The notes under the pieces: model-generated
Database searches by the model: none
What the model was told of the DNA's origin: nothing
Seen by the model: the letters and a program-made list of their open reading frames with translations, nothing else
Virus record (IMG/VR): IMGVR_UViG_3300031718_000003
Coordinates: 10,760 to 74,759 of that record
Source of the DNA: a virus
Reading direction: 5' to 3' (one strand)
Length of the DNA stretch: 64,000 nucleotides
Program-made: the position numbers and the translations under genes
Part shown: positions 1-64,000 of the stretch, piece by piece
Layout of the letters: every line of letters starts with the position of its first letter
Position numbering within the stretch: the stretch's first letter is position 1

Positions 1-125
1 AACCGCATGAGCGAGTTCTGTAGAATCGCCACAGGGTTGAGTAGTTCGTTTGCCATCTTGCCTTTTTTGGTTTGGCGATCACCGCACGCGCGGGACGCCT
101 GGGTTGAACAAACTGCAAAAACGAT

Positions 126-1385
126 TTACCGCGTTGCCTCTTCGGCTTCGTACATGCGCCGGTACACGTCGGGATCCAGCGCCTTCAACTGCTGGGCATT
201 CAGATCCTTCAACGAACGGCGCGCGGTCGTGCCGCGGCTGCCCACGGGCCTGATGGGCGTGGACTTCGCGGTGTAAACGGGGGCAGGAACCACAACAGGA
301 ATCGGGCGCACTGGTCTCGCAGCAGCCACAGGTTCCACATGGATGGGGTCCTCGGGTACTTCTTCCGCCTGGGCGCCAGCTTCAGCATCAGCCAGCGCTT
401 GTTGCTCCTCGGCGGTTAATCCGGCAAATTCTTGAGCTTCAGCCTCAGCCGCTTCCGTAGCCAGCTTCAGCGCAATGTTTTCAACTTCCCGATAAGCCAG
501 GCTCAACAGGCGGCGCTGCTCAAACTGGGAGCTGCCAGCTTTTTGCATGGTCGCGTCATTAATGCGCTTCAGCTCTGCGTCGTGTGTCGCGAGGTAGTAC
601 AGCACTTCGCCGCCTGCGTCCGAGTCCCTCACGGCGAGCGTGAGAGGGCCAGAGAAGGGGCGATTGTTGTTTTCCGGTCGCTTCAGCACTTCGGGAAAAT
701 CAGGGTGTTCCGCTACAGCCGCGTCAAACTTGGTCTTCCAGCGCTCGGTTTCCGCTGCCTGCTCGGCTTCCGCTGCGGTGCGGGCCTCGCGGGCGGCAGT
801 CGATTGACGCTCAGATTCCTCGCGTTCGCGCGTTTGCCGCTCGGTTTCTTTCTCGATCCTCCGGTTATCGCGGTAGGTCCAGCCTGCTAATGCTTCGATG
901 AATTCTTCGTAGCTTGCGAAGTTCTCGAGGGCGGGCTTGCCTTCCGCGGCCGGCGGTTTGACTGCTTCCGGTTCGAGCTTCTTAACAGGTTCCGGGGCTT
1001 TTTCCACTAGCGGTGCAGCAGCTTGTGTAGTGGTTTTGGCTGCCAGTTCCCGTTTTAGACGCTCGTTCTCAGATTGGAGATTGACTATTTTCTTTCTGAA
1101 TCCGCCCAATTTTTTATGAGGGACTACCGGAACTTCTTTTCCTTCCGGGTCTTGACCATCGGCACTCTCCAATTCCGTACCGTCCGGGGATAAGTTCGCC
1201 TGATCGGTCGCGGGGTCTGCGGCTGCTGGCTCTGCAACAGCTTCGGCAGTTTCAGGGTCCGGCTGATCGTTGACGGTTTCTGTGTGGACGTCGTTGAAAC
1301 CTTCGTCCAGAATCTTCTGGATCGTTTCGGCGGATTGGGTGCGTGAGGTGACGATTAACTCGGGTAGTTCTTCGGTGACGCGCAT
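126..1385 (-). CDS. Phage scaffold-like protein
   Basis: 419 aa, acidic, Glu/Ala-rich and coiled-coil-like, with a KPALENFASYEEFIEALAGW segment; lies downstream of the portal, the usual scaffold position in P22-like head modules. Confidence 0.65.
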   Translation of the reverse strand: MRVTEELPELIVTSRTQSAETIQKILDEGFNDVHTETVNDQPDPETAEAVAEPAAADPATDQANLSPDGTELESADGQDPEGKEVPVVPHKKLGGFRKKIVNLQSENERLKRELAAKTTTQAAAPLVEKAPEPVKKLEPEAVKPPAAEGKPALENFASYEEFIEALAGWTYRDNRRIEKETERQTREREESERQSTAAREARTAAEAEQAAETERWKTKFDAAVAEHPDFPEVLKRPENNNRPFSGPLTLAVRDSDAGGEVLYYLATHDAELKRINDATMQKAGSSQFEQRRLLSLAYREVENIALKLATEAAEAEAQEFAGLTAEEQQALADAEAGAQAEEVPEDPIHVEPVAAARPVRPIPVVVPAPVYTAKSTPIRPVGSRGTTARRSLKDLNAQQLKALDPDVYRRMYEAEEATR

Positions 1386-1554
1386 GAGTGGTATGGTTCC
1401 TTTGATACAGGCCGCAGATCCCTAATTTCTTAAGGCCAGGTCTGTTGGGTTGGGATTAGGATTCCAGAAAGATAAAAATGCTTGTTGCTTCGGGGTCAGA
1501 CACAAACTGCTTTCAGCCCCCAACGTTTGCGCCTGATCTGTCAGAATAAGAAGC

Positions 1555-1977
1555 ATGAGATCAAGTTCGGATGTTCGCAGGAGAATAAAGGTGGCCCGGA
1601 ACGTTGTGAGACGGTTCGTTCGCCATACGCCGAATGCAAAGATCGTCGAGCTGCTCGATGCGGCACGTCAAGGTAAGGTCACGTGCTTTAAGGCTGGGAC
1701 CTGCCTTGTGGATAGCGTCTATGGGCGCAGGGCGTGGATGGACAGAGCTGGCTTCCACTTTGGTCAGACGACTTACCATGCCTGGGTCTTGCTTGGTTTC
1801 AGGGGGAATGAGAGATCCTTTTCTATCCTGGCTGGAGGAGACGATCGTCTGCGCAATCGGAGGCTGGTGCCTATCATTCTCGCGGAAGTGAAGCGGCGCA
1901 ACGCTATCCATTGGCATTCCCCGGCAGTTGGGCTGGCCGGCCCTGCAGGCACGACCGTACTCGTATCTTGGCAATAG
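1555..1977 (+). CDS. Hypothetical moron-like protein, antisense to the head operon
   Basis: 140 aa ORF filling the portal-scaffold gap; starts about 20 nt after a bipartite element (1488-1534). Confidence 0.5.
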   Translation: MRSSSDVRRRIKVARNVVRRFVRHTPNAKIVELLDAARQGKVTCFKAGTCLVDSVYGRRAWMDRAGFHFGQTTYHAWVLLGFRGNERSFSILAGGDDRLRNRRLVPIILAEVKRRNAIHWHSPAVGLAGPAGTTVLVSWQ

Positions 1978-1995
1978 TCCCACGCACCCATGTGG

Positions 1996-4221
1996 TTATT
2001 GTTCCCCTTGTGGCTGGCCCTGCTGTGCCTGCGCCTGTTGCTGTTGCGTAGCCATATCCTGCTGGTGCTGCTGATCGGTCTGCTGCATCCCCTGCTCGTG
2101 CTGTTGCTGTTGGTCGGCCTGCTGGGATTCCGCCTGGATGCCGACGTTGGCTTGCAAGAGATCGAGGCGATGCTTGATGGAACCAAATTCCAAGGCCGCG
2201 AGCTTCTGGGCTTCGGCGCTCTTAGCTGACAGCTCGGCGACGACGATATTGGTCGCGTTGTTCTGGCTTGCGATGCGTTCGCGGCTCTCGAGATCCAATT
2301 GCTTGGTCTCGATGATCTGGCTTAGCTTGTGAAGCTGCTGGGTCATCATCTGGATCATGGTCTGTTGCTGCTGCATCTGGGCCTGGACCTGCGGTGGAAC
2401 GGGGTCTTGGTCGCCGCTTTGTGCGACACCAGGGGGCATCAGGCGATCGGCGAGCTCCTGGGCTTGCGGGATGTCCAACATGCGAACCAGGATGTCAGCG
2501 CCGCGCGCCATCACCTGGGGCATGGCTTGCGCGAGTTGCATGAGTTGATCGGCGCCCTGCTGACGGCGAGAGGCGTAGCTCGGCCCGGTGCCGATTGTGA
2601 CGTCGTAGCGCGCGGGCCGGTGGTTGATGCCGATTTTGAAGATCCTCTGGACCGCGCCTTCCTTAAACATCTGGTTGATCTTGATCTGCTTCACCGTTTG
2701 GTCCGGGTTCACGATGTTCATGACCCGAGGCTCGGAGTAGACGTAGGGGATCAAGTCCAGCTTGATTCGCGCATCGTGCTTCATGGCGCGCGCCAGGTTG
2801 TCGTGATAATTGAAATGGGCGTTGTCGCTCTGCCTCTGCCGGGCATTGATTGCCACCCCGGACTTCTCCGGGGCGGGAGCGCCTAACGATGGATCAAACG
2901 TCGAGAGCGCGGCCTTGGTGTCGTCGGAAGCCGCCCTGATCGCCTGGGTGATCGCCTGGACGGCCGGCTCGGCGTTGATGCGAATCGGGGCCGGGATGGG
3001 GTCGTTCTGGTCGCCGATGTGTTTGTATTCGAGGTAGCTGAAGGCTTTGCGGTTCGCGTCCGCCCATGTCGCCTGATGGCCTTCGAGCTGGCCTTCTGCC
3101 ACGAGCCATTGCGAGATTGGCGCGAGGCCGATGGCTTCGGCTTCCTTCGACCGCATGTAGTCGTATTGCAGGTTGGCATCCTGGGCCATGCGCACCATAC
3201 CGTGCAACTGGCGTTTGCCGTCCTTGATGATTTCGCGCCCCAGTACCGGTACGAGCGGTATCCACTTACCCGGCCAATCGACCTTCTCGATGATGCCCAT
3301 GCCGGTTAATTTCGCCATTTTGACCGTACGCTTCTCCACTTGCCGCTCACCCAACTGGCGCATACCATCGGGGACTTTGTTCTTCGCAACTACCTTCCGG
3401 TTATCGAGAAGGACGACGGTTTCCAGGTCGGTTTCGACATACCAGTACTCCGCCACTCGCACGGCGCCGTTCGGGAACCACTCGGTCCGGACTTTGTCGC
3501 CGGTTGCCGAGAAATCGGCGAGTCCCGCTGCATGGGCGTCGGGGTACAGGTCTTCGAATACGTCCTTGTCGATGTCCTCGGTGACAAAGCAATAGCGCAT
3601 GTCCGAGTAATCGAACTGGTCTGCGGCCGGGTCCGGATAGACACAGAACGGGTTTGCGATGCGGCCGACGACGATCTTCTGCTCAAACGAGTCGTCTGCT
3701 TCGTACTCGAATAGAATCCTCCACCACGCCCGCCCGATCTGCACCGCAGGCTCGTAGGCGCTCATGTAGGCGATTTCGGCCGAGGAGTCCTGATCGATGT
3801 TGCGTAGGATGCCTTCCAGAATTTCCGCGGTATCTTTATCGGCGCCGGCGCCTACCGGGGAGATCCGCGCCTCGGGCGGCGATTGCCGCATGTCGTTGAT
3901 GACTTGATCGATACTCGGGCCGATCTTGTCGAACACGAGACAGGGACGCCCCTGACGCTCGGCCTTCATGACCGGGTCCCAGTGGTCGCCCGCGAGGAAG
4001 TTCAGTTCGCTTTGGGCTTTGATGCGCCATTCCGATTCGTAGGATTGGACGGTGCGGAATCGCTCGAGCGCCTGGTCGTGCAGGTCCTGATCGGCTTCGG
4101 AGACCGGTGCATCGCCCGATTTCACGCGGCTCGCAATTCCCACGGCCATCGGTTGGCGCACGCTTGCACTGGTGGCTACGGTGGCTAGGGATTGTTGGGT
4201 ATTAGGAGGAGAAGGAGACAA
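1996..4221 (-). CDS. Portal protein, P22-like
   Basis: 741 aa; motifs FLAGDHW, RPCLVFDKI, WPGKWIPLVPV, SGVAINARQRQ, RYDVTIGTGPSYASRRQ; Gln-rich C-terminal barrel. Confidence 0.92.
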   Translation of the reverse strand: MSPSPPNTQQSLATVATSASVRQPMAVGIASRVKSGDAPVSEADQDLHDQALERFRTVQSYESEWRIKAQSELNFLAGDHWDPVMKAERQGRPCLVFDKIGPSIDQVINDMRQSPPEARISPVGAGADKDTAEILEGILRNIDQDSSAEIAYMSAYEPAVQIGRAWWRILFEYEADDSFEQKIVVGRIANPFCVYPDPAADQFDYSDMRYCFVTEDIDKDVFEDLYPDAHAAGLADFSATGDKVRTEWFPNGAVRVAEYWYVETDLETVVLLDNRKVVAKNKVPDGMRQLGERQVEKRTVKMAKLTGMGIIEKVDWPGKWIPLVPVLGREIIKDGKRQLHGMVRMAQDANLQYDYMRSKEAEAIGLAPISQWLVAEGQLEGHQATWADANRKAFSYLEYKHIGDQNDPIPAPIRINAEPAVQAITQAIRAASDDTKAALSTFDPSLGAPAPEKSGVAINARQRQSDNAHFNYHDNLARAMKHDARIKLDLIPYVYSEPRVMNIVNPDQTVKQIKINQMFKEGAVQRIFKIGINHRPARYDVTIGTGPSYASRRQQGADQLMQLAQAMPQVMARGADILVRMLDIPQAQELADRLMPPGVAQSGDQDPVPPQVQAQMQQQQTMIQMMTQQLHKLSQIIETKQLDLESRERIASQNNATNIVVAELSAKSAEAQKLAALEFGSIKHRLDLLQANVGIQAESQQADQQQQHEQGMQQTDQQHQQDMATQQQQAQAQQGQPQGEQ

Positions 4222-4347
4222 GGCGAATTACTCAGAAAGGGGAAAAGCAGTTGATAACCGACACAAAGACAGATGATTTCTTCGGGGTCCGTGGTCGATT
4301 GCCCTCCGCGCTCGACGTTTGCGCCTAGAGGGTCTAAACTGTCAGAT

Positions 4348-4626
4348 ATGCCTTGTTCCGACTACCACGATCACGGGCCGACCCCAGAAGAGGTCCGCCG
4401 TCAGGACATCATGTGCCGTCTGGCGTGCGAGTACTGTTCGACGCTAAAGACCACGGGTAAGGAAATTCCGCTCTACGCGCGAGAGTGGTGGCAGCAGCAC
4501 GAACGTGACGATAAGGCTCGAATTGTCACAGAAGCGAAGCGCGAGCGCGTGCCTCAATTGGTGCGCTCCGGCCTTGCAAAACTGACCCCGAAGGAGTGCG
4601 AGGCGCTGGGCCTGCGGAAATTCTGA
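4348..4626 (+). CDS. Hypothetical phage protein (moron)
   Basis: ATG at 4348 just after element 4280-4326; WWQQHERDD...LAKLTPKE..ALGL pattern. Confidence 0.6.
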   Translation: MPCSDYHDHGPTPEEVRRQDIMCRLACEYCSTLKTTGKEIPLYAREWWQQHERDDKARIVTEAKRERVPQLVRSGLAKLTPKECEALGLRKF

Positions 4627-4629
4627 CCT

Positions 4630-4965
4630 TTATGAGTACCCCGTTGTATCCAGTTCCTGCGCATGCCGCCGCATCCGGCTGAACATTGGGACGCGCGTGC
4701 CGGTTTTATTGCCCAGCCACACCGATTTCGCGGTATGGGCCACGTGGTTGGACATCGCCTGCAATGCGCCTGGGTTTTTGAACACGAAAGATTTCGTGGC
4801 CTTTATTGCGTTCGGCCCCGAGCCGAAGTGGTGCGTGGCCGTGAATCCGTTCGCCGCGGGGTGAATATGGATCGAGGTCAGCTTGGGCGCGTGGACCGAC
4901 AGCACCTTTGGAGGGTGCGGAGGCTTGGCGATAGCTAGCGTGGTTTTGGGTAGAGGCGCGAACAT
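4630..4965 (-). CDS. Hypothetical protein, paralog of 5739-6047
   Basis: IHIHPAANGFTATHH...FVF resembles MEIEPADNGFVAMTHH...KVF in 5739-6047. Confidence 0.55.
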   Translation of the reverse strand: MFAPLPKTTLAIAKPPHPPKVLSVHAPKLTSIHIHPAANGFTATHHFGSGPNAIKATKSFVFKNPGALQAMSNHVAHTAKSVWLGNKTGTRVPMFSRMRRHAQELDTTGYS

Positions 4966-5080
4966 TTAAGTTCTTCCGTTTCCTTTTTTCTTCGGGGTCG
5001 GCCCGGAACTGCCATGAGCCTCCAACGTTTGCGCTCGGTCCTTTGGTTTGATACTAATCAAAAGCGAGGAAAACACAGAA

Positions 5081-5467
5081 ATGGACAACATCCCCTTGGA
5101 GGAAGTAATTGCGCGTGTCTGCCACGCCGCTAATCGGGCCTACTGCGAGTCCATGGGCCACAATTCACAGCCGCCGTGGGACGAGGCGCCCGAATGGGAG
5201 AGAAGTGTGGAAATCCGGGGCGTGCAACTTCATTTAGCAACCCTCAAAGCTGGTGAAAAGCCTGGGCCTGGGACGTGGCACGAGAAGTGGATGGAGAAAA
5301 AACGTCGCGAAGGATGGTGCTACGGCCCGGTGGAAGATGCGGTTACGAAGCGTCATCCTCATTTCCTGCCTTATGTCGATCTGCCTATGGAGCTGCGGAT
5401 GAAAAACCACATCTTTGTCGGTATCGTCGGTGGATTTTTCGAAGCGCTGGAGAGTTTCAGGAGCTAG
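5081..5467 (+). CDS. RyR-domain-like phage protein (moron)
   Basis: IARVCHAANRAYC...WHEKWMEKKRREGWCYG...HPHFLPYVDLP resembles RyR-repeat proteins; preceded by element 4990-5036. Confidence 0.7.
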   Translation: MDNIPLEEVIARVCHAANRAYCESMGHNSQPPWDEAPEWERSVEIRGVQLHLATLKAGEKPGPGTWHEKWMEKKRREGWCYGPVEDAVTKRHPHFLPYVDLPMELRMKNHIFVGIVGGFFEALESFRS

Positions 5468-5738
5468 GAAGTGGAAACTCTGGATCGAGCACCCATCCTT
5501 TCAGCACACGGCATCCATCGGCCCTGATTCGGCTGACCTCGAGGCCAAGCGGCAATTCTTCGCCGTAGTCGATCCTTACTAGCGCCAGCTGGTGGGCGTC
5601 AATGAATACAACGTTGTGCTCAATGGAATAGAATTCCGGCACTTGTCGTCGCTCAGTGGTTTGATAGAGTCCGGCCGGCAGCGTGTCGAGATCGTAGCCA
5701 GGTGCGAGCGCCTGGCGCGCAAATTCCCGCCCTCGCAT

Positions 5739-6047
5739 CTACGCCGCCTTGGGTTTTTCCTTACCCTGCGCGGGCTGCGTTTTGACGCTCTTGGCCGGCG
5801 CGGCAGCATCTTTTTCCTTTGACTTCGGTTTCTTGCCGCCACCGAAGGTGTCGTTTACGTGCGCTCCCAGGTCCTCCGAGTCCATGAACACTTTGCGTTC
5901 CGGCTCGGGGAAGGGGTCGTCTTTGGAGGTGGGGTGGTGGTGGGTCATGGCGACGAAACCGTTGTCGGCGGGTTCGATTTCCATGCGCCGTACCCCTTTA
6001 TGGGCGGCTGCTGGCTTGCGGGCTGAGGCTGTGACTACTTGTTGCAT
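5739..6047 (-). CDS. Hypothetical protein
   Basis: AAGGAG RBS upstream, 102 aa, paralogous to 4630-4965. Confidence 0.6.
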   Translation of the reverse strand: MQQVVTASARKPAAAHKGVRRMEIEPADNGFVAMTHHHPTSKDDPFPEPERKVFMDSEDLGAHVNDTFGGGKKPKSKEKDAAAPAKSVKTQPAQGKEKPKAA

Positions 6048-6166
6048 GAGGTGTGTTTCTCCTTTGAGATTTGGGTGAAGATGATTTCTTCGGGGTCAGA
6101 CAAGACTCGCTCTCGGCCATCAACGTTTGCGCCTAGAGGGTTTAAACTGAATTCAAGAGTCCCACT

Positions 6167-6448
6167 ATGAATCGCCGCCACTTCTTCGCGCTGGTTGCCG
6201 CTCTGTTCACGGGCCGGAAGGCGCTGGGCGCGACCCCGACTCCTGAGGCGTCGGTGGTCGAATACTCTTATCACCTTGTGAATGCGATGCCCGCCAACTT
6301 TCATCACTGGATAAGCCCGATGAAGCAGATGGGCCCCGAGTACTTCTTCTGTGATGGAAGCGACATCTATGTTTGGCCGCCGTTGCGGAGGATCACCGAA
6401 GAGACGAGGCCCGCGAACAGCAGGAAGAAGCCAAGCGGCGGAAGATAG
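6167..6448 (+). CDS. Small protein with twin-arginine-like N-terminus (moron)
   Basis: MNRRHFFALVAAL start; preceded by element 6088-6134. Confidence 0.5.
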   Translation: MNRRHFFALVAALFTGRKALGATPTPEASVVEYSYHLVNAMPANFHHWISPMKQMGPEYFFCDGSDIYVWPPLRRITEETRPANSRKKPSGGR

Positions 6449-6469
6449 TCGAACTTCGACGCGCTGAAA

Positions 6470-6952
6470 TTACGAGCCACTGACGATCGGCTTCTGCGCG
6501 ACCGGGTGCTCGCGACCCTTCGCCACCTGGTGGATCGGGACTACCTGCCCGTTCTTCACATGGTGGTAGAGCGCATCCGGGTCGTTCAGGGCAGATGACA
6601 ACAGGTGGTACGGCCTGCCCTCGGGATCGTGAATCACGTGGCTCCCGTCGGTGGGAAGATGGCAGTGCTCGAGCAGCTCCTGGATCGACGTGTGCTGTTT
6701 CACTGTCGCGGTCTGCCGCTTCTTGTGCTCGCCGTATTCCAGTTCGATGCGCTTCGGCGTGAAGATCTCAGGTTCTTCCTTCTTGGCTGCGCCTTCTTCA
6801 GCCAGGGCGTCACCGAGCGTCGCGGCGTCCTGTTTCAGCTTAGCGCCCGATTCAGAGTCAGGGTCAGACGGTTCATAGTCAGGGTCAGACGGTTCATAGT
6901 CAGGGTCAGGCGTTGGATCGTTCGGGTCTGGAACAGCATTTTTGTTGGGCAT
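6470..6952 (-). CDS. Hypothetical protein with DPDYEPS repeats
   Basis: AAGGAG RBS upstream; 160 aa. Confidence 0.6.
   Translation of the reverse strand: MPNKNAVPDPNDPTPDPDYEPSDPDYEPSDPDSESGAKLKQDAATLGDALAEEGAAKKEEPEIFTPKRIELEYGEHKKRQTATVKQHTSIQELLEHCHLPTDGSHVIHDPEGRPYHLLSSALNDPDALYHHVKNGQVVPIHQVAKGREHPVAQKPIVSGS
6856..6909. repeat. 21-bp tandem repeat (about 2.5 copies, AGTCAGGGTCAGACGGTTCAT)
   Basis: Directly visible; encodes DPDYEPS repeats. Confidence 0.9.
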
Positions 6953-7115
6953 TCAGGTTCTCCTTATTGGAGTTAAGTCTACTTCTTTTCTTCGGGGTCC
7001 GTGGTCATCGCACTGATCGGGCGTTCGTTTGCGCCTGATCTCTCGACCAGTCCGAACGCAAACGGCGGATTGGTGAGAGAGACAGCTACCCCGAAGCCAT
7101 GATCTTTAGCTTTAT

Positions 7116-7652
7116 CTAATCCTCCAGCACAGCCAACACATGCTGCGTGGTCTCGGCATCTTCGTGGAGGATCATATACTCCTTGCCTTCGAACATCACT
7201 TCTGAGCCTGGCCTCTGGAGGTAGAGGATGCGGTCGCCGATCTTCAGCTCCATGGGCCGACGCTCGGTATACAGGTGGCCATCAGCTCCCGTGTGCAGTA
7301 GCTCGGTGTTGTTTGATCCGCAGTGTGGGCAGTTGGCTACGGCGTGACCGAAATCATTGGGGCCGCTGACGCGTCGAATTGTGCTCGTGTAAAAAGGATC
7401 TCTATGACCACTCACATCGCTACAGTGTCTACACCACAAGCCAATGGCGCGGTCTCCCGGACCCACCGCGATCACCAGGCCGGTGCGGTAATAAACTTCC
7501 TCCTGGCGCGCCCGCTCCGGAATCCAGATTGATCCGCGCATCGCCGGCGCTTCGTCTGGGAGCACGAGCACCTGGTCTTCGAGGGGTTCGAAGGTGGCGG
7601 GGTCGAAGAATTGCCCCACGTATGCCTCGGTACGCTTATATGTGAATGGCAT
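7116..7652 (-). CDS. GroES/Cpn10-like co-chaperonin with a Zn-finger-like insertion
   Basis: EPLEDQVLV, IWIP, GLVIAVGPG, LKIGDRILY, GSEVMFEGKEYMILHE..VLAVLE; CRHC and CPHC inserted after AVGPG. Confidence 0.85.
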   Translation of the reverse strand: MPFTYKRTEAYVGQFFDPATFEPLEDQVLVLPDEAPAMRGSIWIPERARQEEVYYRTGLVIAVGPGDRAIGLWCRHCSDVSGHRDPFYTSTIRRVSGPNDFGHAVANCPHCGSNNTELLHTGADGHLYTERRPMELKIGDRILYLQRPGSEVMFEGKEYMILHEDAETTQHVLAVLED

Positions 7653-8150
7653 AACTAAAATCTACTTCATGGCTTCGGGGTCGGTGGGCAGAAACAATCC
7701 GCAACCCGCCGTTTGCGCCTGGAGCGTCGAGTACCATTGGAAACCCCGCTCTGCGCTCATTGCTCCGCGGAGATATTGCTCTCGGACTTTTGGTTCGTTC
7801 TTCACGCATGCGTCCAGGAAGTCGTGAATGTGTGCAGTAAGTTCCTCAAGGGCCGGGGGTCTCGTCAGCCCAGGCGCAAACGTTGAGCGCGGGGAGCAGC
7901 GCCGGGCGGACCCCGAAGTAATCGGCATTGCGTTCATCTTGGAGTTAATTCAGCCTCGCGAGAGCTCTCTCAACACTGGTAACCACGGATCGCTGCCAGT
8001 TTTGATCGACCATTTGAAAATAAACGCGCAGCGCTTCAGCCAAGCTCATGGTTCGAACGGCGCCGATCGAGGAATAGCCACTGCCGAATAAACCGCACCA
8101 GTAAGCTTCTGGTGGTTTGCCAACAGGCAGAATGCGGAGGCTGGGTTTCA

Positions 8151-8573
8151 TCACACACTCCGCGCATACTCCAGGCATCGGCTGTCATCTTGGCGTATCC
8201 GCTGCTGCGCCGCCCAGATAAATGCGCCGTGAATCTCGCGATGCGCTTTATCCCCCCGAGGTTTTACGCTCGCGAGCAGCCTCACGTCCTCAGGTTTCAT
8301 CGCCGCCACCTGGTCGTGGGCGAGCTGAAATACGTCGGTCGGCTCCGGCTCACGAAAGCTGAAGCCTTCCATGCGCACTGGCTCGTACACCCACTTGGCG
8401 GAGCCACTAGCGGCTTCGGCTAGAACCGCCTGCGCGGTTGCGGTCGAGAACCGGCTGTCGAGCAGCATCTGGGTGTAAGTGTAGAATAGCCAGTGCGATC
8501 GCTGCCATTCCAGCTCCTGAGCGATCAGGCTGACACGGGTTCCGCGCGTGAAGGTTGGATTTTTTTGTCGCAT
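8151..8573 (-). CDS. Hypothetical protein
   Basis: 140 aa ORF in operon orientation. Confidence 0.45.
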   Translation of the reverse strand: MRQKNPTFTRGTRVSLIAQELEWQRSHWLFYTYTQMLLDSRFSTATAQAVLAEAASGSAKWVYEPVRMEGFSFREPEPTDVFQLAHDQVAAMKPEDVRLLASVKPRGDKAHREIHGAFIWAAQQRIRQDDSRCLEYARSV

Positions 8574-8584
8574 TCGCAGCAGTT

Positions 8585-8824
8585 TTAGCCGGGTAATTTG
8601 GGTTCAGCGGCGACGGTGGCCGCCTCGGTTTCGGCGATTGTCGAGTGCGCGTTGAAGTCCTTGCTCATGACGCCCATGGCGGCAAGGCCGCCTACCATTG
8701 CGTATTTTGAAATCGCAACGAGCCAGGGCATATGCACGAACAGCTCCGGGGAGAACACTACGAAACCGAAGCTCGCAGTGATAACGGACGTTACCGACGT
8801 CTTCCAGTTCTTCCAGAGGTTCAA
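8585..8824 (-). CDS. Small two-TM membrane protein (holin-like)
   Basis: C-terminal part of the listed ORF (probable TTG start at 8824): WKNWKTSVTSV...two hydrophobic segments...SKDFN. Confidence 0.5.
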   Translation of the reverse strand: MNLWKNWKTSVTSVITASFGFVVFSPELFVHMPWLVAISKYAMVGGLAAMGVMSKDFNAHSTIAETEAATVAAEPKLPG

Positions 8825-9261
8825 ACTGAGGCCTCGGCAAGAACCAGTGCCATGGAATACAACTGGCCCGGCGATACCTCGCGCGCCAGGAAGCCGGGGA
8901 AGATTCCATCCTGTTGCAGCGCGAGCACGCAGGAACCCGAGCACATCAGATCGTTGCGCTCGTCGGGGAGAAACGGCAGCGCAAACCCGATATCGGCGGC
9001 CCAGTCGTAGCCACGGCCGGTCTGAGCCTGCGCCCATGCGCGCACTGGAGCTTCGGGATATTTCGACGGGATCTCGACAAAGTCCCAGAGCTTGTCTGAT
9101 CCGTCGAACGGCAAAAGGTTCACGGCGGGCGTTTTTTCCGCGCGCGCGCTGAACGCCACACCATCGGTAAACACCAGCTCTACGTGCGAATAGGGGGAAT
9201 GCGTGCCGTATTCGATGGCAACCGACAGGATGCCGGCGCCTTTGTGGAATGCCAGTTTCAT
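8821..9261 (-). CDS. Permuted papain-like (NlpC/P60, YiiX/YebB-like) amidase
   Basis: SPYSHVELVF (His), GRGYDW and LMCS (Cys) in permuted order; probable start MKLAF at 9261. Confidence 0.75.
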   Translation of the reverse strand: MKLAFHKGAGILSVAIEYGTHSPYSHVELVFTDGVAFSARAEKTPAVNLLPFDGSDKLWDFVEIPSKYPEAPVRAWAQAQTGRGYDWAADIGFALPFLPDERNDLMCSGSCVLALQQDGIFPGFLAREVSPGQLYSMALVLAEASV

Positions 9262-9436
9262 TGGAATTTGCCCTAAAATGGAAGAATCTGTGGCCCTTTG
9301 TCGCGGCCAGTGTTCGGGAGACACTGACACAATAAAACACAGATGAGCAATCGCATCGAATCGAACGCGGGAAACAACCTCTTCCCAAAGCCTAGTGGGC
9401 GAGCCGTCTTAATCGGGCCGGACGGCTCCAGGGCAT

Positions 9437-9637
9437 TCAAACTTTTGGATGCTGCTCCCGAATCTCAGCCTGGAAGAACTTTCCTTTCGAACCGGATTCC
9501 AGAAATCGCTTGACCTTCGCGAGTGGAATTATATGCCTGCTGACTGCGCCGCTATGCCAGTGAATGCGGACCTGGTTGGTTGCGGGATCGTGCTCGATCG
9601 CCTGGATCGCAGAGGAGTCTACGGGATGGAAGTTCAT
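9437..9637 (-). CDS. KTSC domain protein
   Basis: PVDSSAIQAIEHD...FLESGSKGKFFQAEIR, 66 aa. Confidence 0.8.
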   Translation of the reverse strand: MNFHPVDSSAIQAIEHDPATNQVRIHWHSGAVSRHIIPLAKVKRFLESGSKGKFFQAEIREQHPKV

Positions 9638-9912
9638 GAGGCACTGTCGCCGCGCGCGGCATCAGCCATCCGCTTCTTCCAGTAGGTGACGACAAACTTG
9701 ACCATGGACTCGCCAGCGATGCCGAGGAGTGCGCGTGCGCGGCTTACCTGCACCTTGACCGTAGCCACCGAAGTGCCAAACCGCTCCGCAATCTCCTGAT
9801 AGCTCAGGCCCTCCTCGCAGATCAGTTTGATGATCTCACGCTCGCGCGGGCTGAGTCCGCGCTCGTGTTCGCCGGTACGGCCATCCAGGCTGATGCGCGC
9901 ATCCCCTATCAT
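9634..9912 (-). CDS. LuxR/sigma-region-4 HTH protein
   Basis: LSPREREIIKL...GLSYQEIAERFGTSVATVKVQVSRAR. Confidence 0.85.
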   Translation of the reverse strand: MIGDARISLDGRTGEHERGLSPREREIIKLICEEGLSYQEIAERFGTSVATVKVQVSRARALLGIAGESMVKFVVTYWKKRMADAARGDSAS

Positions 9913-10202
9913 TTTACCGGCTCGACATACTCGGCGGGCATCAACCGCACGCGGTTCGCGATGATTTGGCCGACGTGATTCACTTTAGCGGGAATCTCAA
10001 TGTGCGCGAGGCCGTTCTCGATCTTGATGAGCTTGCCGATTATTTCCATGCTCGGGTCGAACGCTGTGGGACCGCGGTAGCGCACGGCATCGCCGGGCCG
10101 GAGATGCGGGTGCAGGATGAGATTCTTGACGCGCTCGGCTTCGCCCGCCTGGCGCGCCGTCCACAGTTCGGCTTGGGTTGGGGCTACCATAGATCCATCC
10201 AA
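9909..10202 (-). CDS. Hypothetical protein
   Basis: 97 aa, stop overlaps the next start. Confidence 0.5.
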   Translation of the reverse strand: MDGSMVAPTQAELWTARQAGEAERVKNLILHPHLRPGDAVRYRGPTAFDPSMEIIGKLIKIENGLAHIEIPAKVNHVGQIIANRVRLMPAEYVEPVK

Positions 10203-10290
10203 ATAAAAGACGGGGCCTTGCCTGGCAATTGATCGCGGATGGCTCGTTCGGACACTCTGCGCCGACGGCAGGTAGGGCGGAAGCCTAACG

Positions 10291-11721
10291 TCACGTCATC
10301 CAGCTCCGATCCCCGCCTGGCACATGGACAGCCGACGGCCTCGGCTGCGGCTTCGATGTCAAAGTTTTCAGACCCGTGGTGGACAGGACGTACCGGACGC
10401 AATCCATCAAATGGTCGTTTTTCTTCACGATCTTGCCCTTCTCGTCCCGATGATAGCGCGAGATCTCGCGGCGAAAGTTCTGAAGATGCTCCTGAACCTT
10501 CAACCTCCCCGATACCAGCCGCTCCCACACGATTTGAATGCCGGTCTCGACAGCGTTCTCACAGGGATGGAGCATCAGACCGGCCTTGCGGTAATGCTCC
10601 ATCAGAGAACGGCCATCCACCTGCGAGCTTTGGAGGCAGCCGGGATCGACTACGCCATGTATCCACTCGCCCCTGGCGCGGATCGCCATCGCGTGGGAAG
10701 CTGGCTCGCCGGCGCTTTGATAGTGTTCGTCGTAGAGGACCAACTGCCCGTTGCCGGGATTCTCGGCCGCCCACAAGGCCGCCGTGAGCCGCCAGCCCAC
10801 ATCGAGTGCATAGACGCGCCGCCAGGAGGCGGGAATGGGCGCGGTCTTGATCAGGAAGTCCTCTTCCGGCAGGGGATAGATGGCGCCCGCGCCGAGCGAC
10901 GGCTCGCCGAGTGTCCGCGCTTTGATCTGGTAGGCGGGAGTCGTGGCAATCAGGATGTCCTTCTCCGCCTGCTCCATGTGCGGAACGTCCTTCCAACCGG
11001 CCTGTATCCAGAATTTGTGCGCCGCGGCGCCTTCCTTCGGCTCCAGAAATCCGGTTACAACCTCACTCATGCCCTGGAGCGGCGTGAAAGTGGTGTAGAG
11101 AATCCCGCGGGTTGTGACGGTGCGAAACAGGATCTCGGTATAGATGTCCTCCGGAGGCTCTTCGTCGAGCCATGCGAAGTCCAGTGAGACTCCCTCGAAG
11201 CTCTTCCGGCCCTGCTCGTAGGTCTTCAGCCCAACGCTCGACCAGGCGCCAGAGACGTGCTTTACCCAGATCGTCTCGATCGATCCGCTGAGACCTGAGC
11301 GGCGCGGAAGCGTCTTCACGATCCGGTCCGCCGGGATCATGCCAGTGCCCTGCGCTTCGAGTGTGCCTGCGAGTTTGAACTGCACGATATTGCGAGTGCT
11401 CTCCGAGGTCGTGCCGCACGCCCAGCCCGCGGTAGGTCCACTGAAGCGCTTCCCCGTCCACCACACCGGATAATTTCCAGTTAGATGACAGGCGGTCTCG
11501 TACGCGCCCGCATCTGACTTCCCGATGCGATTCGCGGCGCAGAATAATCTTTCCTTGTACGTCGCGCCGGCGGCGAAGAATTCGAGCTGCTTCGGATAAA
11601 GCGCGCGCCGGCGCGGCCCCGTCTCCGGGAAATATCCCCGCCACTTGTTGCGCTTCTGGAAGTCCAGGGCCGCCTGAATGGTGCCCAGATCGACCATGTC
11701 CGGTAAGCTGACAACGGTCAC
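10291..11721 (-). CDS. terL: Terminase large subunit
   Basis: Walker A AANRIGKS, Walker B AWLDEEPP, coupling motif TTFTP, nuclease motifs ALDVGW and NDHLMDCVRY; probable GTG start at 11721 (ORF track extends to 11832). Confidence 0.95.
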   Translation of the reverse strand: MTVVSLPDMVDLGTIQAALDFQKRNKWRGYFPETGPRRRALYPKQLEFFAAGATYKERLFCAANRIGKSDAGAYETACHLTGNYPVWWTGKRFSGPTAGWACGTTSESTRNIVQFKLAGTLEAQGTGMIPADRIVKTLPRRSGLSGSIETIWVKHVSGAWSSVGLKTYEQGRKSFEGVSLDFAWLDEEPPEDIYTEILFRTVTTRGILYTTFTPLQGMSEVVTGFLEPKEGAAAHKFWIQAGWKDVPHMEQAEKDILIATTPAYQIKARTLGEPSLGAGAIYPLPEEDFLIKTAPIPASWRRVYALDVGWRLTAALWAAENPGNGQLVLYDEHYQSAGEPASHAMAIRARGEWIHGVVDPGCLQSSQVDGRSLMEHYRKAGLMLHPCENAVETGIQIVWERLVSGRLKVQEHLQNFRREISRYHRDEKGKIVKKNDHLMDCVRYVLSTTGLKTLTSKPQPRPSAVHVPGGDRSWMT

Positions 11722-12143
11722 TAGCCTCCCGAGTCCGCAATCGCCTCGCGAATCTGTTGCGCCGCGAGGCCGGGCCACTGCGCTTCCGGCATCCGCACGT
11801 ACGTCCATGCGTCGAGGCCGGCAATGCGCCACTGCCCGCGCGGCGTCTGGTAGAAATATTGCTCCGCGTTTGCCGAGTAGGGTCCCGTTCCATAGGGATT
11901 TTCAGCCTTGATCTGCCCGTTCCCGAACGTTTCAGCCATATACTGGGCCGTCGCCTCGGTCGCAAAATACATGGGATTCAGGCCCGTCGATTGCCCCGTC
12001 TGTGAATTGGTTACCGCCGGCACGATGAACGTAGGGACAAACGGAGGCGCAACCGGAGCCGCGCCCGGCGTGGGAGCAGGCGAGGGCGCAGGTCCGGAGA
12101 TCTCAAATGGTCCCCAGGTGGGGGGCGGCGTGGAATTACTCAC
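11721..12143 (-). CDS. Hypothetical Pro-rich protein between terS and terL
   Basis: 140 aa, AAGGA RBS upstream, stop overlaps terL start. Confidence 0.6.
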   Translation of the reverse strand: MSNSTPPPTWGPFEISGPAPSPAPTPGAAPVAPPFVPTFIVPAVTNSQTGQSTGLNPMYFATEATAQYMAETFGNGQIKAENPYGTGPYSANAEQYFYQTPRGQWRIAGLDAWTYVRMPEAQWPGLAAQQIREAIADSGG

Positions 12144-12223
12144 AATGTGTTTTCCTTTTTTGCTTCGTGGTCAGTAGACTGCGCTCTCAGCGATCCGCCG
12201 TTTGCGTTCGGACCCGTCAAGAG

Positions 12224-12408
12224 ACTCGAGGTGCAGTTTTCCCTTGCATTTCCACTGATTCCCATTTAGACTGTAAAGCGTTGATAGAGCGCAGTTTATG
12301 TGAAAATATTTCATTGAACACTTATCGCCCCCCGATAAGTGTTCCGTTCGATTTCCCAATGTTTTGGCACTTTGTCGATTTGCGCTCGGCTGGGCATAGA
12401 AAAACAGG
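12224..12408. repeat. ~185-bp near-identical copy of 30018-30202 (AT-rich, origin-like part of the replication gene)
   Basis: Direct sequence identity with a few substitutions. Confidence 0.95.
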
Positions 12409-12426
12409 AAATCAGCGTTGTCTTTA

Positions 12427-12463
12427 GTTGCAATATCCAGCTCACGGAAGAAGGTAGTGAGAC
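12427..12463 (+). CRISPR. Solitary CRISPR repeat (GTTGCAATATCCAGCTCACGGAAGAAGGTAGTGAGAC)
   Basis: 36/37 identical to array repeat variant 51201-51237; abuts the terS stop codon. Confidence 0.95.
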
Positions 12464-13045
12464 TCAGCTTCTGCTTTGCGCTCTCATCAGTTTCTGCTTT
12501 GCGCCCTCAAGCTCCTCTGCTGTAAATAGCTCCGCGAGCGCCGTAACGGCTACTGGGATCGCTTGGCCGCCTGGTCCGCTCAGTTCTTTGCGATCCACCC
12601 AGTCGCCCATCTCGTGCGCCACCTGTTCCTCGTGGAGGCGCATCTCGCGCAGTATCCCGGTATCGACGAGGAACTCTTCTACGACTTGGCTCTCATCGCC
12701 CGCGCCGATCGACTTCAGTTGGCAGATAACCAGCCCGGTGCTGCCGCCTGGCGCTTTGCCGGCCAGCTTCGCGGCACGCTCACGGACGACCTGGTCCATG
12801 AGTGCGAGCCGCCGGTTCAGCCGCGCGAGGCGAACTTCCTTGACCGCAGCGCCGGACTCCTTCACGCGCTTGCGCCATTCCCCGACCCAGTGGTCCACCT
12901 CGCGGGCGAACTCCGGGGTGGCCTTCCAGCGTTGGATCTGCCGCGCGCTCACTCCGAGCCGCTTGCCGATTTCATCGTTCGTCAGGCCGCCGAGCGACAC
13001 CATGCGCGCGGCTTTGTAACGCGTTTTATCCCAGGCCCAGTCCAC
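12464..13045 (-). CDS. terS: Terminase small subunit (N-terminal HTH)
   Basis: LTNDEIGKRLGVSARQIQRWK HTH and C-terminal ELSGPGGQAI motif; upstream of terL. Confidence 0.8.
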   Translation of the reverse strand: MDWAWDKTRYKAARMVSLGGLTNDEIGKRLGVSARQIQRWKATPEFAREVDHWVGEWRKRVKESGAAVKEVRLARLNRRLALMDQVVRERAAKLAGKAPGGSTGLVICQLKSIGAGDESQVVEEFLVDTGILREMRLHEEQVAHEMGDWVDRKELSGPGGQAIPVAVTALAELFTAEELEGAKQKLMRAQSRS

Positions 13046-13049
13046 GAGT

Positions 13050-13254
13050 TAGCGCACCCGGGGCACAGACCCCATCGAGCCACTGAAGATGCCGAAGACA
13101 CTCAGCAGCCACAGCACGACGCAGATGATAACCACGACGTTCAGGAAGTTCTTGATGGGCGGGGCCATCGGAATTAGGGCGCATGTCATTCAAGGTCATC
13201 CCACAAAAGCAGCACTATGACGACCAGGGTGATGATGAGACTGATAATCGGCAT
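13050..13254 (-). pseudogene. Frameshifted Thivi_2564-like small membrane protein
   Basis: MPIISLIITLVVIVLLLW, then a stop and frame change, then IPMAPPIKNFLNVVVIICVVLWLLSVFG in another frame. Confidence 0.55.
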
Positions 13255-13301
13255 GGCTTTTTTGTTCCTTTTTCAGACATTCCCATTTAGACTGTAAAGC
13301 G

Positions 13302-13338
13302 GTTGCAATATCCAGCTCACGGAAGAAGGTAGTGAGAC
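13302..13338 (+). CRISPR. Second solitary CRISPR repeat, identical to 12427-12463
   Basis: Exact 37-nt copy. Confidence 0.95.
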
Positions 13339-13341
13339 TTT

Positions 13342-13740
13342 TCAGACCTTGGCAGTTTCCGCCGGCAGCATGGGAAGTATGATCGGCGCCGTATCTCCCG
13401 GGCTCAAAGCAACGAGTTTGGCCATTCCCTGTCGCAGCAATTCCATGCGAATCGTTTCCATCAGCACCATCTGATGTGTCGCGGCTTGGCGGGCGAGCTC
13501 GGCAACCTCCTTGGCGGACGTCACCGCTGTTGCGTTGACAACGGTCGCGGCTTCGAGACGGTTCATTTGGTCCTTCAGGCTCGAGCCGGTATCCGTTTTG
13601 AATTCCATCGCCATCGCGAGAAGCACGGGATGCAGCCTGGCGACCACGCCGAGAAAACTAATCAGCTTCCAGAGCGCGGCAAAAATAGCGATTGTGCTTA
13701 CAGCGCAGCCAGCGACCGCGGCTAAGGTTACCCAGTTCAT
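13342..13740 (-). CDS. Membrane-anchored hypothetical protein
   Basis: N-terminal TM segment and a GSSLKDQMNRLE motif, as seen in phage lysis-region membrane proteins. Confidence 0.6.
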   Translation of the reverse strand: MNWVTLAAVAGCAVSTIAIFAALWKLISFLGVVARLHPVLLAMAMEFKTDTGSSLKDQMNRLEAATVVNATAVTSAKEVAELARQAATHQMVLMETIRMELLRQGMAKLVALSPGDTAPIILPMLPAETAKV

Positions 13741-14286
13741 TCACTCCCTCCCCACTGGCTGATCTTCGCGCGGTGAGCCATCCGCCGTTTGCGCCTGAAC
13801 TGTTCGCTACCATCTAGATAAGGCAGCGCGAGCGCCGCCGCACGCAGCCCGAAAAAGAAGACGGCAACCACCACGATGACAACAACGTCAGTCATTCTCT
13901 GCCCAACCGGTACTCCGCCATCCCCAGCTCGCAGACGACCGACATCTTGCGGCACAGGACTCCCAACCGTATGAGCACCTGCTCATGCGGTAGGCGCCGG
14001 TATTCGGCGTCAGACGCGGCCACCCTGATCTCGGCGCGCAGCATCTGGAAGCGTGCAAGCAGTGACTCCGCCGGAGGCTCGTAGTCGCGCGAGAAGGCCG
14101 CAGCGAGCTCCGCGGCTTCGCTCTCGTCCTGCGCCATAGATTTCACTGCGCTTAAAGCGGTCATCGATCGCCCGCGTCCTGCCTTCGTTTTGGGCTGCGC
14201 CCGCATCGCTGAAAAAGGAGAGTTGCGCTCGGTTCAAAATCGCGATATGCTCTTTCGGTCCGCGTCCCTCGCGAAGGACTACGGCA

Positions 14287-14928
14287 TCACTTATCGATGT
14301 CGATAAGTGACTGGCTGGCCGCGCCCGCGCCTCTTTGGGGATCTGACACGGTAAAGCCGGTCCCGCGCCCGCCGAGCGCTACGGCTGTTTCACAGTCGTT
14401 CGCGCCAACTCGCACCACGTCGTGATCACGGACCAGAAGCTGGTACCAAGCGGGCATTCCCGCGGGCGCTTTCTTCTGCGCCAGTGGCAGCAGCGTGTTG
14501 AGCACCCCGGCTGCTACATTGCCCGTCTTCACCAGCGAGGGCTTCGCTTTTACGACGTCCAGATTCATCAACGCAGCCAGGCCCGCCGCGGCGTAGGAGC
14601 CATACGCAAACGCCTGCGCCCAGAACGACTGTGTCTCGACGGTGGCTAGCAAATCGTTGGCTTGAGTGTTGATCAGAAAACCTATACCGTGCGCGGCCAG
14701 CTCCTGGTATATCTGGCCCGCCGGAACGTCCTGCTGCCCGCACGCCACAACGTTCCAGACTGTGTAACTTGGCTGATCTTCGCGCGGTGAGTAGGTACGG
14801 CTGACCGCGCCAGGCACGGGCATACTGGTCGCGACACGCGGCTCTGGCGGAAGCTTCACCGCCGCGCGACGCGCGATACACGCGGTAAGAGCCAGCAACA
14901 AAATAGGAACGAATGCGCGACGACGCAC
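14287..14928 (-). CDS. Putative lipoprotein
   Basis: MRRRAFVPILLLALTAC lipobox-like signal. Confidence 0.6.
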   Translation of the reverse strand: MRRRAFVPILLLALTACIARRAAVKLPPEPRVATSMPVPGAVSRTYSPREDQPSYTVWNVVACGQQDVPAGQIYQELAAHGIGFLINTQANDLLATVETQSFWAQAFAYGSYAAAGLAALMNLDVVKAKPSLVKTGNVAAGVLNTLLPLAQKKAPAGMPAWYQLLVRDHDVVRVGANDCETAVALGGRGTGFTVSDPQRGAGAASQSLIDIDK

Positions 14929-14931
14929 CGC

Positions 14932-15294
14932 TTAGAATTTATCCTTGTCTTTCTCGATCCAGCCCGGATCGGAGAATAATTTCCGCCACGCTTGCCTCAC
15001 GATGTGCGCTTGCTTCGCGTTGAACGTGCCCTTGGCTTCGAGCTCGTCTTTGAGACGATTCATTTCGGTCGCAACTGCGTTGAACTTCACGCGGAACTGC
15101 TCGAGCGCGTATTCGGTGGCGCGCCTGTTGGCTTCGCTGCTTTCGGATCCCCGATCCTGGAGCATCCGCGCAAACGCCTGGCGGTTGTACTCCACATCCT
15201 GTTGCGCGGTTTCCTGGTGGACCTGCTGAGCCAGGATGCTCGACGACACCAGCAAAACAAAGCAAGCGGCAACGCGAATAGCGGTGTGTGGCAC
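14932..15294 (-). CDS. Secreted hypothetical protein
   Basis: Signal-peptide-like N-terminus, helical body. Confidence 0.55.
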   Translation of the reverse strand: MPHTAIRVAACFVLLVSSSILAQQVHQETAQQDVEYNRQAFARMLQDRGSESSEANRRATEYALEQFRVKFNAVATEMNRLKDELEAKGTFNAKQAHIVRQAWRKLFSDPGWIEKDKDKF

Positions 15295-15582
15295 GGGGCA
15301 CGCTGAGGAAAAGTGGAATTGGGACTCAGGAAGATTTAAGGCAGGACGTTGCCGCTAGCCTGGGGACGGTCAAGTACAACAAACGTCACCATCGGCCAAA
15401 TAGTGTCGAGCGTCAGGACGCTTTCCAAGCCGGTCCATCCGTCCACGTAATCCACCGGGCCCAGATCGTGCCGCCTGGTGCGCAGATGAATGCGTTCCCG
15501 TGTGAATACTCCGTTTCGCCGGATCGTCTCGCGCCCCACGACGCCCACGTCGCCGGCGCTGAAAGCGGTCCGCTGATGACTG

Positions 15583-16107
15583 TCAACGTGCATGAGCGGC
15601 GCGCGCGTCCCTGCGGACGGGAATGATTTCAACGTCGGAAACATCGACTTCAGTTGACGCGCCGGAACGCAGCAGATCGATCGCTATAACCAGCCGATGC
15701 TGCTTCTTAACACGAATAAGAACGCCCTCCAGGCCTTCGAGGGGTCCGCGCTTCACCCGTACGCGCGTGCCGGCCGTGAGTCCGGCGTCCCCATGGACCG
15801 GCTGCGGGGAGCTCATGAGTAGACGAAGCGCTTCAATCTCGCTATCCGGGATCGCTTCGATTTCCATGCCATGCCCCAGAATACGCGAAACTCCGCTGAT
15901 TGAGAGCACGCTTACGCGCTGGTCGGCGGTGTCGGCAAATTGGCAAAACAGGTATCCGCGAAACAGTGGGACATCGACGAGGAGCTCGCGGCGCACGATC
16001 TGGATGCACGGAAGGAAGACGCCTAGCGCGGGCTTGCGGGTGATTTCGACAGAAACGCGTTGCTCGCAGTTGGAACGGGTCTGAACCGCATACCATCGAC
16101 TCAGCAA
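15583..16107 (-). CDS. NusG paralog (RfaH/UpxY-like antiterminator)
   Basis: WYAVQTRSNCE, PLFRGYLF (NGN domain), GTRVRVKRGPLEGLEG (KOW); upstream of late genes. Confidence 0.92.
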   Translation of the reverse strand: MLSRWYAVQTRSNCEQRVSVEITRKPALGVFLPCIQIVRRELLVDVPLFRGYLFCQFADTADQRVSVLSISGVSRILGHGMEIEAIPDSEIEALRLLMSSPQPVHGDAGLTAGTRVRVKRGPLEGLEGVLIRVKKQHRLVIAIDLLRSGASTEVDVSDVEIIPVRRDARAAHAR

Positions 16108-16306
16108 GGCAGCGCTTCGCCCCTTTCATTGCAAGCACGATCCGGTCATTTGGATATATCGGCAGGGAGGGGTACGTTGTCCCAAAATCCAAATGCTTAT
16201 GGCTTCGGGGTGAGTCGTTGTCGCACTGAAGCCGTCCGCCGTTTGCGCCTGATCACTCGAGCGCGCAAAGAACCAGGGCGCGGAGGGATAGCCAAAGCGG
16301 TAAGCG

Positions 16307-16939
16307 CTACTTGATATTCTGCGCCAACCGCGCGAGCGCGATTGCGGCAGGTGTGATCGCCGTTCTGTGGGTGGCCGCTCCCATATCCACGCCGTACGTA
16401 GGGTCCATCAGTGGATCACCGACAATGTGCGGCACGCCGAGGATGTGCCCGACTTCGTGCGCCATGATGGTGTACGCGTCCATTCGGTCTTGATCCAGGT
16501 TCGTGACTACAATTCCGCCATTCGTCGCGCACGCGATGGATTGCGGGCAGGCACAATTGTTTCGCAGTAGTTTCGGCGCCTTGATCTTTACCCCTAACGC
16601 AATCTCCCAGTCGCGCGTGGCTGTGGTGACCGCTTGGCGCAGCGTCGGGTCGAGTATTTCGTCTTCGTAACACACCTGGTCATAGAGCACCGAGAACACG
16701 CGAGCAGGAGCAAACAACGTATTCCCGCCCACCTCCGCGAATACGCCCACCGTACCTTCATTGCGCATTTCTGTCCTCACGTGGTGGCCCCACGCGACGA
16801 ATATCGCCGCGCAGATGAAGGCACCCGGAGGCGCCAGGAGCGCCACCAGCACGACGCAGTAGTACGCTCGGCGGCGGCGTTGCTCGCGACGCTTCTCGAC
16901 AAACTGTTGCACCGTCCAGGTGTCGAAATCGTGTTTCAC
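16307..16939 (-). CDS. Membrane-anchored metzincin (matrixin-like) metallopeptidase
   Basis: HEVGHILGVPH zinc motif followed by LMDP Met-turn. Confidence 0.75.
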   Translation of the reverse strand: MKHDFDTWTVQQFVEKRREQRRRRAYYCVVLVALLAPPGAFICAAIFVAWGHHVRTEMRNEGTVGVFAEVGGNTLFAPARVFSVLYDQVCYEDEILDPTLRQAVTTATRDWEIALGVKIKAPKLLRNNCACPQSIACATNGGIVVTNLDQDRMDAYTIMAHEVGHILGVPHIVGDPLMDPTYGVDMGAATHRTAITPAAIALARLAQNIK

Positions 16940-17151
16940 TTCGCCTCTTTAAACTTTCGGAACCGCGACATTTGCGGACGGAAGGGACAAATTTCCGCTT
17001 CTGCCGATATTAACGATGGTAGAACATTGTTAACCGGAAAAGGTTGACGGCCCAACTTTCGCGTTTCGCCGATTTCCCCGGTTTGGCGCGGCGTTGAGCG
17101 GTTTCCGCCACCGAAGCGCTACTCTCAAACCAAACAGAACGGAAGGGCAGA

Positions 17152-17796
17152 ATGCCATCCAAAACCAAAAACATTGACCAAAACAGCCCTATTTCAGCCC
17201 CAGTCGAACAGAATTGTCAAACTGTACGCCTCAGACGCCGAAGTTCGCCGGAACCGCCGAAACACCTCTCTCCTACGCAGCTCGAGGATCTGTTCCGCGT
17301 GATCTACTCGAAACGCGACGAGGCCATCTTTCGCATCGTCTATTGCAAAGCCCTGCGCGCGAGCGAAGTCGGCCGCCTGGAACTCAGTGACTGGGATGAA
17401 CGCGAGAAGATGCTGAGCGTACATCGACTAAAAGGATCTCGCTCGGCGGCCTTCGCGATGCACGACAAGGAGCTGCGCGCGCTGCGCGCCTGGCTAAAGG
17501 TCCGCGGCCGAGCGCCGGGCCCGCTGTTTCCCAGCCGCAACCATCGCCCAATCTCGCGCATTCGCATCTGGGAACTGATGCGGCAGTACTGCAAAGAAGC
17601 TGGCATCCCCATGCGTCTCGCACATCCGCACGCGCTCAAGCACTCCCGCGGCTCACACTTACTCGAGGAGACGGGCAAGATCCACGTGGTGCAGGACGCG
17701 TTAGGACACAAAAGTATCGCGTCTACGATGATCTACGCGCAAGTTTCCAACCGCGATCGGACGGAGGCCATAGCGCTCAATCGCAATAAATACTGA
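17152..17796 (+). CDS. Small tyrosine recombinase, FimB/FimE-like
   Basis: 214 aa catalytic domain only: LRASE (R), RLKG (K), HPHALKH (HxxK variant), LGHKSIASTMIY (H,Y). Confidence 0.9.
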   Translation: MPSKTKNIDQNSPISAPVEQNCQTVRLRRRSSPEPPKHLSPTQLEDLFRVIYSKRDEAIFRIVYCKALRASEVGRLELSDWDEREKMLSVHRLKGSRSAAFAMHDKELRALRAWLKVRGRAPGPLFPSRNHRPISRIRIWELMRQYCKEAGIPMRLAHPHALKHSRGSHLLEETGKIHVVQDALGHKSIASTMIYAQVSNRDRTEAIALNRNKY

Positions 17797-17812
17797 TGCG
17801 CTCACTTTTCTC

Positions 17813-17841
17813 TTGACGCTGTTTGCGCATTCTGCTATGAT
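17813..17841 (+). promoter_or_regulatory. Sigma70-like promoter TTGACG-N17-TATGAT
   Basis: Near-consensus hexamers with 17-bp spacing, upstream of + strand ORFs 17895 and 18170. Confidence 0.65.
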
Positions 17842-17894
17842 ATCTTTGTGATCGAGAGATCAAAAGCCCGAATCCATCGGGCGGGAGAAAGAAA

Positions 17895-18134
17895 ATGAAA
17901 AAAACGTGGACTATCAACAACGGCTGGAACCGGCTTAACAATTGTGGCCAGATGATTCTTTGTGAGGTCGGCCCGCGCGACTTCGACCCAGACTGGGAAC
18001 GGCACGAACAGAATGCTGCAGCTGGTGTGCATACAGCGCCTTACGTAAACAAAGGAACCGCCTACGTTTTCGCGAGAAAGCGAGACTGGGAGGCCGCTGT
18101 CGAGTACTTGCGCGCGAACGGGTTTCTGGGCTGA
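17895..18134 (+). CDS. Hypothetical protein
   Basis: GGAG RBS, downstream of the promoter. Confidence 0.6.
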   Translation: MKKTWTINNGWNRLNNCGQMILCEVGPRDFDPDWERHEQNAAAGVHTAPYVNKGTAYVFARKRDWEAAVEYLRANGFLG

Positions 18135-18169
18135 CTGGGCTGACTCAGGAGAAAGAGGAGAAAGAAAAA

Positions 18170-18424
18170 ATGAGCCAAACAGAAACAAACACAAGATGTG
18201 CGCGCATGAAGAAGATCGGCGGAAACGAGTTTTTCTCGACATTGCGCGGAGCGAAAAGCGCCGGCAAGCGAAGGGGCTATGCGAGTGGCGCGAAAATTCT
18301 CGACACGGAAGAGGGATTCTGCCTTTTAGCTTTAGGGGAAGGCGCAAGCCAACGGTCTTATAATCTTCTGCGCCACTCCTCGACCATCGCAGAAATGCGC
18401 AATGGACGTTGGGAGGAATACTGA
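18170..18424 (+). CDS. Hypothetical protein
   Basis: GAGGAG RBS upstream. Confidence 0.6.
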   Translation: MSQTETNTRCARMKKIGGNEFFSTLRGAKSAGKRRGYASGAKILDTEEGFCLLALGEGASQRSYNLLRHSSTIAEMRNGRWEEY

Positions 18425-18565
18425 CGTGTCCCGCATGGTCAAAAGTGCGTAACAAGCTCCGCCGCGTGCCTCGGTCGCGCGAGCGATCCTCCGCATAAGC
18501 AGAGCGTCCGAAGGGAAATCGGGGCCGGGTACGTAACTCCGGCGAAAGGTTCTAACACGGAAAAA

Positions 18566-18718
18566 ATGAGCCGAACCCTGACATCGACCGCTGCTCGCCG
18601 CATGGCCGCAAGACGCAAGACCTACGCCGGCGGCAGGCCTCGTAAACCGACAGCCTGTCCGAAATGCGGCGCCGACTGCAAATCCTACCGCCTCGCCCAG
18701 GTCCACTGCGCCCGCTGA
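18566..18718 (+). CDS. 50-aa AT-hook / Zn-finger-like peptide (not in ORF track)
   Basis: Translated by hand: MSRTLTSTAARRMAARRKTYAGGRPRKPTACPKCGADCKSYRLAQVHCAR. Confidence 0.5.
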   Translation: MSRTLTSTAARRMAARRKTYAGGRPRKPTACPKCGADCKSYRLAQVHCAR

Positions 18719-18722
18719 GCCT

Positions 18723-19178
18723 CTACGCCGCTTTTGCTTTCGCCTTCGGCACAAACTCCACAGACCGCTCGCCGATCCGTTCCTTCGCAATGAATTTCGC
18801 GTGCTCGTGTTTCGGCAGCAGCTTGCGCAACTCGCCCAGTGGTATGCTCACCCACTTTATCGCTTCCTCTTTGCCGAGCCTCGCGATTACCTTCGCTATG
18901 TCGATGATGCTGGATTTGTTGCCGCGCTCGCTAACCACAGCCATGTACTTGTTGCCCGAAACGCTTACGGCTTCGGCCGCACGCTGTTTTGGAAACCACG
19001 TTGGGATCGAGAGCCGGATGAATTCCAAGCGTGCGCGACGGGTTGCGGTGGCTGCATCATGGGCTATGTCTTCCTTATTGAGCGCTGCTTTTAGTGCTCC
19101 TCCTTCATCGATCAGCCGTATACGTTCGGGTGGTAATTTCATAACGCTTCTTTCTTCGGGGTCGGCCCGGCGCTGCAC
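18723..19178 (-). CDS. Hypothetical protein
   Basis: Probable start at MKLPPER after element 19154-19202. Confidence 0.55.
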   Translation of the reverse strand: MQRRADPEERSVMKLPPERIRLIDEGGALKAALNKEDIAHDAATATRRARLEFIRLSIPTWFPKQRAAEAVSVSGNKYMAVVSERGNKSSIIDIAKVIARLGKEEAIKWVSIPLGELRKLLPKHEHAKFIAKERIGERSVEFVPKAKAKAA

Positions 19179-19512
19179 TCAGGCTTTCCGCCGTTTGCGC
19201 CTGATCGGTCGTGCAACTTTAATCGGGCCTTCCGCCGGAGCGTACAAGCGCGCTACGGTCCTGTACAGCGCTGCCACCTCCCTGGAGCCCAGCAGAAAAC
19301 TGCGCCGATACGGCCCTGGACCGCCCGTGCCGTCGATTTTCACTGTGATCACCGCACCGCCGCGTGGAATATAGTGTCGAAGATATGGCCGCTCGAGGGT
19401 GAAGGTCATAGTCTGGGCGTCTTCAACCGCGAACAGCCTCAGGGAGACGCCTTTGGTGCGAGCCATATCTTCGCAATCCAACGTAACTCTCTTTTTCTTC
19501 TGACGCGCCATT

Positions 19513-20187
19513 TTACGCTGCCTTTCTGCCCCGCAGCTCCATGTGCCTCCGCATGTGATCGAGCGCACGGCGGTGCAGCCGGCTCGCATCGGAGCGCTTC
19601 AGCCCCAACTCCTCGCCGGCGGCCCTGATGCTTGTTTCCAGTCCGAAGTAGTGCCTATCGATCATGGCCAGCTCGTCGGCGCAGAGGCTTAGCCGTGCCT
19701 GCCGGATGTCTCGCCGCTGCTCGTTACGCTCGGTGAGATGGTGCGCCAGGCCGCCACCCGCCCGGTCGGCCGCCGGCATCTCCACCAGCTCGCCGTCCCG
19801 CAGCCGGTGATCTCCCCCGCAACGCACGGAATCCATGATTGCGTCGTGGATTCGCAGCTTCGCGAAGACCCAAAACGGAACTTTACACCGGGGCGCCTGA
19901 TACCGTTCCGCGGCATGAATCAGTCCGATGCACCCGGCGCCCTTCAGATCATCCAACTCGAACCGGCGCGGGAGTTTTGCCTGCATGTCCTTGGCAACGA
20001 TGTCTACCAGATGTAGATTGAGGAGAACGCGGTCATCGCGGACACTTAGAGACGCTAGGTCAGGGAAATGGACGAGTTTGGCGTGAGATTTGATGCTTCT
20101 ATTATCGGCAGGATGGGAGGATTTGTCCCAATCACGCGGAAACTGCTTATGACTTCGGGGTGAGTAGCTGTCGCTGGCCATTGGCAC
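19513..20187 (-). CDS. FliA/WhiG-like sigma factor (regions 2 and 4); true start probably downstream of 20187
   Basis: NLHLVDIVAK...ELDDLKGAGCIGLIHAAERY...FAKLRIHDAIMDSVR plus C-terminal HTH. Confidence 0.85.
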   Translation of the reverse strand: MPMASDSYSPRSHKQFPRDWDKSSHPADNRSIKSHAKLVHFPDLASLSVRDDRVLLNLHLVDIVAKDMQAKLPRRFELDDLKGAGCIGLIHAAERYQAPRCKVPFWVFAKLRIHDAIMDSVRCGGDHRLRDGELVEMPAADRAGGGLAHHLTERNEQRRDIRQARLSLCADELAMIDRHYFGLETSIRAAGEELGLKRSDASRLHRRALDHMRRHMELRGRKAA

Positions 20188-20267
20188 GCGGGAGGTCCCT
20201 GCTTATCCGGGGACAAGGCTGAGTATCCTGCTGGCCTGTGGTCAAATCCGCCGTTTGCGCCTGATCC

Positions 20268-20630
20268 TCAGTGCGCCAACATCGAGCGCCACCGTTCCGC
20301 CGTCAAGGTAGGGTTTCCGGATGGTCCGGATACGGTCTCGCCAGGAAACTCGCGGCCATTACTTAGATTGGCGACTATCCTTGCGTGGCCAGCCAGAGCC
20401 TCGGACTCGCTCGCATACGCCTCGTGGTACAGGCCCTTACACGAACCCTCGTGAAACACCATTGTTTCGAAAGGCCACGGCTCCTCGGCAGCATAATCGG
20501 ACTCCCAAAACGGACACAGGGCAGGCCGATTGTCTCCGCCGCCGCCTGAGTAGGTTCGAATGGTGCTCACGTCAAACCGTTCGCCTTGTGGATTAGCTAC
20601 AGAACCAGAAAATCTGACCTTTTCACTCAT
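20268..20630 (-). CDS. Hypothetical phage protein
   Basis: VSTI...FETMVF...YASESEALAGHARIV pattern. Confidence 0.6.
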   Translation of the reverse strand: MSEKVRFSGSVANPQGERFDVSTIRTYSGGGGDNRPALCPFWESDYAAEEPWPFETMVFHEGSCKGLYHEAYASESEALAGHARIVANLSNGREFPGETVSGPSGNPTLTAERWRSMLAH

Positions 20631-21374
20631 AGTTGGCCTTCCCCGTCAAACAGCGGCAGTCTTCGTTTTTCGCAGTGCCCACGGTGGTGGCGCTCGTAGT
20701 GCCGGCCGGAGAAATAGCGCGCGCAATCCGGGCACAGGATGAGCCGGATCGAGCGCGAACGCGACTTCAGCCGCTCGGGCTGGCCGCGCCACACATGGAA
20801 GCGAATCGGTAGTGGATGCACCTAACGTGTAATATATATGGGAATGGGGAGTTTTGCTAGGGTCTTGCCGGAATCGCGTCAGTCTGGCTTAGCACTCGTC
20901 GGTGGCCGCGCCGCCGTCGCGATCCCCCTGCGCGAAGAGTTACGCGCTCTGTTATGGGACTCGCACCTTCAGCGCCAGCAGCAGTTGCAACGCATAGAAA
21001 ACGCCGAGGAGCGCCAGCTTTTTCTCATCGCCCTCACTCTCGATCTACAATTCGAACTCGCCAACAACATGCTCGTCTCCAGAACCCAGACCCCCTTAAT
21101 TAACCCCGGTCCGGGATCAGCACCAGAACAAGGCAAGTAAGATCCTTACGATCTGCGTCTCTAATTTCGGCAATTATATACTTGCCTCAAACACGGCACC
21201 GGGCGTACAATGAATCCGGACGAGGAGCCAGTTTCGCACGAGGCAGAAAATCATGGTAACCGGTCCTGCCGCCTTCGATAATTTCAAGCGGCTAATGCAG
21301 GCGTTGCTGAGGGCACCGAAGGAAAAGAGCGCAGGCGCTAAGCCGCCCACACGGCGAAGAGCGCGTCGCAAAGC

Positions 21375-21809
21375 GTGAACGTCTTTCGGCGGCTCGTCGT
21401 TATGATGCGCTGGAATCTTCTCTGGCTGCGGCTCCCTGTGGTTTTCTTCTTGCTCTTGGCCGCTTACGATGGATTGGAAGCGTACAAGTATGGCCGCGTT
21501 TTAATCGAGCATTGGACATGGGGCCTGCTACTTTCTCCCGCTGCTGACTTGTGGATTATGCTCAATTTCGTCGCCGTTCTATTGCCCGTACAAGCGTCGC
21601 TTGTGATTCCAACATTCTTTGATCCCAAAGCGGAAGAATTATACGCGCACCGTACGCGCAACACGCTGACGTGGGCATTCGGTCTTCCGGTCGCGGTGTT
21701 TGTTCTGTGGGTGCTCATGTGGGGATCTTTCCCGCTGGAGAATAACGCAGATGGCACCTACATGCGGATGCTCCCGTTTATTCCGTGGCCATCGGCTCCG
21801 TTCTTCTAA
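21375..21809 (+). CDS. Multi-pass membrane protein (IS cargo)
   Basis: Three hydrophobic segments. Confidence 0.6.
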   Translation: MNVFRRLVVMMRWNLLWLRLPVVFFLLLAAYDGLEAYKYGRVLIEHWTWGLLLSPAADLWIMLNFVAVLLPVQASLVIPTFFDPKAEELYAHRTRNTLTWAFGLPVAVFVLWVLMWGSFPLENNADGTYMRMLPFIPWPSAPFF

Positions 21810-21821
21810 TGGGCGAGCTTC

Positions 21822-22754
21822 TTAGCTTGGCTTGCGAAATCCGACCTTCATGTCTCGGTCGAATTTCTGCTCCATAATAACGTCAAGGTTAAACGGCTCT
21901 CCGGGTTTGTGGGTGGCGACAATTCTCAATAGATTCGCTTTATCGGCATACTGTATAAGAAACACGGCCCCCGCATCATCCAAGATCTCGAACTGCTTTC
22001 GCAAATATCCTTTTCGTTGCCCGAGTTCCAGGTTGAGCGCTCGACGAATCTCGAAGACAACTGCGTCCGCCGCTTGTAGGGGGTCGCATTCTTTCTCGTT
22101 CATTTTGGAAAAACTTGCCATGTATTTCGCGGCGTCTGGATTGGTGCGTGTCAAATTATCGTAAGCATCGCTCGCAAGCGCGCTGTGTTCTTCGTCTTGG
22201 TCGCAGACGTAGGACACCCTATCGGGCTTTTCTAGCCCCTTCATGGCCCTGGCACACTGAATCATCGCCAAATCGTATGCTAGCCGGTAGGGGTTGTCGC
22301 CTAGAATAGCGCGGGCATTTGCATCCTGAATGACATCGTAAAAATCTTCCTGCACGATACCTATGCCAGCAAGTGTTCGATAATTCCCGTATGAGCGCGG
22401 ATCGACGATCACCTTCAGGAATTCGTGACTGATCGAGTCAAGCCGTTCACGTTCGGCAGGCGTGATGTTCTTTTCGTCCGCAACAAACTTTGAAAATTCC
22501 CCGGTGCCCCGTTCGCATTGGGATGCCTTGAAGTACTTAATGCCGATGTCGGGCCTCTTTCGCAGGGCCTTCCACGCGCGTTCCAGCTCAAAGATTGCAG
22601 TGCCTCGCGCGAGTAAACCGCCCACAGCAAAAATACCCGACTGTCTCATGTCGAAACTTTCGTCCATGTACGAGTCGATCACAGCGTAACAGCTTTCTTT
22701 GAATCTGCTTATGCGAATAGCTTTCGCCAATTCCTCGAACGGCCACTCCTGCAT
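21822..22754 (-). CDS. DUF3800-like RNase H-fold protein (IS cargo)
   Basis: SYMDES near the N-terminus, VCD, and PLQAADAVV motif. Confidence 0.75.
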   Translation of the reverse strand: MQEWPFEELAKAIRISRFKESCYAVIDSYMDESFDMRQSGIFAVGGLLARGTAIFELERAWKALRKRPDIGIKYFKASQCERGTGEFSKFVADEKNITPAERERLDSISHEFLKVIVDPRSYGNYRTLAGIGIVQEDFYDVIQDANARAILGDNPYRLAYDLAMIQCARAMKGLEKPDRVSYVCDQDEEHSALASDAYDNLTRTNPDAAKYMASFSKMNEKECDPLQAADAVVFEIRRALNLELGQRKGYLRKQFEILDDAGAVFLIQYADKANLLRIVATHKPGEPFNLDVIMEQKFDRDMKVGFRKPS

Positions 22755-22914
22755 CCCACTCCCTTCCGGGAATTTGCTACACTTCCCTGCAGGAAGGGCT
22801 TTGGATGCAACGGTGGCACGCTGCGGCCAGCTAAGCCCGCCAAAAAAAGCACAATAAGACGGCCTGTAAACTCAGGCCGTTCTGCGTTTCGGTCTCCGTC
22901 CTCGCCGGATGGCT

Positions 22915-23853
22915 TTAGTTCGCGGTGGCGCCCACCTTGCCAGTCAATTCCGCATACGTGAGCCGCTTGCCAGCGATCCGCGACAGCACGGTCGTGAATC
23001 GCTCCGTGTCGCTAGCTTCATGGCGATTGTTGTAGCGAAAAGATTGTTCGTCGATGTAGCGGGCTAGGTGATAAGGCTCGACGCTAATGTACGTTCCGTG
23101 CAGCCCACGCTTTAAGAGCGACCAGAAATTTTCCATCGTGTTGGTATGGACGTTTCCGTTGGCGTACTCAATGGCATGGTTGATGACAGCGTGTTGATAA
23201 TCAGTCTCTAGCCCTTCATACGATTTTAGTTCGTCGCTGAAAATCGCCGATCCAGCTTCCACATGCTCGCGAACCTGCTTTTGCAATTGCTTCTTGCGGC
23301 GGTTGTCCACCACGAAAGCCCGAACATCGCCGCCGCGCTCAACCATACCGAGGACAATGGTCTTGTCCTTACCGCCGGTTCCGGTGATGACGCGCTCTCG
23401 TTTCTCCTTGTGCATGTTGCGCGCTTTGCCGCCGATGAAACTCTCGTCCACCTCGACCTCGCCGCCAAGCTTCGTAAACCCGCCGCTGCGCATGACGCGG
23501 CGAATTCGGTGAAGCATGAACCATGCGGTTTTCTGGGTCACGTTCAAATCTCTGGCAACCTCACAGGAGCTAACGCCGTTCTTGCAATTGGCGATCAGCC
23601 ACGCGGCGGCAGCCCACTTATCCAAGCCAATCGGGGAGTCCTCGAAAATCGTGCCGACCTTAACCGAGAACTGCTTCTGGCAGGCTCGGCATCTCCACAG
23701 ATCGCGGGTGGAGATAACGGCAATGTTTTTGGAATCGCAGCGCGGGCAGATCGGGCCGTCCGGCCAGCGCCACTTGGCGATGAAGTCCAGCGCGTTCTTC
23801 GGATCGGAAAAGAATTGGATTGCTTCGAGAAGGCTTCCAGGTGCGCTGTCCAT
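22915..23853 (-). CDS. IS1595-family transposase
   Basis: N-terminal Zn ribbon CPRC/CRAC, VEVDESFIGG, FSDE, VHTNTMENFWSLLKRGLHGTY, FRYN. Confidence 0.95.
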   Translation of the reverse strand: MDSAPGSLLEAIQFFSDPKNALDFIAKWRWPDGPICPRCDSKNIAVISTRDLWRCRACQKQFSVKVGTIFEDSPIGLDKWAAAAWLIANCKNGVSSCEVARDLNVTQKTAWFMLHRIRRVMRSGGFTKLGGEVEVDESFIGGKARNMHKEKRERVITGTGGKDKTIVLGMVERGGDVRAFVVDNRRKKQLQKQVREHVEAGSAIFSDELKSYEGLETDYQHAVINHAIEYANGNVHTNTMENFWSLLKRGLHGTYISVEPYHLARYIDEQSFRYNNRHEASDTERFTTVLSRIAGKRLTYAELTGKVGATAN

Positions 23854-24505
23854 GTATCAACTATGCGCTTTTTTTGTGTTTGAGTCAAGTATATAGTTGC
23901 CCTAATTTCTTGTTGTCAAGGGATAATTGCCATGATCATTAAAAAGCAGGGGGGGGGGAACTGCGGGCCGCAGATGGCGCATCCCCTGCGGCCCTTCGCG
24001 TTGATAGCCCTCCGGTATCGATCTTTCGACGAGCAGCTCAGCAAACCGGATGCGCCCGGTACACGCTGGCCTCTAGGTCTGCACCAATCGACTTCGGCAG
24101 ACTCACACCGCCCGGAACTGCGGGCCTCTCTCTCAGTGGTATGTCGAGATTACGAAGACGCTCCGGCTCCGGCTCCGGCCGCCATGGTTTTCGGCTGTGC
24201 TCCGATCGGGGCGCTCGTCCGCGCGATCTGGTAGTAGTCGAAGGTGATGCGGTTCCCACCGATGCTGAGCGCGATATTGCGCAGCTCGTTCAGTTCGTTC
24301 TCGTCGACCAGGCATTGGCCATGATCGTTCAAGCGCGTCACGCTCATGTGAAACCCTGGCGGAGTTCCCTGCGAAGCCGCGGTATTCTGTTGCTTTGCTT
24401 TCCATCCTGTTGGACGTGGCATTGATTCTCCTTACGAATAAACTATATAAAGCACTATATAACAAGTTGAAGCATCATGGCTTCGGGGTCGGTCAGGCTC
24501 TGCCG

Positions 24506-24721
24506 TCAGCGATCCGCCGTTTGCGCCTGGTCCGTCGATGGCCCTGAAGAAAACGCTTTTCCGACTAACCGCACGGCAGGCTCAACACATCCGGGCGACT
24601 GCAGTTTGTGCTCGTAATAGATTACGGTCCGCAGGGTGTGTCTGGTCGCTTCGCTGAATTCTACCGAGCCGGAAGTTCTGCAATTAGCGCAACGCCACCG
24701 TTGATGAAGACGGGGAAGCAT
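24506..24721 (-). CDS. Small Cys-containing hypothetical protein
   Basis: CANC motif; ends in element-encoded QAQTADR. Confidence 0.5.
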   Translation of the reverse strand: MLPRLHQRWRCANCRTSGSVEFSEATRHTLRTVIYYEHKLQSPGCVEPAVRLVGKAFSSGPSTDQAQTADR

Positions 24722-24722
24722 A

Positions 24723-25037
24723 TCAGCAAGACGATTTCTTCGGGGTCGGTGTTCCTGCGCCTTCAGCGCTCAACGTTTGCGCCTGTTCCAGCTCCAGCTC
24801 AGACTTCACCAGGTCGAACTGTTCCTTGTCGGCGAGTACCAGGCCACCGACCACCTTCCGGTCCAGCAGGACCGCGACGAAATCTCCTCCAACGCCAAAC
24901 GTTAGTTGCGTACCAGCTTTTACTTTGCGCGCTCGTAGCACGTTCGACAGTGGAGCATACCAGACAGACATGGAACGCTCGCACATGCTCTTCAGCACAT
25001 CGAAGCTGTTGATCATCGCTCGGCCCTCAAGGCGCAA
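24723..25037 (-). CDS. Hypothetical protein bracketed by inverted bipartite elements
   Basis: Elements at 24738-24784 (+) and 25030-25077 (-). Confidence 0.6.
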   Translation of the reverse strand: MRLEGRAMINSFDVLKSMCERSMSVWYAPLSNVLRARKVKAGTQLTFGVGGDFVAVLLDRKVVGGLVLADKEQFDLVKSELELEQAQTLSAEGAGTPTPKKSSC

Positions 25038-25258
25038 ACGGCGGGTTGCGGATTGCTTCCGCCCACCGACCCCGAAGAAAAACGCATTTGCTTCATAGTA
25101 GTTTCCTCAGTAATCTCAACCCAATGACCCCTATTGAATACCCACCAGGGATGAAACAACATCTGAATCTGGTAACTCAAAAGCCGTTTCGGACGGAAAC
25201 TGAATTGGTGGATCAACTTTCCCCGTTTTGTCCAGAGGTTCACTACCAGCACCTAGAT

Positions 25259-25684
25259 TCACTCCATGGCTTCGGGGGTCTTGACGCTGCTCGCGGCGTC
25301 AAAGATGTCGGCGAAAAGGGACGTTTCCTCGGCTGGTTCGACGTGTGGAAACTCCACCGTTTGCGCCTGCGTATTCAACTCCCATCGGGCCCAATGCCCG
25401 TTTCGATAAGACAAGAAGCGTATCGAGTAAGGCGTGCCCCTGATCAGGGCAGCATGGGTCGCCTCTCGCATACGCGCGAGGGCTGCTTTGACCGCAGATA
25501 TAGTGGTGCAGCAAAGCCCCCCGTCGAGCGAGTACCAGCCGTTCGAAACGCGCCGAATCGGTACAACGGAAATGTAGAAGCGGATGTGGCCGAGTTCTTT
25601 ATCCCATGCCCAGCGCTCGTCTGGCGATGGAGCGGGAGGCTCCTGCATGTGCCAAGGCAGGATATCGGCGTTATGTGTGGGCAT
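25259..25684 (-). CDS. Hypothetical protein
   Basis: GAGGAG RBS; C-terminus encoded by a long element variant. Confidence 0.5.
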   Translation of the reverse strand: MPTHNADILPWHMQEPPAPSPDERWAWDKELGHIRFYISVVPIRRVSNGWYSLDGGLCCTTISAVKAALARMREATHAALIRGTPYSIRFLSYRNGHWARWELNTQAQTVEFPHVEPAEETSLFADIFDAASSVKTPEAME

Positions 25685-26261
25685 CTGATGACTCCTCGAT
25701 ATCTACCATCCCCTGGACCGCCTGGACCGCCCTGCGCAACGCCCCGAGCGTCACGGTCAGATTGCCGTGGATTTCGCTCTCAGGGTTAAATGGCCAGTCG
25801 CGGAGCAGTTTCGTCGCGAGTTGCGTCTCGCGCAGCGCCACATGGAGCATCGAGAGCTGCGTCGGTGGGGGTTCGGGATCCGCGCAAGTATTCTTGCCCT
25901 CGCTATGCAAGGATGCTTGCGCCATTGCGGAAGAGTTCGGATGTGCTTGCGGGTTACTGTTTCGTGGTGCGGTGTGGGCGGTGTGGGGCATGGGTTGGCT
26001 TCTCTTCTTCCAATCGGGCGGAGTGAAGGGCTGTTCAGTGGGGGGGAACCAGAGGGATTTCATATCGGTTATCTCGCCTCGCGATTAGTCACTGCCGGCG
26101 ATATCAGACGATCCAGGCCGAATGACATCTCGAAGACCGGCAGCCTGAAATCCTTCCATTCCCCGTCCTCGTGCTGGTGTGCCCCAGGGGCTTTTAGCTG
26201 CCGGCCACAGTCCGGGCACTCATAGGTCATGATCGTCATTTAGACCCTCCAGGCGCAAACG

Positions 26262-27452
26262 GGTAGTTCGCTAAATCTGCGTTGATAGTTCTTCACGTAT
26301 GCTCTCCGGTACAGGCAGGCCCTTCGCGATCAGATCCCGCACGATCCGAATGGAGTTGTCCAACTGATCGACCCGCCGCGCCGCTTCGTCACGCTTGGCC
26401 TGGATATCGCGAAGCAAAGGCAGCCATGGACTTTCGGCACTTTGCACGTTCTCTGTTTTTTCTCTTGCATATCGTTTACCCATGATGCGAACCCTACTCC
26501 TATTCGTGTCTCTCTGTCCTGTAGCATCACCATTCACCCCTCAGCCACCGGAACGTCCACCAGCTCCACCAGTGGCCAAACAACAACGCACTGAAACCGG
26601 AGCCAGAAAAGAAGACCCCGACGGCCAAGGCAAGAACGCCAGGGATAGGTCGTCCCCTGAAGATCAAAAGGTCAAAGCCAACGAGGAAAAAGGCGCCTCC
26701 AAGACCGAGTCCGATGAGAATTTGGAGGTAAATAGGCGGCTCGCGACGTTCACTGGATGGTTGGTGGCCGTCGGCGTCGTCCAGTTCGCGGCCCTCTTTG
26801 CTCAAGCTATTATCTTTTGGCGCACCCTGAAGGAAAACCGCAAACTCATTCACGCTAGCCAGCGTTCTGCGGATGCAGCTAAGCTGAGCGCCGATGCCGC
26901 GATAAAAATCGGTGATACCCTCATTGGCGGCGAGCGAGCCTGGCTTCTTCCAGTAGATATCAAGCCGCCATCGCTTTTTGAAATGGGGGCCGGTGGTAGC
27001 GTATTCAACTCGTTTACGTTCGACCTGATAAACCAAGGCCGAACCGTAGGACGGCTGACCGGTCCCTTCAAAGCGAGATTCCGTTCGCTCCCGCGAAGTG
27101 CGGATCTGGCAGATGTTCCAGATTACGGCGGAATGGGTTCCATAGCTCCCGAAGCCATCTTCGGGCGTGTTCTCGCTCCCGGAGAGCGCAACGGCCTTAT
27201 ATCCATCCCTCTCGGAGAAAATGTTGACAAACAAATGCTGGCCCGCATCGAATCGCAGGAGACACTGCTCCACGTATACGTTTCCCTGACGTACTTCGAT
27301 TCTTTCGATAAGAAGCGGGAGCTTCAGTTCGGCTACATGTATCGGCCCACAAGAGGCAGCGAGCCGGCCCGTTGGGATCTGATCAATAAACAGGAGTACA
27401 ACAAGCACACGTAAAGCAACGAACGCGACCAACGCACATTTAGCGCAGTACC
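26262..27452. mobile_element. Non-autonomous TIR element with cargo, inserted into a bipartite element
   Basis: 23-bp TIRs GGTAGTTCGCTAAATCTGCGTTG (20/23 match); 8-bp TSD CGCAAACG at 26254-26261 and 27453-27460; no transposase inside. Confidence 0.85.
26482..27414 (+). CDS. Membrane protein (cargo)
   Basis: Signal-like N-terminus, TM segment, SADAAKLSADAA linker, soluble C-terminal domain. Confidence 0.65.
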   Translation: MMRTLLLFVSLCPVASPFTPQPPERPPAPPVAKQQRTETGARKEDPDGQGKNARDRSSPEDQKVKANEEKGASKTESDENLEVNRRLATFTGWLVAVGVVQFAALFAQAIIFWRTLKENRKLIHASQRSADAAKLSADAAIKIGDTLIGGERAWLLPVDIKPPSLFEMGAGGSVFNSFTFDLINQGRTVGRLTGPFKARFRSLPRSADLADVPDYGGMGSIAPEAIFGRVLAPGERNGLISIPLGENVDKQMLARIESQETLLHVYVSLTYFDSFDKKRELQFGYMYRPTRGSEPARWDLINKQEYNKHT

Positions 27453-27697
27453 CGCAAACGGCGAATCGCGCCAGTGCGCCAATCACTGACCCCGAAGAAA
27501 TCGTTTTCATGTTCTTAGAAATCGCCTTTTTTCGTGAATTGGATGGCAATGTTCCTCCATTCTCCAAGCCAGATCCCACACCCAGAAGAGCTGAGCGTTG
27601 TGGGTGTAGGGATTCTCGCTCTGGGGTACGCCTGTATTGTGGTGCGCTGCCCCCAGGTTGAATACCGTGTCCCATTGGGATTCTGACCAGGCCATGA

Positions 27698-28270
27698 CTA
27701 CTCCAAACCCGATGCTTCTAATTGCTTCGGGGCCGGCCCGGAGCCGCTATCAGCAGTCCGCCGTTTGCGCTCGGAAAAGTCGTGGTCGCCTTTGTGCTTG
27801 CGCTGTAGCGTGCAGCGGCGTTTGTGGCCGCCGATGTCCGCCCGGCCCATACAGCGCCGGACGGGCTTCTCGCCCAGCATGAACGCGCGGAACTGGTTCC
27901 AGCCCCTGAACCGCTTCGGGATTCCACCGCGCATTCCACGCCACGCCTCGCGCAGCTTTTCGATCTCGCGGCGGCGCTCGGCCGCGAGGAACTGTTCCCA
28001 TAGCTTGCGCCGGTTCTCTTTTGAGCGCGCCCGGGCCTCTGGCGTAGCTTCCTCGTCCAGTTCCGGGTGGAACCTCCGCAGCTCCTTCACCGCGCGCGAG
28101 AAGGCTAGTTTCCGGCCCCGCTCGATGCTATAGGTATCGCCCGGCCGGCAGATCGCCCTGACAGTTACAATCTCATGGTAGTTTTCGTCCGCGGTCCTCA
28201 ATGACTGCTCGATGATGATGCGTTCAGTGCGGTGGTACTTGGTATGTTCGTTTACTCGTAAATCTGGCAT
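27698..28270 (-). CDS. Hypothetical phage protein
   Basis: GGAGG RBS; AICRPGDTYSIERGRKLAFSRA motif. Confidence 0.6.
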   Translation of the reverse strand: MPDLRVNEHTKYHRTERIIIEQSLRTADENYHEIVTVRAICRPGDTYSIERGRKLAFSRAVKELRRFHPELDEEATPEARARSKENRRKLWEQFLAAERRREIEKLREAWRGMRGGIPKRFRGWNQFRAFMLGEKPVRRCMGRADIGGHKRRCTLQRKHKGDHDFSERKRRTADSGSGPAPKQLEASGLE

Positions 28271-28536
28271 TTAGAAACTCCTCCTTCTTTCTTCGGGGTC
28301 GGTAGCTGTCGCTCTCGATGATCCGCCGTTTGCGCCTGATCGATCGAGCGCTTCGCAGTTGTCGCACTTTCGCCGGCCACGGGGGTAGTGCGAAATGTCC
28401 ACACCACAGCGGGCGCAGAAGTGTAACCAGTTGGCGCGTTTGTTGGCCGACGCCGGCACTTCACCCATCTTGAGCAATCTGTCCAGGTACCTAAGGCGCT
28501 GGCGCCCGGCACGCAACGCGTATGTCTCGCGCCAGC

Positions 28537-28788
28537 TCATTGGATTGCTTTCGCCGGCTGCGTGTTGATCCACGCGTCCCTTTGTTCCTGCTGCTCTTTG
28601 CTCAGTGGAAAGCCCATCTCCCGCGCCACACCCCAGCATTGCCCCCATGGAACCTCGGCAAAGTTCGTCACGCCTAAACGGCTTTTGATGGCGCGCCACA
28701 TCAGCTCGTCGAGGTTTGGCCAATACTTTCCCTGCGCCTGGAGATCGGCGACTTCCTGCGCCGCGACATCGTACTCGCGGCGGCTCAC
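28537..28788 (-). CDS. Hypothetical protein
   Basis: Start overlaps the upstream stop. Confidence 0.5.
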   Translation of the reverse strand: MSRREYDVAAQEVADLQAQGKYWPNLDELMWRAIKSRLGVTNFAEVPWGQCWGVAREMGFPLSKEQQEQRDAWINTQPAKAIQ

Positions 28789-29477
28789 GGGACGCGCTCC
28801 ATGCTTCCATGGAGATTCGCTTCTAGTTCACGAATTTCGCGTTCCCGCTCTTCGTCGCTTTTTCGCGGCGTTTTTGCCATGGAGTCGGCAAGTTCCTTCT
28901 CCATAACCCGCGAGTTGCCAGGCGCGCACTGCGCGATCTTCCGTTTCTTCTGTGCGGCCTGATACTCCTCTTCCGGGTACAGGTGGCGGATCGCTTCGAG
29001 GTCCGCAGCTTGTGGGCGGGGTATTCGGGAGTGCTGGATCACACGCGCTACGAGTTTGTCGGATTGAGCGTCGTTACTGGCGATCTGGCCGGGTAATAGC
29101 CTCGCTCTTGGTGGCGCTTCAAGTTCCGGGGTGATCACGGCGCCCAGCAGCTTCTTTTGCTCCGCTGCGGTGAGGATCTTCGGGCCGGCCCAATTCGGGT
29201 TCTCGGAAGGGACCCCGTCCGGATATACGGTGGAGTGGACTTCAAAGCCGTCGAGGGGTGTGAATTTTGAGCAGTACACCGCACGTAATTCGAGTGGGCC
29301 AGGCCATTCATTAAATAGAGCCACAGCGCGCGCTGCTAGCCAGCAGACCTGTGTATCATTCGCGCACATGCGCCCGATTAGATTGCCGATCTCCGCCCGC
29401 GTGCCGGGTTCCGACGGGAAGAACTTGAGCTGCGCCAGGACGTCGAGAGCTTCGTTTAAAGCAAGCGCGCTAACCAC
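28785..29477 (-). CDS. Replication-associated protein (possible helicase loader)
   Basis: Directly downstream of the replication initiator; function inferred from position only. Confidence 0.45.
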   Translation of the reverse strand: MVSALALNEALDVLAQLKFFPSEPGTRAEIGNLIGRMCANDTQVCWLAARAVALFNEWPGPLELRAVYCSKFTPLDGFEVHSTVYPDGVPSENPNWAGPKILTAAEQKKLLGAVITPELEAPPRARLLPGQIASNDAQSDKLVARVIQHSRIPRPQAADLEAIRHLYPEEEYQAAQKKRKIAQCAPGNSRVMEKELADSMAKTPRKSDEEREREIRELEANLHGSMERVP

Positions 29478-30675
29478 GGGGTTCCTTTCTCATTTGCCGC
29501 GCGTAGAGAATCTGCATCGCTTCCTGGTTTTTACCCGCTGCCCTTCCGCCGCGCGGATCCGGCGGAATTGACTCCCATTGCCGGTTATCGATCATGTCGC
29601 TCAGGGTGGGTTTGCAGAATTGCCAGCCTTTTATATCCCAGTACACGGCCCATGCAGCGATGCCGGATTCAATGTCATCGAGACGCACGCCGAGTCTGAC
29701 CGCATCGCGAATCATCGTCTGGCAGGTATCGCGGCTGGCCCGGCGTCCAGCGCCGGTTTTTTTCCAAGAACGAAAGAGCTTGTCGAAGCGTGTCCGAAAT
29801 TCCGGGTCGGAGAGTGTAGGCCGAGGGGGGGGGAATTCGCCGCCCCCCGCTTGCGGGGGGTAGGGGGGTTTCTCCTTAGTAGTTACAGTAGTCACATCCT
29901 TATATGTAGTTATCGGGGGGAGAAAGTGTTCGAGGGTCTTTTCGATAAGTGATGCGACCCCGGCTTCGATCTCTTTTTCGATAAGTGATCGCTTATCGAT
30001 TTCGATAAGTGATGGTAACTCGAGATGTAGTTTTCCCTTGCATTTCCATTGATCCCCGTTTAGACTGTAAAGCGTTGATAGAGCGCAGTTTATGTGAAAA
30101 TATTTCATTGAACACTTATCGCCCCCCGATAAGTGTTCCGTTCGATTTCCCAATGTTTTGGCACTTTTTCGATTTGCGCTCGGCTGGGCATAGAAAAACA
30201 GGCGTGTAGGAGAGCCGGGGCCACCTCTCGATCCACGGCGAATCTCACCGTCTTCGGCCATCGCCGTCAGCTCTGCGGACACGTTCGGCAATAGAATCCC
30301 CGTGTCTCTCGCGGCGTCCTGTGGCCCGGCGGGGACTTTCGCCAACTTGCCTTGCCGGTTGACGAGTTTCATGGCTGTCCGGCCGTGAAAGCGCGGCACG
30401 CCGGCCTTTGTGATGGAGTGCTGAATACTTCCGATGCCAACCGTGGCCAGAGTGAACCAGGCGCGTAACCGCTCCCGCCGGGAGCATAGGGGACTGCGCA
30501 TGATGTATTCCGCCCGGCGGCGGATGTCCTGAAAATAGCGTCCGGCGTCAAGCCCTAGATCTTTCGCGAGCACTTCATCGCGAGCGAGCCCCAGGCGCCG
30601 TAGCCAACTGGGATGGTCGGGCCCTTCTTTACCGACGGGTTTTCTTGCCTGGCGTTCCGCGGCGGAACCGAGCAT
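29470..30675 (-). CDS. Phage replication initiator-like protein
   Basis: wHTH-like N-terminal region, internal iteron-like repeats, KEKPPYPPQ linker, C-terminal FDKLFRSW...NRQWE domain. Confidence 0.7.
   Translation of the reverse strand: MLGSAAERQARKPVGKEGPDHPSWLRRLGLARDEVLAKDLGLDAGRYFQDIRRRAEYIMRSPLCSRRERLRAWFTLATVGIGSIQHSITKAGVPRFHGRTAMKLVNRQGKLAKVPAGPQDAARDTGILLPNVSAELTAMAEDGEIRRGSRGGPGSPTRLFFYAQPSANRKSAKTLGNRTEHLSGGDKCSMKYFHINCALSTLYSLNGDQWKCKGKLHLELPSLIEIDKRSLIEKEIEAGVASLIEKTLEHFLPPITTYKDVTTVTTKEKPPYPPQAGGGEFPPPRPTLSDPEFRTRFDKLFRSWKKTGAGRRASRDTCQTMIRDAVRLGVRLDDIESGIAAWAVYWDIKGWQFCKPTLSDMIDNRQWESIPPDPRGGRAAGKNQEAMQILYARQMRKEPRG
29941..30138. promoter_or_regulatory. Putative replication origin (iterons plus AT-rich tract)
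   Basis: TTCGATAAGTGAT at 29941, 29977 and 30001; palindrome GAACACTTATCG-N5-CGATAAGTGTTC at 30110-30138; inside the initiator gene, as in lambda O. Confidence 0.65.
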
Positions 30676-30869
30676 CTCTTCTCTCCCTCTTTTCTCTCAG
30701 CGTGTGATGTAGGCTATCCAGGCGCTGAGGGAGCCGATAGCGAGGGCGACTGCTGTGGCGATAGTCCTGAGTTTTCGGGTGGTCATAAACACATTTCTTT
30801 CTTCGGGGTCGGTAGCCTGCACAGTTCGGCTATCCGCCGTTTGCGTTCGGAACGATCGAGCGATCAGAC

Positions 30870-31112
30870 TCATGCCGCACCTCGCGCGATCTTCTCGAGC
30901 TGCCATTCGCGCACCAGCAGCTTGAGCACTTCCGATTGGCGCGTCCCGATCGTCAGATCGGCATACCAGTCCTTGACCGCGTGAGCCCAGACTTCGCGGC
31001 GCTCTATATCTTCGGCGTTTGCCTCGGCCCACTCGAGAATGCGCAGCTCCGCTTCGCGCAGGCGGTCACGCTCGGGTAGGGAAGTGGCGTTGCAAGTAGC
31101 TGGCGCGCTCAT
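30870..31112 (-). CDS. Hypothetical protein
   Basis: Overlapping start/stop with neighbours. Confidence 0.5.
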   Translation of the reverse strand: MSAPATCNATSLPERDRLREAELRILEWAEANAEDIERREVWAHAVKDWYADLTIGTRQSEVLKLLVREWQLEKIARGAA

Positions 31113-31605
31113 GACTCTCGCTCCTGGCTCTCCGTGATCCGGAAATGCTTCACGTTTCCGGCCATGGCCTCAAGCTGCTTCAACCGCGCCTTCATGTCCG
31201 CGAGATGTTGCTCGCCCTCCTCAATCCATTTTTTGAGCTTGGGGCGGTCCTCTTCAATTTGTTCGCGCGTTGGACTCAGGCGGCGCTCCAGGCGCTCGGC
31301 CTCCCGGCGTTGCTCCTCTTCTTCTCTTTGCTGCCGCCAGCGTTCGCGGCGCTGCTTACGGGTCTCGTAAAACTGCGGGTCACATAGCAAATCGGCTGTT
31401 TGTTTGATTCCGCGCTCGGCGCCGACCGCAAAACTGTGAGCTACATCGCGGACGACGCATTCCGTGTACGTGGTCAGCCAGCGCAAAACGTCGGGAGTTC
31501 GCAAGGATGCGGGTGCTCGGTTCGCATACCGCTCTACCAGGCATGCAGCCGAATCAAAATGATTTCGTTTTGAAACCGCAGGGGGCAATTGGGCGTTCTC
31601 CGCGC

Positions 31606-31875
31606 TCATACCGCCCCGCCCGCCGCACGCACGCGCTGGCGCGGATCGATGTAGCGATTGCGCTTGCGGTGTTCCTTTTGCTCCAGCTCCACAACTGCGC
31701 GCTCGTAGCTCTCGCCGAAGTGAGGAATGCGAATGTAGAGCGCGCTCTGCGTCTCCGGCGCCAGCCGGTGGAAGCAACGGCCACAGAATGCGTGCTTGCG
31801 CTTCTTGCTGCGCCCGCAGTGGCAGCGCTCGCTTTGCAGGATGGCGTATTGCTCGCGCTCGGTGAGGGTTGTCAT
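31606..31875 (-). CDS. Small Zn-finger-like protein
   Basis: CHCG...FCGRCFHRLAP. Confidence 0.55.
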   Translation of the reverse strand: MTTLTEREQYAILQSERCHCGRSKKRKHAFCGRCFHRLAPETQSALYIRIPHFGESYERAVVELEQKEHRKRNRYIDPRQRVRAAGGAV

Positions 31876-32635
31876 GCCGCGCCTCCTGTTTCAGGGCGAC
31901 ACGGAGCCCGCACCAGCGACGGCGCAGCGCGCCGAAGCGGCATCAACAAAACAAGCTTTTCTAAGGGATCTCCGACTTGACTATCAAGCCGATACAGGAC
32001 AGAATCAAAAAAGCACAGCATCGTGTTTGCCCTCCTTTTTTGGGCACAGCATCGTGTTTTGTGTACCTGTGGCTGGTTTGGTTTTCGTTCGCTCTCAAGC
32101 CCTTCGAAAAGTTTAGGAGTGAACGAAAGGAGGACTCAGTTGCGGGGGCGGCCTAGCGGCCGCCGGCATAATACACGTTGTCGGGAGGCTTTTCTCCCGG
32201 CGACCGGGTGAGTCAGCCTCCCGCGACTTAACCGTGACTTCCGATAACGAATAACTTGTCCCGGTAACTTCCCCACCCAATTTCCACTGCTGTAAAACGA
32301 GAGCGCATGAGGTGCGCCTCTCGTGCGCATGGCGCAAGAAGCTATGGAATACGTACGCGACATCTGCGAGGAGCTTCATTCACTCTCCAGAACCGAGAGC
32401 CTGGCGAGCGGGGGTGTTCTGAAGGGCCTTAGGGAAAGCCCATCCCCCGCTGTCAGGATCCTTTACTGCTATCCAACGGGCTGGCCGGCCACGTCGAACC
32501 ATTCCACTATACAGGATTCCACAAATTTCGCAATTGAGTTTACTAGGGCATCCCCGTCGCCAATAAACTTCGGTAGGCGTTTTTCCAGGGTACGTCCACA
32601 GCAATTCCACCGCAAGGGCACCCGTCGTTTCCCGG

Positions 32636-33163
32636 TCACGCGATTCGCGCGAGCAGGCTGTCATCGAGCATCGCGCACAAACGCCGGTCACCCCCAACCG
32701 GAGCGCCTTCCAGCTCCATCTCGAGGAATCGGAGCACCCTATCCCGCGCGCCCTCGTAGTCGAACGGAACAATGTGCTCGGGATCGGCGCGTAGTTCCCG
32801 GACCGCTATCGGCCGGATGGCCACAGCCCATTCATAGCCCGTGGCACGCACCTGGGCGAGATCGCGAAACTCGCGCCGCTCGCGGTCGTAGCGCCACAGT
32901 ACCCAGAGATATTCCCGCCCGCCAGCGGACCCGGCATATTCGAGCAGAATCGCCGGCTCCGGGAGTTCCACTCGCGGGATGGCGTCGCCAGGCCGTAGTA
33001 CTTTACCCTCGAAACCGAACCCGTCGAACGCTTTCGGATCGACGCGGGACAGTACTTTGATCCAATCGCCCGCATGGCGTTTCCGCGCCGACCGCGGCAG
33101 CCGCACATCGTCTTCGCGGCAGATCGCGCGTCCGCGGATAAAGGGTTTGGGACTTATATACAT
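32636..33163 (-). CDS. Hypothetical protein
   Basis: Probable start MYISP with GGAG RBS. Confidence 0.55.
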   Translation of the reverse strand: MYISPKPFIRGRAICREDDVRLPRSARKRHAGDWIKVLSRVDPKAFDGFGFEGKVLRPGDAIPRVELPEPAILLEYAGSAGGREYLWVLWRYDRERREFRDLAQVRATGYEWAVAIRPIAVRELRADPEHIVPFDYEGARDRVLRFLEMELEGAPVGGDRRLCAMLDDSLLARIA

Positions 33164-34272
33164 GACTCCCCGAGCCTCTGTATAGATTCTGCCGATGCTC
33201 CGACAGCGCTCATCCCGAGCGCAAGGTGATTCAAAGCTGCGTTGTGATCGCGTCCAAGCGTTAGCCCGCAGGCGCACGCGTGCGTTCGTTCGGCGAGCGT
33301 CTTAGGAACGATCTTTCCGCAGCCAGAACACTTCTGAGATGACCGCCATGGATTGACCGGCACAGCCCAACGCCCAGCTTGTTCGGCTTTGTACGTCGTG
33401 CACCAGATCAATACTCCCCAGGCAGCATCCATGATCGACTTTGCAAGATTCGACCGCGCCATGTTGCGAATCGTTAAATCCTCATAGGCGATCAAATCGT
33501 AGTTTGAAACCAGCCACTTTGAAACGTGATGAATGTAATTCAGCCGGGCATTCGCAGCTCGCTGATGAGTACGCCGCAGCGCTTCACGGGCGCGTACGCG
33601 ATTCTTTGAGCGTTTCTGCTTACTGGATAGAGACCGGCTCGCCGCCGCAATCCGGCGCTCGTGTTTCCGGGTCCAGCGCGGATTCTCGATGGCCGAGCCG
33701 TCGCTGAGCGTTGCGAGTGACGTTAAACCTACGTCGATTCCAACAGGATTCGAGACGGCGCACTTATCCGGCGCGGGGCCGGCGTCGCACACTACCGATG
33801 CCGTCCAGCGCTTGCCGCCGCGCTTGATCGAACAAACCTTCGCGCGCCCTTCAATCTTCCGGCCGCCGCGCGCGCGTATATCACCAACGTTGGGAATCTT
33901 AATGGACTTCTCCCGGCACACTGGGAGACCGAACGCGAAGGAATCGTAGCGCCGCCAGGATCGGAAGCGTGGAAACCCCGGCTTTTCGCCGGCCTTGCAT
34001 CTCCGGAAGAAAGCTTTGAACGCCCGGTCCAGCCGCCGTAACGGGTCGCGTTGGATATCGCACGCCATCCACTGGAATGCCGGATCTTTACGCAACTCCG
34101 TCAGTTCGTCCTGTTGATCGCGATATGTGATGCTTTTTCGGGCCATGCGCCAAGCGTCCCGTCTCTCCTGGAGCGCTGCGTTGTATGTCTCGCAATTGTC
34201 AGTCAGGATGCGTTCCAAGGCTGCCGTTTGCGCAGCATTCGGACGAAGACGGAATTGAAATGTCCTCAGCAT
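33154..34272 (-). CDS. tnpB: TnpB (IS200/IS605 family RNA-guided nuclease), no tnpA nearby
   Basis: MLRTFQFRLRPN HTH, GFPRFRS, RuvC motifs VGIDVG / IAYEDL / RDHNAALN, Zn ribbon CSGC..CACG. Confidence 0.95.
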   Translation of the reverse strand: MLRTFQFRLRPNAAQTAALERILTDNCETYNAALQERRDAWRMARKSITYRDQQDELTELRKDPAFQWMACDIQRDPLRRLDRAFKAFFRRCKAGEKPGFPRFRSWRRYDSFAFGLPVCREKSIKIPNVGDIRARGGRKIEGRAKVCSIKRGGKRWTASVVCDAGPAPDKCAVSNPVGIDVGLTSLATLSDGSAIENPRWTRKHERRIAAASRSLSSKQKRSKNRVRAREALRRTHQRAANARLNYIHHVSKWLVSNYDLIAYEDLTIRNMARSNLAKSIMDAAWGVLIWCTTYKAEQAGRWAVPVNPWRSSQKCSGCGKIVPKTLAERTHACACGLTLGRDHNAALNHLALGMSAVGASAESIQRLGESCI

Positions 34273-34275
34273 AGG

Positions 34276-34593
34276 TCAGTCACGGGAATTATCTATATAA
34301 ATCCCCTTATTTTCACATCCCACCAACCGTTCCCTCACGGCAAACAATACTGCTTCCACAACCGAGTGAATCCCAAGTTTCAGGTACAGCCGGCTTCGAT
34401 GCGTATCAGAAGTTTTAGGTGAAATACCCATACGGAATGCTACTTCCTTGTTGCTTAATCCATGGGCTAATAGGATGAGTACCTGGGTCTCTCGTGAGGT
34501 TAAGGATAGAACCTTTAAGATCTCGCTGCGTCCTTCTTCGGGGTGAGCCAGGAGCTGCTCCCGGCGGTCCGCCGTTTGCGCCTGTGGCGTCAT
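34276..34593 (-). CDS. LuxR-family HTH regulator
   Basis: LTSRETQVLILLAHGLSNKEVAFRMGISPKTSDTHRSRLYLKLGIHS. Confidence 0.9.
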   Translation of the reverse strand: MTPQAQTADRREQLLAHPEEGRSEILKVLSLTSRETQVLILLAHGLSNKEVAFRMGISPKTSDTHRSRLYLKLGIHSVVEAVLFAVRERLVGCENKGIYIDNSRD

Positions 34594-35563
34594 AGGGTAT
34601 CCTTTGCATCGATTCTCCTGAGCAATTCACGCGCTCGTATCACAGCGGGCGGATCATTACCTGGTTGGTCCCAGACCACACCGGAGCGATATAGGGGTCC
34701 CGCGATCCATGCGTCAAAGAGGCTAAGAAGATCACGGAGCGCCTGGGCCAGCTCCCCGTCAGCGGCTTGTGCCCGTGGTGTCATGCGGTCTCCTTTGCTT
34801 CGGGGTCAGTGGTTGTCGCACTGGGGCGATTCGCCGTTTGCGCCTGTGGCGTTGATGGATCAGGCGCAAACGTTGAGGGCTGACTGCTGCCGTCTACTGA
34901 CCCCGAAGAAATCAGCGTTCGTGTCTGTGAAATTGTAGTCACCTGGGGGTACCGTGTGTGCGTCTGGGCCCCGGATTCCCATTGAATAACCGTGCATTCA
35001 GGACACCTACGGATCTTGGAGGGCACTGGGAATACGTCCATTTCCGCGCCGCACGCTGGGCACAGGTACGTCATTGGCGCCGCCCTCCTATCAGTCTCCG
35101 CACTGTCGCAAGAACCGCGACGGCAATCAGCAGACCGATCATCAGATCGGTGTTAGGCGCATTCGGGATCTGACACTCGGCCAGGGCCATCTGACCAAAG
35201 ATCCCGCCGGTGCACAACAAAATGATGAACACATATTCAGTCCAATCGCTTTTCATGCGCTCCTCCGCGCTGATAGTTGCCCTGCGGCGAAGCCGTGTTG
35301 CCGCACCTGGTGAAATAGGGCGCGCACGGCATTGTCTACCACGAGGATGGCTTGGTAATCGCCCTGGTTCCAGCCGCACTGCGCCAGGCGCTGGGCCAAG
35401 TAGTGATTGACGCTGAGCAGAAAAGAGAGTGCGCTGAATTCGTTGCCATCGAATAGCAGGGAGTAGCGCAGCCACGCTATGTCGTCGCTGGGGCGGACAT
35501 CGGGAACCTGCATCTGGCGACGAGCGCGGGCTTGATTGAATTTCGTAAAATCGTTCGGCATGA

Positions 35564-35788
35564 TTACTTCGCTTTCCGCCGCAGTGCGGCTTTCTCTCGC
35601 ATCCGTTCTTCCGCTACACGCCGGGCTGCGAGCCACAGGGCAGCATCGTAGGCCAGGGTATAGCGCTGGCGCGTGCCCTTAAACCGCATCTCCATGTGCC
35701 GGGGATGCAGCGTCACCAGGAGCGGCTTGCCGTGGTCGATGAAGGCGGTTTCTCGGGTGAGTGGGGAGTCTGGTTTGATCAGGGTCAT
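35564..35788 (-). CDS. Hypothetical phage protein
   Basis: 74 aa, follows element 35806-35853. Confidence 0.55.
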   Translation of the reverse strand: MTLIKPDSPLTRETAFIDHGKPLLVTLHPRHMEMRFKGTRQRYTLAYDAALWLAARRVAEERMREKAALRRKAK

Positions 35789-37064
35789 GAATCAACTTCT
35801 CTTTTCTTCCGGGTCAGTGGGCGGAAGCTGTGGCCGGTCCGCCGTTTGGGCCTGATCCGTCTTTCGCGGCCACCACGGAGAGTTGATGATCGGGTTGAGC
35901 GCGCATTGCATCCACCGCGGCTCCTGACCATTGATTTCCATCTGGCAAGGGGCAAAGCGATCGGAGATCAGGGCGCATTCGTTACCACCCTGTCCCATGA
36001 ATCGCCCAGCCATTAGCGCCACGTGGGACTTTCCGTAAAAATGGCAGCTCATGCTATACCTCCGTCTCATCCGGCTCGACTTCCAGGATCTCGCCTACCG
36101 CCAGCAGGCGCTCGATATCCAGTTCCGCCTCGTGGGCGATCCTCGCGACGCGGATTCGGGCTTCTTCTCCGGTGTCGGCATCGATGTTCAACCAGACTGT
36201 CAGATTTACGAGAACTTTCATCGTCCTTCCCCCACACAGAGACTGAGTTCCTTCTTTAACGGCGACGCGGGCGAGATCCTTTCCGCAAAGCCAGGCGGAA
36301 AAATATAGCACGGCGGGACGATGTTGAAGCGCGATCCGCATTCCGGGTTGGCGCACATGATGTTCTCGCACATGCCGCCCTCCGGACCATGGAAAAAGCC
36401 ATCCTTCCCATGACAGTCCGGGCATTTGCCGTTCGTGAAAAGACTCATCCTCAGGGCGTCCTCCTCCACGGCAGACTCTTCAGGCGCAAACGGTGGAGCA
36501 CTGAGGGTGGAATCCTGGCTCACCCCGAAGCCATGAGCATTTTTATGTTTCACTGAACCTCCTTGGATTGACGAATTGTACGGCTAACAGGGTAAGGCAG
36601 CGCAATCTGCCCCTTCAACTCGCTCACCTCGAATACCCGATGCGTTCCACGGCGATACGCCCGGCGGACGGCCTCCACGTGGCGCCGGCAAAGATTGGCA
36701 CAGCCGGTTCCCCAAAAGCAGTGCTTGGCCGCTGGCTCGTGGCCATTGTCGAAGGCGCAGCGGTCGGTGTGGCGCGAGGGTTTCAAGTAGCAGGGCATCA
36801 TAGCTGCACCTTGAAATTCGGCCCTGCTGTCTCGGGATGCTCGACCACGTACTCGGCTTGGGCCTTGGTGCAGGGATGGTAAACCACGACGACCGGTCCG
36901 TCCGTGCATACGTGGGATTTGTTGTTATACGCCCGCTCCATCTGCCTCACGATGTCGTCGTCATCGAGCAACACCTCGAACAGCCCTTCGATGCGCCGGT
37001 TCATGCGGTCGGTGCAGCCGAATTGGAGATGAATGCGGCGGAGATTGCGTTTTTCTGGCATAAG

Positions 37065-37511
37065 CTAACTCCCTTTTTCTTCGGGGTCAGCCGGGTTCTT
37101 CTCCCGGCGGTCCGCCGTTTGCGCCTGGGGTTTCCAGTGGTAGATGTGGCCCTCGAAAGGCAGGCGCCCCGCCCAGAAGCCGATCATGTCCAGGAAGGAG
37201 TTGAAGCCGTCCCGGCGAGCGAGCAGCTCCTTTTCGGAGTCATCGAGCGCCACGCCGTTAATGTATACGTCCGCATAGCAGCCGCGCGGGCCCGGCGCCA
37301 TCCGGATTTCCTCCACCTTCACGCAGAGCGCCCGAAGCAGTAGTCGCGCTCCCTTGCGCCGCAGCCCCGTATACAGATGCATCGTGCCGCCGACGAGGTC
37401 TATCAAGCCTGGGCGTCCCCTGCGCGAGCGGCGCGGAGCGCGGATGGTATGCGTCTTCCGTCCGTCCAGGATGAACGGCACGAAGCGCGGCTGGAAATTG
37501 TAGATGCCCAT
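37065..37511 (-). CDS. ASCH/PUA-like domain protein
   Basis: NFQPRFVPFILDGRKTHTIR, LYTGLR, ARRDGF. Confidence 0.8.
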   Translation of the reverse strand: MGIYNFQPRFVPFILDGRKTHTIRAPRRSRRGRPGLIDLVGGTMHLYTGLRRKGARLLLRALCVKVEEIRMAPGPRGCYADVYINGVALDDSEKELLARRDGFNSFLDMIGFWAGRLPFEGHIYHWKPQAQTADRREKNPADPEEKGS

Positions 37512-37725
37512 TAGATCCCCTGTCCGTTCGGCCAGTCAGTGAATGGCTCACGTTCCCGAGTCAGTGGCTCGCCGAGTTCGAGGTATCGGTCGTCCCTCCA
37601 CGCTCGACGCGCCTCGCGCAAACAACGCTGATGCGTTGGCTCGTCCAGGTATCCAGCGAATTGCCGCTCCCCATCGGCGAACTGGTCTCCGCACCAGTCG
37701 CATCCTCTCGACGCCATGTACACGC

Positions 37726-38112
37726 TCATAACGCCTTCCTCACCTTCTGGCTGAACGCCTTCTCCTCCTGATACTCCTCCCTCAATTCCTGGATCGCATC
37801 GTCCAGATTGATGCCGTAACGCTGCTCCCATGCCCGCCGGCCATGTTCAATCGAGTAGCGCCCGAATCCGTGTAGGTGTTGGCATAGTGGGAGTGGTACC
37901 GTCCTGTGATCGTTTTTCTGCGCCCCAGCGCACTCTTTGACGTGGTGGGCGGTGGTGTAGCAGCGTCCCGAGCAGAGCGGATCGTGCTCGGTGACGAGCG
38001 GGGCCTGGGCGTGAATCCAGTGGAGATATTTGCGGTCCACGGTCCTACCGCGACGCGGCCGCGCGCGCCGGAAGTTTGGGCGCACGCGGCGAAGGATGGA
38101 GAAGAAGCTCAT
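37726..38112 (-). CDS. DUF968/NinG-like putative HNH nuclease
   Basis: KYLHWIH..., AHHV...KNDHRTVPL, HG...WEQRYGI. Confidence 0.65.
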   Translation of the reverse strand: MSFFSILRRVRPNFRRARPRRGRTVDRKYLHWIHAQAPLVTEHDPLCSGRCYTTAHHVKECAGAQKNDHRTVPLPLCQHLHGFGRYSIEHGRRAWEQRYGINLDDAIQELREEYQEEKAFSQKVRKAL

Positions 38113-38723
38113 TTGCGCACCAGCGACAGCTTACCGAAAGCCATTTCTGCGCCCATGACCGGCTCTTTCGCATCCAGGGCCTTCTTCACAGCAGTTTTGC
38201 TGATTACCAGCTTGGGATTCTTGACGGCTTCCAAAACCTTGGTATTCAGGTCGATGTCGAGCGAGCCGATCAGCTCCTCCCACAGCACGGCGGGTAGGCT
38301 GACGGTTGCTGTCTTGTAGTCGGCGGGCACGGCGGCTTCGTCCGTGATGTTTACCGTATCGGGGCATTGGCGTACGCTGAGTGTAGAGACGTTACCTTCC
38401 AATTTTCTGTAGCGCCCTTTCTCGTCCAGCCCGATCGCTTCGATGACGTGGCAGACATAGCCTTCGAGCCGTTCCTGCTGCCGCTCGTACCACGCTTTAC
38501 GTTCTATGAGCCGCTTGATCTCCTGGGCGGCGAAAGCCTGCTGCATTTCCAGATGCGCGAGGTAATGCGCCACACGGTCCCGCTTGTCGGCCGCGGCGAG
38601 TAGTGCGGCGCCGAAGTCGGCCAGAAACTGCTCCTGCTGCTCGGGGGTCACGGTTTCGGTGGATTCCGCCAGGGCGAGGACATTGTCCTCGCAGTCGTAT
38701 AAAGTCAACGCTTGGGCAGCCAT
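38109..38723 (-). CDS. Siphovirus Gp157-like protein
   Basis: LTLY..., QEIKRLIERK, VNITDEAAVPADYK, ISKTAVKKAL...VMGAE; adjacent to the SSAP. Confidence 0.85.
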   Translation of the reverse strand: MAAQALTLYDCEDNVLALAESTETVTPEQQEQFLADFGAALLAAADKRDRVAHYLAHLEMQQAFAAQEIKRLIERKAWYERQQERLEGYVCHVIEAIGLDEKGRYRKLEGNVSTLSVRQCPDTVNITDEAAVPADYKTATVSLPAVLWEELIGSLDIDLNTKVLEAVKNPKLVISKTAVKKALDAKEPVMGAEMAFGKLSLVRK

Positions 38724-39739
38724 TATTTGGCCTCCTTTTCAGCGATCCCGACGAGCTCGCGGTATGCCTTTACTGCGTCTTCGGTTGAGGTGAATTGGGC
38801 GGCATTGGTCAATGACACGCCGGTGGCGCCGTGGTAGTGATTCAAAACAGCGAAGTACTGGACTTCACCGACACGTTCACGGAGTTGATCCATGAGTACG
38901 ATGAATTGCCGCTTGCCTGTCCATGGCTTAACAAAGGCAACGCTTTTTGCTTCCGGGTGAGTGGTCGATTGCTGTGCGCTATTCGCCGTTTGGGCCTGAA
39001 CTTTCGCTTTCAATTCGGCTTCGGCTTTATTGAACGCTTCGACCTTGGCGTCCGCCACGGCCTTCTGGGCTGCGGTTGGGGTTACCGCCGGGCCGTCGGT
39101 GGCTTCCGGGTCGGAGGCGTTACGGCGGCGGCGCGTTTCCGTGGGCGGGGGATTATTGTCCCGGCCCTTGTAAACCTCCATGCCGATCCCCAGATGGGAA
39201 GCGATCTTGGTCAGGGCGTCGGTGCAGGCGCCCTTGTAGGCGTCGCCGCGATCCTCGTTGTCATTGCCGCCGTAGGCTTCCATGTGTATGCCGTAGCGCG
39301 GGACTGTGAAGTACGCCTTCATGACCACCATGGTGGCGGGACGCTCGATGGTCTTTCCATCCTTGGTGATCGTCTTGGTGAATGCCTGGGACTCGACGAA
39401 TTCGTACACTTCGTGCCATCCGCCTGGCCCGAAGACTTCGTTCAGCCGCTCGATGACGTACGCGGGCTTGATGCTGGACAGGTAGGATTTGGTGGGGTGC
39501 GGGGTAATCGCTCGCGCCGGCAGCGGGGCATTCAACTTCTCGATCATCGCGGGGGGTACTGGTTCCGGCTGTGCTGGAAGGACCACAGGGCGCGGCTGCT
39601 TCTCCTCGTAGACTTTCATGATGGAGGCTTCAAGCATGCGCTCCATATCGGATTTCGGGGTGAGTTCCAGGCTGCTCATTTGCCTGCTCCTTTCGTCGCC
39701 AGCGCAAAACCGAAAAGAAACATTTCCAGAAGGTTGCAA
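38723..39739 (-). CDS. Rad52/Rad22-like (Sak) single-strand annealing protein
   Basis: LNAPLP, YVIERLNEVFGPGGW, DAYKGACTDALTKIASHLGIGMEVY. Confidence 0.88.
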   Translation of the reverse strand: MQPSGNVSFRFCAGDERSRQMSSLELTPKSDMERMLEASIMKVYEEKQPRPVVLPAQPEPVPPAMIEKLNAPLPARAITPHPTKSYLSSIKPAYVIERLNEVFGPGGWHEVYEFVESQAFTKTITKDGKTIERPATMVVMKAYFTVPRYGIHMEAYGGNDNEDRGDAYKGACTDALTKIASHLGIGMEVYKGRDNNPPPTETRRRRNASDPEATDGPAVTPTAAQKAVADAKVEAFNKAEAELKAKVQAQTANSAQQSTTHPEAKSVAFVKPWTGKRQFIVLMDQLRERVGEVQYFAVLNHYHGATGVSLTNAAQFTSTEDAVKAYRELVGIAEKEAK

Positions 39740-39919
39740 CCGGGCGCGGGAAGCGGTATGGTTTCCTGTATCCGATTAACGACGACAACATGATCAACCG
39801 GCCCTGAGCACTTATCGGCGTCGATAACTGATAGTGTTCGGGGCCGGGCTTCGGTCTTTAATTCCTGCATTTTGCTTCGCTCCTTTTCCCCCCTGTAGGG
39901 GAATCTCTGTACCGCAACC

Positions 39920-39949
39920 ACTATAATGCGTAGCGGCTTCGCATGTCAA
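39920..39949 (-). promoter_or_regulatory. Leftward sigma70-like promoter overlapping a palindrome
   Basis: Minus strand TTGACA-N18-TATAGT; palindrome ATGCGTAGC-G-GCTTCGCAT in the spacer. Confidence 0.6.
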
Positions 39950-39987
39950 GGAAAAACTGCGGAGCTGCTGCGCATAAAAACCTTGCA

Positions 39988-40016
39988 TTGCTGAGCGAAC
40001 CGGCTTAGCATATACT
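39988..40016 (+). promoter_or_regulatory. Rightward sigma70-like promoter overlapping a palindrome
   Basis: TTGCTG-N17-TATACT; imperfect palindrome TGCTGAGC...GCTTAGCA; ATG at 40025 suggests a leaderless mRNA. Confidence 0.6.
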
Positions 40017-40024
40017 TGTCGCTC

Positions 40025-40177
40025 ATGAGGAAGCGGCAAAAGGTGAAACTGATCGATCCTGCCAAGATTGGGAAAAAGGGAGGGAAGCAGCGCGCCAAGA
40101 ACATGACGGCGCAGGAACGCAGCCAGAGCGCGCGCAAGGCAGCGCAGGCGAGGTGGAAGAAGGAAGCGGGCGCGTGA
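40025..40177 (+). CDS. 50-aa basic KGG-type protein (not in ORF track)
   Basis: MRKRQKVKLIDPAKIGKKGGKQRAKNMTAQERSQSARKAAQARWKKEAGA; similar to 50467-50727. Confidence 0.7.
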   Translation: MRKRQKVKLIDPAKIGKKGGKQRAKNMTAQERSQSARKAAQARWKKEAGA

Positions 40178-40440
40178 GGCTGAGGAAGCTGTGGCCTTGG
40201 CTGAGGGCTGTGGCGCTTTGGTTATTCAGCGTGGCGATACTGCTGGTCTGGAACCATGGGTTTCATTTGTTCTATCCCGACACCTGGGAAGGGTACCGGA
40301 ACGGCCACTACAACAAGTCGGCGTTCTCGCTCGTGGTGCTCGCCGGGGTGACGTACTGGCTGGTTTGGATGACGCGAAAGAAGAAGGCGGGCGGCTAAAG
40401 AGGAAAAGCTCAAAGGCGAAGAAGAGGGAAAAAGCAGACT

Positions 40441-40986
40441 GTGGCTGAAGTAGGTCATCCATTTCGCTACCACTCAGGAGTGGTGAATACCAAGAAGGAA
40501 ATCCTGGCGCGGGCCATCGAGCTTGTTCGGAACGCCATAATCCTTGCGCCCGATCTCCCGTCCCATGCGCTCGCTGCGCAGGTCATCGAAGAGGCCGACC
40601 ACGAGTTACTCTCCCCGCTCGGTACCGGTCTTGTGCAGACCTTTTTCGTCCGGTTGATTTATCAGGAACGTGCAAGGATTGCGCGCCAGGCGCAACTAAA
40701 GTTGCCGGGGTTTGAGGAACTTCCGCTCCGTATCTCGACTCCAGAGGGAGGCCGCCCGCTTCTGGAGAGGTCTAGAATTACGCAGGTACGCGGGTACTTG
40801 GTGGTCCTGAAAAAGCGTCACCATGAACGCTTAAGGAACGATCCAAAAATCGCGCTGGTTGAGGCGCTAATCAAACGGATGCTCAAGTACACCCGCAAGC
40901 ATCCGGGTATAACAGTTGGCGAAATCGTAAAACTGGAAGTGGAAAACCGGGATTTTACGCAGGGCGGTTTTACGGGAAATCAATAA
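40441..40986 (+). CDS. Hypothetical protein
   Basis: 181 aa ORF in the rightward operon. Confidence 0.55.
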   Translation: MAEVGHPFRYHSGVVNTKKEILARAIELVRNAIILAPDLPSHALAAQVIEEADHELLSPLGTGLVQTFFVRLIYQERARIARQAQLKLPGFEELPLRISTPEGGRPLLERSRITQVRGYLVVLKKRHHERLRNDPKIALVEALIKRMLKYTRKHPGITVGEIVKLEVENRDFTQGGFTGNQ

Positions 40987-41321
40987 CTTGCAGAAATGCA
41001 ATATATCCCAAACCCGCTACAGAAACGACGTGGGGCGAAAGAGGAAGGCGGCAAGAGTGAGTGACAACCAAAATGCAGTAGCCAGATGGAAGCGCTACCC
41101 GGTACGGATCAGCCAACTGATTGAAGAGTTACAGGAACTGAAGGCGGAGCATGGCGATCTCGAAGTCTGGCACGAGTACGATCCCCTCAGTTGCTCTGAT
41201 GATCCAATACGCGAACCGGTCTTGCATATCGAAGAGATCGACGATGCAGGCGACCAGGAGAGGAAGCGCGTGGTGATCGGTCGCGTTTGCGTGGACGACG
41301 TGGACGACGACGAAGATCCCG

Positions 41322-42044
41322 GTGAAGGGAAGGAGGGCCGATAAAGTGCGCAGGCGGTTCTGGAGCGATGCCGAGGTCGCTCGCTTGCGGAATCTATTCC
41401 CAACGCGGCCCACCAAAGAAGTTGCCCGGATGCTGAACCGCACCGTGTGCGCGGTCAACGGAACAGCCCACAAGTACGGCATCGCCAAGTCCCAGGAGTT
41501 TCTCGATAGCGGGGAAAGCGGCCGCTTGCGCAAGGGCCATCACGATGGACGGGGAAGCCGCTTTCGATTCCAGAAAGGCATCGTACCGTTCAACAAGGGT
41601 CTGCGCCGGCCACGCTGGCACACGGGGCGCATGCGCGAGACGCAATTCAAAAAAGGCGAGCGGTCGGGAATGGCCGCCCGGAACTACCGGCCCATCGGCA
41701 CGATCATGCCCGATACCCAAGGGTTCCTGCACATCAAGGTGCAAGACCACGAGGGGCGGATGGGCTGGCACCCGGAAGTCTGGCCCATGTACAACCGATA
41801 TCTGTGGGAGCAGCATCACGGCCCGATCCCTCCGAAGCACCTGGTCGTGTTCAAGGACGGGAACCGCGCGCATTGCGTGATCGAGAACCTGGAGCTGATT
41901 TCAATGGCCGAGAACGCGCGGCGCAATCGGATGTGGAACATTCTGCCACGCGAGTTGGCGGAGGTGATTCAGTTGCAGGGCGTACTGAAGAGAAAGATCG
42001 GGAGGCTGAGAGATGGCAAAGAACAAAATCAGCGACCTGCGTGA
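41322..42044 (+). CDS. HNH endonuclease-motif protein
   Basis: RFQKGIVPFNKG, TQFKKG, HGPIPPKHLVVFKDGN...ENLELISMAENARRN. Confidence 0.85.
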   Translation: MKGRRADKVRRRFWSDAEVARLRNLFPTRPTKEVARMLNRTVCAVNGTAHKYGIAKSQEFLDSGESGRLRKGHHDGRGSRFRFQKGIVPFNKGLRRPRWHTGRMRETQFKKGERSGMAARNYRPIGTIMPDTQGFLHIKVQDHEGRMGWHPEVWPMYNRYLWEQHHGPIPPKHLVVFKDGNRAHCVIENLELISMAENARRNRMWNILPRELAEVIQLQGVLKRKIGRLRDGKEQNQRPA

Positions 42045-42300
42045 CCACTTGTTCGAAACGATTGAAGCGCTGAAGGACAAGGACAAGCCGATGGAGCTGG
42101 AGCGCGCCCGCACCATCAGCGCGGTTGCGCAAACAATCATCAACAGCGCCAAGGTTGAAGTGGATTTATTGAAAGCGATCGATGGCACCGCTATCGGGAG
42201 CAGCGCGTCCTTCTTCGGCGTTCCCGACGATGGCCCGGACCTCCGCAGGCCGAAGCGGATCAACGGAGGGGCGAACGGGCATGAGAGGTTCGCATCATGA
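42013..42300 (+). CDS. Conserved phage protein coupled to the HNH gene
   Basis: KNKISDLRDHLFETIEAL...ERARTISAVAQTIINSAKVEVD. Confidence 0.7.
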   Translation: MAKNKISDLRDHLFETIEALKDKDKPMELERARTISAVAQTIINSAKVEVDLLKAIDGTAIGSSASFFGVPDDGPDLRRPKRINGGANGHERFAS

Positions 42301-43139
42301 CCCACGAACCCAAATGCCGTATCTGTTCGTGCACCGAGGATCACGCCTGCGCCGGTGGGTGCTCCTGGGTGCATACGCCGCTCGATCGGAAGTTAGGGCC
42401 GATCTGCAGCACGTGCATCGGATTGATGGAGAAGTTGGCGGTGTTCACCGAGGATAGCCGGAACGGGAATCTGGCCGCTGTGATCCGGGCGTACAAGGAA
42501 GTGACGGCGCGGGCGCGGGCGCGGACAGACCAGGAAAGGCGGGAGGATAAACGGCATGAATCACGTTTACGAAGTGAAGTTCGAGACACGGTACACGGGA
42601 TGGGGATGGCTGGAGGATAGTGCCCGCGTTCTCGCAAATGGAAGCGCCACGAAGGCCGTTGAGATGGTTCGGCGGCACGAGATGAAAGAGTCTTTTGAGG
42701 ACTTCACCAAGGGCCACAAGCGCGTTATTCGCCGCGCCATTGGTTTTAGGATGACGGGCGTCCAACAGTTGACCCATGTCGACTACTAACGGAAGTGACG
42801 CGCGAGGAGATCGCGACATTCGAGCGCGAGCTACGAAAGGCCGGCGCATGACGAAGGCAAAAAGGCAGTCACCTCTTATCAGTTTGGCACGCGCGGCACG
42901 AAATAATCCGGGCGCGGCCTTGCAATTGGCTGCGATCAAATACCTGAAGGCCAAGGGCTGGAATGTGATTTTGATTGGTGAGATCGAGATTCAGACCTGG
43001 GACGCCGGAGATGCAGCCAAAGGGAAACACAAGCTGGCCGTCGGTTTCCAAGGTATCGGCGCTCAATCCTCTAGGCGCAAACGGCGGATCGGTGAGGGCA
43101 GCATCCGACCGACCCCGAAGCCATGAAGGAGACGAAATA

Positions 43140-43859
43140 ATGTTCTTTCAGCGATTGCTCACTTTGGCGCTGCTGGCAACAGCAGCAAATGCGGATTCCT
43201 TGAGTTGGACCCTTGGCACAGTACTACCTGCCGGGGAGTACCGGCTCGAGCCGTTTTCCGACCCGGCTGGTGTTTCCGTGGCAACAGCCGTAAACGGCGA
43301 CGGCATCATAGTTGGGGATGTAAGTCCTTTATGGGGTGGGCCGCCTGTCTATGGCGTAATATGGGCGCCTACCGAGGACTTTCAGGGGGATGTGTACCCT
43401 GAATTTGTGTTTCCCCCCTATGCAGACGGAGACTCGGGCACGCAAGCGCTGGATATTACCGATAGCGGGCTCGTTCTATTCTCGTACGACCTGTCCAATT
43501 CAGGGCGGCCTGGAGGGTACGATATCTATGACATGAACACGGGCACGTGGTCCCTGCCCGGAGATAGCCCCGCAGACCTCGGCTGGGACCACACGCCGAG
43601 CCTCACCAATGACAAGGGCTGGAAAATTGAGTACGGGACGATTTATGACCTACCGGAAGTAGGCCACCCGGTTATCGGCGATCAAGCGTTTCTTGTCGAG
43701 ACGCCGGAGCCAGGAGGATTGTGGTTGATACTGCCGCTAGCTATGCTCCTTGTCGTTGCGCTTAACCGTTCTTCCGTGAAGGGTCGCGCACCAAGCGAAG
43801 AGGAGATTGCCGCCAACAAAGCGGCTGAGGAAGAGTGGAATCAGATGGGAGGCATTTGA
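43140..43859 (+). CDS. Secreted protein with PEP-CTERM-like sorting signal
   Basis: AAGGAG RBS, signal peptide MFFQRLLTLALLATAANAD, TPEPGGLWL followed by a TM segment. Confidence 0.7.
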   Translation: MFFQRLLTLALLATAANADSLSWTLGTVLPAGEYRLEPFSDPAGVSVATAVNGDGIIVGDVSPLWGGPPVYGVIWAPTEDFQGDVYPEFVFPPYADGDSGTQALDITDSGLVLFSYDLSNSGRPGGYDIYDMNTGTWSLPGDSPADLGWDHTPSLTNDKGWKIEYGTIYDLPEVGHPVIGDQAFLVETPEPGGLWLILPLAMLLVVALNRSSVKGRAPSEEEIAANKAAEEEWNQMGGI

Positions 43860-43910
43860 CCCTGATGACGGTGGACGAGGATTCAGAGGGGAATTATATA
43901 GATAATTCCC

Positions 43911-45710
43911 GTGACTGACCTAATGCTAAAGATCTCAGACGATCTCTCTTTGCCAAGAAATGCTGTAACCGAAAAACTGGCATGGATCGGAAGGACTGGT
44001 TCTGGGAAAACCTATGGAGCCACGAAAGCGGCTGAGCAGATGCTCGCTGCTGACGCTCAAGTCGTTACTCTCGATCCTGTTGGAGTGTGGTACGGATTGC
44101 GTCTGGCTGCGGATGGTAAATCTCCAGGGCTGACATTGCCAGTATTCGGCGGCCTCCATGGAGACATTCCGCTTGAGCCCGGAGTTGGTGCGATGATGGC
44201 CGATTTAATCGTAGATCGTGGTCTATCTGCTGTTCTGGATGTGAGCCAGTTTGAACACGACACCGAGAAGGCGCGATTCGCCGGCGACTTCGCTAGCCGC
44301 TTCTTCTTCAGGAAAAAGGCGCGGCCATCTGCCGTTCATATCTTCATTGAGGAAGCGCAGGAATTTTGCCCGGAAGAGCCGCGACGAGGAGAAGAGAACA
44401 TGGTGCATGCGTTCACCCGCATGTGGAAACTCGGGCGTAACTTTGGCATTGGCGGCTCCCTAATTACGCAGAGGCCGCAGGAAGTTAGTAAGAAGGTGCT
44501 GAACCTGGCGGAATGTGTTTTTGCTTTTCAGTTAACGGGTCCCCATGAGCGTAAGGCACTAGAAAAGTGGATAGCGGAAAGAGGCATCGACGAGGATATC
44601 GGGGCGATTCTGCCGAAACTCACGGTCGGGCAAGTTCGCGTCTGGAGCCCTGCATGGCTAAAGATATCGAAGACGATACAGATTTTACCCAAATCTACGT
44701 TCGACGCATCGAGCACTCCGGGAGTCGGCAAGCGTGCGGCCGTACGAGAACTCGCACCGATCGATCTTGAAAGATTGCGCGTCGATATGGCCGCGACCAT
44801 CGAAAAAGCCAAGGCTGAAGACCCGCGTGAGCTGCAACGCCAGGTCCGCGAGCTGAAAGCGAAGATCGCGCAGATGGATAAGGCCGCACCGGTTACGAAA
44901 GGCGGCGCGCCGGCAGACGCGGAACAGTTAAAGCGCGAATTCGACCGTGGGGCGAATTCAGTGAAGGGCCTCCTGGCTAAGGAGCTGCGCGCCTGCTCGA
45001 AGACCGCTGCAGCCATCCAGCCCGCAACGCTTGCCGCACTGCGCGACATGGCGGCAGCGGCGGCACGGGCCATAACACATGTCGAGCAAGTCCAGATGCC
45101 ATCCATGCCGAGCCTCGAAGGTGTCATCGAGCAAGCGAAGGCAACACGCTCGCCAGCGGTTCTCCCGGTGCGCACAAAAGTTCCCGTGGAGCGCACGAAA
45201 ATGGCCGCCGCGAACGGAGAGGCATCCAAAATCGGCAATACCGGTCTTCGGCGCATGCTGATCGCTCTCGCGCAGCGCCGTAACGGGATCTCCACCAAGC
45301 AGCTTGGGGTGCGAGCGGGGATCTCTAGTAAAAGCGGAACCTTCGGGACATACCTCGGGCGTGGAAGGGCCAATGGCTGGATCGCGGGAGAACGCGGGCA
45401 GTTGAAAATAACCGAGGCGGGAGTTGCGGCGCTGGGAAATTACGAGCCGCTTCCGGAGGGTAGGGAACTGCTGGAATATTGGCTGAACGAATTAGGGGAT
45501 AGCGGGGCCGGGCGCATGCTTAGCGCGCTCGCTGAACGCTACCCGCAGGGTTTTACGGCGGAGGAGCTGGGGAAACAAGCGGATATCAGTTCTGCGAGTG
45601 GCACGTTTGGGACGTACCTGGGGAGATTGCGGTCGTTGGAGCTGATTAGTGGGTCGAGGAGTGAGTTGAAAGCTAGTGATGAGTTTTGCCTATGGCTTCG
45701 GGGTCGGTAG
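43911..45710 (+). CDS. HerA/FtsK-like (DUF87) ATPase with tandem C-terminal wHTH-like repeats
   Basis: Walker A GRTGSGKT, Walker B IFIEEAQ, ITQRPQ; SGTFGTYLG appears twice. Confidence 0.85.
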   Translation: MTDLMLKISDDLSLPRNAVTEKLAWIGRTGSGKTYGATKAAEQMLAADAQVVTLDPVGVWYGLRLAADGKSPGLTLPVFGGLHGDIPLEPGVGAMMADLIVDRGLSAVLDVSQFEHDTEKARFAGDFASRFFFRKKARPSAVHIFIEEAQEFCPEEPRRGEENMVHAFTRMWKLGRNFGIGGSLITQRPQEVSKKVLNLAECVFAFQLTGPHERKALEKWIAERGIDEDIGAILPKLTVGQVRVWSPAWLKISKTIQILPKSTFDASSTPGVGKRAAVRELAPIDLERLRVDMAATIEKAKAEDPRELQRQVRELKAKIAQMDKAAPVTKGGAPADAEQLKREFDRGANSVKGLLAKELRACSKTAAAIQPATLAALRDMAAAAARAITHVEQVQMPSMPSLEGVIEQAKATRSPAVLPVRTKVPVERTKMAAANGEASKIGNTGLRRMLIALAQRRNGISTKQLGVRAGISSKSGTFGTYLGRGRANGWIAGERGQLKITEAGVAALGNYEPLPEGRELLEYWLNELGDSGAGRMLSALAERYPQGFTAEELGKQADISSASGTFGTYLGRLRSLELISGSRSELKASDEFCLWLRGR

Positions 45711-45793
45711 TCCGCTCTATCAGCGGGCGTTCGTTTGCGCCTGATCCCTCGACCACAGGAGCGCAACAGTTAAAATGAGGGAGATTAGTAAAA

Positions 45794-47530
45794 ATGGCCG
45801 TGGAAACGAAAACTTATATCGCTTATACTTACGGCTGCCCCCAGCCCAATCACCAGGTATTTAATTATGCCTTGGCCGAGATGCGCCGCCGCAACGATCT
45901 CTGGAACAAACTAGTCGAAATAGATCGCCGATTTCGCCTAGCTTCCTGGAATATCTATGCGGATGTCCCCGAACAGAAAATCGCCGATGAGTTGGCGGGC
46001 GTGATCAGGGCGTGGCGCGAAGAACTCAAGGGCCGCCGGCAAAAGGCGCGCCGCCGCGTGGATGCCACGGATCTCGTGGAAAAGATCAAAACTGCGAAGA
46101 TGGAATTACGAGTCGCCTCTAAAACCGCTAGAATTGCCCGCCGTGCGGCCATCGAACGAAACCGGGCGGCGCTGAAGACCCTGGACGAATTACGCCGGTC
46201 CGAAGTCAATAAGGCGTGTCTTGCGAGCAATCTCTACTGGTGTAACTGGGATGAAGTGCTCGCAAAATACGAAGTAGCGCGAGTTCGCGCCATGAAGGCC
46301 GGGGTACTGCTACGTTTTCATGCATGGAGCGGCGTTGGAAAACTCACTGTGCGGTTCCAAAAAGGGCTCGCTTCCGATCTGGTGTTTGGTGGGGATACGA
46401 GATTGCAAATCGATCCCGTCAACAGTGACGCCTGGAATTCCCCGGCGCGCAGTGTCCGCGGAAAAAGTATGTATACAAAAATTCGTATACGCATGGGATC
46501 ACACAATCGCAAACCTGTATGGTTCGAAGCGCCCATGGCGATGCACCGCCCGTTGCCGGAGAGAAGCGTGATCCGCACCGCCGCGATCGCCTCCGAGCAG
46601 ATCGGAGGCGTTTTGCGCTGGCACGTCATCCTAACGCTTGAACTGCCATCTGCGCGTCAGGCGAGGATCGGTCCGGCGGTAGGTGTAGATATCGGATGGC
46701 GCTTACTGCCTGGAAGGCTGCGGGTCGCATACTGGGTCGATGAATATGGCGGCAAAGGCGAAATCGCGCTCTCCGACTCCATTGTCTCGCAATTCGCAAA
46801 AGTACGGGATCTTGATGCAATCTTGGGAAATCATTTCGAACTCGCAAAGGTAAAACTTGGTGCGTGGCGCGCGGGGTATTTCGAACCGCTGCCGGAATGG
46901 CTCAATCTCACCCGTATGGATCAGTGGAGAGATCAGCGCCGGTTCTATGAGCTTTGGACACTCTGGAAGGATTCCCGATTTGCTGGCGACACTTATGGAT
47001 TCGATACCGTATCCGAGTTTGCCGAGCGCTACGCTCATTTGCGGAACTGGCGCGAGAACTTACAGGATCAGGTCATCGCCCGCAGGAAGGACACGTACCG
47101 GAAAGCCGTATGCGATCTGCTCCGGAACCACGGGGACGTGTTTCTTGAGAAATTCGATCTTCGCAACATCGCTGAAACACCGGACCCGGAGACGAGTCCC
47201 ACAGTAGTAGTAATGGATTCGGCTCGCCGCCGCGTGATTGCCGCGCCTGCGAGTTTGCGTGAGATGCTGGTCCATAAGGGCCAGTGGATGGAGGTTCCAG
47301 CACCGGGGACCACGCAGGAATGCGCCTGGTGCGGTTATGCCGCTGCCTGGGATGCGGCCCCAAGCATACTGCATCGTTGTGGAGGATGCGGAAAGCTCTG
47401 GGATCAGGATGAGAATGCAGCAGTCAACATCCTGCGGCGTGGTTTAGCGCAGATTGGGAGGGATTGGAAGCCGGAATTCGATCCGCGAAAAGCGGACGGG
47501 ATGGAAGTGGCCGAAACCGTTGCGGGTTAA
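45794..47530 (+). CDS. cas12m: Type V CRISPR effector, Cas12m (V-M / C2c4 / V-U1)-like
   Basis: 578 aa, Arg-rich helical REC region, RuvC motifs VGVDIGWR / FLEKFDL / WDQDENAA, Zn finger CAWC..CGGC; array begins 14 nt downstream with Cas12m-like repeat layout (CCCAGCT...GGGCGAAGG...AGAC). Confidence 0.82.
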   Translation: MAVETKTYIAYTYGCPQPNHQVFNYALAEMRRRNDLWNKLVEIDRRFRLASWNIYADVPEQKIADELAGVIRAWREELKGRRQKARRRVDATDLVEKIKTAKMELRVASKTARIARRAAIERNRAALKTLDELRRSEVNKACLASNLYWCNWDEVLAKYEVARVRAMKAGVLLRFHAWSGVGKLTVRFQKGLASDLVFGGDTRLQIDPVNSDAWNSPARSVRGKSMYTKIRIRMGSHNRKPVWFEAPMAMHRPLPERSVIRTAAIASEQIGGVLRWHVILTLELPSARQARIGPAVGVDIGWRLLPGRLRVAYWVDEYGGKGEIALSDSIVSQFAKVRDLDAILGNHFELAKVKLGAWRAGYFEPLPEWLNLTRMDQWRDQRRFYELWTLWKDSRFAGDTYGFDTVSEFAERYAHLRNWRENLQDQVIARRKDTYRKAVCDLLRNHGDVFLEKFDLRNIAETPDPETSPTVVVMDSARRRVIAAPASLREMLVHKGQWMEVPAPGTTQECAWCGYAAAWDAAPSILHRCGGCGKLWDQDENAAVNILRRGLAQIGRDWKPEFDPRKADGMEVAETVAG

Positions 47531-47888
47531 CGATTTGCGGAGCCGTTGCAATACCCAGCTCACGGGCGAAGGAAGTGAGACAATCAGTCCGGTTGGTCCC
47601 GATTCAGTCCCGATTCAGGGTTGCAATACCCAGCTCACGGGCGAAGGAAGTGAGACGATAGACACGGCAGCATCGAAAACGACACTAAATATGTTGCAAT
47701 ACCCAGCTCACGGGCGAAGGGGTAGTGGGGTCTTTTGAATTTCCACCGTCTTGATTTTCAGTCATGCTGGAATTGTGATTCCTCCGGCGTTTCCTCACTT
47801 GCTGCCTCGCTTTCCCGGCGTCCCGTGGCGCTATCCGCGACCGCTCCCGCAGGTATATCCTTGGAAGGCTCCAAGGAGAGCAAGAGCC

Positions 47889-48692
47889 ATGACGATAGCG
47901 GTCGGGGTCCTGGCAGGTGATGGGGTGGTGTTAGCAGCGGACACGGAGTACACGTGGGGCTATCTCAAAACGAGCGGAGAAAAGATATGGACCGCTGAAG
48001 GCCACGGAGCCTTGGCCATTGCGGGCGCTGGCAATGGTGCGTACTTGTCCGCAATCGCTCAGCAGATGATTGATGCGTTTAAAGCTGCGCCGAAGACGAT
48101 CTCCGTCGAGCGCCTTTACGAGAAATTCTCAGAAATCCTGACAGACTTTCATAGCAAGCATGTCATAAGGTTCGCGCATCTCGGCAGTTCGGTCGCTATT
48201 TCGCTGCTAGTCGCGCTCCAACGAGGCAAGGAGGCGTATCTTTGGGCAAGTGAAAACGATTCCCTGGAGAGATGCGGACCCTATGCGTCCATTGGTTTGG
48301 GCTGCGAATACGCCAATGCCCTTTTGGGTGAGATGTTCGCGGGTACGGCGGTGTCTTGGAAGGCGAGCGTTCCGTTGGCTGAACGCATCGCGGCCTATGC
48401 GGTGTTTGAGACGAAAAACAACGTACGGGAGTGCGGAAAAAAAACCTCTCTCGTCGCCATCCAGAAGGGGCACATTGTGGAAACGAGCGCACAGAAGATG
48501 CTGCTCATTAATTCGCACCTCAATGCGTTTTCTGAGATCCGGATCTTGGGGACGAAATATGCTCTTGGGTTCCCATACCCCGACGCGACAAGTGCGTCAG
48601 AAAAACTCATGGCCTACTTGGGCGGATTGCGGCAAGACGTGCTCGCGATTGAAGGCCAAACCTTCGAAGGAAAAGGGCGGAGTCTTGAATAA
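47889..48692 (+). CDS. Proteasome-beta/HslV-like Ntn-hydrolase protein (IS cargo)
   Basis: M-T-IAVGV...GVVLAADT...KI...AGAG...SIGLG with N-terminal Thr; probable start 47889. Confidence 0.75.
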   Translation: MTIAVGVLAGDGVVLAADTEYTWGYLKTSGEKIWTAEGHGALAIAGAGNGAYLSAIAQQMIDAFKAAPKTISVERLYEKFSEILTDFHSKHVIRFAHLGSSVAISLLVALQRGKEAYLWASENDSLERCGPYASIGLGCEYANALLGEMFAGTAVSWKASVPLAERIAAYAVFETKNNVRECGKKTSLVAIQKGHIVETSAQKMLLINSHLNAFSEIRILGTKYALGFPYPDATSASEKLMAYLGGLRQDVLAIEGQTFEGKGRSLE

Positions 48693-48697
48693 CCTCT

Positions 48698-49546
48698 CTA
48701 GGCGACACGGCTCAGTTCTCTCGTCTCGGACAACGCGACGATCTCTTCGAACGACCACACATGATCCGCGATCCCGGCTGCCATTGCTGGCGTAACTCGT
48801 AGCGTCTGATGGATGCGCGCGAAGTTGTAATACATGTAGTGGAGGGCCACGGCTGCCTCGTGGTTCTCGATCTTCTTTGAAAAGCCGTTCGTCAACCGAG
48901 TGAAGCGGCGCATGGACATCCGCATTGTGAGATTCTGGCGTTCCACATAGCTCGTGCTGATATGCCTTGGTTCGGGATCGCCGAGTCGGATGATCTTCTC
49001 GGCGCCGGTGCAAACCGCAGGGCTGTACCGCTTTTGCGGCTCGGGTTCGTTGCCGAAGTATTTCACGAGCTGCGCGTAATCCACTTCGTCGGCGAAAGCA
49101 TCAATCACGGCGTTGAGGTAAACTTTGTGGCCGTCCGTGGTAAGTTGGACACGATGGGCGAGTTTGCGTTCCAGAGCGGCGATGAATTCCGTGGCGCTGC
49201 CAGCTCCCCTATCGCCCACGAGCCAGCATGGAACAAGCTTGGTATCCGCGTCGATTGCGACCCAGACCCAAGCGTCGCCTACGACGCGCTCTTCGGCCAT
49301 CTTCGTGGTGACGTTCTTCTGCTTGCAGCCGATATAGCTCCAGATCTCGTCACATTGAATACGTCGGCATTTCAGGTTGCGGAAGACGCGGTCCTGATAG
49401 CGGTAGCAGGCGATCCCGACCTCAACGAGGAGACGCGTCACCGGGCGCTTCTCGTGGCCCGTCATGCGGCAGATGGAACGGATGGAATTTCCTTCGACGA
49501 GTGCGGCAATGATTCGGGCGCGTTCTCCGATGCTCAGCCTGTTCAT
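48698..49546 (-). CDS. IS1-family transposase
   Basis: LVEGNSIRSICR HTH, IQCDEIWSY, QLTTDG, STSYVERQNLTMR...RRFTRLTNGFSKK. Confidence 0.93.
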   Translation of the reverse strand: MNRLSIGERARIIAALVEGNSIRSICRMTGHEKRPVTRLLVEVGIACYRYQDRVFRNLKCRRIQCDEIWSYIGCKQKNVTTKMAEERVVGDAWVWVAIDADTKLVPCWLVGDRGAGSATEFIAALERKLAHRVQLTTDGHKVYLNAVIDAFADEVDYAQLVKYFGNEPEPQKRYSPAVCTGAEKIIRLGDPEPRHISTSYVERQNLTMRMSMRRFTRLTNGFSKKIENHEAAVALHYMYYNFARIHQTLRVTPAMAAGIADHVWSFEEIVALSETRELSRVA

Positions 49547-49587
49547 AGGTCTATTATGCGCTAGCGCTCGCGCATAGTCAAGGGGAA

Positions 49588-50061
49588 ATGACGATGGCTA
49601 ACTGGATAGATGAGTTATGCGAGGAGATTCTCCGGGATGGCCGCCACAAAAGCGTGGCGGAGGAATTGCGATTACACCGCGCCGGGGTACTGGAGCAGGA
49701 GGGCCGGTTTTTCTTTGAAGAGCTGAGGCGAGAGGTTAAAGACGGGCTGCCGACCATAGGCACGCGCCTGGGCCTATCCCCAGCGGACCTCCGATTCGAG
49801 GGAAAGGACGATTTCTTCCAGATAACAAACCATTCTCACTACCCAGTGGTCACCGTCAAGGCCGAATACATGCTGAAGCGGGTTTTGCTCAATATCAAGA
49901 GGAAGCAGGCTGATGTCCGCACTCCAGCGGAAGAGACGCGGGATTCTATCGATTTTTGTGTCAAGGCTGACGATGAGCTTTACTTCTGCCACAAAGGAAC
50001 GACACTCCCGGGAATTGATGAGGCGGTAAAATTGGTATTCAGGCCGCTATTTTCCACCTGA
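49588..50061 (+). CDS. Hypothetical protein (IS cargo)
   Basis: 157 aa, divergent from the transposase. Confidence 0.6.
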   Translation: MTMANWIDELCEEILRDGRHKSVAEELRLHRAGVLEQEGRFFFEELRREVKDGLPTIGTRLGLSPADLRFEGKDDFFQITNHSHYPVVTVKAEYMLKRVLLNIKRKQADVRTPAEETRDSIDFCVKADDELYFCHKGTTLPGIDEAVKLVFRPLFST

Positions 50062-50080
50062 TCCTTCAGTGCCCGTTAGC

Positions 50081-50470
50081 CTATTCGCCGGGCTGTTTGG
50101 CTGCTTGTAGCGCTTTGCGCCGGGCCGCCGCCGATACACTATCGATCTCAGACTGAGGCGCGCCATTAGCTTTCAACGCAACGATCCGCAAGGCCTCCGG
50201 CACAGGAATCGCAAGATTCTCGGGTTCCTGATAGAACCGGTCTACGGCTTTTACTAGCTCAACCATGCTGAGCGGTTCTGGAATGTACGGGCGTGACGGA
50301 GAACGAGCTGCCCGTAACCCATCCAGAAAACCGACTAGGTAATTCCCCTTGTCCATGAAAACCTGCCAGTGCCGCCCGTTGCACATGCCATTCGTAAAGG
50401 GCGGAATGGCTGGCTTTTCCTGAGCTACAGAGAGCAGAGTTAACGCAAGCAGAATCAAGGCAGGTTTCAT
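50081..50470 (-). CDS. Secreted hypothetical protein (IS cargo)
   Basis: Signal peptide; NGRHW...YLVGFLDG...VDRFYQEPENLAIPV. Confidence 0.6.
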   Translation of the reverse strand: MKPALILLALTLLSVAQEKPAIPPFTNGMCNGRHWQVFMDKGNYLVGFLDGLRAARSPSRPYIPEPLSMVELVKAVDRFYQEPENLAIPVPEALRIVALKANGAPQSEIDSVSAAARRKALQAAKQPGE

Positions 50471-50727
50471 CGGGGATCTTTACCCGTTTTTCCCCACCGC
50501 GCCTGCGCAGCTCGCTTGGCCGAAGCCTTGCGCTGCGCTGGGCTGAGCCTTGCGTTCAAGGTGGCCGCGCCCTTTAGCCCGCCACGCCGCCCCATTTCGC
50601 GCATGATCTGAGAGACGGTGGAGCGGTCATCGAGATCTACGGGCAGTTCGGAGCCGGTGCTCTTAGCTACGATGGATGCAGCAAACTGATTGATGTCCTG
50701 CGATTTTGTCCGCGTGCGCTTGGGCAT
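50467..50727 (-). CDS. Small basic KGG / histone-H1-like protein (IS cargo)
   Basis: MGRRGGLKGAATLNARLSPAQRKASAKRAAQARW. Confidence 0.7.
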   Translation of the reverse strand: MPKRTRTKSQDINQFAASIVAKSTGSELPVDLDDRSTVSQIMREMGRRGGLKGAATLNARLSPAQRKASAKRAAQARWGKTGKDPR

Positions 50728-52129
50728 GACAGCTTCAAGTATGGCAGGTTACGGGCCAACGTCAAGCCTGTGGAAATTCAAAAGACCCCACTACCGGCGA
50801 AGGAAGTGAGACTAGGAAGCTGTATCCGGCTCCCCGCGTTCACATTCGTTGCAATACCCAGCTCACGGGCGAAGGAAGTGAGACCGATCAGTGCAAGGCG
50901 TACTCGCCGAATCACAAGGGGTTGCAATACCCAGCTCACGGGCGAAGGGAGTGAGACACGAAATCGGCAAGCGGCTCGGAGTGAGCGCGCGGCAGTTGCA
51001 ATACCCAGCTCACGGGCAAAGGGAGTGAGACCTAAACGGCGTTCCAGTTCCGGCGGAATGCACTCCGTTGCAATACCCAGCTCACGGGCAAAGGGAGTGA
51101 GACGTGTCAAGGCGTGGCTGAAAGCAGTCAAGCTGCTCGCCAGTTGCAATACCCAGCTCACGGGCGAAGGAAGTGAGACAGCATCACGACCGTAAGGCCG
51201 GTTGCAATATCCAGCTCACGGAAGAAGGAAGTGAGACGCTCAATCTCATGTCGCTGTGACGCCCGGATAACTGTTGCAATACCCAGCTCACGGGCGAAGG
51301 GAGTGAGACAAGATTTAGAAACAGGTTTAACTGGAAGCAGGAAGGGTTGCAATACCCAGCTCACGGGCGAAGGAAGTGAGACAATATGGTGCTGCTTCGC
51401 TTTTCAGAAGTTGCAATATCCAGCTCACGGGAGAAGGGAGTGAGACGAGACGAAAGAATCGCAGCAACAGCGGGGGTGGGGGTATTGCAATACCCAGCTC
51501 ACGGGCGAAGGAAGTGAGACTATTATGCCCCTCGGCATGTGTGAAAAGACCAACCGTAGTTGCAATACCCAGCTCACGGGCGAAGGGAGTGAGACCGTTA
51601 AAAGCATAGGCTAGGGGAAGACGGATTTTCGTTGCAATACCCAGCTCACGGGCGAAGGGAGTGAGACCGGAGCATATCCCGCTGAAGGTTCTTTGGAACG
51701 GAGTGTTGCAATACCCAGCTCACGGGAGAAGGGAGTGAGACTCGGCAGATTTCCAGCGGGACCAAAGCCCGCAGAGCGGTTGCAATACCCAGCTCACGGG
51801 CGAAGGGAGTGAGACACATCTTGAGGGTTTCACGACAGAAGAGATGCCAACAGGTTGCAATACCCAGCTCACGGGCGAAGGAAGTGAGACAAACAAGTGC
51901 CCAGGTCAACAAAAATGTTTGGGGAGTTGCAATACCCAGCTCACGGGAGAAGGAAGTGAGACGTGGTCAACCGTTCCGAACGCAAACGGCGGACCGCTGA
52001 AGGCAGAGCCGGGCTGACCCAGGAAGAATTATGTGTGCGTTGCCAATTGGGGTCAAATGGGTCTTCATCCGGCCAGCGATCATACAAGAAAATGTCATCC
52101 TGTAAATTCACGGCATAGCTTGGCATAGT

Positions 52130-52486
52130 TCACCGCTGCTCCTTTCGGAAATCGGTCAGACGTTTCTTCCGCCCAGCCAAAAAGCCATCGTCACCATCAG
52201 CCTTTCGAAATCCAGCCGGGACTCCCCACAAACGGAAATGCTCCTCGAGCGCCGCCCAGAATGAGCTAACCGGAGATCGCGGTTCCGGGCCGGTCCAAAC
52301 CTTGCTCTGATCAAATCGCAGCCGGTTGTGAAAGCGGTAATCTTCGGACCTCTGGAGTTTCCGTAGTGGTTCATTTTTAAGCTTGTCGCGCAACTCCTCT
52401 TGCATCTGAGCCAGTGGAATTTTCGGTGTGGATTTACTGCCCCGCGGGCGTCCTCGAACGGGTTTGGCCGTAAGTTGCGGTAGCAT
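52130..52486 (-). CDS. Hypothetical protein with AT-hook motif
   Basis: RGRPRGSK. Confidence 0.45.
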   Translation of the reverse strand: MLPQLTAKPVRGRPRGSKSTPKIPLAQMQEELRDKLKNEPLRKLQRSEDYRFHNRLRFDQSKVWTGPEPRSPVSSFWAALEEHFRLWGVPAGFRKADGDDGFLAGRKKRLTDFRKEQR

Positions 52487-52492
52487 AGCAGC

Positions 52493-54883
52493 TCAGAACG
52501 TCACTACCGAACCAACATTCACAACGTTCCCCAAAGTTACCGTTACCCCCGGACCCGCAGCCGATGACGAGACCACCAACTGGATTGGGGACACTTGCTG
52601 GAATCCACAAGCGTTGGTAGCCGTGATCGTTAAGTTGTAGACGTTAGGCAGTGTTGGCGTCCAGGTGAATACACCGCTACTGCTGATGCTGGCGCCGCCT
52701 GGAAGTATCCCCGTCCAAGTAATCGGGCTGTCGCCCGTAGCGCCAAATGTAATACTGTATGGACTGGCAACGAACCCTGAAGGTAATGGGCTAGTCGTAG
52801 TAATGACCGGCAACGTGCACGTCGTCAGCGACTCGGTAGATGACGGGTTGCCATTCGTCGAAGTTACCGACACGGTGAATGTCGATGTGCTCGGAGACGT
52901 GCCGCTAGGCATTCCGCTCACCACATTCCCCGACAAGGAAGCCCACCCCGGTAGTGAGCCACTCGTGATACTCGTGGATGGGGACGGGCAACTAGCGCTG
53001 GGCACGGTCACGCTGTAAGACGAACCAATATGGGCGCTCGGAAAGCCGTTGATCTGACAGGTACTTGCCTCGTAAGCTCCTACGGACGGTGGACTTGGCC
53101 GTACGATTCCCGCAAAATCAGCGATGGATTCCAGAACAGCCGTGCCACCCGCAAGTGCTGGACTGCTCGACTGTAATGTGAGGTCCCCCGTAGCCGGGCT
53201 GGTGTATTGTGGGTCCGTGATCGTGCCGAACGTTGCAGCTTGCAGTGTGCTCCCCGGAGTTCCCAGTGAGTAGAAGATATTATTGCTGGACCCGGCCATC
53301 AGGGTGAGCTGCTGGGCATTCGTAATTCCGCCGCAGATATAAACGTTCTGCAAGCTGGTATTGGTGTAGGAGAGTTGGGAAATGATGTTGTTGGTGTAAA
53401 GCCGCGTGACGCCTGGCTGATTGCCTTGGTCATAAATGCCACAGTCGGAATTTTCGCTGATGGAGTTTAGCGCCGATCCGGTGTCGTAAAACGAATTGTT
53501 GTAGATCTGAACGGTTCCCGTAGCCGTCGTCAACCCATAGGCTTTATACGAGAAACCACAATGTGGATCGGTGGCTGATCGGCCCGCTTCTAAGCCTAGC
53601 CCTACGTGGGAGACGACGTTATTGAACACCTTCACGTACCCCAAATTCGGCACAATCGTGCTCAGGTTAACGCCACAGCCGCTGATATCTGAAATTTGAT
53701 TGTCGTGGATTGAGATGTTGTAGAACCCGCCTCCAGGGGGATGAAGACTTGCCTGCTGGCTGTCATCGTGGATCTGGATTCCGTTGTATGCCCGTGTGTT
53801 GTAGATGTGGTTCCAGCCAAACTCAATAGGCGTGCCATCATTGCAACAGGCGGCATACATGGCGTGAAACGTTTTGCTCGATCCGGGAGACATATTCGTG
53901 CTAACGTTGTGTACTTGATTTCCGAAGACCACGGAATTTCCGCCGGGATGGTCGATGGCGCTTGCGGATTGATCGCAGTAGGCGCACTGCACATCGTTGT
54001 TAACAACGCGCAGATTCTTCATATCTCCCAATGCGATACCGGCTCCCGCCGAAGAGCAGGCGTTACCAGTGCAACCTTTTGGCTGATTCGCTCCATTGGC
54101 GTACAAACCGGATACCACCAGCCAGACACCGGTAGCACCGTCAGCTCGTATCCCATAAGCGGAAGTCCCTCCAGAGAGGCCGCCGCCAAGAGTTGCCGTG
54201 CCTCCCGGACGCCCCATAATTGTGACTGGATTCGTAGCAGTCCCGCTTACGTCGCCAATTGTTAGAGACGCGTGCCATCCTCGGCCATCGTAATACGGGT
54301 AGCTTACGCCGTTCAGGAATACGAGGGTGTCTCCAGCCACCAGGCAGCGATAGTAGGTGAAAGGCGTGTAGGTGTTCGTATAGGAATACGGACCCACCTC
54401 CGTCGTTGATGTGACGCTGTTCTGAAGTCCAAACGGATGCGCATAGCTCCCGTCGAACGTGGTTCCGCCTCCCCCTGTAGGGTAGACATGCGACGCCAGG
54501 GCGGTCGCGCACGTACTTGTGGGAACGCTGTTATCGACGCCTGGTCCAACGAAGTAAATGTGCCCGGTGCGTGCCGTCCATGTTGGCCCTGTTGCGGTGC
54601 TGCCACCCACTGTGACTGTAATCGCTCCAGTTGTCACAGACCCAACCTGGACACCGATCTGGACATTGGACCACGTGAGAACCTGAGCAACGGCAATACC
54701 GTTGATTGCGACTGAGGACGTTCCTTGCGAAGATCCAAAGTTATTTCCACCGATTGTCAGGTACGTTCCGTTATTGTTTTCACCGCCGGTAGTGGCCCCC
54801 GAGGTCTGGTCAACCCAGAAAATAAGAGGCGCAGCGGCCTGGAGGCTCACAGCAAGTAGGAATGCTAGAAATAGTCGCTTCAT
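52493..54883 (-). CDS. Large secreted-type protein: IPT/TIG, beta-helix and Ig-like domains
   Basis: Signal-like N-terminus, LTIGGNNFGSSQG (IPT), Asn-rich beta-helix repeats, LQSSSPA..G...P.VGAYE, ITTTSPLPSG Ig repeats. Confidence 0.75.
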   Translation of the reverse strand: MKRLFLAFLLAVSLQAAAPLIFWVDQTSGATTGGENNNGTYLTIGGNNFGSSQGTSSVAINGIAVAQVLTWSNVQIGVQVGSVTTGAITVTVGGSTATGPTWTARTGHIYFVGPGVDNSVPTSTCATALASHVYPTGGGGTTFDGSYAHPFGLQNSVTSTTEVGPYSYTNTYTPFTYYRCLVAGDTLVFLNGVSYPYYDGRGWHASLTIGDVSGTATNPVTIMGRPGGTATLGGGLSGGTSAYGIRADGATGVWLVVSGLYANGANQPKGCTGNACSSAGAGIALGDMKNLRVVNNDVQCAYCDQSASAIDHPGGNSVVFGNQVHNVSTNMSPGSSKTFHAMYAACCNDGTPIEFGWNHIYNTRAYNGIQIHDDSQQASLHPPGGGFYNISIHDNQISDISGCGVNLSTIVPNLGYVKVFNNVVSHVGLGLEAGRSATDPHCGFSYKAYGLTTATGTVQIYNNSFYDTGSALNSISENSDCGIYDQGNQPGVTRLYTNNIISQLSYTNTSLQNVYICGGITNAQQLTLMAGSSNNIFYSLGTPGSTLQAATFGTITDPQYTSPATGDLTLQSSSPALAGGTAVLESIADFAGIVRPSPPSVGAYEASTCQINGFPSAHIGSSYSVTVPSASCPSPSTSITSGSLPGWASLSGNVVSGMPSGTSPSTSTFTVSVTSTNGNPSSTESLTTCTLPVITTTSPLPSGFVASPYSITFGATGDSPITWTGILPGGASISSSGVFTWTPTLPNVYNLTITATNACGFQQVSPIQLVVSSSAAGPGVTVTLGNVVNVGSVVTF

Positions 54884-54898
54884 TGTTGTGGTCCTCCG

Positions 54899-56902
54899 TT
54901 ACTTCATAAAGCCGTTGTTTAAAATCGCATTATTCAGAACTGCTCCTGATGTGCCAGCAGGAGCCAGCGGCACATAAGCGCCGCACGTCATGTAGCCAAT
55001 CTGCGAAGACCCTGGCAATGCGCCAGGCGTCCCCGCCTGAAACGCGCCGCTCGTGTTCGTGATGGTGTAGTTGTCGTTGGCATGCGTCGGGTCTGCGTAG
55101 GGATTGGAAGTCAGGATGACGTCGTTGTGGTTGCGGTACGGGTAGGCGTTTGCAGCTTCCGTGATTCCTTCGTCTGAGTAGTTCAGCAGTGGCGTAGCAA
55201 CACTCCAATAGCAATTTCCATCCGCCAGCGCGGACGCCCGAAAGCCCGCCGAGGTCCACGCCTCGATACCCACGGTGGCATTTGTAATCAGGTTGTTGCG
55301 CGCGTTGAGAAGCGTGGCAGAGCCAGTAACGTGCCCCACAATAGCCACGTTGCAGCCGTCAAGGGTGTTATTAAAAATGCTGGTATCCACAACAAACGAA
55401 ATGCAGTTGTTGCTGGTGCCGTTGTTGTAGATCTTGTCGAACTCTATTAAAACCGAGCCATTCGTACCGGCAAGAGAAACAGGAAGGCAACTGTTCCCGT
55501 GAATGGAACTGCGGATGACGTTGTTCCCTTGTATAGAACCGGAATTGCTTATTCCCGCCGTGCACCCGGATTGCCCGTTCAAGATTTCGCTTCCTATGAC
55601 GCTGGTAGTATTGCCAGTGATGCTGATTCCGGTTGCGGTGAAAGTGTCGCACTTGATGTTGTGGAACAATACGTTGGAACCGGAAACCGCCGCGCAAGTC
55701 CCCACGGTGTTCGTGCCAGTGCCGTCGATGTGGAAATTTTCGATATCATACCCGCCGCCGGAGACCGTTAAGATGGTCTCGCCCGTGCTTCCCGGCTGTA
55801 TATCGACGCACGTACCGCAATTGGCGCTGGGGGTTTCCGTCCGGCTCGAAGTATACCCGATGATGCGAAATGGAGGTACAGTACTGGAGATCGTGTTCGA
55901 AGTCGCCAGCGTAAATGTGCTGCTCGCCGGAAGCGTCATCGTGCCGGTGGCTTTTACGAAGGCGGTGTTGCCAGTCACCGCCGCAGCCGCCAGCCCGGTC
56001 AGCGAGGCCAGCGCACCTCCCATGTTTGACGAAACGCTGCCAGTGCCGAGGGAGAACACGCTGCCGGGAGTGGTACATAACGGCACTGAGCCGTTCACCC
56101 CCCAAGCGCTCGAAGTCTCCGATATGATCTGGTAAGCCCCGGGCGCGATACCGGAAATGCCTGGCGGCACTTGTAAGATGTTTCCCAAATCAGCCGAACT
56201 CGGGGTATACCCGCTATTGAAAGTGATCGTGCTAGCTGTCGTGCAGGTGGCATTGGTTGTGATCGCAACTTGCGCTCCGGCTTGCTGGCTATAGTCCACG
56301 CCAGGGTACACACTCCAGCCGCCGCTTGAAGCCGATAGCTGCCCAGCCGCCAGTGGCAACACGGCTTCAGATCCTGATGACGAGATGATCTGGTAGAAGC
56401 CGAGGTTAAAACTCAGCGTAGCAGCGGCCAATGGAGTGGACGCGCACCCGGTCGGCGTCACGGTGACCGTGGGAATAGTCGTGTAGCCGGTATTCGTTCC
56501 ACTGACCGTGTAGCCGGTAACGACGCCACCGGAGACAGCGACTGTGATGGTTGCATTGCCACCTGCCGTCGCCGTGGCGCTCGTACACCCGGACCCGCCG
56601 TTATTCGCGCCGACGGTTTGCACGCTGTAGATCGGGCTGGAAGTGATCTTGATGTACTGCATCGCGTTGCCGGCGAACGTGCCGTGCCCGGAGCTGCTGA
56701 TGTTGGTGTTGGTAGTGGCGTCTATGGCCAAATCGGTTCCGGTTGTAGGCGTACCGACGCCAATCGAGAACCCGCCGCCGTTGGTATCGCTACCAACCGT
56801 TGGCCGGACTTCCCAAATCGTGTTAGCCGCAATCGCGGCAAAGAGTCCTCGCGGAAAGAATGTAACAGCGATCAGGAATACGGCGAGAATTTGTTTACAC
56901 AT
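54899..56902 (-). CDS. Tail or surface protein with beta-helix repeats
   Basis: 667 aa, T/S/G/N-rich, WEVRPTVGSDTNGGGF N-terminal motif. Confidence 0.7.
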   Translation of the reverse strand: MCKQILAVFLIAVTFFPRGLFAAIAANTIWEVRPTVGSDTNGGGFSIGVGTPTTGTDLAIDATTNTNISSSGHGTFAGNAMQYIKITSSPIYSVQTVGANNGGSGCTSATATAGGNATITVAVSGGVVTGYTVSGTNTGYTTIPTVTVTPTGCASTPLAAATLSFNLGFYQIISSSGSEAVLPLAAGQLSASSGGWSVYPGVDYSQQAGAQVAITTNATCTTASTITFNSGYTPSSADLGNILQVPPGISGIAPGAYQIISETSSAWGVNGSVPLCTTPGSVFSLGTGSVSSNMGGALASLTGLAAAAVTGNTAFVKATGTMTLPASSTFTLATSNTISSTVPPFRIIGYTSSRTETPSANCGTCVDIQPGSTGETILTVSGGGYDIENFHIDGTGTNTVGTCAAVSGSNVLFHNIKCDTFTATGISITGNTTSVIGSEILNGQSGCTAGISNSGSIQGNNVIRSSIHGNSCLPVSLAGTNGSVLIEFDKIYNNGTSNNCISFVVDTSIFNNTLDGCNVAIVGHVTGSATLLNARNNLITNATVGIEAWTSAGFRASALADGNCYWSVATPLLNYSDEGITEAANAYPYRNHNDVILTSNPYADPTHANDNYTITNTSGAFQAGTPGALPGSSQIGYMTCGAYVPLAPAGTSGAVLNNAILNNGFMK

Positions 56903-56903
56903 G

Positions 56904-59900
56904 TTAGTTCAAAACCTCCACAATCAATTGCCGTGCGGTGAAGCTATTGCTTGCGCTAGCTGCCGAGAACGTCACAGTTGTTTGCAGGAACAAAGCGCCA
57001 GTAGAGTCTATGGCGCTCACAGTCGCAGTGTTGGTATCAGCGAACAGGGAATCAGCGGTAAGGTTTGTCGTACCGAGATCTATCCCAAGCAGCCCATGGG
57101 ATTCATAGGCTGACGTAGCGCCTGCTGTCTGGGTCGTGATGTATCCAGTTAGGTTGGCTGCTAGATTTGTCACCGCCGTGGCCGAAGTTGCGGTGGACGT
57201 GACACTTAATGGAACGATGCTTGACCCGGTAGCGCATCCGGATACTGTGCAAAGCTTTACAGCCAGCGTTACCGTGGGAGCTGAAGTCACAACGTTCGAG
57301 TAAGTGCCCGCCAACCATACCTTGAATGTTCTGCCGGCTACGTTCAACAGATTGGCATTCAGAGAAACCGCCATCAAGTTCTGAGCTGTGGAGACGTTGG
57401 CGCTAACTGTGACCGGAGTGACGTTCACGGCGGCTACACGGCTGACCGGCATCGCGCCGGTGTTGTTGTTGTTGACCTCGACGGCGTGCTGCGCGGAGAT
57501 CGCTTGAAGATTGTCCTGACCTGTTGATGGAGTTCCGGCGGTTCCTTCAGTCAGGCACACCGGGCCGCCTCCGGTGCCTGGAGTAGCGCAGCTTGGCGGG
57601 CTACCTGCCGATACCGGGCCGTTCGGCACTGCTAGCCCTGCCGTATCCCCAATAGTGTGAACGTTCGCGGTGGTGATGCCTTCGTCATCCAATGAGTTTG
57701 CCGCCGTCGTAGCGCTGGCGGCTTTGATCAGGTAGCCGGTCGTGAGTCCGCTCAATCCTCCACCGCCAATCGACCCCCACGTGTTCGTCGCCGTGCAGCC
57801 TTTAAACCCAGCGCTTGTGCTGTTGAATTCGATTTGCCCAGTGGAACAGGCGCCGGGGTCTGCGGAGTGATTTGGCAGCCGTACGTCTACCGCTGTGTTC
57901 GAGAAGTCTTGCAGGCCAGTCGAGTACGTATTGGCTTGATTGTTTAAAACTACAGCGGTTTTAAGGTACCCGGCATCATCGATCAGATTCGTGGACGCGT
58001 TGATGCTGAGCACGTGATTTGCGGTAAACGTGCTGCTTGGATTCAGCAACGGCCAGACTGCGGCAGTCGCGTTGTTCCACGAGCATACCGGGATATGCGT
58101 GGTGGAATTTCCGTAGCAGCCATCCACCGTGGCCACCGGAAATCCTGAAAGGGTAGCGCTCGTCTCTCCAAAGAAAAATCCGCCGCCGCCTACGATGGCA
58201 GACAAAGCTGCAGCAGGGTTGCCGGCCTGCACGGGACCGTTAGTAGCCGCAATGCCGGATGACCCGGCATAGGCCAATTGGTTACCCACATCACTCAAAT
58301 TGGCATTACTGGCTATTGATCCACCTAGAGGCGACCACAAATAATGACCCGCTGTAACTGAAGTTGGATATGCCACCGACGCCAGACCAGCCGGTATCTG
58401 GAACCACGTTGCTTGATATGTGTTGCCCGTCGGCGTCAAAGGGAATGTCATTGCCCAGCCGTTACCTGTGCCGCTCGGTGGGGTCGTGGGCAGTAGGTAT
58501 GCAGCAGACGTTACAATCGCGCCTGTGCCTACGCCCCACCCTAAAAACCCGCTCGGGTTCGCGGCGAAGAAGGCAGTTGGCAATGACGACTGCGCGCCCC
58601 AAAATGTGAACCCCGCCAGAGATCCAGCACCGATCGTTTCCGAAGACGCTCCGGCCATGTTATTGCTCGCGTCAATGGATACGCCGGATGCAACCACATC
58701 CCCGGTCGCGTTAAACTTCGGCACTGCGTTCGCTGTGAACGGCGCAATCGCGCTGGCAATCTGCGTTCCAGCGGTCCCGCTTTTCAGCGCTGAAGCTAAA
58801 TTGCTGTTTACCACTACGCCTGGCTGCAACGTAGTGACGGTAGAGCCACCAGCGTTAGCCACCGCGCCGCTCAAAGCGGGCATTGCTGTGCCTGATAGCA
58901 AGCCATTGGAATCTGTGGGCGGGATGACTGCGCTCCACCAGTTCCCCGCATCGCTCCACCAGATAGCGCACTCCGGATTTCCGCCCGATGCCGCACCCAG
59001 AAGGCTGAGAACTACGTTGCCATTCACCGTACTGGTTGTTGGCGTGTCCGTGGCTGGAACGCTGCCAGTATTGCAGTGGATGAATGAAAAATGATCCCCG
59101 AACCCTGCTGCTCCGACTTGTGGCACGGTAACGTTCGTTTGCGAAGTATTATTGGTCGTCTGAAATACAGCGCCGCGATCCGTGTTCGGAACCGTGGGAC
59201 TTGCGCCGGATTGCGCATCCACATAGGTAGTCGGCGTGTAATCCACCAAGCGAAACATGGAACCGGCGTTGTCCCATTGAATCCAGTAGCCATGTGGTCC
59301 GGGTTGAATCCGCCCCGCAGATGGTTGCAGCCCGTTCGGTGTCATAACGTTAAACGCGCCCAACGCACAGACGTTTAGAGTCGGCTGTGTGGACGTATTG
59401 GCGGTATCCACACGAAGGAAGAATTGCTGCTGGTCGGTAAGAGCAGTGAGAACCGGACTCGGGCAAGCAGCGTAATTAGTTGTGCCATTGATCGAAGTGA
59501 GCGTGTTCCAGGCGCCGGCCTGCAATGTCACAAGGCTTGGAATGACCGCCGTATTGACGGCCAAAGCTCCACTGGCAACAGCCAGCCCGAATGCATAGGG
59601 CAGCTCCGCGCTAATGGAAGAGCCCGAGGAGTGAAATGTCACGTTGAGATTCGACGATCCCGCTGCGGGGGTCGCGGCGTTGAAATTCGGGCTGGGTACG
59701 GACGAACCATTGACGCCCACCGCCGCGGTGCCGGTGGTGTTCTGGTTCAGGATCGGGAAATCGGCGGCGACGGCGATCACCGTGGTGTCGAGCGTGGTTC
59801 TCTTGACGATGCCGGTCGCGCCGGGATCGGCCAGAGCAGCGCTCGGTGGCGCGTGGCAACTGCCATCGGCCCCTAGGTAAAGAGTGCCCGAGCAGTTGGC

Positions 59901-60683
59901 GAACAGGCCGATCACGTCGGCAGCCAAAGCGTCCGAGATCGCGCCCGTGGCCGTGGTGTTCTTCACGATCCCGGTACCGAGCGCTGGCCAGTTCTGATTT
60001 GCCGTGCCGAGTGTGAGGGTCGCGGTATTCGGTACGCCCGTGCCGCCGTTGGCCGGCGGGTTGACGCCTGTGATGCTCGCTGAGGTGCCGGTCGAGTTCT
60101 GGTTCAGAATCGGAAAATCGGAGGCGGCGGCGATCGATGGGGTGCCGGCCGTATTCTTCAAGATTCCGGTAGCGAGCGAGCTGAGCGCCGTCCCGTTTAA
60201 TTGATTCGCGTTGATGATGCCGGTGCCGGAGAAGGTAAATGATCCGCCAGATCCCACGGCGAGCGCCGCGCCATTCGTGCCTGCGAGGATATTGGCCCAT
60301 GCCGTGGTTGCCGCGCCGGAGCAACTGCCGAATGCGATGGGGCCGCCATTGGTCGACGTCACACAGTAGGTTCCGGTGCCGCTCGTGCCGGTGGTCGCGA
60401 GCCCGGCGCCATTCCAGTAGGCCGCCCCGTTGAGTGATGGATTGGGAACGGTTGCGCCACCGATGGCCGTCCAGGTGCCCGGACTCTGCCTGTTGGCGGA
60501 GGCGGTGCAGGCGTAGATGTTCTGTCCTGGTGCTGCATCGGTGATATAGGCGAGCTGTGGGGTCTGGCAGGCTTGGGCGAATACCTGGGCTGAGGGGCCA
60601 ATCTGGGAGAAGATCAGACTGCTTCCGGTTTGCTGAGCCAATAGAGATAGAGGGAGTAATAAGAATGCGACAAGGATTTTCAT
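56904..60683 (-). CDS. Tail fiber-like mosaic protein
   Basis: 1259 aa, A/G/S/T-rich, internal repeats (DFPILNQNxTGT twice, TGIxKxT three times). Confidence 0.75.
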   Translation of the reverse strand: MKILVAFLLLPLSLLAQQTGSSLIFSQIGPSAQVFAQACQTPQLAYITDAAPGQNIYACTASANRQSPGTWTAIGGATVPNPSLNGAAYWNGAGLATTGTSGTGTYCVTSTNGGPIAFGSCSGAATTAWANILAGTNGAALAVGSGGSFTFSGTGIINANQLNGTALSSLATGILKNTAGTPSIAAASDFPILNQNSTGTSASITGVNPPANGGTGVPNTATLTLGTANQNWPALGTGIVKNTTATGAISDALAADVIGLFANCSGTLYLGADGSCHAPPSAALADPGATGIVKRTTLDTTVIAVAADFPILNQNTTGTAAVGVNGSSVPSPNFNAATPAAGSSNLNVTFHSSGSSISAELPYAFGLAVASGALAVNTAVIPSLVTLQAGAWNTLTSINGTTNYAACPSPVLTALTDQQQFFLRVDTANTSTQPTLNVCALGAFNVMTPNGLQPSAGRIQPGPHGYWIQWDNAGSMFRLVDYTPTTYVDAQSGASPTVPNTDRGAVFQTTNNTSQTNVTVPQVGAAGFGDHFSFIHCNTGSVPATDTPTTSTVNGNVVLSLLGAASGGNPECAIWWSDAGNWWSAVIPPTDSNGLLSGTAMPALSGAVANAGGSTVTTLQPGVVVNSNLASALKSGTAGTQIASAIAPFTANAVPKFNATGDVVASGVSIDASNNMAGASSETIGAGSLAGFTFWGAQSSLPTAFFAANPSGFLGWGVGTGAIVTSAAYLLPTTPPSGTGNGWAMTFPLTPTGNTYQATWFQIPAGLASVAYPTSVTAGHYLWSPLGGSIASNANLSDVGNQLAYAGSSGIAATNGPVQAGNPAAALSAIVGGGGFFFGETSATLSGFPVATVDGCYGNSTTHIPVCSWNNATAAVWPLLNPSSTFTANHVLSINASTNLIDDAGYLKTAVVLNNQANTYSTGLQDFSNTAVDVRLPNHSADPGACSTGQIEFNSTSAGFKGCTATNTWGSIGGGGLSGLTTGYLIKAASATTAANSLDDEGITTANVHTIGDTAGLAVPNGPVSAGSPPSCATPGTGGGPVCLTEGTAGTPSTGQDNLQAISAQHAVEVNNNNTGAMPVSRVAAVNVTPVTVSANVSTAQNLMAVSLNANLLNVAGRTFKVWLAGTYSNVVTSAPTVTLAVKLCTVSGCATGSSIVPLSVTSTATSATAVTNLAANLTGYITTQTAGATSAYESHGLLGIDLGTTNLTADSLFADTNTATVSAIDSTGALFLQTTVTFSAASASNSFTARQLIVEVLN

Positions 60684-60783
60684 AAAAACTTTTATGGCTT
60701 CGGGGTCAGACAGGAGCTGCCCTGGGCCGCCAACGTTTGCGCCTATGGCTGGGTGCGCTACGATGTACAGGGAGGGCGGACCG

Positions 60784-61251
60784 ATGAAATCAGAGCTGGA
60801 AGTTCTGCGTGATGCGCGAGAATTACTGGCACAGTGCTACGTGAAGTGGACCGTAGACGATGACGCCGGAGGACACTGTGCGATGGGATGCGTCAACCTG
60901 GCTCGCGTTGGCTACGCCAGCGTGGCACCGGTCAAGGGCGATAACGCCCTCGACCTGGTTAACCGGGCCTGTGAGCGATTACATCCCGAGTTGCAGGGAA
61001 AAAGAGCGCCACGGATGGAATACTACGATGGCATATTCATGGATTGTGGCCACGAGGACTTTTTCGATACTCACCCCATGGTCTTCGTGAACAACCAACT
61101 GGGTAAAGAAGCGATCCTCGCCTGCTTCGACGACGCCATCCTGCACGAAGAAATGCGTGTGATGCTGGAGAACGTTCAGGCGCAAACGGCGGAATCTCCA
61201 GGGCAGATTCTGTCTGACCCCGAAGAAAAGAGCGTCGCCCTACTTGGCTAA
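60784..61251 (+). CDS. Hypothetical protein (moron) bracketed by inverted bipartite elements
   Basis: GGAGG RBS; antisense to the tail operon; elements at 60698-60744 (+) and 61178-61225 (-). Confidence 0.65.
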   Translation: MKSELEVLRDARELLAQCYVKWTVDDDAGGHCAMGCVNLARVGYASVAPVKGDNALDLVNRACERLHPELQGKRAPRMEYYDGIFMDCGHEDFFDTHPMVFVNNQLGKEAILACFDDAILHEEMRVMLENVQAQTAESPGQILSDPEEKSVALLG

Positions 61252-61755
61252 CCTAGCCAGCCATCCACTTAGATTCGGAGCCTCTGACGGATCTCTCGCC
61301 ACAATAGCTCTGTAGTGTTCCGCTGCTCTTTCTCTCAGCGCATCCAATACCGATCCGGCATTGAGCGCGTTCACAGCCTCGGCAGTCTCGGGGCCTAATT
61401 CCCCATCCACATCTAGCGTGGGCCGTTCCGCGAGCGCATCGACGGCTTGCTGCAGGAACCGGATTGTGGTTGCAGCTCCTTCGTTCGCGCTCAGGTCGAG
61501 CAGTTTGGTTGCGAGCGTGGCATTATCGATCCGGTAGATGCCCGCTGGAAACCAGAAGTACACCTGATAGAAGTGTGACGCCTGGTCGTAGGTCAGACCC
61601 GCAATTTGGCTCGGATCGGTGAAGAACCCGACAGCTTGCGCCGTCCGAAACGTGATGCCGTACTTGGACGGACCACGCCCGTGGTCTTCGGGAACGTAGC
61701 GGGATCCTTCGTCGTTTAGAAGAACGGCGGCGGCGGCGGGGAAATTGTCGGGCAA
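61240..61755 (-). CDS. Endolysin, glycoside hydrolase family 108
   Basis: EG..YV..D.G.GPSKYGIT, VDGELGPETAEA peptidoglycan-binding motif, GWLARL. Confidence 0.88.
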   Translation of the reverse strand: MPDNFPAAAAVLLNDEGSRYVPEDHGRGPSKYGITFRTAQAVGFFTDPSQIAGLTYDQASHFYQVYFWFPAGIYRIDNATLATKLLDLSANEGAATTIRFLQQAVDALAERPTLDVDGELGPETAEAVNALNAGSVLDALRERAAEHYRAIVARDPSEAPNLSGWLARLAK

Positions 61756-61761
61756 GTGATG

Positions 61762-62058
61762 CTACTTCTTAGTCTCGGGCTTGGCCGGTTCCGGCTTAGC
61801 GGGTGCTGGCGGCTTCTCTCTGACGACACCGTTACCGACCTGGCAGTCGTCGAACTTCACGTTGATCGAATCGCAGAGTTGCCGGGCGAAATTATCGAAC
61901 TGCAATTGCATAAGCTGCAGCTTGAGGTTCTCGGTTTCGGTGAGTGGCCGGAGTTTCGGCCCTTGGGTAGCGGGCGCTGTCTGCTGCGGTGGTTTCGCCG
62001 CTGGCTCCTGGGCCGCGAGAACCGAAGAGAAAAGTGCGATGAGCAACAGGCTGCGCAT
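61762..62058 (-). CDS. Small secreted protein
   Basis: Signal peptide followed by a helical body. Confidence 0.55.
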   Translation of the reverse strand: MRSLLLIALFSSVLAAQEPAAKPPQQTAPATQGPKLRPLTETENLKLQLMQLQFDNFARQLCDSINVKFDDCQVGNGVVREKPPAPAKPEPAKPETKK

Positions 62059-62220
62059 TTGGTTCTTATTCTAGCGCACTGAGGATCAGGCGCAAACGGC
62101 GGATTTGACCACAGGCCAGCAGGATACTCAGCCTTGTCCCCGGATAAGCAGGGACCTCCCGCGTGCCAATGGCCAGCGACAACCACTCACCCCGAAGAAA
62201 AAAGAAATATCCTGAATTTT

Positions 62221-63300
62221 TTAGCACCCACTGGTACTCATAATCATCCCATTGAGCACGTTAAACGTACATCCGGAAATATAGGGATGCACCGTGGCAA
62301 CTAATCCCCCAGCGCCTCCGATAGAAATGCTTCCGCCGCTTGTAATGAACAAGTTGGTGACGTAGGCGCTTCCAAAGGGCACTGAGCTAAGGCCAAGAGT
62401 TGACGTGCCTCCGCCGTTGCCTACGATGTTGCCTTTGATGCCGATCGCATTCGGGCCCGGGCCGCTGCTGGTCGCAGCGCCGGTTACCGCAAAACCTACT
62501 CCCCCGGAGGCATCCTGAATTTCGAACACGTCGCCATTGATATTGCCGGCGGTTTGCTTGATCGTAAAGGCAACCGCGCTGGTCGATGTAGCGTTGATGA
62601 GTGACGCGCCGGCAGAGACGACGTGCACTACACCTCCGGCGCAGAATTCGATCTGACTGGTATCGGTGCGGACCGCCATCCAGCCGTCGGTGATTCCGGC
62701 GCAGCTCGCGTCCGCTGTGGTGAAGGTTCGGTTGTAGAACGAGCCGCCGCCGCCGATGTAGATGGTCGAATTCGCACTGGATCCCACGGTGATTCCGCCG
62801 TTGAATGTGGCCATGTTCGGGAAGACCATGTTGCTGCATCCGGTCGATCCGCAGGATGCACCGTTGGCAAATGTCGCGGTTCCGGTGACGAGCAGCCCCG
62901 TGGCCGCGATATTGCCAAGCGCGGGTAGCACGTTCGAAGCGTTCAACCAGTCCACGGTCCAGACAGTCGCCCCGGTGTTGCCGGTGGCGCAAGCGCCGGC
63001 TGAGGGCGGCGCTGTGAGGACCATCTTGTAGTTCAAGGCCGAGAACCAGACGCTGGCCCGGCCGCCGGCGTCGAGAGTGAGAGGATTCGGGTTCGCTCCG
63101 AAACCGGTCGAGTCGGTGTAGGTTGCCTGTAACGTGGTCGTGCCGGCCTGATAAGAAAACAAACACCCAGCCGCGAGCGGCGCGCCGGTATTCGAAAAAA
63201 ATTGCATCTTCGGATACGGCATGATCATGAGATTCTGGGAAAACGCTGGAAATGCGGCCAGCGCGGCCAGGAGGATGAGGCGAGACAGTATGTTTTTCAT
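62221..63300 (-). CDS. Tail fiber / tailspike with head-binding-like N-terminal domain
   Basis: PKMQFFSNTGAPLAAG.LFSYQAGTTT.QATYTD...NPNPLTLDAGGRA, typical of podovirus tail appendage N-termini. Confidence 0.75.
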   Translation of the reverse strand: MKNILSRLILLAALAAFPAFSQNLMIMPYPKMQFFSNTGAPLAAGCLFSYQAGTTTLQATYTDSTGFGANPNPLTLDAGGRASVWFSALNYKMVLTAPPSAGACATGNTGATVWTVDWLNASNVLPALGNIAATGLLVTGTATFANGASCGSTGCSNMVFPNMATFNGGITVGSSANSTIYIGGGGSFYNRTFTTADASCAGITDGWMAVRTDTSQIEFCAGGVVHVVSAGASLINATSTSAVAFTIKQTAGNINGDVFEIQDASGGVGFAVTGAATSSGPGPNAIGIKGNIVGNGGGTSTLGLSSVPFGSAYVTNLFITSGGSISIGGAGGLVATVHPYISGCTFNVLNGMIMSTSGC

Positions 63301-63344
63301 GGGAAAATTGTTCCTAGGTGCCGTTCACGAAAGAAGAAGTGCGA

Positions 63345-63854
63345 ATGACAAAACTAAACGAAGCAATCCGACTAGCCGCCGAACTTCACGACGGCCAGAC
63401 GGATAAGGCGGGTGTTCCGTATATCCTGCATACCTTGCGTCTGATGGTACGCGTCAAAATCGGCGACGAAGCTAGCGAGGGAATGATGATCGCTGCCGCG
63501 CTGCACGACGTAGTGGAAGACTGCAACGTGCGGCTTGAGTACCTACGGGCGGAATTCGGCGATGCAGTCGCGGATACGATCGACGCAATCAGCCGTAGGG
63601 ACGGCGAGGACTATGAGGTGTACATCGATCGCGTTGCGCTCAACCCGGTGGCCAGGAGACTCAAGATCCTGGACCTCATGGACAATCTCGACCCGACGCG
63701 CGCGAGCACGGGCATTTTACCTATGGGCACGATTGCGAAATACAGGTGTTCCCTAGCGAGATTGATCGACGGAAAGTGGCCAGGTGAAACCGAGGAAAGA
63801 TCAGGCGCAAACCCGGTCGAGAGTTGCCGAAAGCTGACCCCGAAGAAATTCTAG
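63345..63854 (+). CDS. HD-domain protein (RelA/SpoT hydrolase-like)
   Basis: AIRLAAELHDGQTDKAGVPYILH, AALHDVVED, LKILDLMDN. Confidence 0.85.
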   Translation: MTKLNEAIRLAAELHDGQTDKAGVPYILHTLRLMVRVKIGDEASEGMMIAAALHDVVEDCNVRLEYLRAEFGDAVADTIDAISRRDGEDYEVYIDRVALNPVARRLKILDLMDNLDPTRASTGILPMGTIAKYRCSLARLIDGKWPGETEERSGANPVESCRKLTPKKF

Positions 63855-64000
63855 TTGTGTTTAGTGCGTGGCGCGCCGGCGTCAGTCTTTGTACGGGTCG
63901 AACTCGTTTTCGCCCGCCATCGCTACGCCGAGCGGTGTGAGTGTGTGTAGGACGCGGATTGAGTCCGCGTGCTCCGCCAGCACCTCGGGGAGACGCTTAT

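Follow-up and report, generated by a model that had tools for sequence, protein, structure and literature searches.

The window analyzed here is a 64,000-nucleotide stretch spanning bases 10760-74759 of a 74,759-bp IMG/VR phage contig (hereafter G0), and positions refer to this window unless stated otherwise. A two-box motif of ~60 bases recurs throughout the phage, with about 45 copies per G0 genome. The copies in the window, together with the genes for a specialized NusG paralog and a tyrosine recombinase, are listed below.

1485-1536, plus strand: copy, ~100 nt upstream of the scaffold gene (126-1385, minus strand); orthologous copy in relative L159
4276-4329, plus strand: copy upstream of the portal gene, with an orthologue in L159
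4585-4593, minus strand: arm A alone
4987-5038, plus strand: copy at the left edge of an insert specific to G0 (770 bp, 4966-5738)
6084-6136, plus strand: copy in a divergent gene gap
6987-7038, plus strand: copy forming the left half of a back-to-back pair; L149 has an orthologous copy
7052-7100, minus strand: short copy (spacing 32) that completes, on the right, the pair begun at 6987; the relative instead has ~430 bp of small ORFs
7669-7722, plus strand: copy before the Cpn10-like gene 7116-7652
7870-7922, minus strand: copy
12160-12210, plus strand: copy with CTTCGTGGT as arm A
13770-13799, plus strand: partial copy, arm B only
15583-16107, minus strand: specialized NusG paralog (UpxY/LoaP/RfaH-like), candidate trans factor
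16199-16252, plus strand: copy, sense, 92 nt upstream of the NusG-paralog gene
17152-17796, plus strand: tyrosine recombinase, 214 aa, catalytic domain only, FimB/Xer-like; candidate enzyme for recombination at the copies
19151-19205, plus strand: copy, orthologous to one in L152; the start of 18723-19142 follows after 9-12 nt
20153-20262, plus strand: long variant with a spacing of 99 between the arms and a hairpin-forming insert of 62 nt
24477-24530, plus strand: copy
24734-24785, plus strand: copy at the 3' end of 24723-25016
25030-25080, minus strand: copy; arm B, then GAGGG and the ATG of 24723-25016
25270-25368, plus strand: long variant, arms 88 apart
26251-26261, minus strand: arm B alone, then GGAGGG and ATG
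27453-27501, minus strand: copy; arm B ...GCGGG
27721-27774, plus strand: copy
28288-28339, plus strand: copy; the start of 27698-28270 follows after 18-21 nt
30798-30849, plus strand: copy
34534-34584, plus strand: copy
34795-34846, plus strand: copy, left half of a back-to-back pair
34860-34912, minus strand: copy, right half of the pair with 34795
35803-35855, plus strand: copy with 1 mismatch in each arm
36479-36534, minus strand: copy
37076-37128, plus strand: copy supplying the last codons of 37065-37511
38947-39000, plus strand: degenerate in-frame copy inside the exonuclease-like gene 38723-39679
43071-43124, minus strand: copy, sense within a rightward operon
45692-45744, plus strand: copy, antisense, between the HerA-like and Cas12-like genes
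51976-52020, minus strand: copy with degenerate arm A, directly past the CRISPR array
60694-60745, plus strand: copy, 11-15 nt before a 1259-aa gene, at one edge of a swapped gene; orthologous copy in L151
61175-61228, minus strand: copy at the opposite edge of the swapped gene; L151 has an orthologous copy
62086-62197, minus strand: long variant; between arm A and the point 17 nt beyond arm B it shares ~98% identity with 20153-20262
63801-63849, minus strand: short copy (spacing 32)

Each copy takes the form T-N2-CTTCGGGGTC, 26±1 variable bases, then CCGCCGTTTGCGCCTG, such that boxes of 10 and 16 bp are separated by 26±1 bp. Arm A (CTTCGGGGT) occurred exactly 29 times compared to 0.58 expected, a count reached by none of 100 shuffles, while arm B was found 30 times with at most 1 mismatch compared to 2.28 expected. 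The 74,759-bp record contained 31 occurrences of the strict bipartite pattern and none of its reversed control. A nhmmer profile returned 42 matches in the record, 34 of which fell within the window (23 plus, 11 minus), the long variants being additional; the counts for the window are those given by an earlier, sequence-only reading of this DNA. The spacing that it described was likewise reproduced, with arm starts 36-38 bp apart except for two copies at 32 (7057 and 63806) and three at 88-99 (20153, 25270 and 62197). When copies from all phages were pooled, 80 of 85 displayed a spacing of 38±1. For G0 itself, the distance from the start of arm A to GTTTGCG was 37-38 in 32 of 37 copies, equivalent to 36-37 measured to CGTTTGCG.

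The copies were concentrated at gene junctions, as had been noticed from the letters alone: 72% lay within 75 nt of a confident gene boundary compared to 30% of random positions (p 7.5e-8), and 3% lay deep within genes compared to 55% of random positions. We also recovered the reported absence from portal, terL, tail and IS genes, with zero copies in portal, terL, the three large tail genes and the IS1595, TnpB and IS1-like genes of the window. The single in-frame copy previously assigned to an SSAP gene does exist, in degenerate form, within 38723-39679, but the sole PHROG match of that gene is 'exonuclease' rather than SSAP. Read in the B'-to-A' direction, 22 of the 37 copies were crossed by a long upstream ORF, which used any of three frames and stopped 6-30 nt past A', and most copies were followed 9-40 nt after A' by a co-directional start codon with its RBS. 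These positions agree with the earlier view that the element often supplies the last codons of the upstream gene and lies just before the next RBS.

Orientation was partially biased. For unpaired copies between co-directional genes, the sense orientation (B'-to-A' leading into the next RBS and start codon) outnumbered the antisense by 20:9 overall (p 0.06) and by 13:3 in G0. About one third of unpaired copies were antisense, many copies lay in divergent or convergent gaps, and other copies formed back-to-back inverted pairs. The late region contained a run of 11 copies with alternating orientation (permutation p 0.013), with long same-orientation runs elsewhere. Within positions 1-20000, sigma70-like promoters numbered 3 compared to 5.3 expected, and were thus not above shuffles, while intrinsic terminators numbered 12 compared to 21.9 expected, ~2 standard deviations below shuffles.

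Since most unpaired copies are sense and lie just 5' of the RBS, they might represent a structured or linear mRNA signal, such as a processing site, a translational operator or a nut-like site. Back-to-back pairs could give RNase III-type imperfect hairpins in read-through RNA, and the 62-nt insert in the long variant forms a hairpin on its own. However, a match to a known Rfam family, which the sequence-only reading held would argue against its proposal, was not found (0 matches at the gathering score in 64 kb), and a tRNA scan of the DNA found nothing. The alifold energy of 37 copies was about 0, the mean MFE z-score was -0.3 to -0.4 and non-significant on both strands, and mutual information across 85 copies revealed no complementary covariation. 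These results rule out a folded RNA, and indicate that recognition is by sequence rather than structure. Both orientations are also present in mRNA, and a signal of this kind is highly improbable.

Several other identities were rejected. A repeated peptide or small ORF fails because the A-to-B frames are inconsistent, and because B'-to-A' uses all three frames with invariant third codon positions, a combination that indicates conservation at the nucleotide level. The 37-nt CRISPR repeat of the phage (GTTGCAATACCCAGCTCACGGGCGAAGGRAGTGAGAC) is unrelated to the element, no spacer matches it, and the arms find no counterpart in the sequence flanking solitary CRISPR repeats. The IS1595, TnpB and IS1-like elements likewise have unrelated ends. 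Judged by eye, the spacing appears unfit for sigma70, sigma54, ECF or sigma32 readings of the arms, and no promoter-like hexamers were present within the element. The E. coli ops sequence (GGCGGTAGnnTG) matched twice with at most 1 mismatch compared to 4.35 matches expected, and a literature search with the arm strings returned unrelated primers only. This short interspersed DNA element of ~60 bp is specific to the phage lineage and corresponds to no described repeat family.

Comparison with a relative of G0 (hereafter R; 66-75% nucleotide identity) distinguished the arms from their surroundings. In the six orthologous copies shared by G0 and R, both arms were 100% kept while spacers and flanks were randomized, indicating purifying selection on the arms in place. 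Both boxes and their spacing are held constant by in-place selection while the spacer drifts. A repeated regulatory site had been named in the earlier reading as the main alternative to its own proposal, and the invariant arms with randomized spacers point to just such an in-place selected cis-function.

The element family was found only in a few soil phage contigs that have few genes in common, and the arm variants were particular to each genome (GGGGA in the phage fragment G2, GGGGTCTG in R). Sampling of 401 Acidobacteriota genomes gave 5 single matches compared to 1 in the control, and the element was not found there. A scan of genome contigs gave, among the matches listed, single chance-level ones only, without profile support. 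A host REP or host target was rejected, given the single matches listed for the genome contigs and seen in the 401 genomes, and the failure to find the element in the sampled host-phylum genomes marks it as a phage signal. The profile scan suggested in the sequence-only reading placed the element in this contig and a few soil phage contigs, and it was not found in the sampled host-phylum genomes. The soil phages that bear the element probably infect Acidobacteriota. A 175-aa protein common to G0 (32636-33163), G2 and the fragment G3 had no family match and a poor Atlas model.

Occurrence of the element in phages with few shared genes would also be expected of a selfish MITE-like miniature element, functionless for the phage and tolerated only at gene boundaries. 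Near-identical spacers were present at distant G0 loci, such as 7673 and 25033, and spacer similarity within a genome was slightly raised in G2 and R; genome-specific subfamilies exist. Back-to-back pairs resemble TIR elements, and a discrete 125-bp long-variant unit occupies three loci (20153-20262, 62086-62197 and genome positions 3425-3523), its similarity beginning at arm A and stopping ~17 nt past arm B. Neutral copies would nevertheless have lost their arms at the divergence of G0 and R, whereas those of all six orthologous copies are intact. Furthermore, single copies lack terminal inverted repeats, direct flanking repeats indicative of a target-site duplication were not seen in the copy alignments, no cognate transposase was evident, and the ends of all three IS types are unrelated. 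Like REP/BIME, Correia and MITE-like repeats, the element is short, lies at gene ends, sometimes forms inverted pairs and is copied as a unit; in contrast to the bacterial REP/BIME and Correia repeats, it was found in phage contigs only, and its single copies are non-palindromic. Taken together, a selfish origin of this type is decidedly unlikely.

The sequence-only reading had proposed that the copies are exchange sites defining mobile single-gene cassettes. The gene between the inverted pair at 60694 and 61175 has a non-homologous gene in its place in R, with both elements and both flanking genes conserved, so that the swap is bounded exactly by the pair. At two further loci, one phage has a small gene where the other has an extra copy in inverted orientation. 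Against this, the content differences at 17797-18722 and 8574-9436 had no element at their G0 boundaries, and the 770-bp G0 insert bore a copy at just one of its ends, the empty site having none. Breakpoints between relatives, which the earlier reading proposed to compare with the element, therefore coincided with it in one gene swap but not in two content differences, and on one side in a third case. The gene-cassette idea was thus partly supported: the exact swap, the two alternations, the unit present at three loci and the shared recombinase bear it out, while the two differences lacking an element and the arms, which are not inverted repeats of each other, do not.

G0, R (83%) and G2 (64%) have the 214-aa tyrosine recombinase in common, and none of the other shared proteins is as well conserved. 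Homologues of the recombinase were found in 34 viral loci; the element was present on the G2 contig only, and the others displayed unrelated iterons or palindromes. Many element-free phages, portal relatives included, encode such homologues. Across 19000-38999, contigs from a single DNA run, probably that of the source sample, contained only short-sided joints, located at element copies, with no clean excision or inversion joints. Short-sided joints at copies are what repeat cross-mapping would give, and are neutral on excision.

These observations bear on whether the copies might be site-specific recombination sites, comparable to attC or pdif, that bound exchangeable cassettes and would be cut and rejoined by the 214-aa recombinase or another enzyme. 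The exact swap, the gene/extra-copy alternations, the alternating run in the late region, the 125-bp unit and the conserved recombinase are all consistent with such sites. However, the arms are not mutual inverted repeats and form no hairpin, the variability of the spacer leaves no common crossover region, and second-order selection for exchange would not preserve six of six orthologous copies. Together with the differences lacking an element and the element-free phages that encode recombinase homologues, these points make recombination sites a rather unlikely explanation. A more elaborate version, in which the element and the recombinase constitute an undescribed phage cassette system whose asymmetric two-box sites, in inverted pairs, bound single accessory genes that are swapped, emptied (leaving back-to-back pairs) or refilled, with the sites doubling as expression signals for any gene that arrives, is unlikely.

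We also agree with the earlier view that neither attC nor pdif fits the element. Integron attC sites likewise lie at cassette boundaries with a variable middle, and a tyrosine recombinase is encoded in the genome here too. Yet attC sites are imperfect inverted repeats (R''-L'' / L'-R') that fold to a hairpin, whereas the arms here are non-complementary and give none. An integron requires IntI with its extra domain, whereas the only tyrosine recombinase of G0 is the 214-aa protein, which scored 58 bits with the integron-integrase model, compared to a cut-off of 265. Moreover, integron cassettes lie in one orientation behind attI/Pc, while the copies here occur in both orientations over the whole genome. 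Sites around Acinetobacter pdif (XerC/D) modules alternate in orientation, as do the copies in the run of 11, with long same-orientation runs elsewhere in G0. A pdif is a 28-bp site of 11-6-11 Xer architecture, an arrangement unlike boxes of 10 and 16 bp with 26±1 bp between them.

Dispersed repeats of other phages provide further comparisons. Stoperators of Cluster A mycobacteriophages (L5 gp71 sites) reportedly occur as tens of asymmetric intergenic copies with transcription-correlated orientation and genome-specific variants. Stoperators are bound by the phage immunity repressor. By analogy, the copies might be dispersed operators or roadblocks of a phage repressor, with elongation blocked at each gene boundary and the genome silent in lysogeny. 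The element resembles stoperators in its tens of asymmetric copies, short intergenic spaces and invariant arms with genome-specific variants, its own orientation bias being partial, and the phage looks temperate or plasmid-like, encoding a recombinase and several IS elements. In contrast to stoperators, which are single 13-14-bp boxes, the element comprises two boxes 38 bp apart, is 4-5 times the known stoperator length and frequently forms back-to-back inverted pairs. No repressor was found, the small proteins of the divergent early region had no HTH match, and the early promoter region near 39900 had no copy cluster. A stoperator-like role would therefore be quite unlikely. PeSLs (promoter-early stem-loops), the mobile regulatory cassettes of T4-type phages, are said to flank small accessory ORFs and to coincide with module-shuffling breakpoints. 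Although the element is likewise a repeated motif by small accessory ORFs at shuffling breakpoints, a PeSL consists of a sigma70 early promoter and a stem-loop, and the element has neither.

Since selection keeps the boxes unchanged, the element is probably a protein-recognized punctuation signal for gene expression. The specific form of this idea that we tentatively prefer, and regard as quite possible, is that of a two-box protein-recognition DNA site punctuating transcription units, with an UpxY/RfaH-like NusG paralog as the candidate factor and recombination as secondary. The over-represented arms, their constant spacing, the enrichment at gene boundaries, the intact arms in orthologous copies and the sense bias with an RBS and start codon 9-40 nt after A' are in line with such a site, as are promoters and terminators no commoner than shuffles in 1-20000 and the absence of the element from the sampled host-phylum genomes. 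The NusG paralog of G0 is full-length and specialized (UpxY, 88.9 bits, with further matches to LoaP and RfaH), and is encoded directly behind a sense copy. Specialized NusG paralogs work via cis sites in the leader regions of long operons (PMC7819879, PMC7593976).

In the mechanism that we propose, the element, read B'-to-A' and lying 10-40 nt ahead of the following RBS and start codon, would mark the point at which the host RNA polymerase, on passing into a new gene block, becomes modified or re-licensed. The phage's own UpxY/RfaH-like NusG paralog would be the strongest candidate for the factor involved, in a manner analogous to ops/JUMPStart leader sites yet genome-wide. Opposite-orientation copies at operon ends, together with back-to-back pairs, would serve as boundaries. 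Their repetition, together with the occasional copying or conversion of whole units, would make the copies breakpoints for small-gene swaps as a by-product.

The sites of RfaH (ops/JUMPStart) and of UpxY/LoaP are likewise short conserved cis-elements in the leader just 5' of genes. JUMPStart is ~39 bp and contains two conserved blocks (PMC7819879); the element is also two-block, and a specialized NusG paralog is encoded behind a copy in the same genome. In contrast, ops/JUMPStart occurs once per operon, whereas the element is present ~45 times per 75 kb, with about one third of unpaired copies antisense, many in divergent or convergent gaps, and has no likeness to E. coli ops. The boxes are 26 nt apart, too far for one transcription bubble. 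The NusG paralog, as a trans factor only a candidate, was not found in G2 and G3, element-bearing fragments that are 42-62% complete, and its one other relative among viral contigs (37% identity) lies on a contig without comparable repeats. The variant copied as a unit to three loci and the genome-specific subfamilies also fit mobility.

To our knowledge, dispersed boundary repeats have been described from few phage groups only. Each known case disclosed a mechanism: elongation silencing for stoperators and modular shuffling for PeSLs. The element adds a new repeat family from uncultured soil phages with an unusual two-box architecture, clear in-place purifying selection and signs of unit-wise copying. 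Were the link to NusG true, it would represent the first genome-wide ops-like network in a virus; were the link to the recombinase true, it would represent an integron-like cassette system in a phage. The genome that carries the element also encodes, besides the NusG paralog and the minimal tyrosine recombinase, a Cas12-like CRISPR system, and a 91.6-kb contig encodes an identical recombinase.

The bipartite repeat, about 60 bp long and made up of arm A, a variable spacer and arm B, was far more frequent than expected in the 74,759-bp IMG/VR virus record (completeness estimate, 91%; coordinates below are those of the window, bases 10760-74759, unless marked "genome"). Arm A had 29 exact matches against 0.58 expected, and arm B, with at most 1 mismatch, 30 against 2.28; the strict two-arm pattern gave 31 matches over the record and none when reversed as a control. 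With a profile derived from 37 copies, the record yielded 42 matches, 34 of them within the window (23 on + and 11 on -), exactly as counted in the sequence-only reading, whose spacing, short and long copies included, also agreed when re-measured. The position-weight matrix extends from about -2 to +61, with near-invariant blocks T(-2)..CTTCGGGGTC.G (positions 1-12) and CCGCCGTTTGCGCCTG (34-49) and weak blocks at positions 23-30 and 55-61. Placement at gene junctions was likewise borne out: with boundaries taken from a gene model fitted to the codon usage of this genome, 72% of copies lay within 75 nt of a confident boundary compared to 30% of random points (p 7.5e-8), and only 3%, compared to 55%, lay deep within genes. 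The element is real, selected and undescribed.

Elsewhere, exact-pattern scans turned up the element in a few contigs from soil, viral or metagenomic:
IMGVR_UViG_3300025921_000053 (G2), at least 17 copies in 37.6 kb
G3, a second phage contig, 6 copies
Ga0307474, Ga0134126, Ga0207707 and several Ga0070735 contigs
G2 and G3 have only one to six genes in common with the phage, and phages with a 47-51%-identical portal carried no copy in the 20 kb surrounding the portal gene. Among the few stretches conserved at the nucleotide level with the otherwise unrelated G2 is a divergent early intergenic region with a 44-aa gene (39922-40134; 69% identity), which may hold a regulator or operator common to both.

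The Ga0070735 relative, whose contigs are syntenic with the phage at 66-75% nucleotide identity, carries copies at six orthologous positions:
five upstream of a gene: scaffold, portal, 6470-6952, 18723-19142, 1259-aa
one downstream of a gene: endolysin-like
TTnCTTCGGGGTC and CGTTTGCGCCTG were identical in all six, whereas the spacers and intergenic flanks were essentially unalignable. At such divergence the arms would not have survived neutral decay; both boxes and their distance are therefore under purifying selection, locus by locus. This selection in place, the strongest single result, argues for a function in cis over a role that is selfish, or serves evolvability, and nothing more; with arms intact and spacers randomised, a selfish element is decidedly improbable.

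Several other identities were rejected. Rfam and tRNA scans of the window returned no match to the element; an Rfam match accounting for all copies had been named beforehand as refuting the proposal that the copies are recombination sites bounding mobile single-gene cassettes. An RNA role, one form of the regulatory RNA or DNA site raised as the alternative to that proposal, is highly improbable, as alifold energy was ~0, mean z-scores for either strand were -0.3 to -0.4, and complementary covariation was absent among 85 copies (six phages). The element is not a peptide repeat: 22 of 37 copies are traversed by an upstream ORF, every one of the three frames is used, and within the arms the third codon positions are invariant. 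It was unrelated to the phage's own CRISPR repeat and spacers and to the termini of its IS elements. As for a host repeat, the bacterial matches among those listed were single, at chance level and failed the profile, and 401 sampled Acidobacteriota genomes gave 5 single matches (control, 1).

Reading copies on the opposite strand, from B' to A', one typically meets an A-rich stretch after A', then an RBS and, at 9-40 nt, a start codon; the stop of the upstream ORF is usually 6-30 nt past A'. Unpaired copies between co-directional genes ran with the genes in this reading (sense) or against them (antisense) at 13:3 in this phage and 20:9 across five phages (p 0.06). Orientation alternated strictly over a run of 11 copies in the structural region (permutation p 0.013), each leftward gene block there being bounded by a sense copy on the 5' side and an antisense one on the 3' side. 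Divergent and convergent gaps also hold copies, and there GGAGG and a start codon often directly follow arm B. Back-to-back inverted pairs, [A B][B' A'], were 14-60 bp apart:
6987/7052
34795/34860
three more upstream of the window
Within 1-20000, sigma70-like promoters were no commoner than in shuffled sequence, and neither were intrinsic terminators, which were about two standard deviations fewer. We tentatively favor, as the best fit, a sequence-specific two-box DNA site that would punctuate transcription units; a stoperator-like roadblock at the same sites is quite unlikely.

For such punctuation the most concrete candidate partner is the first of three encoded proteins considered as trans factors:
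15583-16107 (-), specialised full-length NusG paralog
17152-17796 (+), 214-aa tyrosine recombinase, almost catalytic domain only
32636-33163, 175-aa protein without a family match
The NusG paralog (Pfam NusG, E 4e-16) scored best in NCBIfam against UpxY (88.9 bits), followed by LoaP and RfaH and, a long way behind, housekeeping NusG; 92 nt upstream of its gene there is a sense copy. It was not detected in the G2 and G3 records, both incomplete. Four of the five Acidobacteriota genomes tested carry 3-6 paralogs from its family and the fifth a single weak match, a hint that the host belongs to this phylum. The recombinase is common to the phage, the Ga0070735 relative (83%) and G2 (64%), and its homologues are frequent in viral contigs lacking the element. 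An identical recombinase is known from a 91.6-kb contig, and the actual genome may therefore exceed the present record in length. The 175-aa protein was the only one seen in the phage, G2 and G3 alike.

A dedicated gene-cassette system, as proposed in the sequence-only reading, was assessed by comparing gene content with the Ga0070735 relative over alignable regions only, and the outcome was mixed. Within the inverted pair 60694/61175 the phage has a DUF6197 gene and the relative, in its place, a gene of about the same size but unrelated to it; an element-encoded tail ends both proteins and homology restarts at the B arms. At 7052 the phage has an inverted extra copy where the relative has ~430 bp of small ORFs, and at 19206-19510 the situation is the opposite. 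On the other side, a 770-bp insert (4966-5738) has a copy at one end only, the empty junction in the relative having none, and the differences at 17797-18722 and 8574-9436 have no copy at their boundaries in this phage. The former (930 bp, two small rightward genes, missing from relative contig L152) contains, at 17813-17841, a good sigma70-like promoter and, at 17866-17882, a terminator-like hairpin, and looks like a classic promoter-terminator moron. Gene boundaries in these regions so often carry a copy that the mixture is not clearly above chance. Independent evidence of copying comes from a long variant with a 62-nt hairpin insert (TGGCCATTGGCACGCGGGAGGTCCC...) in the spacer, in which similarity runs from arm A to ~17 nt past arm B between unrelated flanks; it occurs three times, with the insert at:
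20175-20240
62108-62175
genome 3445-3505
Some distant copies have near-identical spacers, and spacer likeness was slightly higher within G2 and within the relative than between genomes. Excised or inverted junctions had been suggested as a check; in contigs of the only public run with this phage, compared over 19000-38999, all joints were repeat-induced and speak neither for nor against excision. Recombination takes place at the copies at least now and then; as their purpose it is a candidate, and a dedicated cassette system is unlikely. In the back-to-back pair genome 7129/7277 the loop is taken up by a motif related to the insert, TGGCCATTGGCA, and L152 has a similar piece (3262-3344).

The phage encodes a P22-type portal, a T4-type large terminase, a scaffold protein and exonuclease-like and Gam-like proteins; no close relative was found in the phage GenBank set. 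Unusually for one phage, it carries three IS types:
22915-23853, IS1595-family transposase
33149-34305, TnpB (IS605 OrfB) element ending in 22-nt inverted repeats, GGGACTTATATACATGACTCCC / GGGAATTATCTATATAAATCCC
48698-49546, IS1-like DDE gene
A 178-aa protein (7116-7652, -) combines a Cpn10 (GroES) domain with a zinc ribbon. The 1259-aa protein (56904-60683, -) begins with a stretch resembling a signal peptide (MKILVAFLLLPLSLLAQQ) and matches no family; two more large proteins without a match follow it, presumably tail components.

The CRISPR locus, with a HerA-like ATPase gene upstream and 37-nt repeats (GTTGCAATACCCAGCTCACGGGCGAAGGRAGTGAGAC), comprises:
45794-47530 (+), 578-aa Cas12/TnpB-like protein with a TNB domain (TnpB-family, 47.8 bits)
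47545-47729, array of three repeats directly downstream
50848-51962, array of 16 repeats 3 kb further
Two identical solitary repeats (12427-12463 and 13302-13338) flank an HTH (terS-like) gene (12464-13045). An array spacer (50958-50994) matches this gene at 12939-12973 in 35/35 positions, and so targets the phage's own genome.

Follow-up and report, generated by a model that had tools for sequence, protein, structure and literature searches.

We propose that a 46-bp polar unit scattered through the genome of a tailed soil phage is the end-piece of exchangeable accessory-gene cassettes in uncultured soil phages, a reading drawn from sequence comparison that we hold tentatively, at a probability of roughly 0.4. 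The window analyzed here, 64,000 nt in length, is most of a 74.8-kb contig (IMGVR_UViG_3300031718_000003, positions 10,760–74,759), and the coordinates of all features are positions in this window. Each unit consists of an A box, CTTCGGGGTC, ~25 variable nucleotides, and then a B box, CCGCCGTTTGCGCCTG; the two boxes are not inverted copies of one another, and the ends of the unit are CTTCGGGGTC and CGTTTGCGCC. The pattern CTTCGGGGT-N20-40-GTTTGCG had 26 matches in the window compared with 0.00 in dinucleotide shuffles, and a profile search of the whole 74.8-kb contig recovered 43 copies (about 43–45), with ~40% of the gene boundaries in this phage carrying the element. Among the sequences scanned, the element was located solely in phage-like contigs. 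A strict metagenome scan returned 21 loci, all in phage-like context, and in these metagenomes the element was not a high-copy host repeat; it was absent from 50,697 deposited phage genomes. Single units contained no open frame, had no Rfam match and did not fold, RNAalifold giving an open chain for 50 copies (mean z −0.2), and the variable part of 91 unique copies was likewise without structure (mean z +0.16).

A first-pass annotation of this DNA had described six pairs of inward-facing copies (A-B…B′-A′) that enclose either genes or almost nothing, and all twelve of their arms were confirmed. They are given here with a further, wide pair:

6990..7096: tight inward-facing pair ('empty slot'), arms 6990–7035 (+) and 7055–7096 (−), 19 bp between box ends; a long hairpin flanked by minus-strand genes 6470–6952 and 7116–7652
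7673..7918: inward-facing pair, arms 7673–7719 (+) and 7873–7918 (−), ~150 bp inside; ORF 7662–7937 (−), which has no Pfam or PHROG family, spans both arms
24738..25077: inward-facing pair, arms 24738–24783 (+) and 25031–25077 (−), with one ORF inside, 24723–25016 (−), 97 aa, whose GAGGG ribosome-binding site and ATG directly follow the right-arm B box and whose 3′ end lies within the left arm
34798..34908: tight inward-facing pair ('empty slot'), arms 34798–34844 (+) and 34863–34908 (−), 18 bp between box ends
35806..36530: inward-facing pair, arms 35806–35852 (+) and 36483–36530 (−), with two overlapping minus-strand ORFs, 35792–36070 and 36054–36425
45696..52026: wide inward-facing pair, arms 45696–45741 (+) and 51979–52026 (−), gap 6214, containing a Cas12m-like gene, two CRISPR arrays, an IS1-like DDE gene and small ORFs
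60698..61225: inward-facing pair, arms 60698–60743 (+) and 61179–61225 (−), between the start of a 1259-aa tail gene and the endolysin stop; inside is ORF 60745–61251 (+), 168 aa, antisense to its neighbours

The near-empty pairs are as described, as are the pairs with one ORF each (7673/7918, 24738/25077 and 60698/61225) and the pair said to hold two or three ORFs (35806/36530, with two).

Pairing of the units is non-random, and the inward-facing pair behaves as the unit of organization, as the first-pass annotation had inferred. In a set made up of this contig, the second lineage G002 and 13 metagenome loci, gaps between inward-facing neighbours (n = 25) were far shorter than outward gaps (n = 22; Mann–Whitney, P = 4 × 10−5) and tandem gaps (n = 25; P = 4 × 10−5). 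Seven inward gaps were ≤150 bp, against no outward or tandem gaps, and at ≤400 bp the counts were 15 inward, 2 outward and 3 tandem. Orientation alternated strictly over the first 12 copies of the contig (the structural region), and the excess of alternation over the whole contig was borderline (23/38, shuffle P = 0.05). The arms of a pair resembled each other no more than random arms did, their middles being different; in the set of genomes like this phage (G000), 12 of 15 close pairs combined a 'CCGCC' arm with an 'AACG/GTTCG' arm (P = 0.012), a pairing that resembles distinct left and right ends.

About two-thirds of the copies are solitary and unstructured, many flanked by variable DNA only at the B box, and a start codon lies 12–60 nt downstream of most copies. 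The copies outside the pairs, and a recombinase gene that lies among them, are as follows:

1488..1533 (+): solitary, upstream of the scaffold gene start; compared with the relative L184, it is conserved on its A side and different on its B side
4280..4325 (+): solitary, upstream of the portal gene start; B-side DNA non-homologous in L184
4990..5035 (+): solitary, between divergent genes 4630–4965 (−) and 5048–5467 (+); the copy and ~700 bp of B-side DNA are missing from L184
6088..6133 (+): solitary, upstream of gene 5739–6047 (−); L184 has an orthologous copy with a diverged B side
12163..12208 (+): solitary, with degenerate A box CTTCGTGG, upstream of the 11721–12143/terL operon
16203..16249 (+): solitary
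17152..17796 (+): small tyrosine recombinase gene, 214 aa, Xer/FimB-like catalytic domain only
19154..19201 (+): solitary, upstream of gene 18723–19142 (−); a tight pair is here in L175
20138..20276 (+): long variant with boxes ~99 nt apart, 94% identical to the inverted copy 62074–62212, identity beginning exactly at the A box
24481..24527 (+): in tandem with the 24738 copy, 257 bp apart, small ORF 24506–24721 (−) between them
25270..25372 (+): second long variant, boxes ~80 nt apart
27453..27497 (−): copy 92% identical to the arm at 34798
27725..27771 (+): solitary
28291..28336 (+): solitary
30801..30847 (+): solitary
34536..34582 (+): in tandem with the 34798 copy, 262 bp apart
37079..37125 (+): solitary, overlapped by the 3′ end of ORF 37065–37511 (−)
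38950..38996 (+): in frame within the Rad52-like gene 38723–39739 (−)
43074..43120 (−): 35 nt upstream of plus-strand gene 43155–43859; the B-side gene has a homologue in L177, where the A-side context is different
62074..62212 (−): inverted copy of the long variant at 20138..20276
63804..63845 (−): short copy at the window end

The contents of orthologous slots vary among relatives, in which both filled and empty states and differing cargo were found; the invariance that would have refuted the first-pass annotation was not seen. Three unrelated ORFs occupy slot 60698/61225 in this phage, L174 and L182, the pair itself being conserved at the tail-gene/endolysin junction in the latter two, and the description of 6990/7096 as an empty slot is supported by a filled counterpart in L172, where the junction holds ~490 bp with two ORFs and one arm. 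In G002 and L179, which form a closer pair, a slot differs only between its B boxes: identity of ~95% lasts to the final base of the B box, the DNA that follows is unrelated (227 versus 396 bp), the right arm can be aligned from its B′ box on (blastn, 83%), and near-identity is restored immediately beyond A′. Cargo is also gained or lost together with one arm: a 192-bp unit comprising a 43-aa membrane ORF and a B′A′ arm is in G002 and missing in L179, with TCAA at both edges of the indel, 16 nt outside the A box, and at the tmRNA slot the right arm is missing in L179. In L187, 98% identity continues through gene and arm and breaks 10 nt outside A′, beside a truncated transposase gene. Discrete copies of the unit are present at new sites, two pairs of paralogues being near-identical over a stretch that opens exactly with the A box and closes ~13 nt beyond the B box. 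As to inversion of the enclosed segments, every 'joint' in the assembled contigs of the two sequencing runs traced to other repeat copies.

The A side of the unit faces conserved genes and the B side variable DNA: among orthologous copies, only the A flank was homologous in nine, both flanks in two, and only the B flank in two. Other observations weigh against cassette ends. Similarity breakpoints fall 0–20 nt outside the boxes, at no single fixed base, and in one large swap, by which the recombinase gene was replaced, neither edge bears the element. Since mosaic breakpoints sit at gene boundaries in all phages, and ~40% of those boundaries carry an element here, finding breakpoints at elements has no significance by itself. 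At orthologous positions the boxes are perfect even where the flanking proteins have drifted to 57–68% identity, which suggests that each copy does something for the phage.

Several known systems share parts of this organization. MITEs, mobile insertion cassettes and the Tn3-derived TIMEs and TIME-COMPs are non-autonomous transposon derivatives (PMC4133298). The elements described here resemble MITEs and TIMEs in having inverted end-pieces around nothing, one passenger gene or a larger segment, in their bipartite ends with a conserved outer and inner part, in the lack of a transposase inside the unit, and in the terminal inverted repeats that bound it, the A box outermost. Tn3-family ends start with GGGGTC and end with ACGYTAAG, and this family is known for events at a single end in which neighbouring DNA of variable length is carried along; GGGGTC..AACGTTTG here loosely resembles such ends. 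In contrast to MITEs and TIMEs, the units show no 5-bp duplications, their inverted repeat extends past GGGG (CTTC/GAAG included), their arms are not homogenised, their boundaries are not base-exact, and among the sequences scanned they were confined to phage genomes, where almost one gene boundary in two has a copy. No direct repeats indicating target-site duplication flanked 24 pairs, neither a Tn3-family nor a Y1 transposase was found in G000 or G002, and the phage's IS1595 copy has its own 32-bp inverted repeats, unrelated to the element; a transposase may yet be supplied in trans by the host. The pdif modules of Acinetobacter plasmids are flanked by Xer sites, 28 bp long and composed of two 11-bp arms and a 6-bp core. 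Polar sites in both orientations, modules flanked by inverted sites, and single genes or small sets that differ between related replicons are common to both, with alternation here strict over the first 12 copies and borderline over the whole contig, but here there is no 6-bp core or dif-like sequence and the boxes are 25 nt apart. The likeness to transposon ends or pdif sites drawn by the first-pass annotation is supported for the pair as a unit and not for target-site duplication, similarity of the arms, a dif-like core or a matching transposase.

Integron gene cassettes and attC sites have been reported in phages too (PMC9892861). Small, often promoterless ORFs with 3′ ends running into a conserved site, arrays with empty and filled positions, and a nearby tyrosine recombinase gene in opposite orientation all recall integrons. 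An attC site, however, is a single folding imperfect palindrome with one direction per array, whereas the units here are unfolded and in both orientations, and the recombinase is without the IntI-specific insertion or its N-terminal domain, scoring 58 bits against the integron-integrase model (cut-off 265 bits). We rejected attC sites on the basis of the missing fold, core motifs and IntI-type integrase. REPINs consist of two REP sequences in inverted orientation and are mobilised by RAYT transposases, and the inverted doublet as a unit, its length of ~110 bp, the hairpin and the intergenic position are similar here; REPs, in contrast, are palindromic host-chromosome repeats in hundreds of copies. 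With no Y1/RAYT gene in G000 or G002, no palindromic singlet and 21 loci in the strict metagenome scan, REPINs were rejected as well for the metagenomes scanned, although some copies in host chromosomes may exist. Also comparable are the 'boundary sequences' of phages, conserved short stretches where modules join and through which homologous exchange has been proposed, except that here one family marks so large a share (~40%) of gene boundaries. The stoperators of Cluster A mycobacteriophages are asymmetric intergenic sites, 24–34 per genome, oriented with transcription (PMC3029335). Stoperators are 13 bp long with one orientation and a known repressor, whereas the unit here is 46 bp, bipartite, paired and in both orientations; an array of stoperator type was rejected because both orientations occur among co-directional genes and no repressor was identified.

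The main rival reading, which we hold to be somewhat less probable, is that the units act in cis on expression or as boundary signals, bound as DNA by a factor of the host or the phage. They might serve as promoters, activator sites, roadblocks or insulators, and would mark where one module ends and the next begins; an inward pair would then be an end marker beside the next start marker, exchange would be ordinary mosaicism, and 'morons' would accumulate between markers because this is the only harmless place. Such signals would be consistent with the perfect retention of the boxes across deep divergence while the spacer drifts, with the near-constant box spacing (length classes 44–47 nt), and with A′ boxes 12–60 nt upstream of core-gene starts with a ribosome-binding site between, as well as with a class that has GGAGG and ATG right after the B box. 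An 'AACG' subtype lies upstream of late structural genes and 'CCGCC' at module ends and in the early region, and the genome has few sigma-70-like promoters (3 versus 5.3 expected) and few intrinsic terminators (12 versus 21.9), which also points in this direction. Repeated intergenic motifs are regulatory in other viruses, examples being stoperators (PMC3029335) and the halovirus HF2 repeats (PMC8707807). However, the unit has neither a fold nor a promoter-like hexamer pair (the host type seems to use TTGCAT-N17-TAGACT), both orientations precede gene starts, and the arms at 61225, 7096 and 34908 lie between two gene ends. Arms gained or lost together with cargo, the sharp edges of paralogous copies, and a lone copy in the unrelated phage G001, which uses another repeat 19 times, argue against a regulatory role too, and no DNA-binding regulator was discernible among the five proteins common to both element-bearing lineages.

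We consider it improbable that the units are tyrosine recombinase sites (integron attC-, pdif- or shufflon-like) at which the phage Xer/FimB-like protein or host Xer inverts, excises or inserts segments. This recombinase is the best-conserved protein common to the two otherwise unrelated lineages (59% identity), it belongs to a family that includes DNA invertases, and a 76%-identical copy adjoins elements in L175; moreover, the first 12 copies alternate in orientation in the manner of pdif sites, the folds of tight pairs resemble the hairpins of attC or CTX-phage attP, and one orthologous copy has a 5-nt block difference in mid-spacer. Yet L179, which is closely related to G002 and shares its elements, encodes a small serine recombinase and endonuclease VII in its place, which makes the Xer/FimB-like protein a weak candidate enzyme. 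Among 35 viral loci with 37–59%-identical recombinases, the element was present only at the known one (G002), and the second catalytic arginine is a lysine throughout the recombinase clade. Nor does the element contain a dif-like core, an arm dyad with a 6–8 bp spacer (B-box-to-B-box spacers are 14–20+ bp), or RYYYAAC/GTTRRRY motifs, to the latter of which GTTTGCG is unfit; single units do not fold, and circle insertion would leave direct rather than inverted flanking sites. A role of the pairs as RNA, in which a long intergenic hairpin or cargo-enclosing stem stops transcription, is cut by RNase III or stabilises the message, appears very improbable: tight pairs do fold at −46 to −63 kcal/mol (z −3 to −7), but an inverted repeat is stable in this way by construction, the pairs are not followed by a U tract, the solitary majority of copies is unstructured, and the arm middles are without covariation. 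Already largely refuted, and the least credible to us, is translation of the unit, read from B′ to A′, as a C-terminal tail xQAQTA-x8-(S/T)DPE(A/E)K on many small proteins. Six of six examined ORFs inside pairs or beside an arm read through the arm in this frame, and one copy lies in frame within the Rad52-like gene, but in about one-third of copies a TGA interrupts the frame, always at the same position, the 44–47 nt length classes shift the frame between boxes, long ORFs from upstream run into the unit in each of the three frames (16, 11 and 5), and many copies lie well downstream of the preceding stop codon.

If the units are the ends of exchangeable cassettes, as we prefer to read them, the A box would be the outer end, set against conserved 'core' genes, and the B box the inner end, set against variable DNA. 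Two facing units would delimit a slot between two core modules that may be empty (14–20 bp) or hold one or two small ORFs or a large module (Cas12m and CRISPR arrays), and a lone unit whose B box adjoins cargo would be the one-armed form. We infer that recombination within the conserved boxes or close to them moves the cargo, possibly through a double crossover between co-infecting phages aided by the phage's Rad52-like annealing protein, or alternatively through a trans-acting enzyme encoded outside this phage; recombination between the arms within one genome would, given their inverted arrangement, invert the segment and not delete it. It is conceivable, though doubtful, that this amounts to a dedicated phage gene-cassette system in which the 46-bp polar end-pieces mark landing slots between core modules and genes, including the Cas12m–CRISPR unit and the tmRNA gene, are inserted, swapped and lost by recombination there. 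If true, the unit would be the conserved inter-module 'linker' that is predicted by the modular theory of phage evolution and has so far been lacking in known phages, and inward pairs that mark swappable slots would suggest a new way for phages to exchange accessory genes.

The window contains 26 occurrences of the motif CTTCGGGGT-N20-40-GTTTGCG, where 0.00 are expected, and a profile search of the whole contig (hereafter G000) recovered 43 copies of the unit on both strands. The unit is polar: an A box (CTTCGGGGTC) is followed by ~25 poorly conserved nucleotides and then by a B box (CCGCCGTTTGCGCCTG, with the variants AACG- or GTTCG-TTTGCGCC), for a total of 44–47 nt, and in three long variants the boxes lie 80–100 nt apart. 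The long variant at 20138–20276 is 94% identical to an inverted twin at 62074–62212 in unrelated flanks, the identity starting exactly at the first base of the A box and ending ~13 nt beyond the B box; copies at 7673 and 25077 show the same behaviour of discrete units. Small ORFs between tandem copies (24506–24721 and 34590–34784) had no relationship to each other.

Six inward-facing pairs (A-B...B'-A', A boxes outermost) described in the first-pass annotation were recovered with the same positions and contents: 6990/7096 and 34798/34908 enclose about 16–17 bp, 7673/7918, 24738/25077 and 60698/61225 one short ORF each, and 35806/36530 two or three. We tested the pairing on a pooled set of this contig, a second element-bearing lineage represented by the IMG/VR contig G002, and 13 non-redundant metagenome loci. 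Gaps between inward-facing neighbours (n = 25) were far shorter than the gaps separating outward-facing (n = 22) or tandem (n = 25) ones (Mann–Whitney, P = 4e-5 for each comparison). All seven gaps of ≤150 bp were inward-facing, and those of ≤400 bp comprised 15 inward-facing, 2 outward-facing and 3 tandem arrangements. Pairing therefore exceeds chance, and the observation of inward-facing pairs is confirmed and statistically solid. In the G000-like set, 12 of 15 close pairs joined one 'CCGCC' arm to one 'AACG/GTTCG' arm, compared to 48% expected (P = 0.012).

The window makes up bases 10760–74759 of a single 74.8-kb virus record, rated 91% complete, from a soil metagenome, and the closest cultured phages reach a portal identity of only ~36%. 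The main features encoded in the window are the following; a tRNA scan of the window found none.

1996–4221, P22-like portal
10291–11832, large terminase
17152–17796, small tyrosine recombinase
21163–23907, IS1595-family insertion sequence
33154–34272, TnpB gene with OrfB_IS605 and Cas12f1-like TNB domains, additional to the Cas12m-like gene
38723–39739, Rad52-like annealing protein
45794–47530, Cas12m-like gene, with two CRISPR arrays
48698–49546, IS1/IS240-like DDE gene between the two CRISPR arrays
61240–61755, GH108 endolysin
Also in the window: scaffold gene
Also in the window: small terminase with HTH
Also in the window: tail proteins

The element stands at ~40% of the gene boundaries of this 75-kb phage. 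One copy (38950–38996) is contained in frame within the Rad52-like gene, where it separates the annealing domain from a 75-aa C-terminal part, and this gene may be a fusion created at the element. The gene at 6470–6952, adjoining the empty slot 6990/7096, contains three tandem 21-nt repeats (6848–6928). A spacer of the phage's own CRISPR array (50958–50994) matches its own small-terminase gene (12939–12973) with 35/37 contiguous bases; the other spacers had no match in the sequences compared, and none matched the element. Two solitary CRISPR repeats (12427–12463 and 13302–13338) lie on either side of the small-terminase gene, both preceded by a common sequence containing TTTAGACTGTAAAGCG; two copies of this sequence, one ahead of the repeat at 12427 and one at 30018–30202, additionally carry the full promoter-like TTGCAT-N17-TAGACT. 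The latter interval is the second copy of a 185-nt direct duplicate (97% identical) and lies within ORF 29470–30675; the first copy (12224–12408) begins 3 nt beyond the element at 12163, on its B side, and a strong terminator-like hairpin (12316–12344) lies inside the duplicate.

A strict metagenome scan found the element at only 21 loci, all in phage-like context, so in those data the element is no high-copy repeat of the host. Matches from a scan of a genome collection with a loose pattern (at least 120 loci) scored 15–18 bits, compared to 40–59 for true copies, and were dismissed as chance; deposited phage genomes held no copy. G002 carries 20 copies in 37.6 kb, and G003, a fragment of it, also carries the unit. 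G002 and G000 have almost no DNA and only five proteins in common, for two of which the ESM Atlas gave no lead. Eight metagenome loci (L172, L174, L175, L180, L182, L184, L187 and L190) are syntenic relatives of G000 at 50–76% protein identity, and L179 is a close relative of G002 at 75–95% DNA identity. An unrelated 75-kb phage (G001, identical to G004 and L186) has one copy of the element, at 60541–60586, and 19 copies of the palindrome CACTCCTATATAGGAGTG.

Comparison of these relatives showed that slot content varies rather than being invariant, and in this respect the first-pass proposal of filled and empty slots stands. Upstream of the tail gene, G000 (60698/61225), L174 and L182 each have an inward-facing pair around one ORF antisense to its neighbours, and the three ORFs are mutually unrelated, their only alignable part being the element-encoded tail. 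Where G000 has the 'empty' junction 6990/7096, L172 holds ~490 bp containing two ORFs and only one arm. G002 and L179 are ~95% identical across a left arm as far as the B box's final base and then unrelated (227 vs 396 bp, the latter with an ASCH-like ORF) until the alignment picks up again at the B' box of the right arm (blastn, 83%), with near-identical flank just beyond A'. A 192-bp unit of G002 (a 43-aa hydrophobic ORF and a B'A' arm, with TCAA at both edges) is absent from L179, and a permuted tmRNA gene with tag AKDEPFALPMAA, inside an inward-facing pair of G002 (L011 2654–2966), is replaced in L179 by a shortened version without the right arm. Relative to L184, G000 has an insertion made up of the element at 4990 and ~700 bp of adjoining B-side DNA, including ORF 5048–5467 with PHROG support; conservation at copies 1488, 4280 and 6088 extends to the A-side genes but not to the DNA on the B side. 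The match between L187 and G000, at 98% identity, spans a 90-aa gene and its arm and breaks off 10 nt outside A', beside a truncated IS1595-type transposase gene. Overall, orthologous copies had homologous flanks on the A side only in nine cases, on both sides in two and on the B side only in two. Inward-facing pairs are the borders of slots that are empty or hold different genes in relatives, and the first-pass interpretation is partly right.

We propose, tentatively and at a probability of about 0.4, that the units are end-pieces of exchangeable cassettes, on which some enzyme would act. The main alternative, somewhat less probable, is that they are cis-regulatory boundary signals, a reading consistent with the location of most copies 12–60 nt upstream of a start codon, with GGAGG and ATG following the B box in one class, with the 'AACG' subtype upstream of late structural genes, with the paucity of canonical promoters and terminators, and with boxes that remain perfect at orthologous positions though flanking proteins are down to 57–68% identity and spacers have drifted. 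However, units of either orientation stand ahead of gene starts, some arms are bordered by gene ends on both sides, the unit lacks a promoter-like motif although a good TTGCAT-N17-TAGACT promoter is present elsewhere, arms are gained and lost together with cargo, and the lone copy in G001 sits in a phage that uses another repeat 19 times. That the pairs act as RNA hairpins is very improbable. Tight pairs owe their folding solely to being inverted repeats, and neither a conserved nor an unusually stable fold exists in single units (RNAalifold open chain, mean z −0.2; variable part, z +0.16 over 91 unique copies), which rules out a hairpin or terminator formed by a single unit; an Rfam search with the unit returned no family. 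Translation of the unit as protein tails has a probability close to nil: the unit preserves no open frame, with a TGA at one fixed position in about one third of copies, length classes that shift the frame, and upstream ORFs that run in via all three frames. The idea that the B box supplies a start codon (TTG CGC CTG) was also rejected, as frame enrichment was absent.

The likeness of the pairs to transposon ends and pdif sites, to which the first-pass annotation compared them, is one of behaviour and not of membership. No target-site duplications were found around 24 pairs, and no Tn3-family or Y1 transposases are encoded. The IS1595 transposase was rejected as the enzyme because the resident IS1595 element, which looks complete, has its own 32-bp inverted repeats (21163–21194 and 23876–23907, 88% matched); the unit is thus not the end of this element, which contains a DUF3800 gene (21822–22754) and a transposase that combines Zn-ribbon and DDE_Tnp_IS1595 domains (22915–23853). 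Depth of the transposase core in the source run, 2–3x that of the phage, indicates IS1595 relatives elsewhere in the sample. Comparing assembled contigs of two DNA sequencing runs with the phage contig revealed no real rearrangement, every apparent joint being explained by a further copy of the repeat or by cross-mapping of the 185-nt duplicate.

It is also improbable that the units are sites of the tyrosine recombinase, a 214-aa protein consisting of the catalytic domain only. Its nearest relatives, below all family cut-offs, are XerA/XerC/XerD and the FimB/FimE invertases, and its second catalytic arginine (HxxR) is a lysine, as in almost all members of its clade. Among the proteins common to G000 and G002 it is the best conserved (59%), and L175 has a 76% copy beside elements. 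The link to the element is nonetheless weak: where G002 has the recombinase (L011 4095–4748), L179, with the same elements, has a small serine recombinase (Resolvase, E = 1e-39) and endonuclease VII (2727–4025), and 34 other viral loci with 37–49% homologues lack the element and have unrelated repeats of their own. The gene resembles an exchangeable resolvase or invertase function that has a site of its own.

Phage genomes are mosaic, and the way in which their modules are exchanged is a long-standing question. Here, one sequence family occupies ~40% of gene boundaries in a polar manner, its A side facing core genes and its B side variable DNA. If the end-pieces drive exchange, that question becomes directly testable, the acquisition of defence and counter-defence cargo by these phages would be accounted for, and the slots would serve engineering as ready-made insertion sites. 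If the units are instead regulatory, they would be a bipartite phage signal of a new type, employed some 45 times in each genome.

Follow-up and report, generated by a model that had tools for sequence, protein, structure and literature searches.

Why would a phage that encodes a CRISPR effector and an array also carry two solitary copies of the array's repeat among its late genes, and what could these copies do there? The locus that raises this question lies in a 74,759-bp virus record from IMG/VR (soil origin, 91% complete). Bases 10760-74759 of that record were analysed, and this whole stretch of 64,000 nt is referred to below as the window. Minus-strand genes fill the window from position 1 to about 39.7 kb, and a block of plus-strand genes starts near 40 kb and has cas12m as its last gene. 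The TerL protein is at most 49% identical to those of cultured phages. The two repeats, here called R1 and R2, and the genes of the minus-strand block that matter for the argument are as follows.

1996-4221, minus strand: portal gene.
10291-11832, minus strand: TerL gene.
12427-12463, plus strand: solitary repeat R1, a putative Cas12m crRNA scaffold, abutting the terS stop codon.
12464-13045, minus strand: terS-like gene of 193 aa, enclosed by R1 and R2, with matches to HTH_23 and to the PHROG terminase small subunit.
13049-13254, minus strand: frameshifted small membrane gene of the Thivi_2564 family, with its halves in different frames.
13302-13338, plus strand: solitary repeat R2, with the sequence of R1; the ORF at 13342-13740 has its stop 3 nt away.
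13342-13740, minus strand: gene X, 132 aa, with an N-terminal transmembrane segment; the would-be R2 guide is antisense to its last codons.
15583-16107, minus strand: gene for a NusG-like protein.

The first-pass annotation had described two identical 37-nt repeats, each next to the stop codon of a minus-strand gene, which enclose terS and a frameshifted membrane gene and lie far from the array. This anatomy was confirmed throughout. Two exact copies of the 37-mer GTTGCAATATCCAGCTCACGGAAGAAGGTAGTGAGAC are present, at 12427-12463 and 13302-13338, each on the plus strand (0.00 copies expected from 100 shuffles). R1 abuts the stop codon of terS, that of gene X is 3 nt from R2, and the array starts at 47545, 34.2 kb away. 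The identity of the enclosed genes is borne out by the HTH_23 and PHROG matches of terS, a homologue of which (P0004) carries PF03592, and by the split Thivi_2564 match: the 39-aa ORF at 13052-13168 matches only positions 24-51 of the 51 in the model (37.3 bits, cut-off 33), and the N-terminal transmembrane part of the gene lies in another frame. The claimed likeness to the array repeat at 51201-51237 proved equally accurate, with 36/37 matching positions and A29T as the sole difference. Compared with the array consensus GTTGCAATACCCAGCTCACGGGCGAAGGAAGTGAGAC, R1 and R2 match at 33/37 positions; the deviations, at positions 10, 22, 23 and 29, fall in columns that vary within the repeat family, and R1 and R2 retain the 5-bp stem and every column that is invariant in the family.

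A covariance model of the repeat was built from 20 variants, drawn from the phage array, from a 35/37 copy on another contig (L037) and from distant arrays (L016 and L275). R1 and R2 score 57.2 bits against this model. A search of the 74.8-kb record (cmsearch without filters, E up to 10) detected repeats only in the array and at R1 and R2, and the 100 bp on either side of each solitary copy contain neither a full repeat nor a partial one; nor did the model find a degenerate repeat about 36 nt downstream of R1 or R2. R1, R2 and every array repeat lie on the strand of cas12m, and the repeats of the distant locus L016 also follow cas12m on the same strand. The copy in L037, an unrelated soil contig, likewise stands alone between genes and is antisense to those on either side. 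A search of 185,579 species genomes and 241 million metagenome records, which are sampled data only, revealed no array that carries this repeat core; the matches there consisted of chance 18-mers, one other solitary copy and distant arrays. No Rfam family matched at its gathering score.

The sole stable structural element of the repeat is a CUCAC/GUGAG stem (positions -23..-19/-7..-3), which ends 2 nt before the downstream sequence, and G(-24) stands opposite A(-2). Cas12m2 has a scaffold of matching layout, in which a stem at -22..-17/-8..-3 and a G.A pair immediately precede the guide (PMC10442227). From the polarity of the array and the layout of the stem it follows that R1 and R2, both of which are intergenic, lie antisense to the late genes, with the DNA to their right in the position of a guide. 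No structure above shuffled controls was detected around R1 or R2 on either strand. The possibility that the copies serve as terminators was considered and rejected, as the hairpin of the reverse complement (-4.4 kcal/mol) lacks a U tract and is no better than in shuffled sequences.

The effector and the array belonging to these repeats, together with the one place in the genome that the array appears to address, are listed here.

12939-12975, minus strand: protospacer in terS, matched at 36/37 positions by the spacer at 50958-50994; 5' flank GAACG.
45794-47530, plus strand: cas12m, 578 aa, matching PDB 23vw ('CRISPR-associated DNA-binding protein Cas12m') over residues 4-548 with E 6e-110.
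47545-51962, plus strand: the one CRISPR array, 20 repeats (one split by the insertion sequence), starting 15 nt after the cas12m stop.
47721-50795: IS1-family transposon of 3,075 bp inside the array, with 24-bp inverted ends and the 8-bp duplication GGCGAAGG.

Only 1 of 18 spacers, that at 50958-50994, matches the phage's own genome above shuffled controls. Its protospacer sits inside the 838-bp interval between R1 and R2, a stretch of genes that amounts to 1.1% of the genome, and we regard this placement as a coincidence that needs explaining. The mismatch between spacer and terS falls at guide position 2 and is synonymous (GAC/GAT). PmCas12m recognises a 5'-YTN PAM and uses a guide of about 17 nt, and a single mismatch no more than 12 nt from the PAM abolishes its activity (bioRxiv 10.64898/2026.03.26.714355). 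If the orthologue studied here behaves like PmCas12m, the phage would be immune to its own spacer, and the spacer would fit the terS of a sister phage. The residues by which PmCas12m contacts the PAM could not be mapped onto the numbering of PDB 23vw, and no PAM was inferable in that way. A 27-nt spacer at 51383-51409, which ends in TTTTCAGAA like the duplication at R2 described below, was considered as a second self-targeter and rejected, its best match in the genome being at chance level. Cas12m binds DNA without cutting it, blocks transcription or replication, and processes its own pre-crRNA within the repeat (PMC11013384). MvCas12m has been presented as the first phage Cas12m, in a report that leaves solitary repeats unmentioned (bioRxiv 10.64898/2026.09.14.751636).

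The immediate surroundings of the two copies contain traces of how R2, at least, came to its present place.

12464-12509, unstranded: tandem duplication of 23 nt (21/23), immediately following R1 within the 3' end of terS.
13270-13278, unstranded: left copy of the 9-bp duplication TTTTCAGAC, flush with a 60-bp unit.
13279-13301, plus strand: 23-nt motif ATTCCCATTTAGACTGTAAAGCG fused to R2, with a -10-like box TAGACT at 13288-13293, 8 nt before the repeat.
13339-13347, unstranded: right copy of the 9-bp duplication, which holds the gene X stop and with which the would-be R2 guide begins.

R2 belongs to an insertion of 60 bp composed of a 23-nt promoter fragment, ATTCCCATTTAGACTGTAAAGCG, and the repeat. 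The fragment recurs exactly at 12258-12280 and, with two changes, at 30052-30074. The 9-mer TTTTCAGAC has only three copies in the 75-kb genome, two of them flush with the 60-bp unit, and this flanking duplication is, as we read the sequence, a target-site duplication. When the unit and one copy of the 9-mer are removed, the minus strand reads from the gene X stop through AAAAGGAAC to the ATG of the membrane gene 21 nt later. The target-site duplication thus places gene X and the membrane gene directly next to each other until the R2 unit arrived. Because R1 and R2 are perfectly identical and the 9-bp duplication is perfect as well, these events are recent, and since they are recent, the intactness of R1 and R2 is no sign of selection. 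Around R1 we found no 9-bp or 23-bp duplication; only TCAGC is common to both sides, and a 5-nt TCAGC duplication at R1 is a weak candidate.

Cas1-Cas2-type integration duplicates a repeat-length site around a spacer-sized insert. An ectopic product of this type was rejected as an explanation of the R2 unit, in which the duplication is only 9 bp long and the 60-bp insert itself contains the repeat. The earlier suggestion that the solitary repeats are scars of ectopic repeat integration consequently holds in one part and fails in another: R2 is an insertion, marked by a perfect 9-bp duplication, but it is a promoter fragment plus repeat of 60 bp and not of the Cas1-Cas2 type. An IS or a MITE was also rejected, as the duplication is present but terminal inverted repeats are lacking; the ends of the unit, ATTCCCATT and GTCTCACTA, are not inverted copies of each other and do not resemble the IS termini GGTAGTGGGGTC. 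Two further resemblances were set aside. The likeness of GGTAGTGAGAC to the IS end was judged coincidental, its orientation being wrong for an IS terminus, and the short spacer before the repeat at 51201 resembles the 3' part of the 23-nt motif only when a gap is allowed, to a degree no higher than that of another spacer.

The 23-nt motif leads to a set of promoter-like sites and palindromes, which could bear on whether R1 and R2 are transcribed.

12224-12408, unstranded: 185-nt segment, duplicated at 30018-30202 (97%), which carries a promoter-like site and a palindrome.
12243-12272, plus strand: promoter-like site CTTGCAT-N17-TAGACT, whose 3' half is the 23-nt motif (12258-12280); the motif ends 146 nt upstream of R1.
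12316-12344, unstranded: perfect 12-bp palindrome of the family CACTTATCG..CGATAAGTG, between the promoter-like site and R1.
30037-30066, plus strand: second copy of the promoter-like site CTTGCAT-N17-TAGACT, in the 185-nt duplicate.
39982-40011, plus strand: promoter-like site CTTGCAT-N17-TAGCAT, at the start of the plus-strand operon with cas12m, within the divergent control region.

Within the window, CTTGCAT-N16-18-TANNNT is matched three times, each time on the plus strand, compared with 0.22 expected; two of the three are copies of one another, which leaves two independent sites. At R2 the TAGACT box stands alone, the -35 half being absent and the -35 region poor. Further palindromes of the CACTTATCG..CGATAAGTG family occur at 14286, 29977-30013, 30110 and 39806, and we read the family as operators rather than terminators. 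Given the promoter-like site upstream of R1, the box that it shares with R2 and this reading of the palindromes, rightward transcription through R1, possibly continuing to R2, is plausible. The first-pass annotation had suggested that the repeats are mini-guides or processing sites in an antisense RNA; the array orientation, the intact stem and the promoter-like box favour these options, as predictions from sequence. A tracrRNA was rejected, as the putative 80-nt RNA behind the 12243 site pairs with the repeat no better than with shuffled sequences. The terS region as a whole is a patchwork, with the 185-nt duplicate, the 23-nt tandem duplication and the frameshifted gene close together.

All of this presupposes that the assembly is correct. 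The arrangement might have been a chimera, and a check against the contigs of the source run makes this very unlikely. The Logan contigs cover 8400-12294, 12265-12408, 12379-12456, 12435-12967, 12938-13331 and 13310-18400 with no differences from the record; every junction is covered, the depth is even at about 10-14 (range 6-14), and the contigs break only at repeated 31-mers, which belong to the 185-nt duplicate, the repeat and the spacer match. The alternative path through R1 and R2 would yield a genome without terS plus an 875-bp circle and would split the halves of the 9-bp duplication, and it is this loss of terS and of the duplication that argues against a chimera. No contig of the runs joins across an empty site, which does not demonstrate its absence, since contigs drop rare variants.

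Fragments of the same phage, at about 2-4x depth, are present in two other soil studies. No close relative was found in IMG/VR by the repeat core, the hairpin pattern, the terS and Cas12m peptides, the terS protospacer, the 3' end of gene X, the 23-nt motif or the bipartite element. One relative, G001, shares the bipartite element and has no repeat or cas12m in the 62% covered. INPHARED and PLSDB gave no DNA match. A 91.6-kb ENA contig encodes identical proteins, and a 2.1-kb ENA contig encodes a 97% variant of gene X.

These results lead us to suggest, tentatively, that R1 and R2 are stand-alone crRNA genes for Cas12m, whose guides are the adjoining antisense 3' ends and are directed against sister phages. 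Of the readings considered we see this as the likeliest, although as possible rather than probable. Rightward transcripts of R1 and R2 would be trimmed by Cas12m, and the DNA downstream of the repeat stem would become the guide, which at R1 would be the antisense of the last terS codons (UCAGCUUCUGC...) and at R2 the antisense of the last gene X codons (UUUUCAGACC...). The home loci would be spared, as the end of the repeat, GAC, would fill the PAM position and keep the phage from being bound by its own Cas12m. Sister phages that lack the insertion would have TTCCT before the R2 target, as the reconstructed site has it, and there the target could be bound. Together with the terS spacer, the R1 and R2 guides would direct three guides to one 1.3-kb stretch upstream of terL, where the non-cutting Cas12m could form a roadblock in the packaging operon of a rival.

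In support of this proposal, R1 and R2 are exact duplicates in the orientation of the array, no other copies exist outside the array, and the promoter-like site of R1 is of the same class as the site that heads the cas12m operon. The 60-bp unit with its duplication, the Cas12m2-like layout of the scaffold, the terS spacer with its mismatch at guide position 2, the precedent of virus-borne spacers against sister viruses (PMC6858448) and the solitary copy in L037 also speak for it. Against it, R2 has just the -10 half of the promoter-like site, the strong palindrome ahead of R1 may prevent transcription or end it, the empty site reconstructed for R2 reads CCT and not the YTN of PmCas12m, and the empty site of R1 would read AAA under the weak 5-nt duplication model. 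The would-be guides of R1 and R2 have no match elsewhere in the genome apart from the adjacent 21/23 tandem copy.

Two other readings also assume that the repeats are transcribed. In one of them, R1 and R2 are decoys comparable to Racrs, which would soak up the Cas12m of rival phages or hosts or, as a brake, that of the phage itself, and the sequence downstream of them would be irrelevant. Solitary repeat units (SRUs) of viruses often lie directly downstream of a promoter and many are RNA anti-CRISPRs, a non-targeting crRNA inhibits equally (PMC10651486), and the terS of this phage is evidently a target of Cas12m warfare. We nevertheless consider a decoy unlikely, and the first-pass annotation, which had listed it as an option, is weakened on this point. 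As no array with the repeat core was found in the 185,579 species genomes or the 241 million metagenome records, a decoy could titrate only the Cas12m of the phage itself, the only known cognate, so that the phage would blunt its own weapon, and a decoy would leave it unexplained why the copies sit at gene ends next to the self-protospacer. It is also conceivable, though quite improbable in our judgement, that the phage regulates itself. An antisense RNA from the 12243 site would cross terS and gene X, Cas12m would cut it at R1 and R2 or stay bound there, and the products would pair with late mRNA and set the timing or level of terS. This would make sense of a promoter-like site and an operator-like palindrome that point antisense into the late operon, of the processing of pre-crRNA by Cas12m within the repeat (PMC11013384) and of the perfect complementarity between the would-be guides and the late mRNA. 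However, the targets that Cas12m is known to bind are DNA and not RNA, a CRISPR repeat is not required for an antisense RNA, and no structure above shuffled controls is present near either copy on either strand.

Explanations in terms of DNA rearrangement need no transcription of the repeats. R1 and R2 could be neutral and recent scars, left when a transposition-like or repair event copied a repeat fragment into two intergenic slots that tolerated it, an account that we find doubtful. Their recency is evident from the perfect 9-bp duplication and the 100% identity, and their position at stop codons may reflect survivorship, since only the 10 nt or so between a stop and the next ribosome-binding site tolerate insertion. 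An IS1-family transposon is moreover present in the genome, as are a TnpB-like gene and an HNH endonuclease, and the region is the patchwork of duplicates and a broken gene noted above. What a neutral history does not account for is that the unit lacks inverted ends and any similarity to IS termini, that neither copy has lost an invariant position and both point the same way, that L037 contains a third, independent solitary copy, and that chance would place the copies so close (within 500 bp) to the one self-protospacer in only 1-2% of cases. A role as recombination handles, which would let sister phages swap the terS cassette through the 37-bp repeats and so escape, for example, a terS-targeting spacer, strikes us as highly improbable. 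The cassette does contain the protospacer, and its copy has a synonymous change in the seed, but such exchange needs identity between genomes and not between the two ends of a cassette, direct repeats within one genome would delete terS, and the 9-bp duplication shows the membrane gene to have adjoined gene X directly until R2 arrived.

Returning to the reading of R1 and R2 as guide genes, one could go further and speculate that the 60-bp unit is a small mobile guide-maker, for which the DNA beside each landing site would become a Cas12m guide and the empty sites of sister phages would be bound. The occupied site would be spared, as the repeat replaces the PAM there. A CRISPR system lacking Cas1-Cas2 would then acquire new guides against kin through repeat insertion and not through spacer acquisition, by the logic of the omega-RNAs of TnpB. 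We think this version improbable.

To our knowledge, Cas12m systems have no adaptation genes, which raises the question of where their useful guides come from. If R1 and R2 are indeed guide genes, the insertion of a repeat beside a conserved gene would constitute a second route to CRISPR memory, and a non-cutting effector would be employed by phage against phage at the packaging operon. Should the copies be decoys or scars instead, the locus would still be a record of repeat units moving within phage genomes with target duplication.

Several known systems resemble this locus in part. Like SRUs (Faure 2019; Camara-Wilpert 2023, PMC10651486), R1 and R2 are single, full-length, intergenic repeats on a virus, and R2 has a promoter-like box directly upstream. 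In the terms of SRUFinder (PMC10651486), both are full-length matches that are isolated by 100 bp and intergenic on a virus. SRUs are described without association with cas genes and usually match the system of the host, whereas here the phage itself encodes the Cas12m and carries an array of 20 repeats, and the repeat was found in no cellular array. The cognate effector and array are thus in the same genome, although 34 kb of DNA separates R1 and R2 from cas12m. A Racr mimics the CRISPR repeat of its host; no such counterpart was found in the sampled genomes and metagenomes.

Virus-borne mini-CRISPR arrays, reported for archaeal viruses (Medvedeva 2019, PMC6858448), carry spacers that target sister viruses at loci near mini-arrays, and the corresponding locus of the carrier is point-mutated. 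The guides against sisters proposed here, the point mutation in the phage's own locus and the position of the targets near repeat loci are alike. The mini-arrays are repeat-spacer-repeat units that make use of host Cas proteins and host adaptation (PMC6858448), whereas R1 and R2 are single repeats with an effector that is phage-encoded and non-cutting, and their guide would be the adjoining phage DNA. R1 and R2 do not themselves form a mini-array, since the 838 bp of genes between them are not spacer-sized. Canonical type V-M crRNAs (PMC10442227, PMC11013384; for MvCas12m, bioRxiv 10.64898/2026.09.14.751636) share with R1 and R2 the repeat family, the polarity and the scaffold stem, the scaffold lying 5' of the would-be guide with the polarity of the array and a cognate Cas12m being present. 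They are derived from arrays, whereas R1 and R2 are solitary, 34 kb away and antisense to late genes.

The crRNA-like regulators known as crlRNA, CreA, tracr-L and scaRNA (bioRxiv 10.1101/2023.03.03.530964) are similar in that a stand-alone repeat would give rise to a cr-like RNA. They are encoded within or beside cas loci and show partial pairing to a promoter (bioRxiv 10.1101/2023.03.03.530964), whereas R1 and R2 have no partial target in the genome except the adjacent 21/23 tandem copy. The omega-RNA of TnpB in IS200/IS605 elements is alike in its logic only: the guide is the DNA flanking the end of the inserted element, so that an occupied site escapes and an empty one is targeted. IS605 inserts without target duplication beside a fixed motif and carries tnpB, whereas the R2 unit is 60 bp long, is flanked by a 9-bp duplication and has its effector encoded elsewhere in the genome.

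One spacer of the cas12m-associated array (50958-50994) matches the phage's own terS-like gene at 12939-12975 with 36/37 identity, the single mismatch being synonymous and located at guide position 2; the protospacer is flanked by GAACG. No other array spacer has a self-match exceeding shuffled controls. Two spacers are atypically short, at 51180-51200 (21 nt) and 51383-51409 (27 nt), and similarity tests on both gave chance-level results. The only two array repeats with T at position 10 each directly follow one of these short spacers, and they share this T with the identical solitary repeats R1 (12427-12463) and R2 (13302-13338). Recombination of solitary-type with array repeats may have produced this arrangement.

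The array is split by a transposon inserted within one CRISPR repeat, and co-transcription of the distal 17 repeats with cas12m may have been lost through this insertion. The transposon has perfect 24-bp inverted ends (GGTAGTGGGGTCTTTTGAATTTCC), an 8-bp duplication (GGCGAAGG) and four passenger ORFs. Separately, a TnpB-like gene and Cas12m are both encoded by this one phage. The coordinates are as follows.

47721-50795: IS1-family transposon, 3,075 bp
48698-49546, minus strand: DDE_Tnp_IS1 transposase, inside the transposon
33154-34272, minus strand: TnpB-like gene (PHROG 506, E 1e-91)

The final terS codons, directly adjoining R1, form a 23-nt tandem duplication (12464-12509, 21/23 identical), the second copy of which supplies the in-frame stop; without that copy, the frame would continue for about 100 more codons, through R1 and one copy of a duplicated 185-nt segment. 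This segment contains a promoter-like site (CTTGCAT-N17-TAGACT) and a perfect 12-bp palindrome, and its minus strand is open in the same frame in both copies, the second of which falls within a 401-aa ORF and lies beside three iteron-like repeats TTCGATAAGTGAT (29941-30013). A palindrome family, CACTTATCG(N0-4)CGATAAGTG, is present at 12316-12344, 14286-14311, 29977-30013, 30110-30138 and 39806-39832. One member belongs to the divergent control region near 39.8 kb, at the head of the plus-strand block containing cas12m; these palindromes probably serve a phage regulator as its operator. Short stretches of the neighbouring membrane gene are about 80% identical in other contigs from the same soil samples.

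12224-12408 and 30018-30202: 185-nt segment, two copies at 97%
13049-13254, minus strand: Thivi_2564-family small membrane gene, its two transmembrane halves separated by a frameshift

A bipartite element, about 49 nt long, is present in more than 30 copies across 1472-63848 on both strands, for example at

12157-12206
45696-45742
51978-52025

In the sense direction the element reads GGCGCAAACGGCGG, about 28 variable nt, then GACCCCGAAG, and many ribosome-binding sites have it just upstream. It has no match among Rfam families. At least 15 copies occur in a relative, IMGVR_UViG_3300025921_000053, in the examined part of which cas12m was not found.

C10U and G22A occur jointly in R1, R2 and array repeat 51201; array repeat 51410 is U10/G22. 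A further solitary repeat lies in L037, a 3.3-kb forest-soil contig otherwise without similarity to this phage.

2323-2359 of L037, minus strand: solitary repeat, matching R1/R2 at 35/37

It lies between genes, antisense to small ORFs on both sides, and has the GGAAGAAGG loop of R1/R2. The base changes hint weakly that the joint C10U/G22A substitution might preserve pseudoknot-type pairing of the loop with the repeat's 5' part; the C10/A22 combination of L037 breaks this pairing, which weakens the case for it.

What the first reader, a model, noticed from the sequence alone, without database searches (positions are those of the whole stretch)
45696..52026. Whole Cas12m + array module is bracketed by an inverted pair of the bipartite element
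Seen: a + copy (45696-45742) overlaps the last codons of the HerA-like gene and ends 51 bp before cas12m. A - copy (51978-52026, with a degenerate A arm) starts 15 bp after the last repeat. Inference: the CRISPR-Cas unit was acquired, or can be exchanged, as one cassette of the repeat system, so cargo could range from nothing to several kb.
Basis: partly seen in the sequence, partly recalled or inferred. Interest (0 to 1): 0.85.

Follow-up and report, generated by a model that had tools for sequence, protein, structure and literature searches.

The report
Phage Cas12m unit between boundary repeats
A soil phage carries a complete Cas12m CRISPR unit that sits exactly between two inverted copies of a short repeat, but that repeat marks gene-block borders all over the genome, so the flanks belong to the phage and are not shown to be ends that move the CRISPR unit.

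Summary
Both repeat copies are real members of a bipartite family of about 50 nt, with 39 full copies in the 74.8-kb phage, and the stated distances are exact.

- An inverted (+,-) bracket is common: 12 of 38 intervals between consecutive copies have it.
- Each flanking copy abuts a neighbouring gene block by its A box. The left copy supplies the last four codons and the stop of the HerA/FtsK-like gene. The B boxes face the module.
- Such B-to-B junctions are usually short, and 7 of 12 hold no called gene. The empty pair at 6990-7096 aligns with both flanks and has one base where the 6.2-kb module stands. So the module occupies an inter-module junction slot.
- The arms do not travel with cas12m. 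None of 111 loci with Cas12m homologues carries the repeat, and other phage Cas12m modules are not flanked by inverted repeats above control.
- There is no target-site duplication, the two arms are no more alike than random copies, and cas12m composition matches the backbone.
- No close relative could be fetched, so no empty orthologous site or alternative cargo was seen.

Best reading: accessory cargo in a repeat-marked junction, probably placed or exchangeable by recombination at these repeats (inferred). What the repeat itself does remains unresolved.

The parts
43911..45710 (+). HerA/FtsK-like P-loop ATPase gene, last gene of the rightward block. Its last four codons and stop lie in the A box of the left repeat.
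   Evidence: PADLOC HerA E=1.5e-14 and PHROG 2666 E=3e-19. Homologues align only to residue 592-593 of 599.
45696..45755 (+). Left copy of the bipartite repeat. A box 45696-45705, variable core, B box about 45727-45743, extension to 45755. The A box faces HerA and the B box faces the module.
   Evidence: nhmmer E=2e-13. 83% identical to 6990-7049.
45749..45776 (+). Sigma-70-like promoter match (TCGACC, 16 nt, TAAAAT) spanning the repeat's distal flank and the start of the module. This is a consensus match only.
   Evidence: 9 of 12 positions
45794..47530 (+). cas12m (578 aa), type V-M effector
   Evidence: PDB 23vw_A Cas12m E=5.7e-110. PADLOC Cas12u1 E=1.8e-102. Pfam Cas12f1-like_TNB.
47545..47720 (+). 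CRISPR array, proximal part: two full 37-nt repeats and the first 28 nt of repeat 3
47721..50795 (.). IS1-family element, 3,075 bp, with passenger genes, inserted in repeat 3. It has 26-bp perfect terminal inverted repeats and an 8-bp duplication GGCGAAGG. It is a later nested insertion and not part of the repeat system.
   Evidence: Sequence. Pfam DDE_Tnp_IS1. Transposase homologues up to 95% identical. An identical copy lies in another context in run X2.
50796..51962 (+). CRISPR array, distal part: the last 17 nt of repeat 3, then 16 repeats and their spacers
51975..52025 (-). Right copy of the bipartite repeat (B-box variant ..GTTTGCGTTCGGA, degenerate A box). The B box faces the module. 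The A box faces the 3' end of the leftward tail block (stop of 52130-52486, 104 nt away).
   Evidence: nhmmer E=7e-9
52130..60683 (-). Leftward tail block (118, 796, 667 and 1259 aa) that converges on the module
   Evidence: Gene calls. Pfam He_PIG and DUF5123 in the 796-aa protein.

Best explanation
The stretch is a complete type V-M CRISPR-Cas12m unit without adaptation genes. It consists of cas12m followed 14 nt later by a 19-repeat array, which was later split by an IS1-family element. It lies in the gap between two convergent gene blocks of a roughly 75-kb soil phage.

The two flanking repeats are ordinary members of a lineage-specific bipartite repeat of about 50 nt (A box CTTCGGGGTC, about 25 variable nt, B box CCGCCGTTTGCGCCTG) that punctuates the whole genome.
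- Copies abut genes by the A box. The left copy even encodes the end of the HerA-like gene.
- The B boxes face away from the gene block, and here they face the module.
- A-inward intervals hold the core blocks (capsid, terminase, HerA pair, tails).
- B-inward intervals are the back-to-back junctions between blocks, and most hold no called gene.

The Cas12m unit is therefore accessory cargo sitting in one such junction.

Inferred steps:
- It was placed there, and could be swapped among phages of this lineage, by recombination at or between the repeated junction sequences.
- The repeats themselves are protein-recognised boundary sites of the phage and not ends carried by cas12m.

Once expressed, Cas12m with its crRNAs binds matching DNA and blocks transcription without cutting it. 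This is a family property taken from the literature.
For: - Identity of the unit.
- Size and spread of the repeat family.
- Polarity: the A-side distance to the nearest gene boundary has a median of 58 nt against 206 nt on the B side (Wilcoxon p=7e-4). 20 of 38 A sides lie within 60 nt of a boundary, against 10 of 38 B sides.
- Interval types: 10 of 11 A-inward intervals hold genes, while 7 of 12 B-inward intervals hold none and measure 10-427 nt.
- Paralogous empty junction: the pair at 6990-7096 aligns with both flanks and has one base where the module stands. The joint 45755->51975 is the same paralogue.
- The arms are not linked to cas12m: 0 of 111 homologue loci carry the repeat. In other phages, 4 of 46 Cas12m+array modules show any flank-to-flank match, equal to the shifted control of 4.
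- The repeat is a lineage trait: 21 copies in the distant relative G001 (proteins 36-59% identical) and 4 in G004, which shares three of them with G001. It was not seen as a host repeat in 301 sampled Acidobacteriota-class genomes.
- cas12m GC (56.2%) and codon use match the backbone.
Against: - No orthologous empty site, alternative cargo or second context for the module was found, so the placement history is inferred.
- The exact central position, with only 38 nt and 12 nt of non-repeat DNA at the two ends, is also what a true cassette mechanism predicts.
- The function of the repeat is unknown. Single copies have no conserved fold, and the box spacing does not fit a simple sigma-type promoter.
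- Gene calls for small ORFs are my own and uncertain, which affects the A-side and B-side statistics.
- Two B-inward intervals hold several genes, so 'junction' is a tendency and not a rule.
Confidence: 0.55

Rival explanations
1. This would be a true module-exchange system run by a site-specific recombinase. The bipartite repeats are asymmetric recombination sites. Modules with A sides inward and modules with B sides inward alternate, as C and D dif modules do. The Cas12m unit is one 'B module' that the phage's small tyrosine recombinase can invert, delete or exchange.
For: - The sites are asymmetric and two-armed with a variable middle, and alternation exceeds random expectation (23 of 38 intervals alternate).
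- Empty modules exist, as they do in dif-module plasmids (PMC13141974).
- Left and right halves of the variable core assort independently (r=0.03), and some copies share one half only.
- The best-conserved protein between the two repeat-rich phages is a 214-aa tyrosine recombinase, 60% identical, with the Tyr nucleophile present.
Against: - The arms are about 25 nt apart, not the 6-8 bp of known tyrosine-recombinase core sites, and there is no dyad symmetry.
- There are 13 (+,+) runs, mostly one copy upstream of each gene.
- No rearranged variant was seen in three soil runs (contigs only).
- The recombinase reads K where the second catalytic Arg is expected.
- An unrelated phage carries a single copy and no such recombinase.
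- No module was found in two contexts.
Confidence: 0.2
2. The pair would act at the RNA level. Inverted copies pair to form long processing or termination stems. Adjacent pairs form intergenic hairpins. Here the two copies would pair across a HerA-cas12m-array transcript and delimit the precursor. The module simply landed in the loop of a former hairpin.
For: - Empty pairs fold into long hairpins (-45.8 and -53.9 kcal/mol, z -2.7 and -7.3), with a perfect 12-16-bp B:B' stem.
- All genes and the array between the two copies, except those of the nested IS, are on the same strand as HerA.
- The single copy in an unrelated phage lies between convergent genes, next to a stop codon.
Against: - Most copies are solitary and show no fold of their own (mean z +0.44 over 54 copies; RNAalifold finds nothing).
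- Exact box sequences are conserved between phages whose proteins are 36-59% identical. Pairing alone does not require that.
- The hairpins are not followed by U tracts.
- No RNA data are available.
Confidence: 0.12
3. This would be a transposon bounded by terminal inverted repeats, like a large MITE, with A boxes (GGGG tips, as in Tn3-family ends) as outer termini and cas12m+array as cargo. The short pairs would be empty miniature copies.
For: - The geometry of (+,-) pairs, with sizes from 107 bp to 6.3 kb.
- The A box contains GGGGTC, reminiscent of Tn3-family tips (from memory; not tested).
Against: - There are no direct repeats flanking any of the eight pairs examined (flanks).
- Partner arms are no more alike than random copies.
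- The majority of copies are solitary.
- The only transposase inside belongs to the nested IS1, which has its own ends and 8-bp duplication.
- A boxes overlap stop codons of long conserved genes.
Confidence: 0.05

Closest known systems
dif modules bounded by pdif (XerC/XerD) sites in Acinetobacter plasmids (PMC13141974, PMC6449649)
   Same: - Asymmetric two-armed sites in alternating orientation.
- Two kinds of module, depending on which arm faces inward.
- Modules that carry accessory genes or nothing.
- No target duplication.
   Different: - pdif sites are 28 bp with a 6-bp spacer and are served by host XerC/XerD.
- Here the arms are about 25 nt apart, runs of same-orientation copies are common, and the host genome is a phage.
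- No module has been seen in two contexts, and no recombination has been shown.
PeSL (promoter-early stem-loop) regulatory cassettes of T4-type phages (PMC2839356, PMC4122927)
   Same: - A short conserved motif repeated at borders of accessory genes.
- Proposed there to drive modular shuffling by recombination between copies.
- A backbone feature and not ends carried by the cargo.
   Different: - PeSLs are a sigma-70 promoter plus a terminator stem-loop, in direct orientation.
- These copies show no stem-loop of their own, no clear promoter, and occur in both orientations.
Phage-borne type V-M CRISPR-Cas12m loci (Cas12m: PMC11013384, PMC10442227)
   Same: - A 578-aa effector with full-length similarity to solved Cas12m.
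- An adjacent array and no cas1/cas2 between the flanking repeats.
- 72 IMG/VR viral loci encode homologues.
   Different: - The nearest homologue is only 49% identical.
- The array is split by an IS.
- One spacer matches the phage's own small-terminase-like gene.
- The unit sits in a repeat-marked junction, which other loci do not show.
Integron gene cassettes with attC sites
   Same: The idea of promoter-poor accessory units delimited by conserved-end, variable-middle sites.
   Different: - attC sites are internally palindromic, lie in direct orientation at cassette 3' ends, and need IntI plus attI.
- None of this is seen here.
Phage 'morons' at gene-block borders (from my own knowledge, not tested here)
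   Same: A self-contained accessory unit between backbone blocks, at a convergent junction.
   Different: Morons are defined by their own promoter and terminator. Here only a weak promoter match exists, and the borders are a repeated phage element.

Membership tests
Type V-M CRISPR-Cas12m | Effector homologous over its full length to characterised Cas12m | tested here: met
   23vw_A E=5.7e-110 over residues 4-548; Cas12m2 8hio E=2.4e-29; PADLOC Cas12u1 E=1.8e-102
Type V-M CRISPR-Cas12m | Adjacent CRISPR array on the same strand, with no tracrRNA or adaptation genes needed in the locus | tested here: met
   19 repeats of 37 nt start 14 nt after the stop codon. Only cas12m, the array and the nested IS lie between the flanking copies. 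A tracrRNA was not searched for.
Type V-M CRISPR-Cas12m | DNA binding without double-strand cleavage, leading to silencing | not testable with these tools
   Family property from PMC11013384 and PMC10442227. RuvC-like D299, E452 and D537/D539 are invariant in 15 homologues.
TIR-bounded transposon or MITE | Target-site duplication flanking the two ends | tested here: not met
   Flanks of all eight (+,-) pairs were inspected and none shows a direct repeat.
TIR-bounded transposon or MITE | The two ends of one element are more alike than ends of different copies | tested here: not met
   The variable cores of partner arms are unrelated. The most similar copies lie 7-17 kb apart.
dif-module-like site-specific module system | Asymmetric sites in alternating orientation, giving two module types | tested here: inconclusive
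   23 of 38 intervals alternate, but 13 are (+,+) runs.
dif-module-like site-specific module system | Core site of two recombinase-binding arms around a 6-8-bp spacer | tested here: not met
   The arms are separated by about 25 variable nt, and A start to B end spans 44-46 nt.
dif-module-like site-specific module system | The same module found in different backbones or positions | tested here: not met
   0 of 111 loci with Cas12m homologues carry the repeat. No close relatives were available.
PeSL-type regulatory cassette | Promoter plus terminator stem-loop within each copy | tested here: not met
   No consensus structure. Mean fold z is +0.44. The box spacing does not suit -35/-10. Promoter activity itself was not tested.
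PeSL-type regulatory cassette | Gene-content differences between close relatives map to the copies | not testable with these tools
   No close relative was retrievable. G001 shares only 5-8 genes at 36-59% identity.
Integron cassette (attC) | Internally palindromic site, direct orientation, IntI-type integrase | tested here: not met
   The A and B boxes are not complementary. Copies occur in both orientations. The recombinase has only 214 aa.

The most novel reading that the evidence does not exclude
The bipartite repeats would be the crossover sites of a phage-borne module-exchange system. This system would be a long-spacer analogue of dif modules, served by the conserved 214-aa tyrosine recombinase. 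A-inward core modules would alternate with B-inward accessory slots. The Cas12m-CRISPR unit would then be a slot-borne module that can be inverted, lost or passed between co-infecting phages of this lineage.
Probability: 0.15. Interest if true: 0.85.

Novelty: new variant of a known kind. Interest (0 to 1): 0.5.

Why it matters
Phage genomes are mosaics, but the sequences at which blocks are exchanged are rarely visible.

In this phage a dense, polar repeat family marks block borders, and a whole RNA-guided silencing system sits in one of the border slots. If the slots are real exchange points, they would show how a phage gains or sheds a CRISPR unit as one piece. They would also give a testable site, and possibly an enzyme, for modular exchange.

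If they are only regulatory punctuation, the finding reduces to an ordinary accessory locus at a convergent junction.

Tried and rejected
The contexts of the closest Cas12m homologues and the 91.6-kb contig that holds the identical protein could therefore not be fetched.
- Relatives sought through the HerA-like protein in IMG/VR and metagenomes gave only 41-50% identity without repeats, plus a 1.1-kb fragment at 73%.
- Relatives sought through the 667-aa tail protein: none.
- Relatives sought through the small recombinase: only G001.
- Single-sequence Cas12m scans of the viral and genome collections found nothing. INPHARED gave one 30% hit.
- Sequencing runs: no RNA holder was listed.
- In the contig lay-out, the apparent deletion joint 45755->51975 is the paralogous pair at 6990-7096 of the same phage. 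It is not an empty orthologous site. The joint 43922->51972 has only 22 nt on one side and was disregarded.
- The host-repeat idea gave chance-level single matches in 3 plus 301 genomes.
- A hairpin-terminator reading of single copies was rejected. The terminator-like hairpin in the 45696 copy is not shared by the family.
- An ECF-sigma promoter reading was considered because a sigma-like gene is conserved. The position 16-17 nt after GCAAAC falls in the most variable part, and the boxes are about 30 nt apart.
- A foreign-composition test of cas12m was negative.
- Covariation between the arms (G>C with C>G in copies 35806 and 38950) rests on two copies only and was not pursued.
Full report
**Setting.**
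The window is bases 10760-74759 of a single 74,759-bp virus record with 58% GC. It encodes the following:
- a portal, a scaffold protein and a large terminase;
- a small-terminase-like HTH protein;
- a 214-aa tyrosine recombinase and a sigma-like protein;
- a TnpB-like protein, Gam and an exonuclease or annealing protein;
- an HNH protein, a HerA/FtsK-like ATPase, large tail proteins and an endolysin.

Three soil metagenome runs hold it. Named homologues of the IS transposase, at 70-77% identity, come from Bryobacteraceae and Acidobacteriia bins. This is only a hint at the host.

**The observation.**
- The repeat is CTTCGGGGTC (A box), about 25 variable nt, then CCGCCGTTTGCGCCTG (B box). A start to B end spans 44-46 nt.
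- A profile search gives 39 full copies and about a dozen half arms in the genome. The + copy scores E=2e-13 and the - copy, with its damaged A box, E=7e-9.

**What lies between the copies.**
- The 578-aa protein is Cas12m: 23vw_A E=5.7e-110, Cas12m2 E=2.4e-29, PADLOC Cas12u1 E=1.8e-102.
- D299, E452 and D537/D539 are invariant among 15 homologues.
- A 37-nt-repeat array starts 14 nt after the stop codon.
- Repeat 3 is interrupted by a 3,075-bp IS1-family element (47721-50795) with 26-bp perfect ends and an 8-bp duplication. The array then runs on to 51962.
- Nothing else lies between the two copies. Non-repeat DNA at the two ends amounts to 38 nt and 12 nt.

**Is the bracket special?**
- Not by orientation. 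12 of 38 consecutive intervals are (+,-).
- The family is polar with respect to genes. The A side lies a median 58 nt from a gene boundary and the B side 206 nt (paired Wilcoxon p=7e-4).
- About 20 copies read B-to-A into a start codon 14-60 nt away.
- About 7 copies follow a stop codon by 0-20 nt reading A-to-B. These include the left copy here, whose A box encodes the last four residues and the stop of the HerA-like gene. Homologues of that protein stop aligning at residue 592-593.
- Intervals with A boxes inward hold the core blocks (10 of 11 contain genes). Seven of 12 intervals with B boxes inward hold no called gene and measure 10-427 nt.
- The module therefore lies outside the two neighbouring A-inward blocks, in a B-to-B junction, where a rightward and a leftward gene block converge.

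**A paralogous empty junction.**
- Region 6976-7049 aligns with 45682-45755, and 7051-7075 with 51975-51999. The 6.2-kb unit stands where the pair at 6990-7096 has a single G.
- The contig lay-out reported the same thing as a joint 45755->51975 with 'G' between. I read this as that paralogue and not as a deletion variant.
- Empty pairs leave 14-19 nt between CGCCTG and CAGGCG, with no fixed junction sequence.

**Do the arms belong to cas12m?**
- No. The nearest Cas12m homologue is 49% identical.
- 72 viral and 39 genomic loci with homologues were fetched, 1.5 Mb in all. None has a repeat copy.
- Among 46 other phage modules with an adjacent array, flank-to-flank matches occur no more often than in shifted controls, 4 against 4.
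- cas12m matches the backbone in GC and codon use.

**Where else is the repeat?**
- There are 21 copies in one 37.6-kb viral contig, G001. It shares only a handful of proteins at 36-59% identity, the best being the small recombinase at 60% and the sigma-like protein at 39%.
- A 14-kb contig, G004, carries 4 copies. Three of them score exactly as three G001 copies do, so I take it to overlap G001; the two sequences were not aligned.
- One isolated copy lies in an unrelated 75-kb phage, between convergent genes, with its A box 1-2 nt from a stop codon.
- It is not a repeat in 301 sampled Acidobacteriota-class genomes.
- The boxes are thus more conserved than the proteins. This points to recognition by a protein, although none has been identified.

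**What the repeat is not.**
- Single copies have no shared or unusually stable fold. Only adjacent inverted pairs fold, as any palindrome does.
- No target duplications flank the pairs, and partner arms are unrelated in their cores.
- The box spacing does not suit a -35/-10 promoter.
- Left and right halves of the core assort independently, and a few copies share one half only. This is modest evidence that copies recombine with one another.

**Verdict.**
The bracket is real, but it reflects the position of the module in a genome-wide system of boundary repeats. It does not show that the unit has ends of its own. The data support 'cargo in a junction slot'. They leave open whether the slot is an active exchange site, with dif modules and PeSLs as the closest models, or merely the permissive gap between two blocks. 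No comparative evidence could be obtained, because this phage has no close relatives in the collections that could be searched.

Noticed in passing
window 47721-50795: An IS1-family element with passenger genes sits in CRISPR repeat 3. The passengers are a proteasome-subunit-like ORF at 47889-48689 and three small ORFs. It has perfect 26-bp ends and an 8-bp duplication GGCGAAGG. A 100% identical copy lies in a different context on a 5.4-kb contig of soil run X2, so the element seems to be active in that community.
   Followed up: partly
window 50958-50994 vs 12939-12973: One array spacer matches the phage's own small-terminase-like HTH gene (35 of 37 nt exact by BLAST).
   Followed up: partly
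window 12427-12463 and 13302-13338: Two identical solitary copies of a variant CRISPR repeat flank the small-terminase-like gene, about 35 kb from the array.
   Followed up: no
window 20138-20276 and 62074-62212: This is a long variant of the repeat, with about 75 extra nt between the arms. It is present twice in inverted orientation at 94% identity, and one copy lies just upstream of the sigma-like gene.
   Followed up: no
window 12224-12408 and 30018-30202: A 185-nt direct duplication (97% identical) begins right after a repeat copy. Its first 44 nt recur a third time at 13258-13301, just before the second solitary CRISPR repeat.
   Followed up: no
L130 297-357 (G002:C1:60541-60585; also G003): A single well-formed copy of the bipartite repeat lies in an otherwise unrelated 75-kb viral contig, between convergent genes. 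That contig has no homologue of the small recombinase or the sigma-like protein.
   Followed up: partly
window 17152-17793; L016 4095-4751: A 214-aa tyrosine recombinase consists of the catalytic domain only. It reads K where the second catalytic Arg is expected (HALKHSR). It is the best-conserved protein between the two repeat-rich phages, and it is inverted relative to its neighbours in this phage but not in G001.
   Followed up: partly
window 38950-39000 and 35806-35856: Two copies share the same pair of substitutions, CTTCCGGG in the A box and GTTTGGGCC in the B box. The copy at 38950 lies inside the exonuclease/annealing-protein ORF instead of between genes.
   Followed up: no
window 60745-61251: A rightward ORF with a weak DUF6197 match fills the B-inward pair 60698/61225 between leftward tail and lysis genes. 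It runs through the whole right-hand copy.
   Followed up: no
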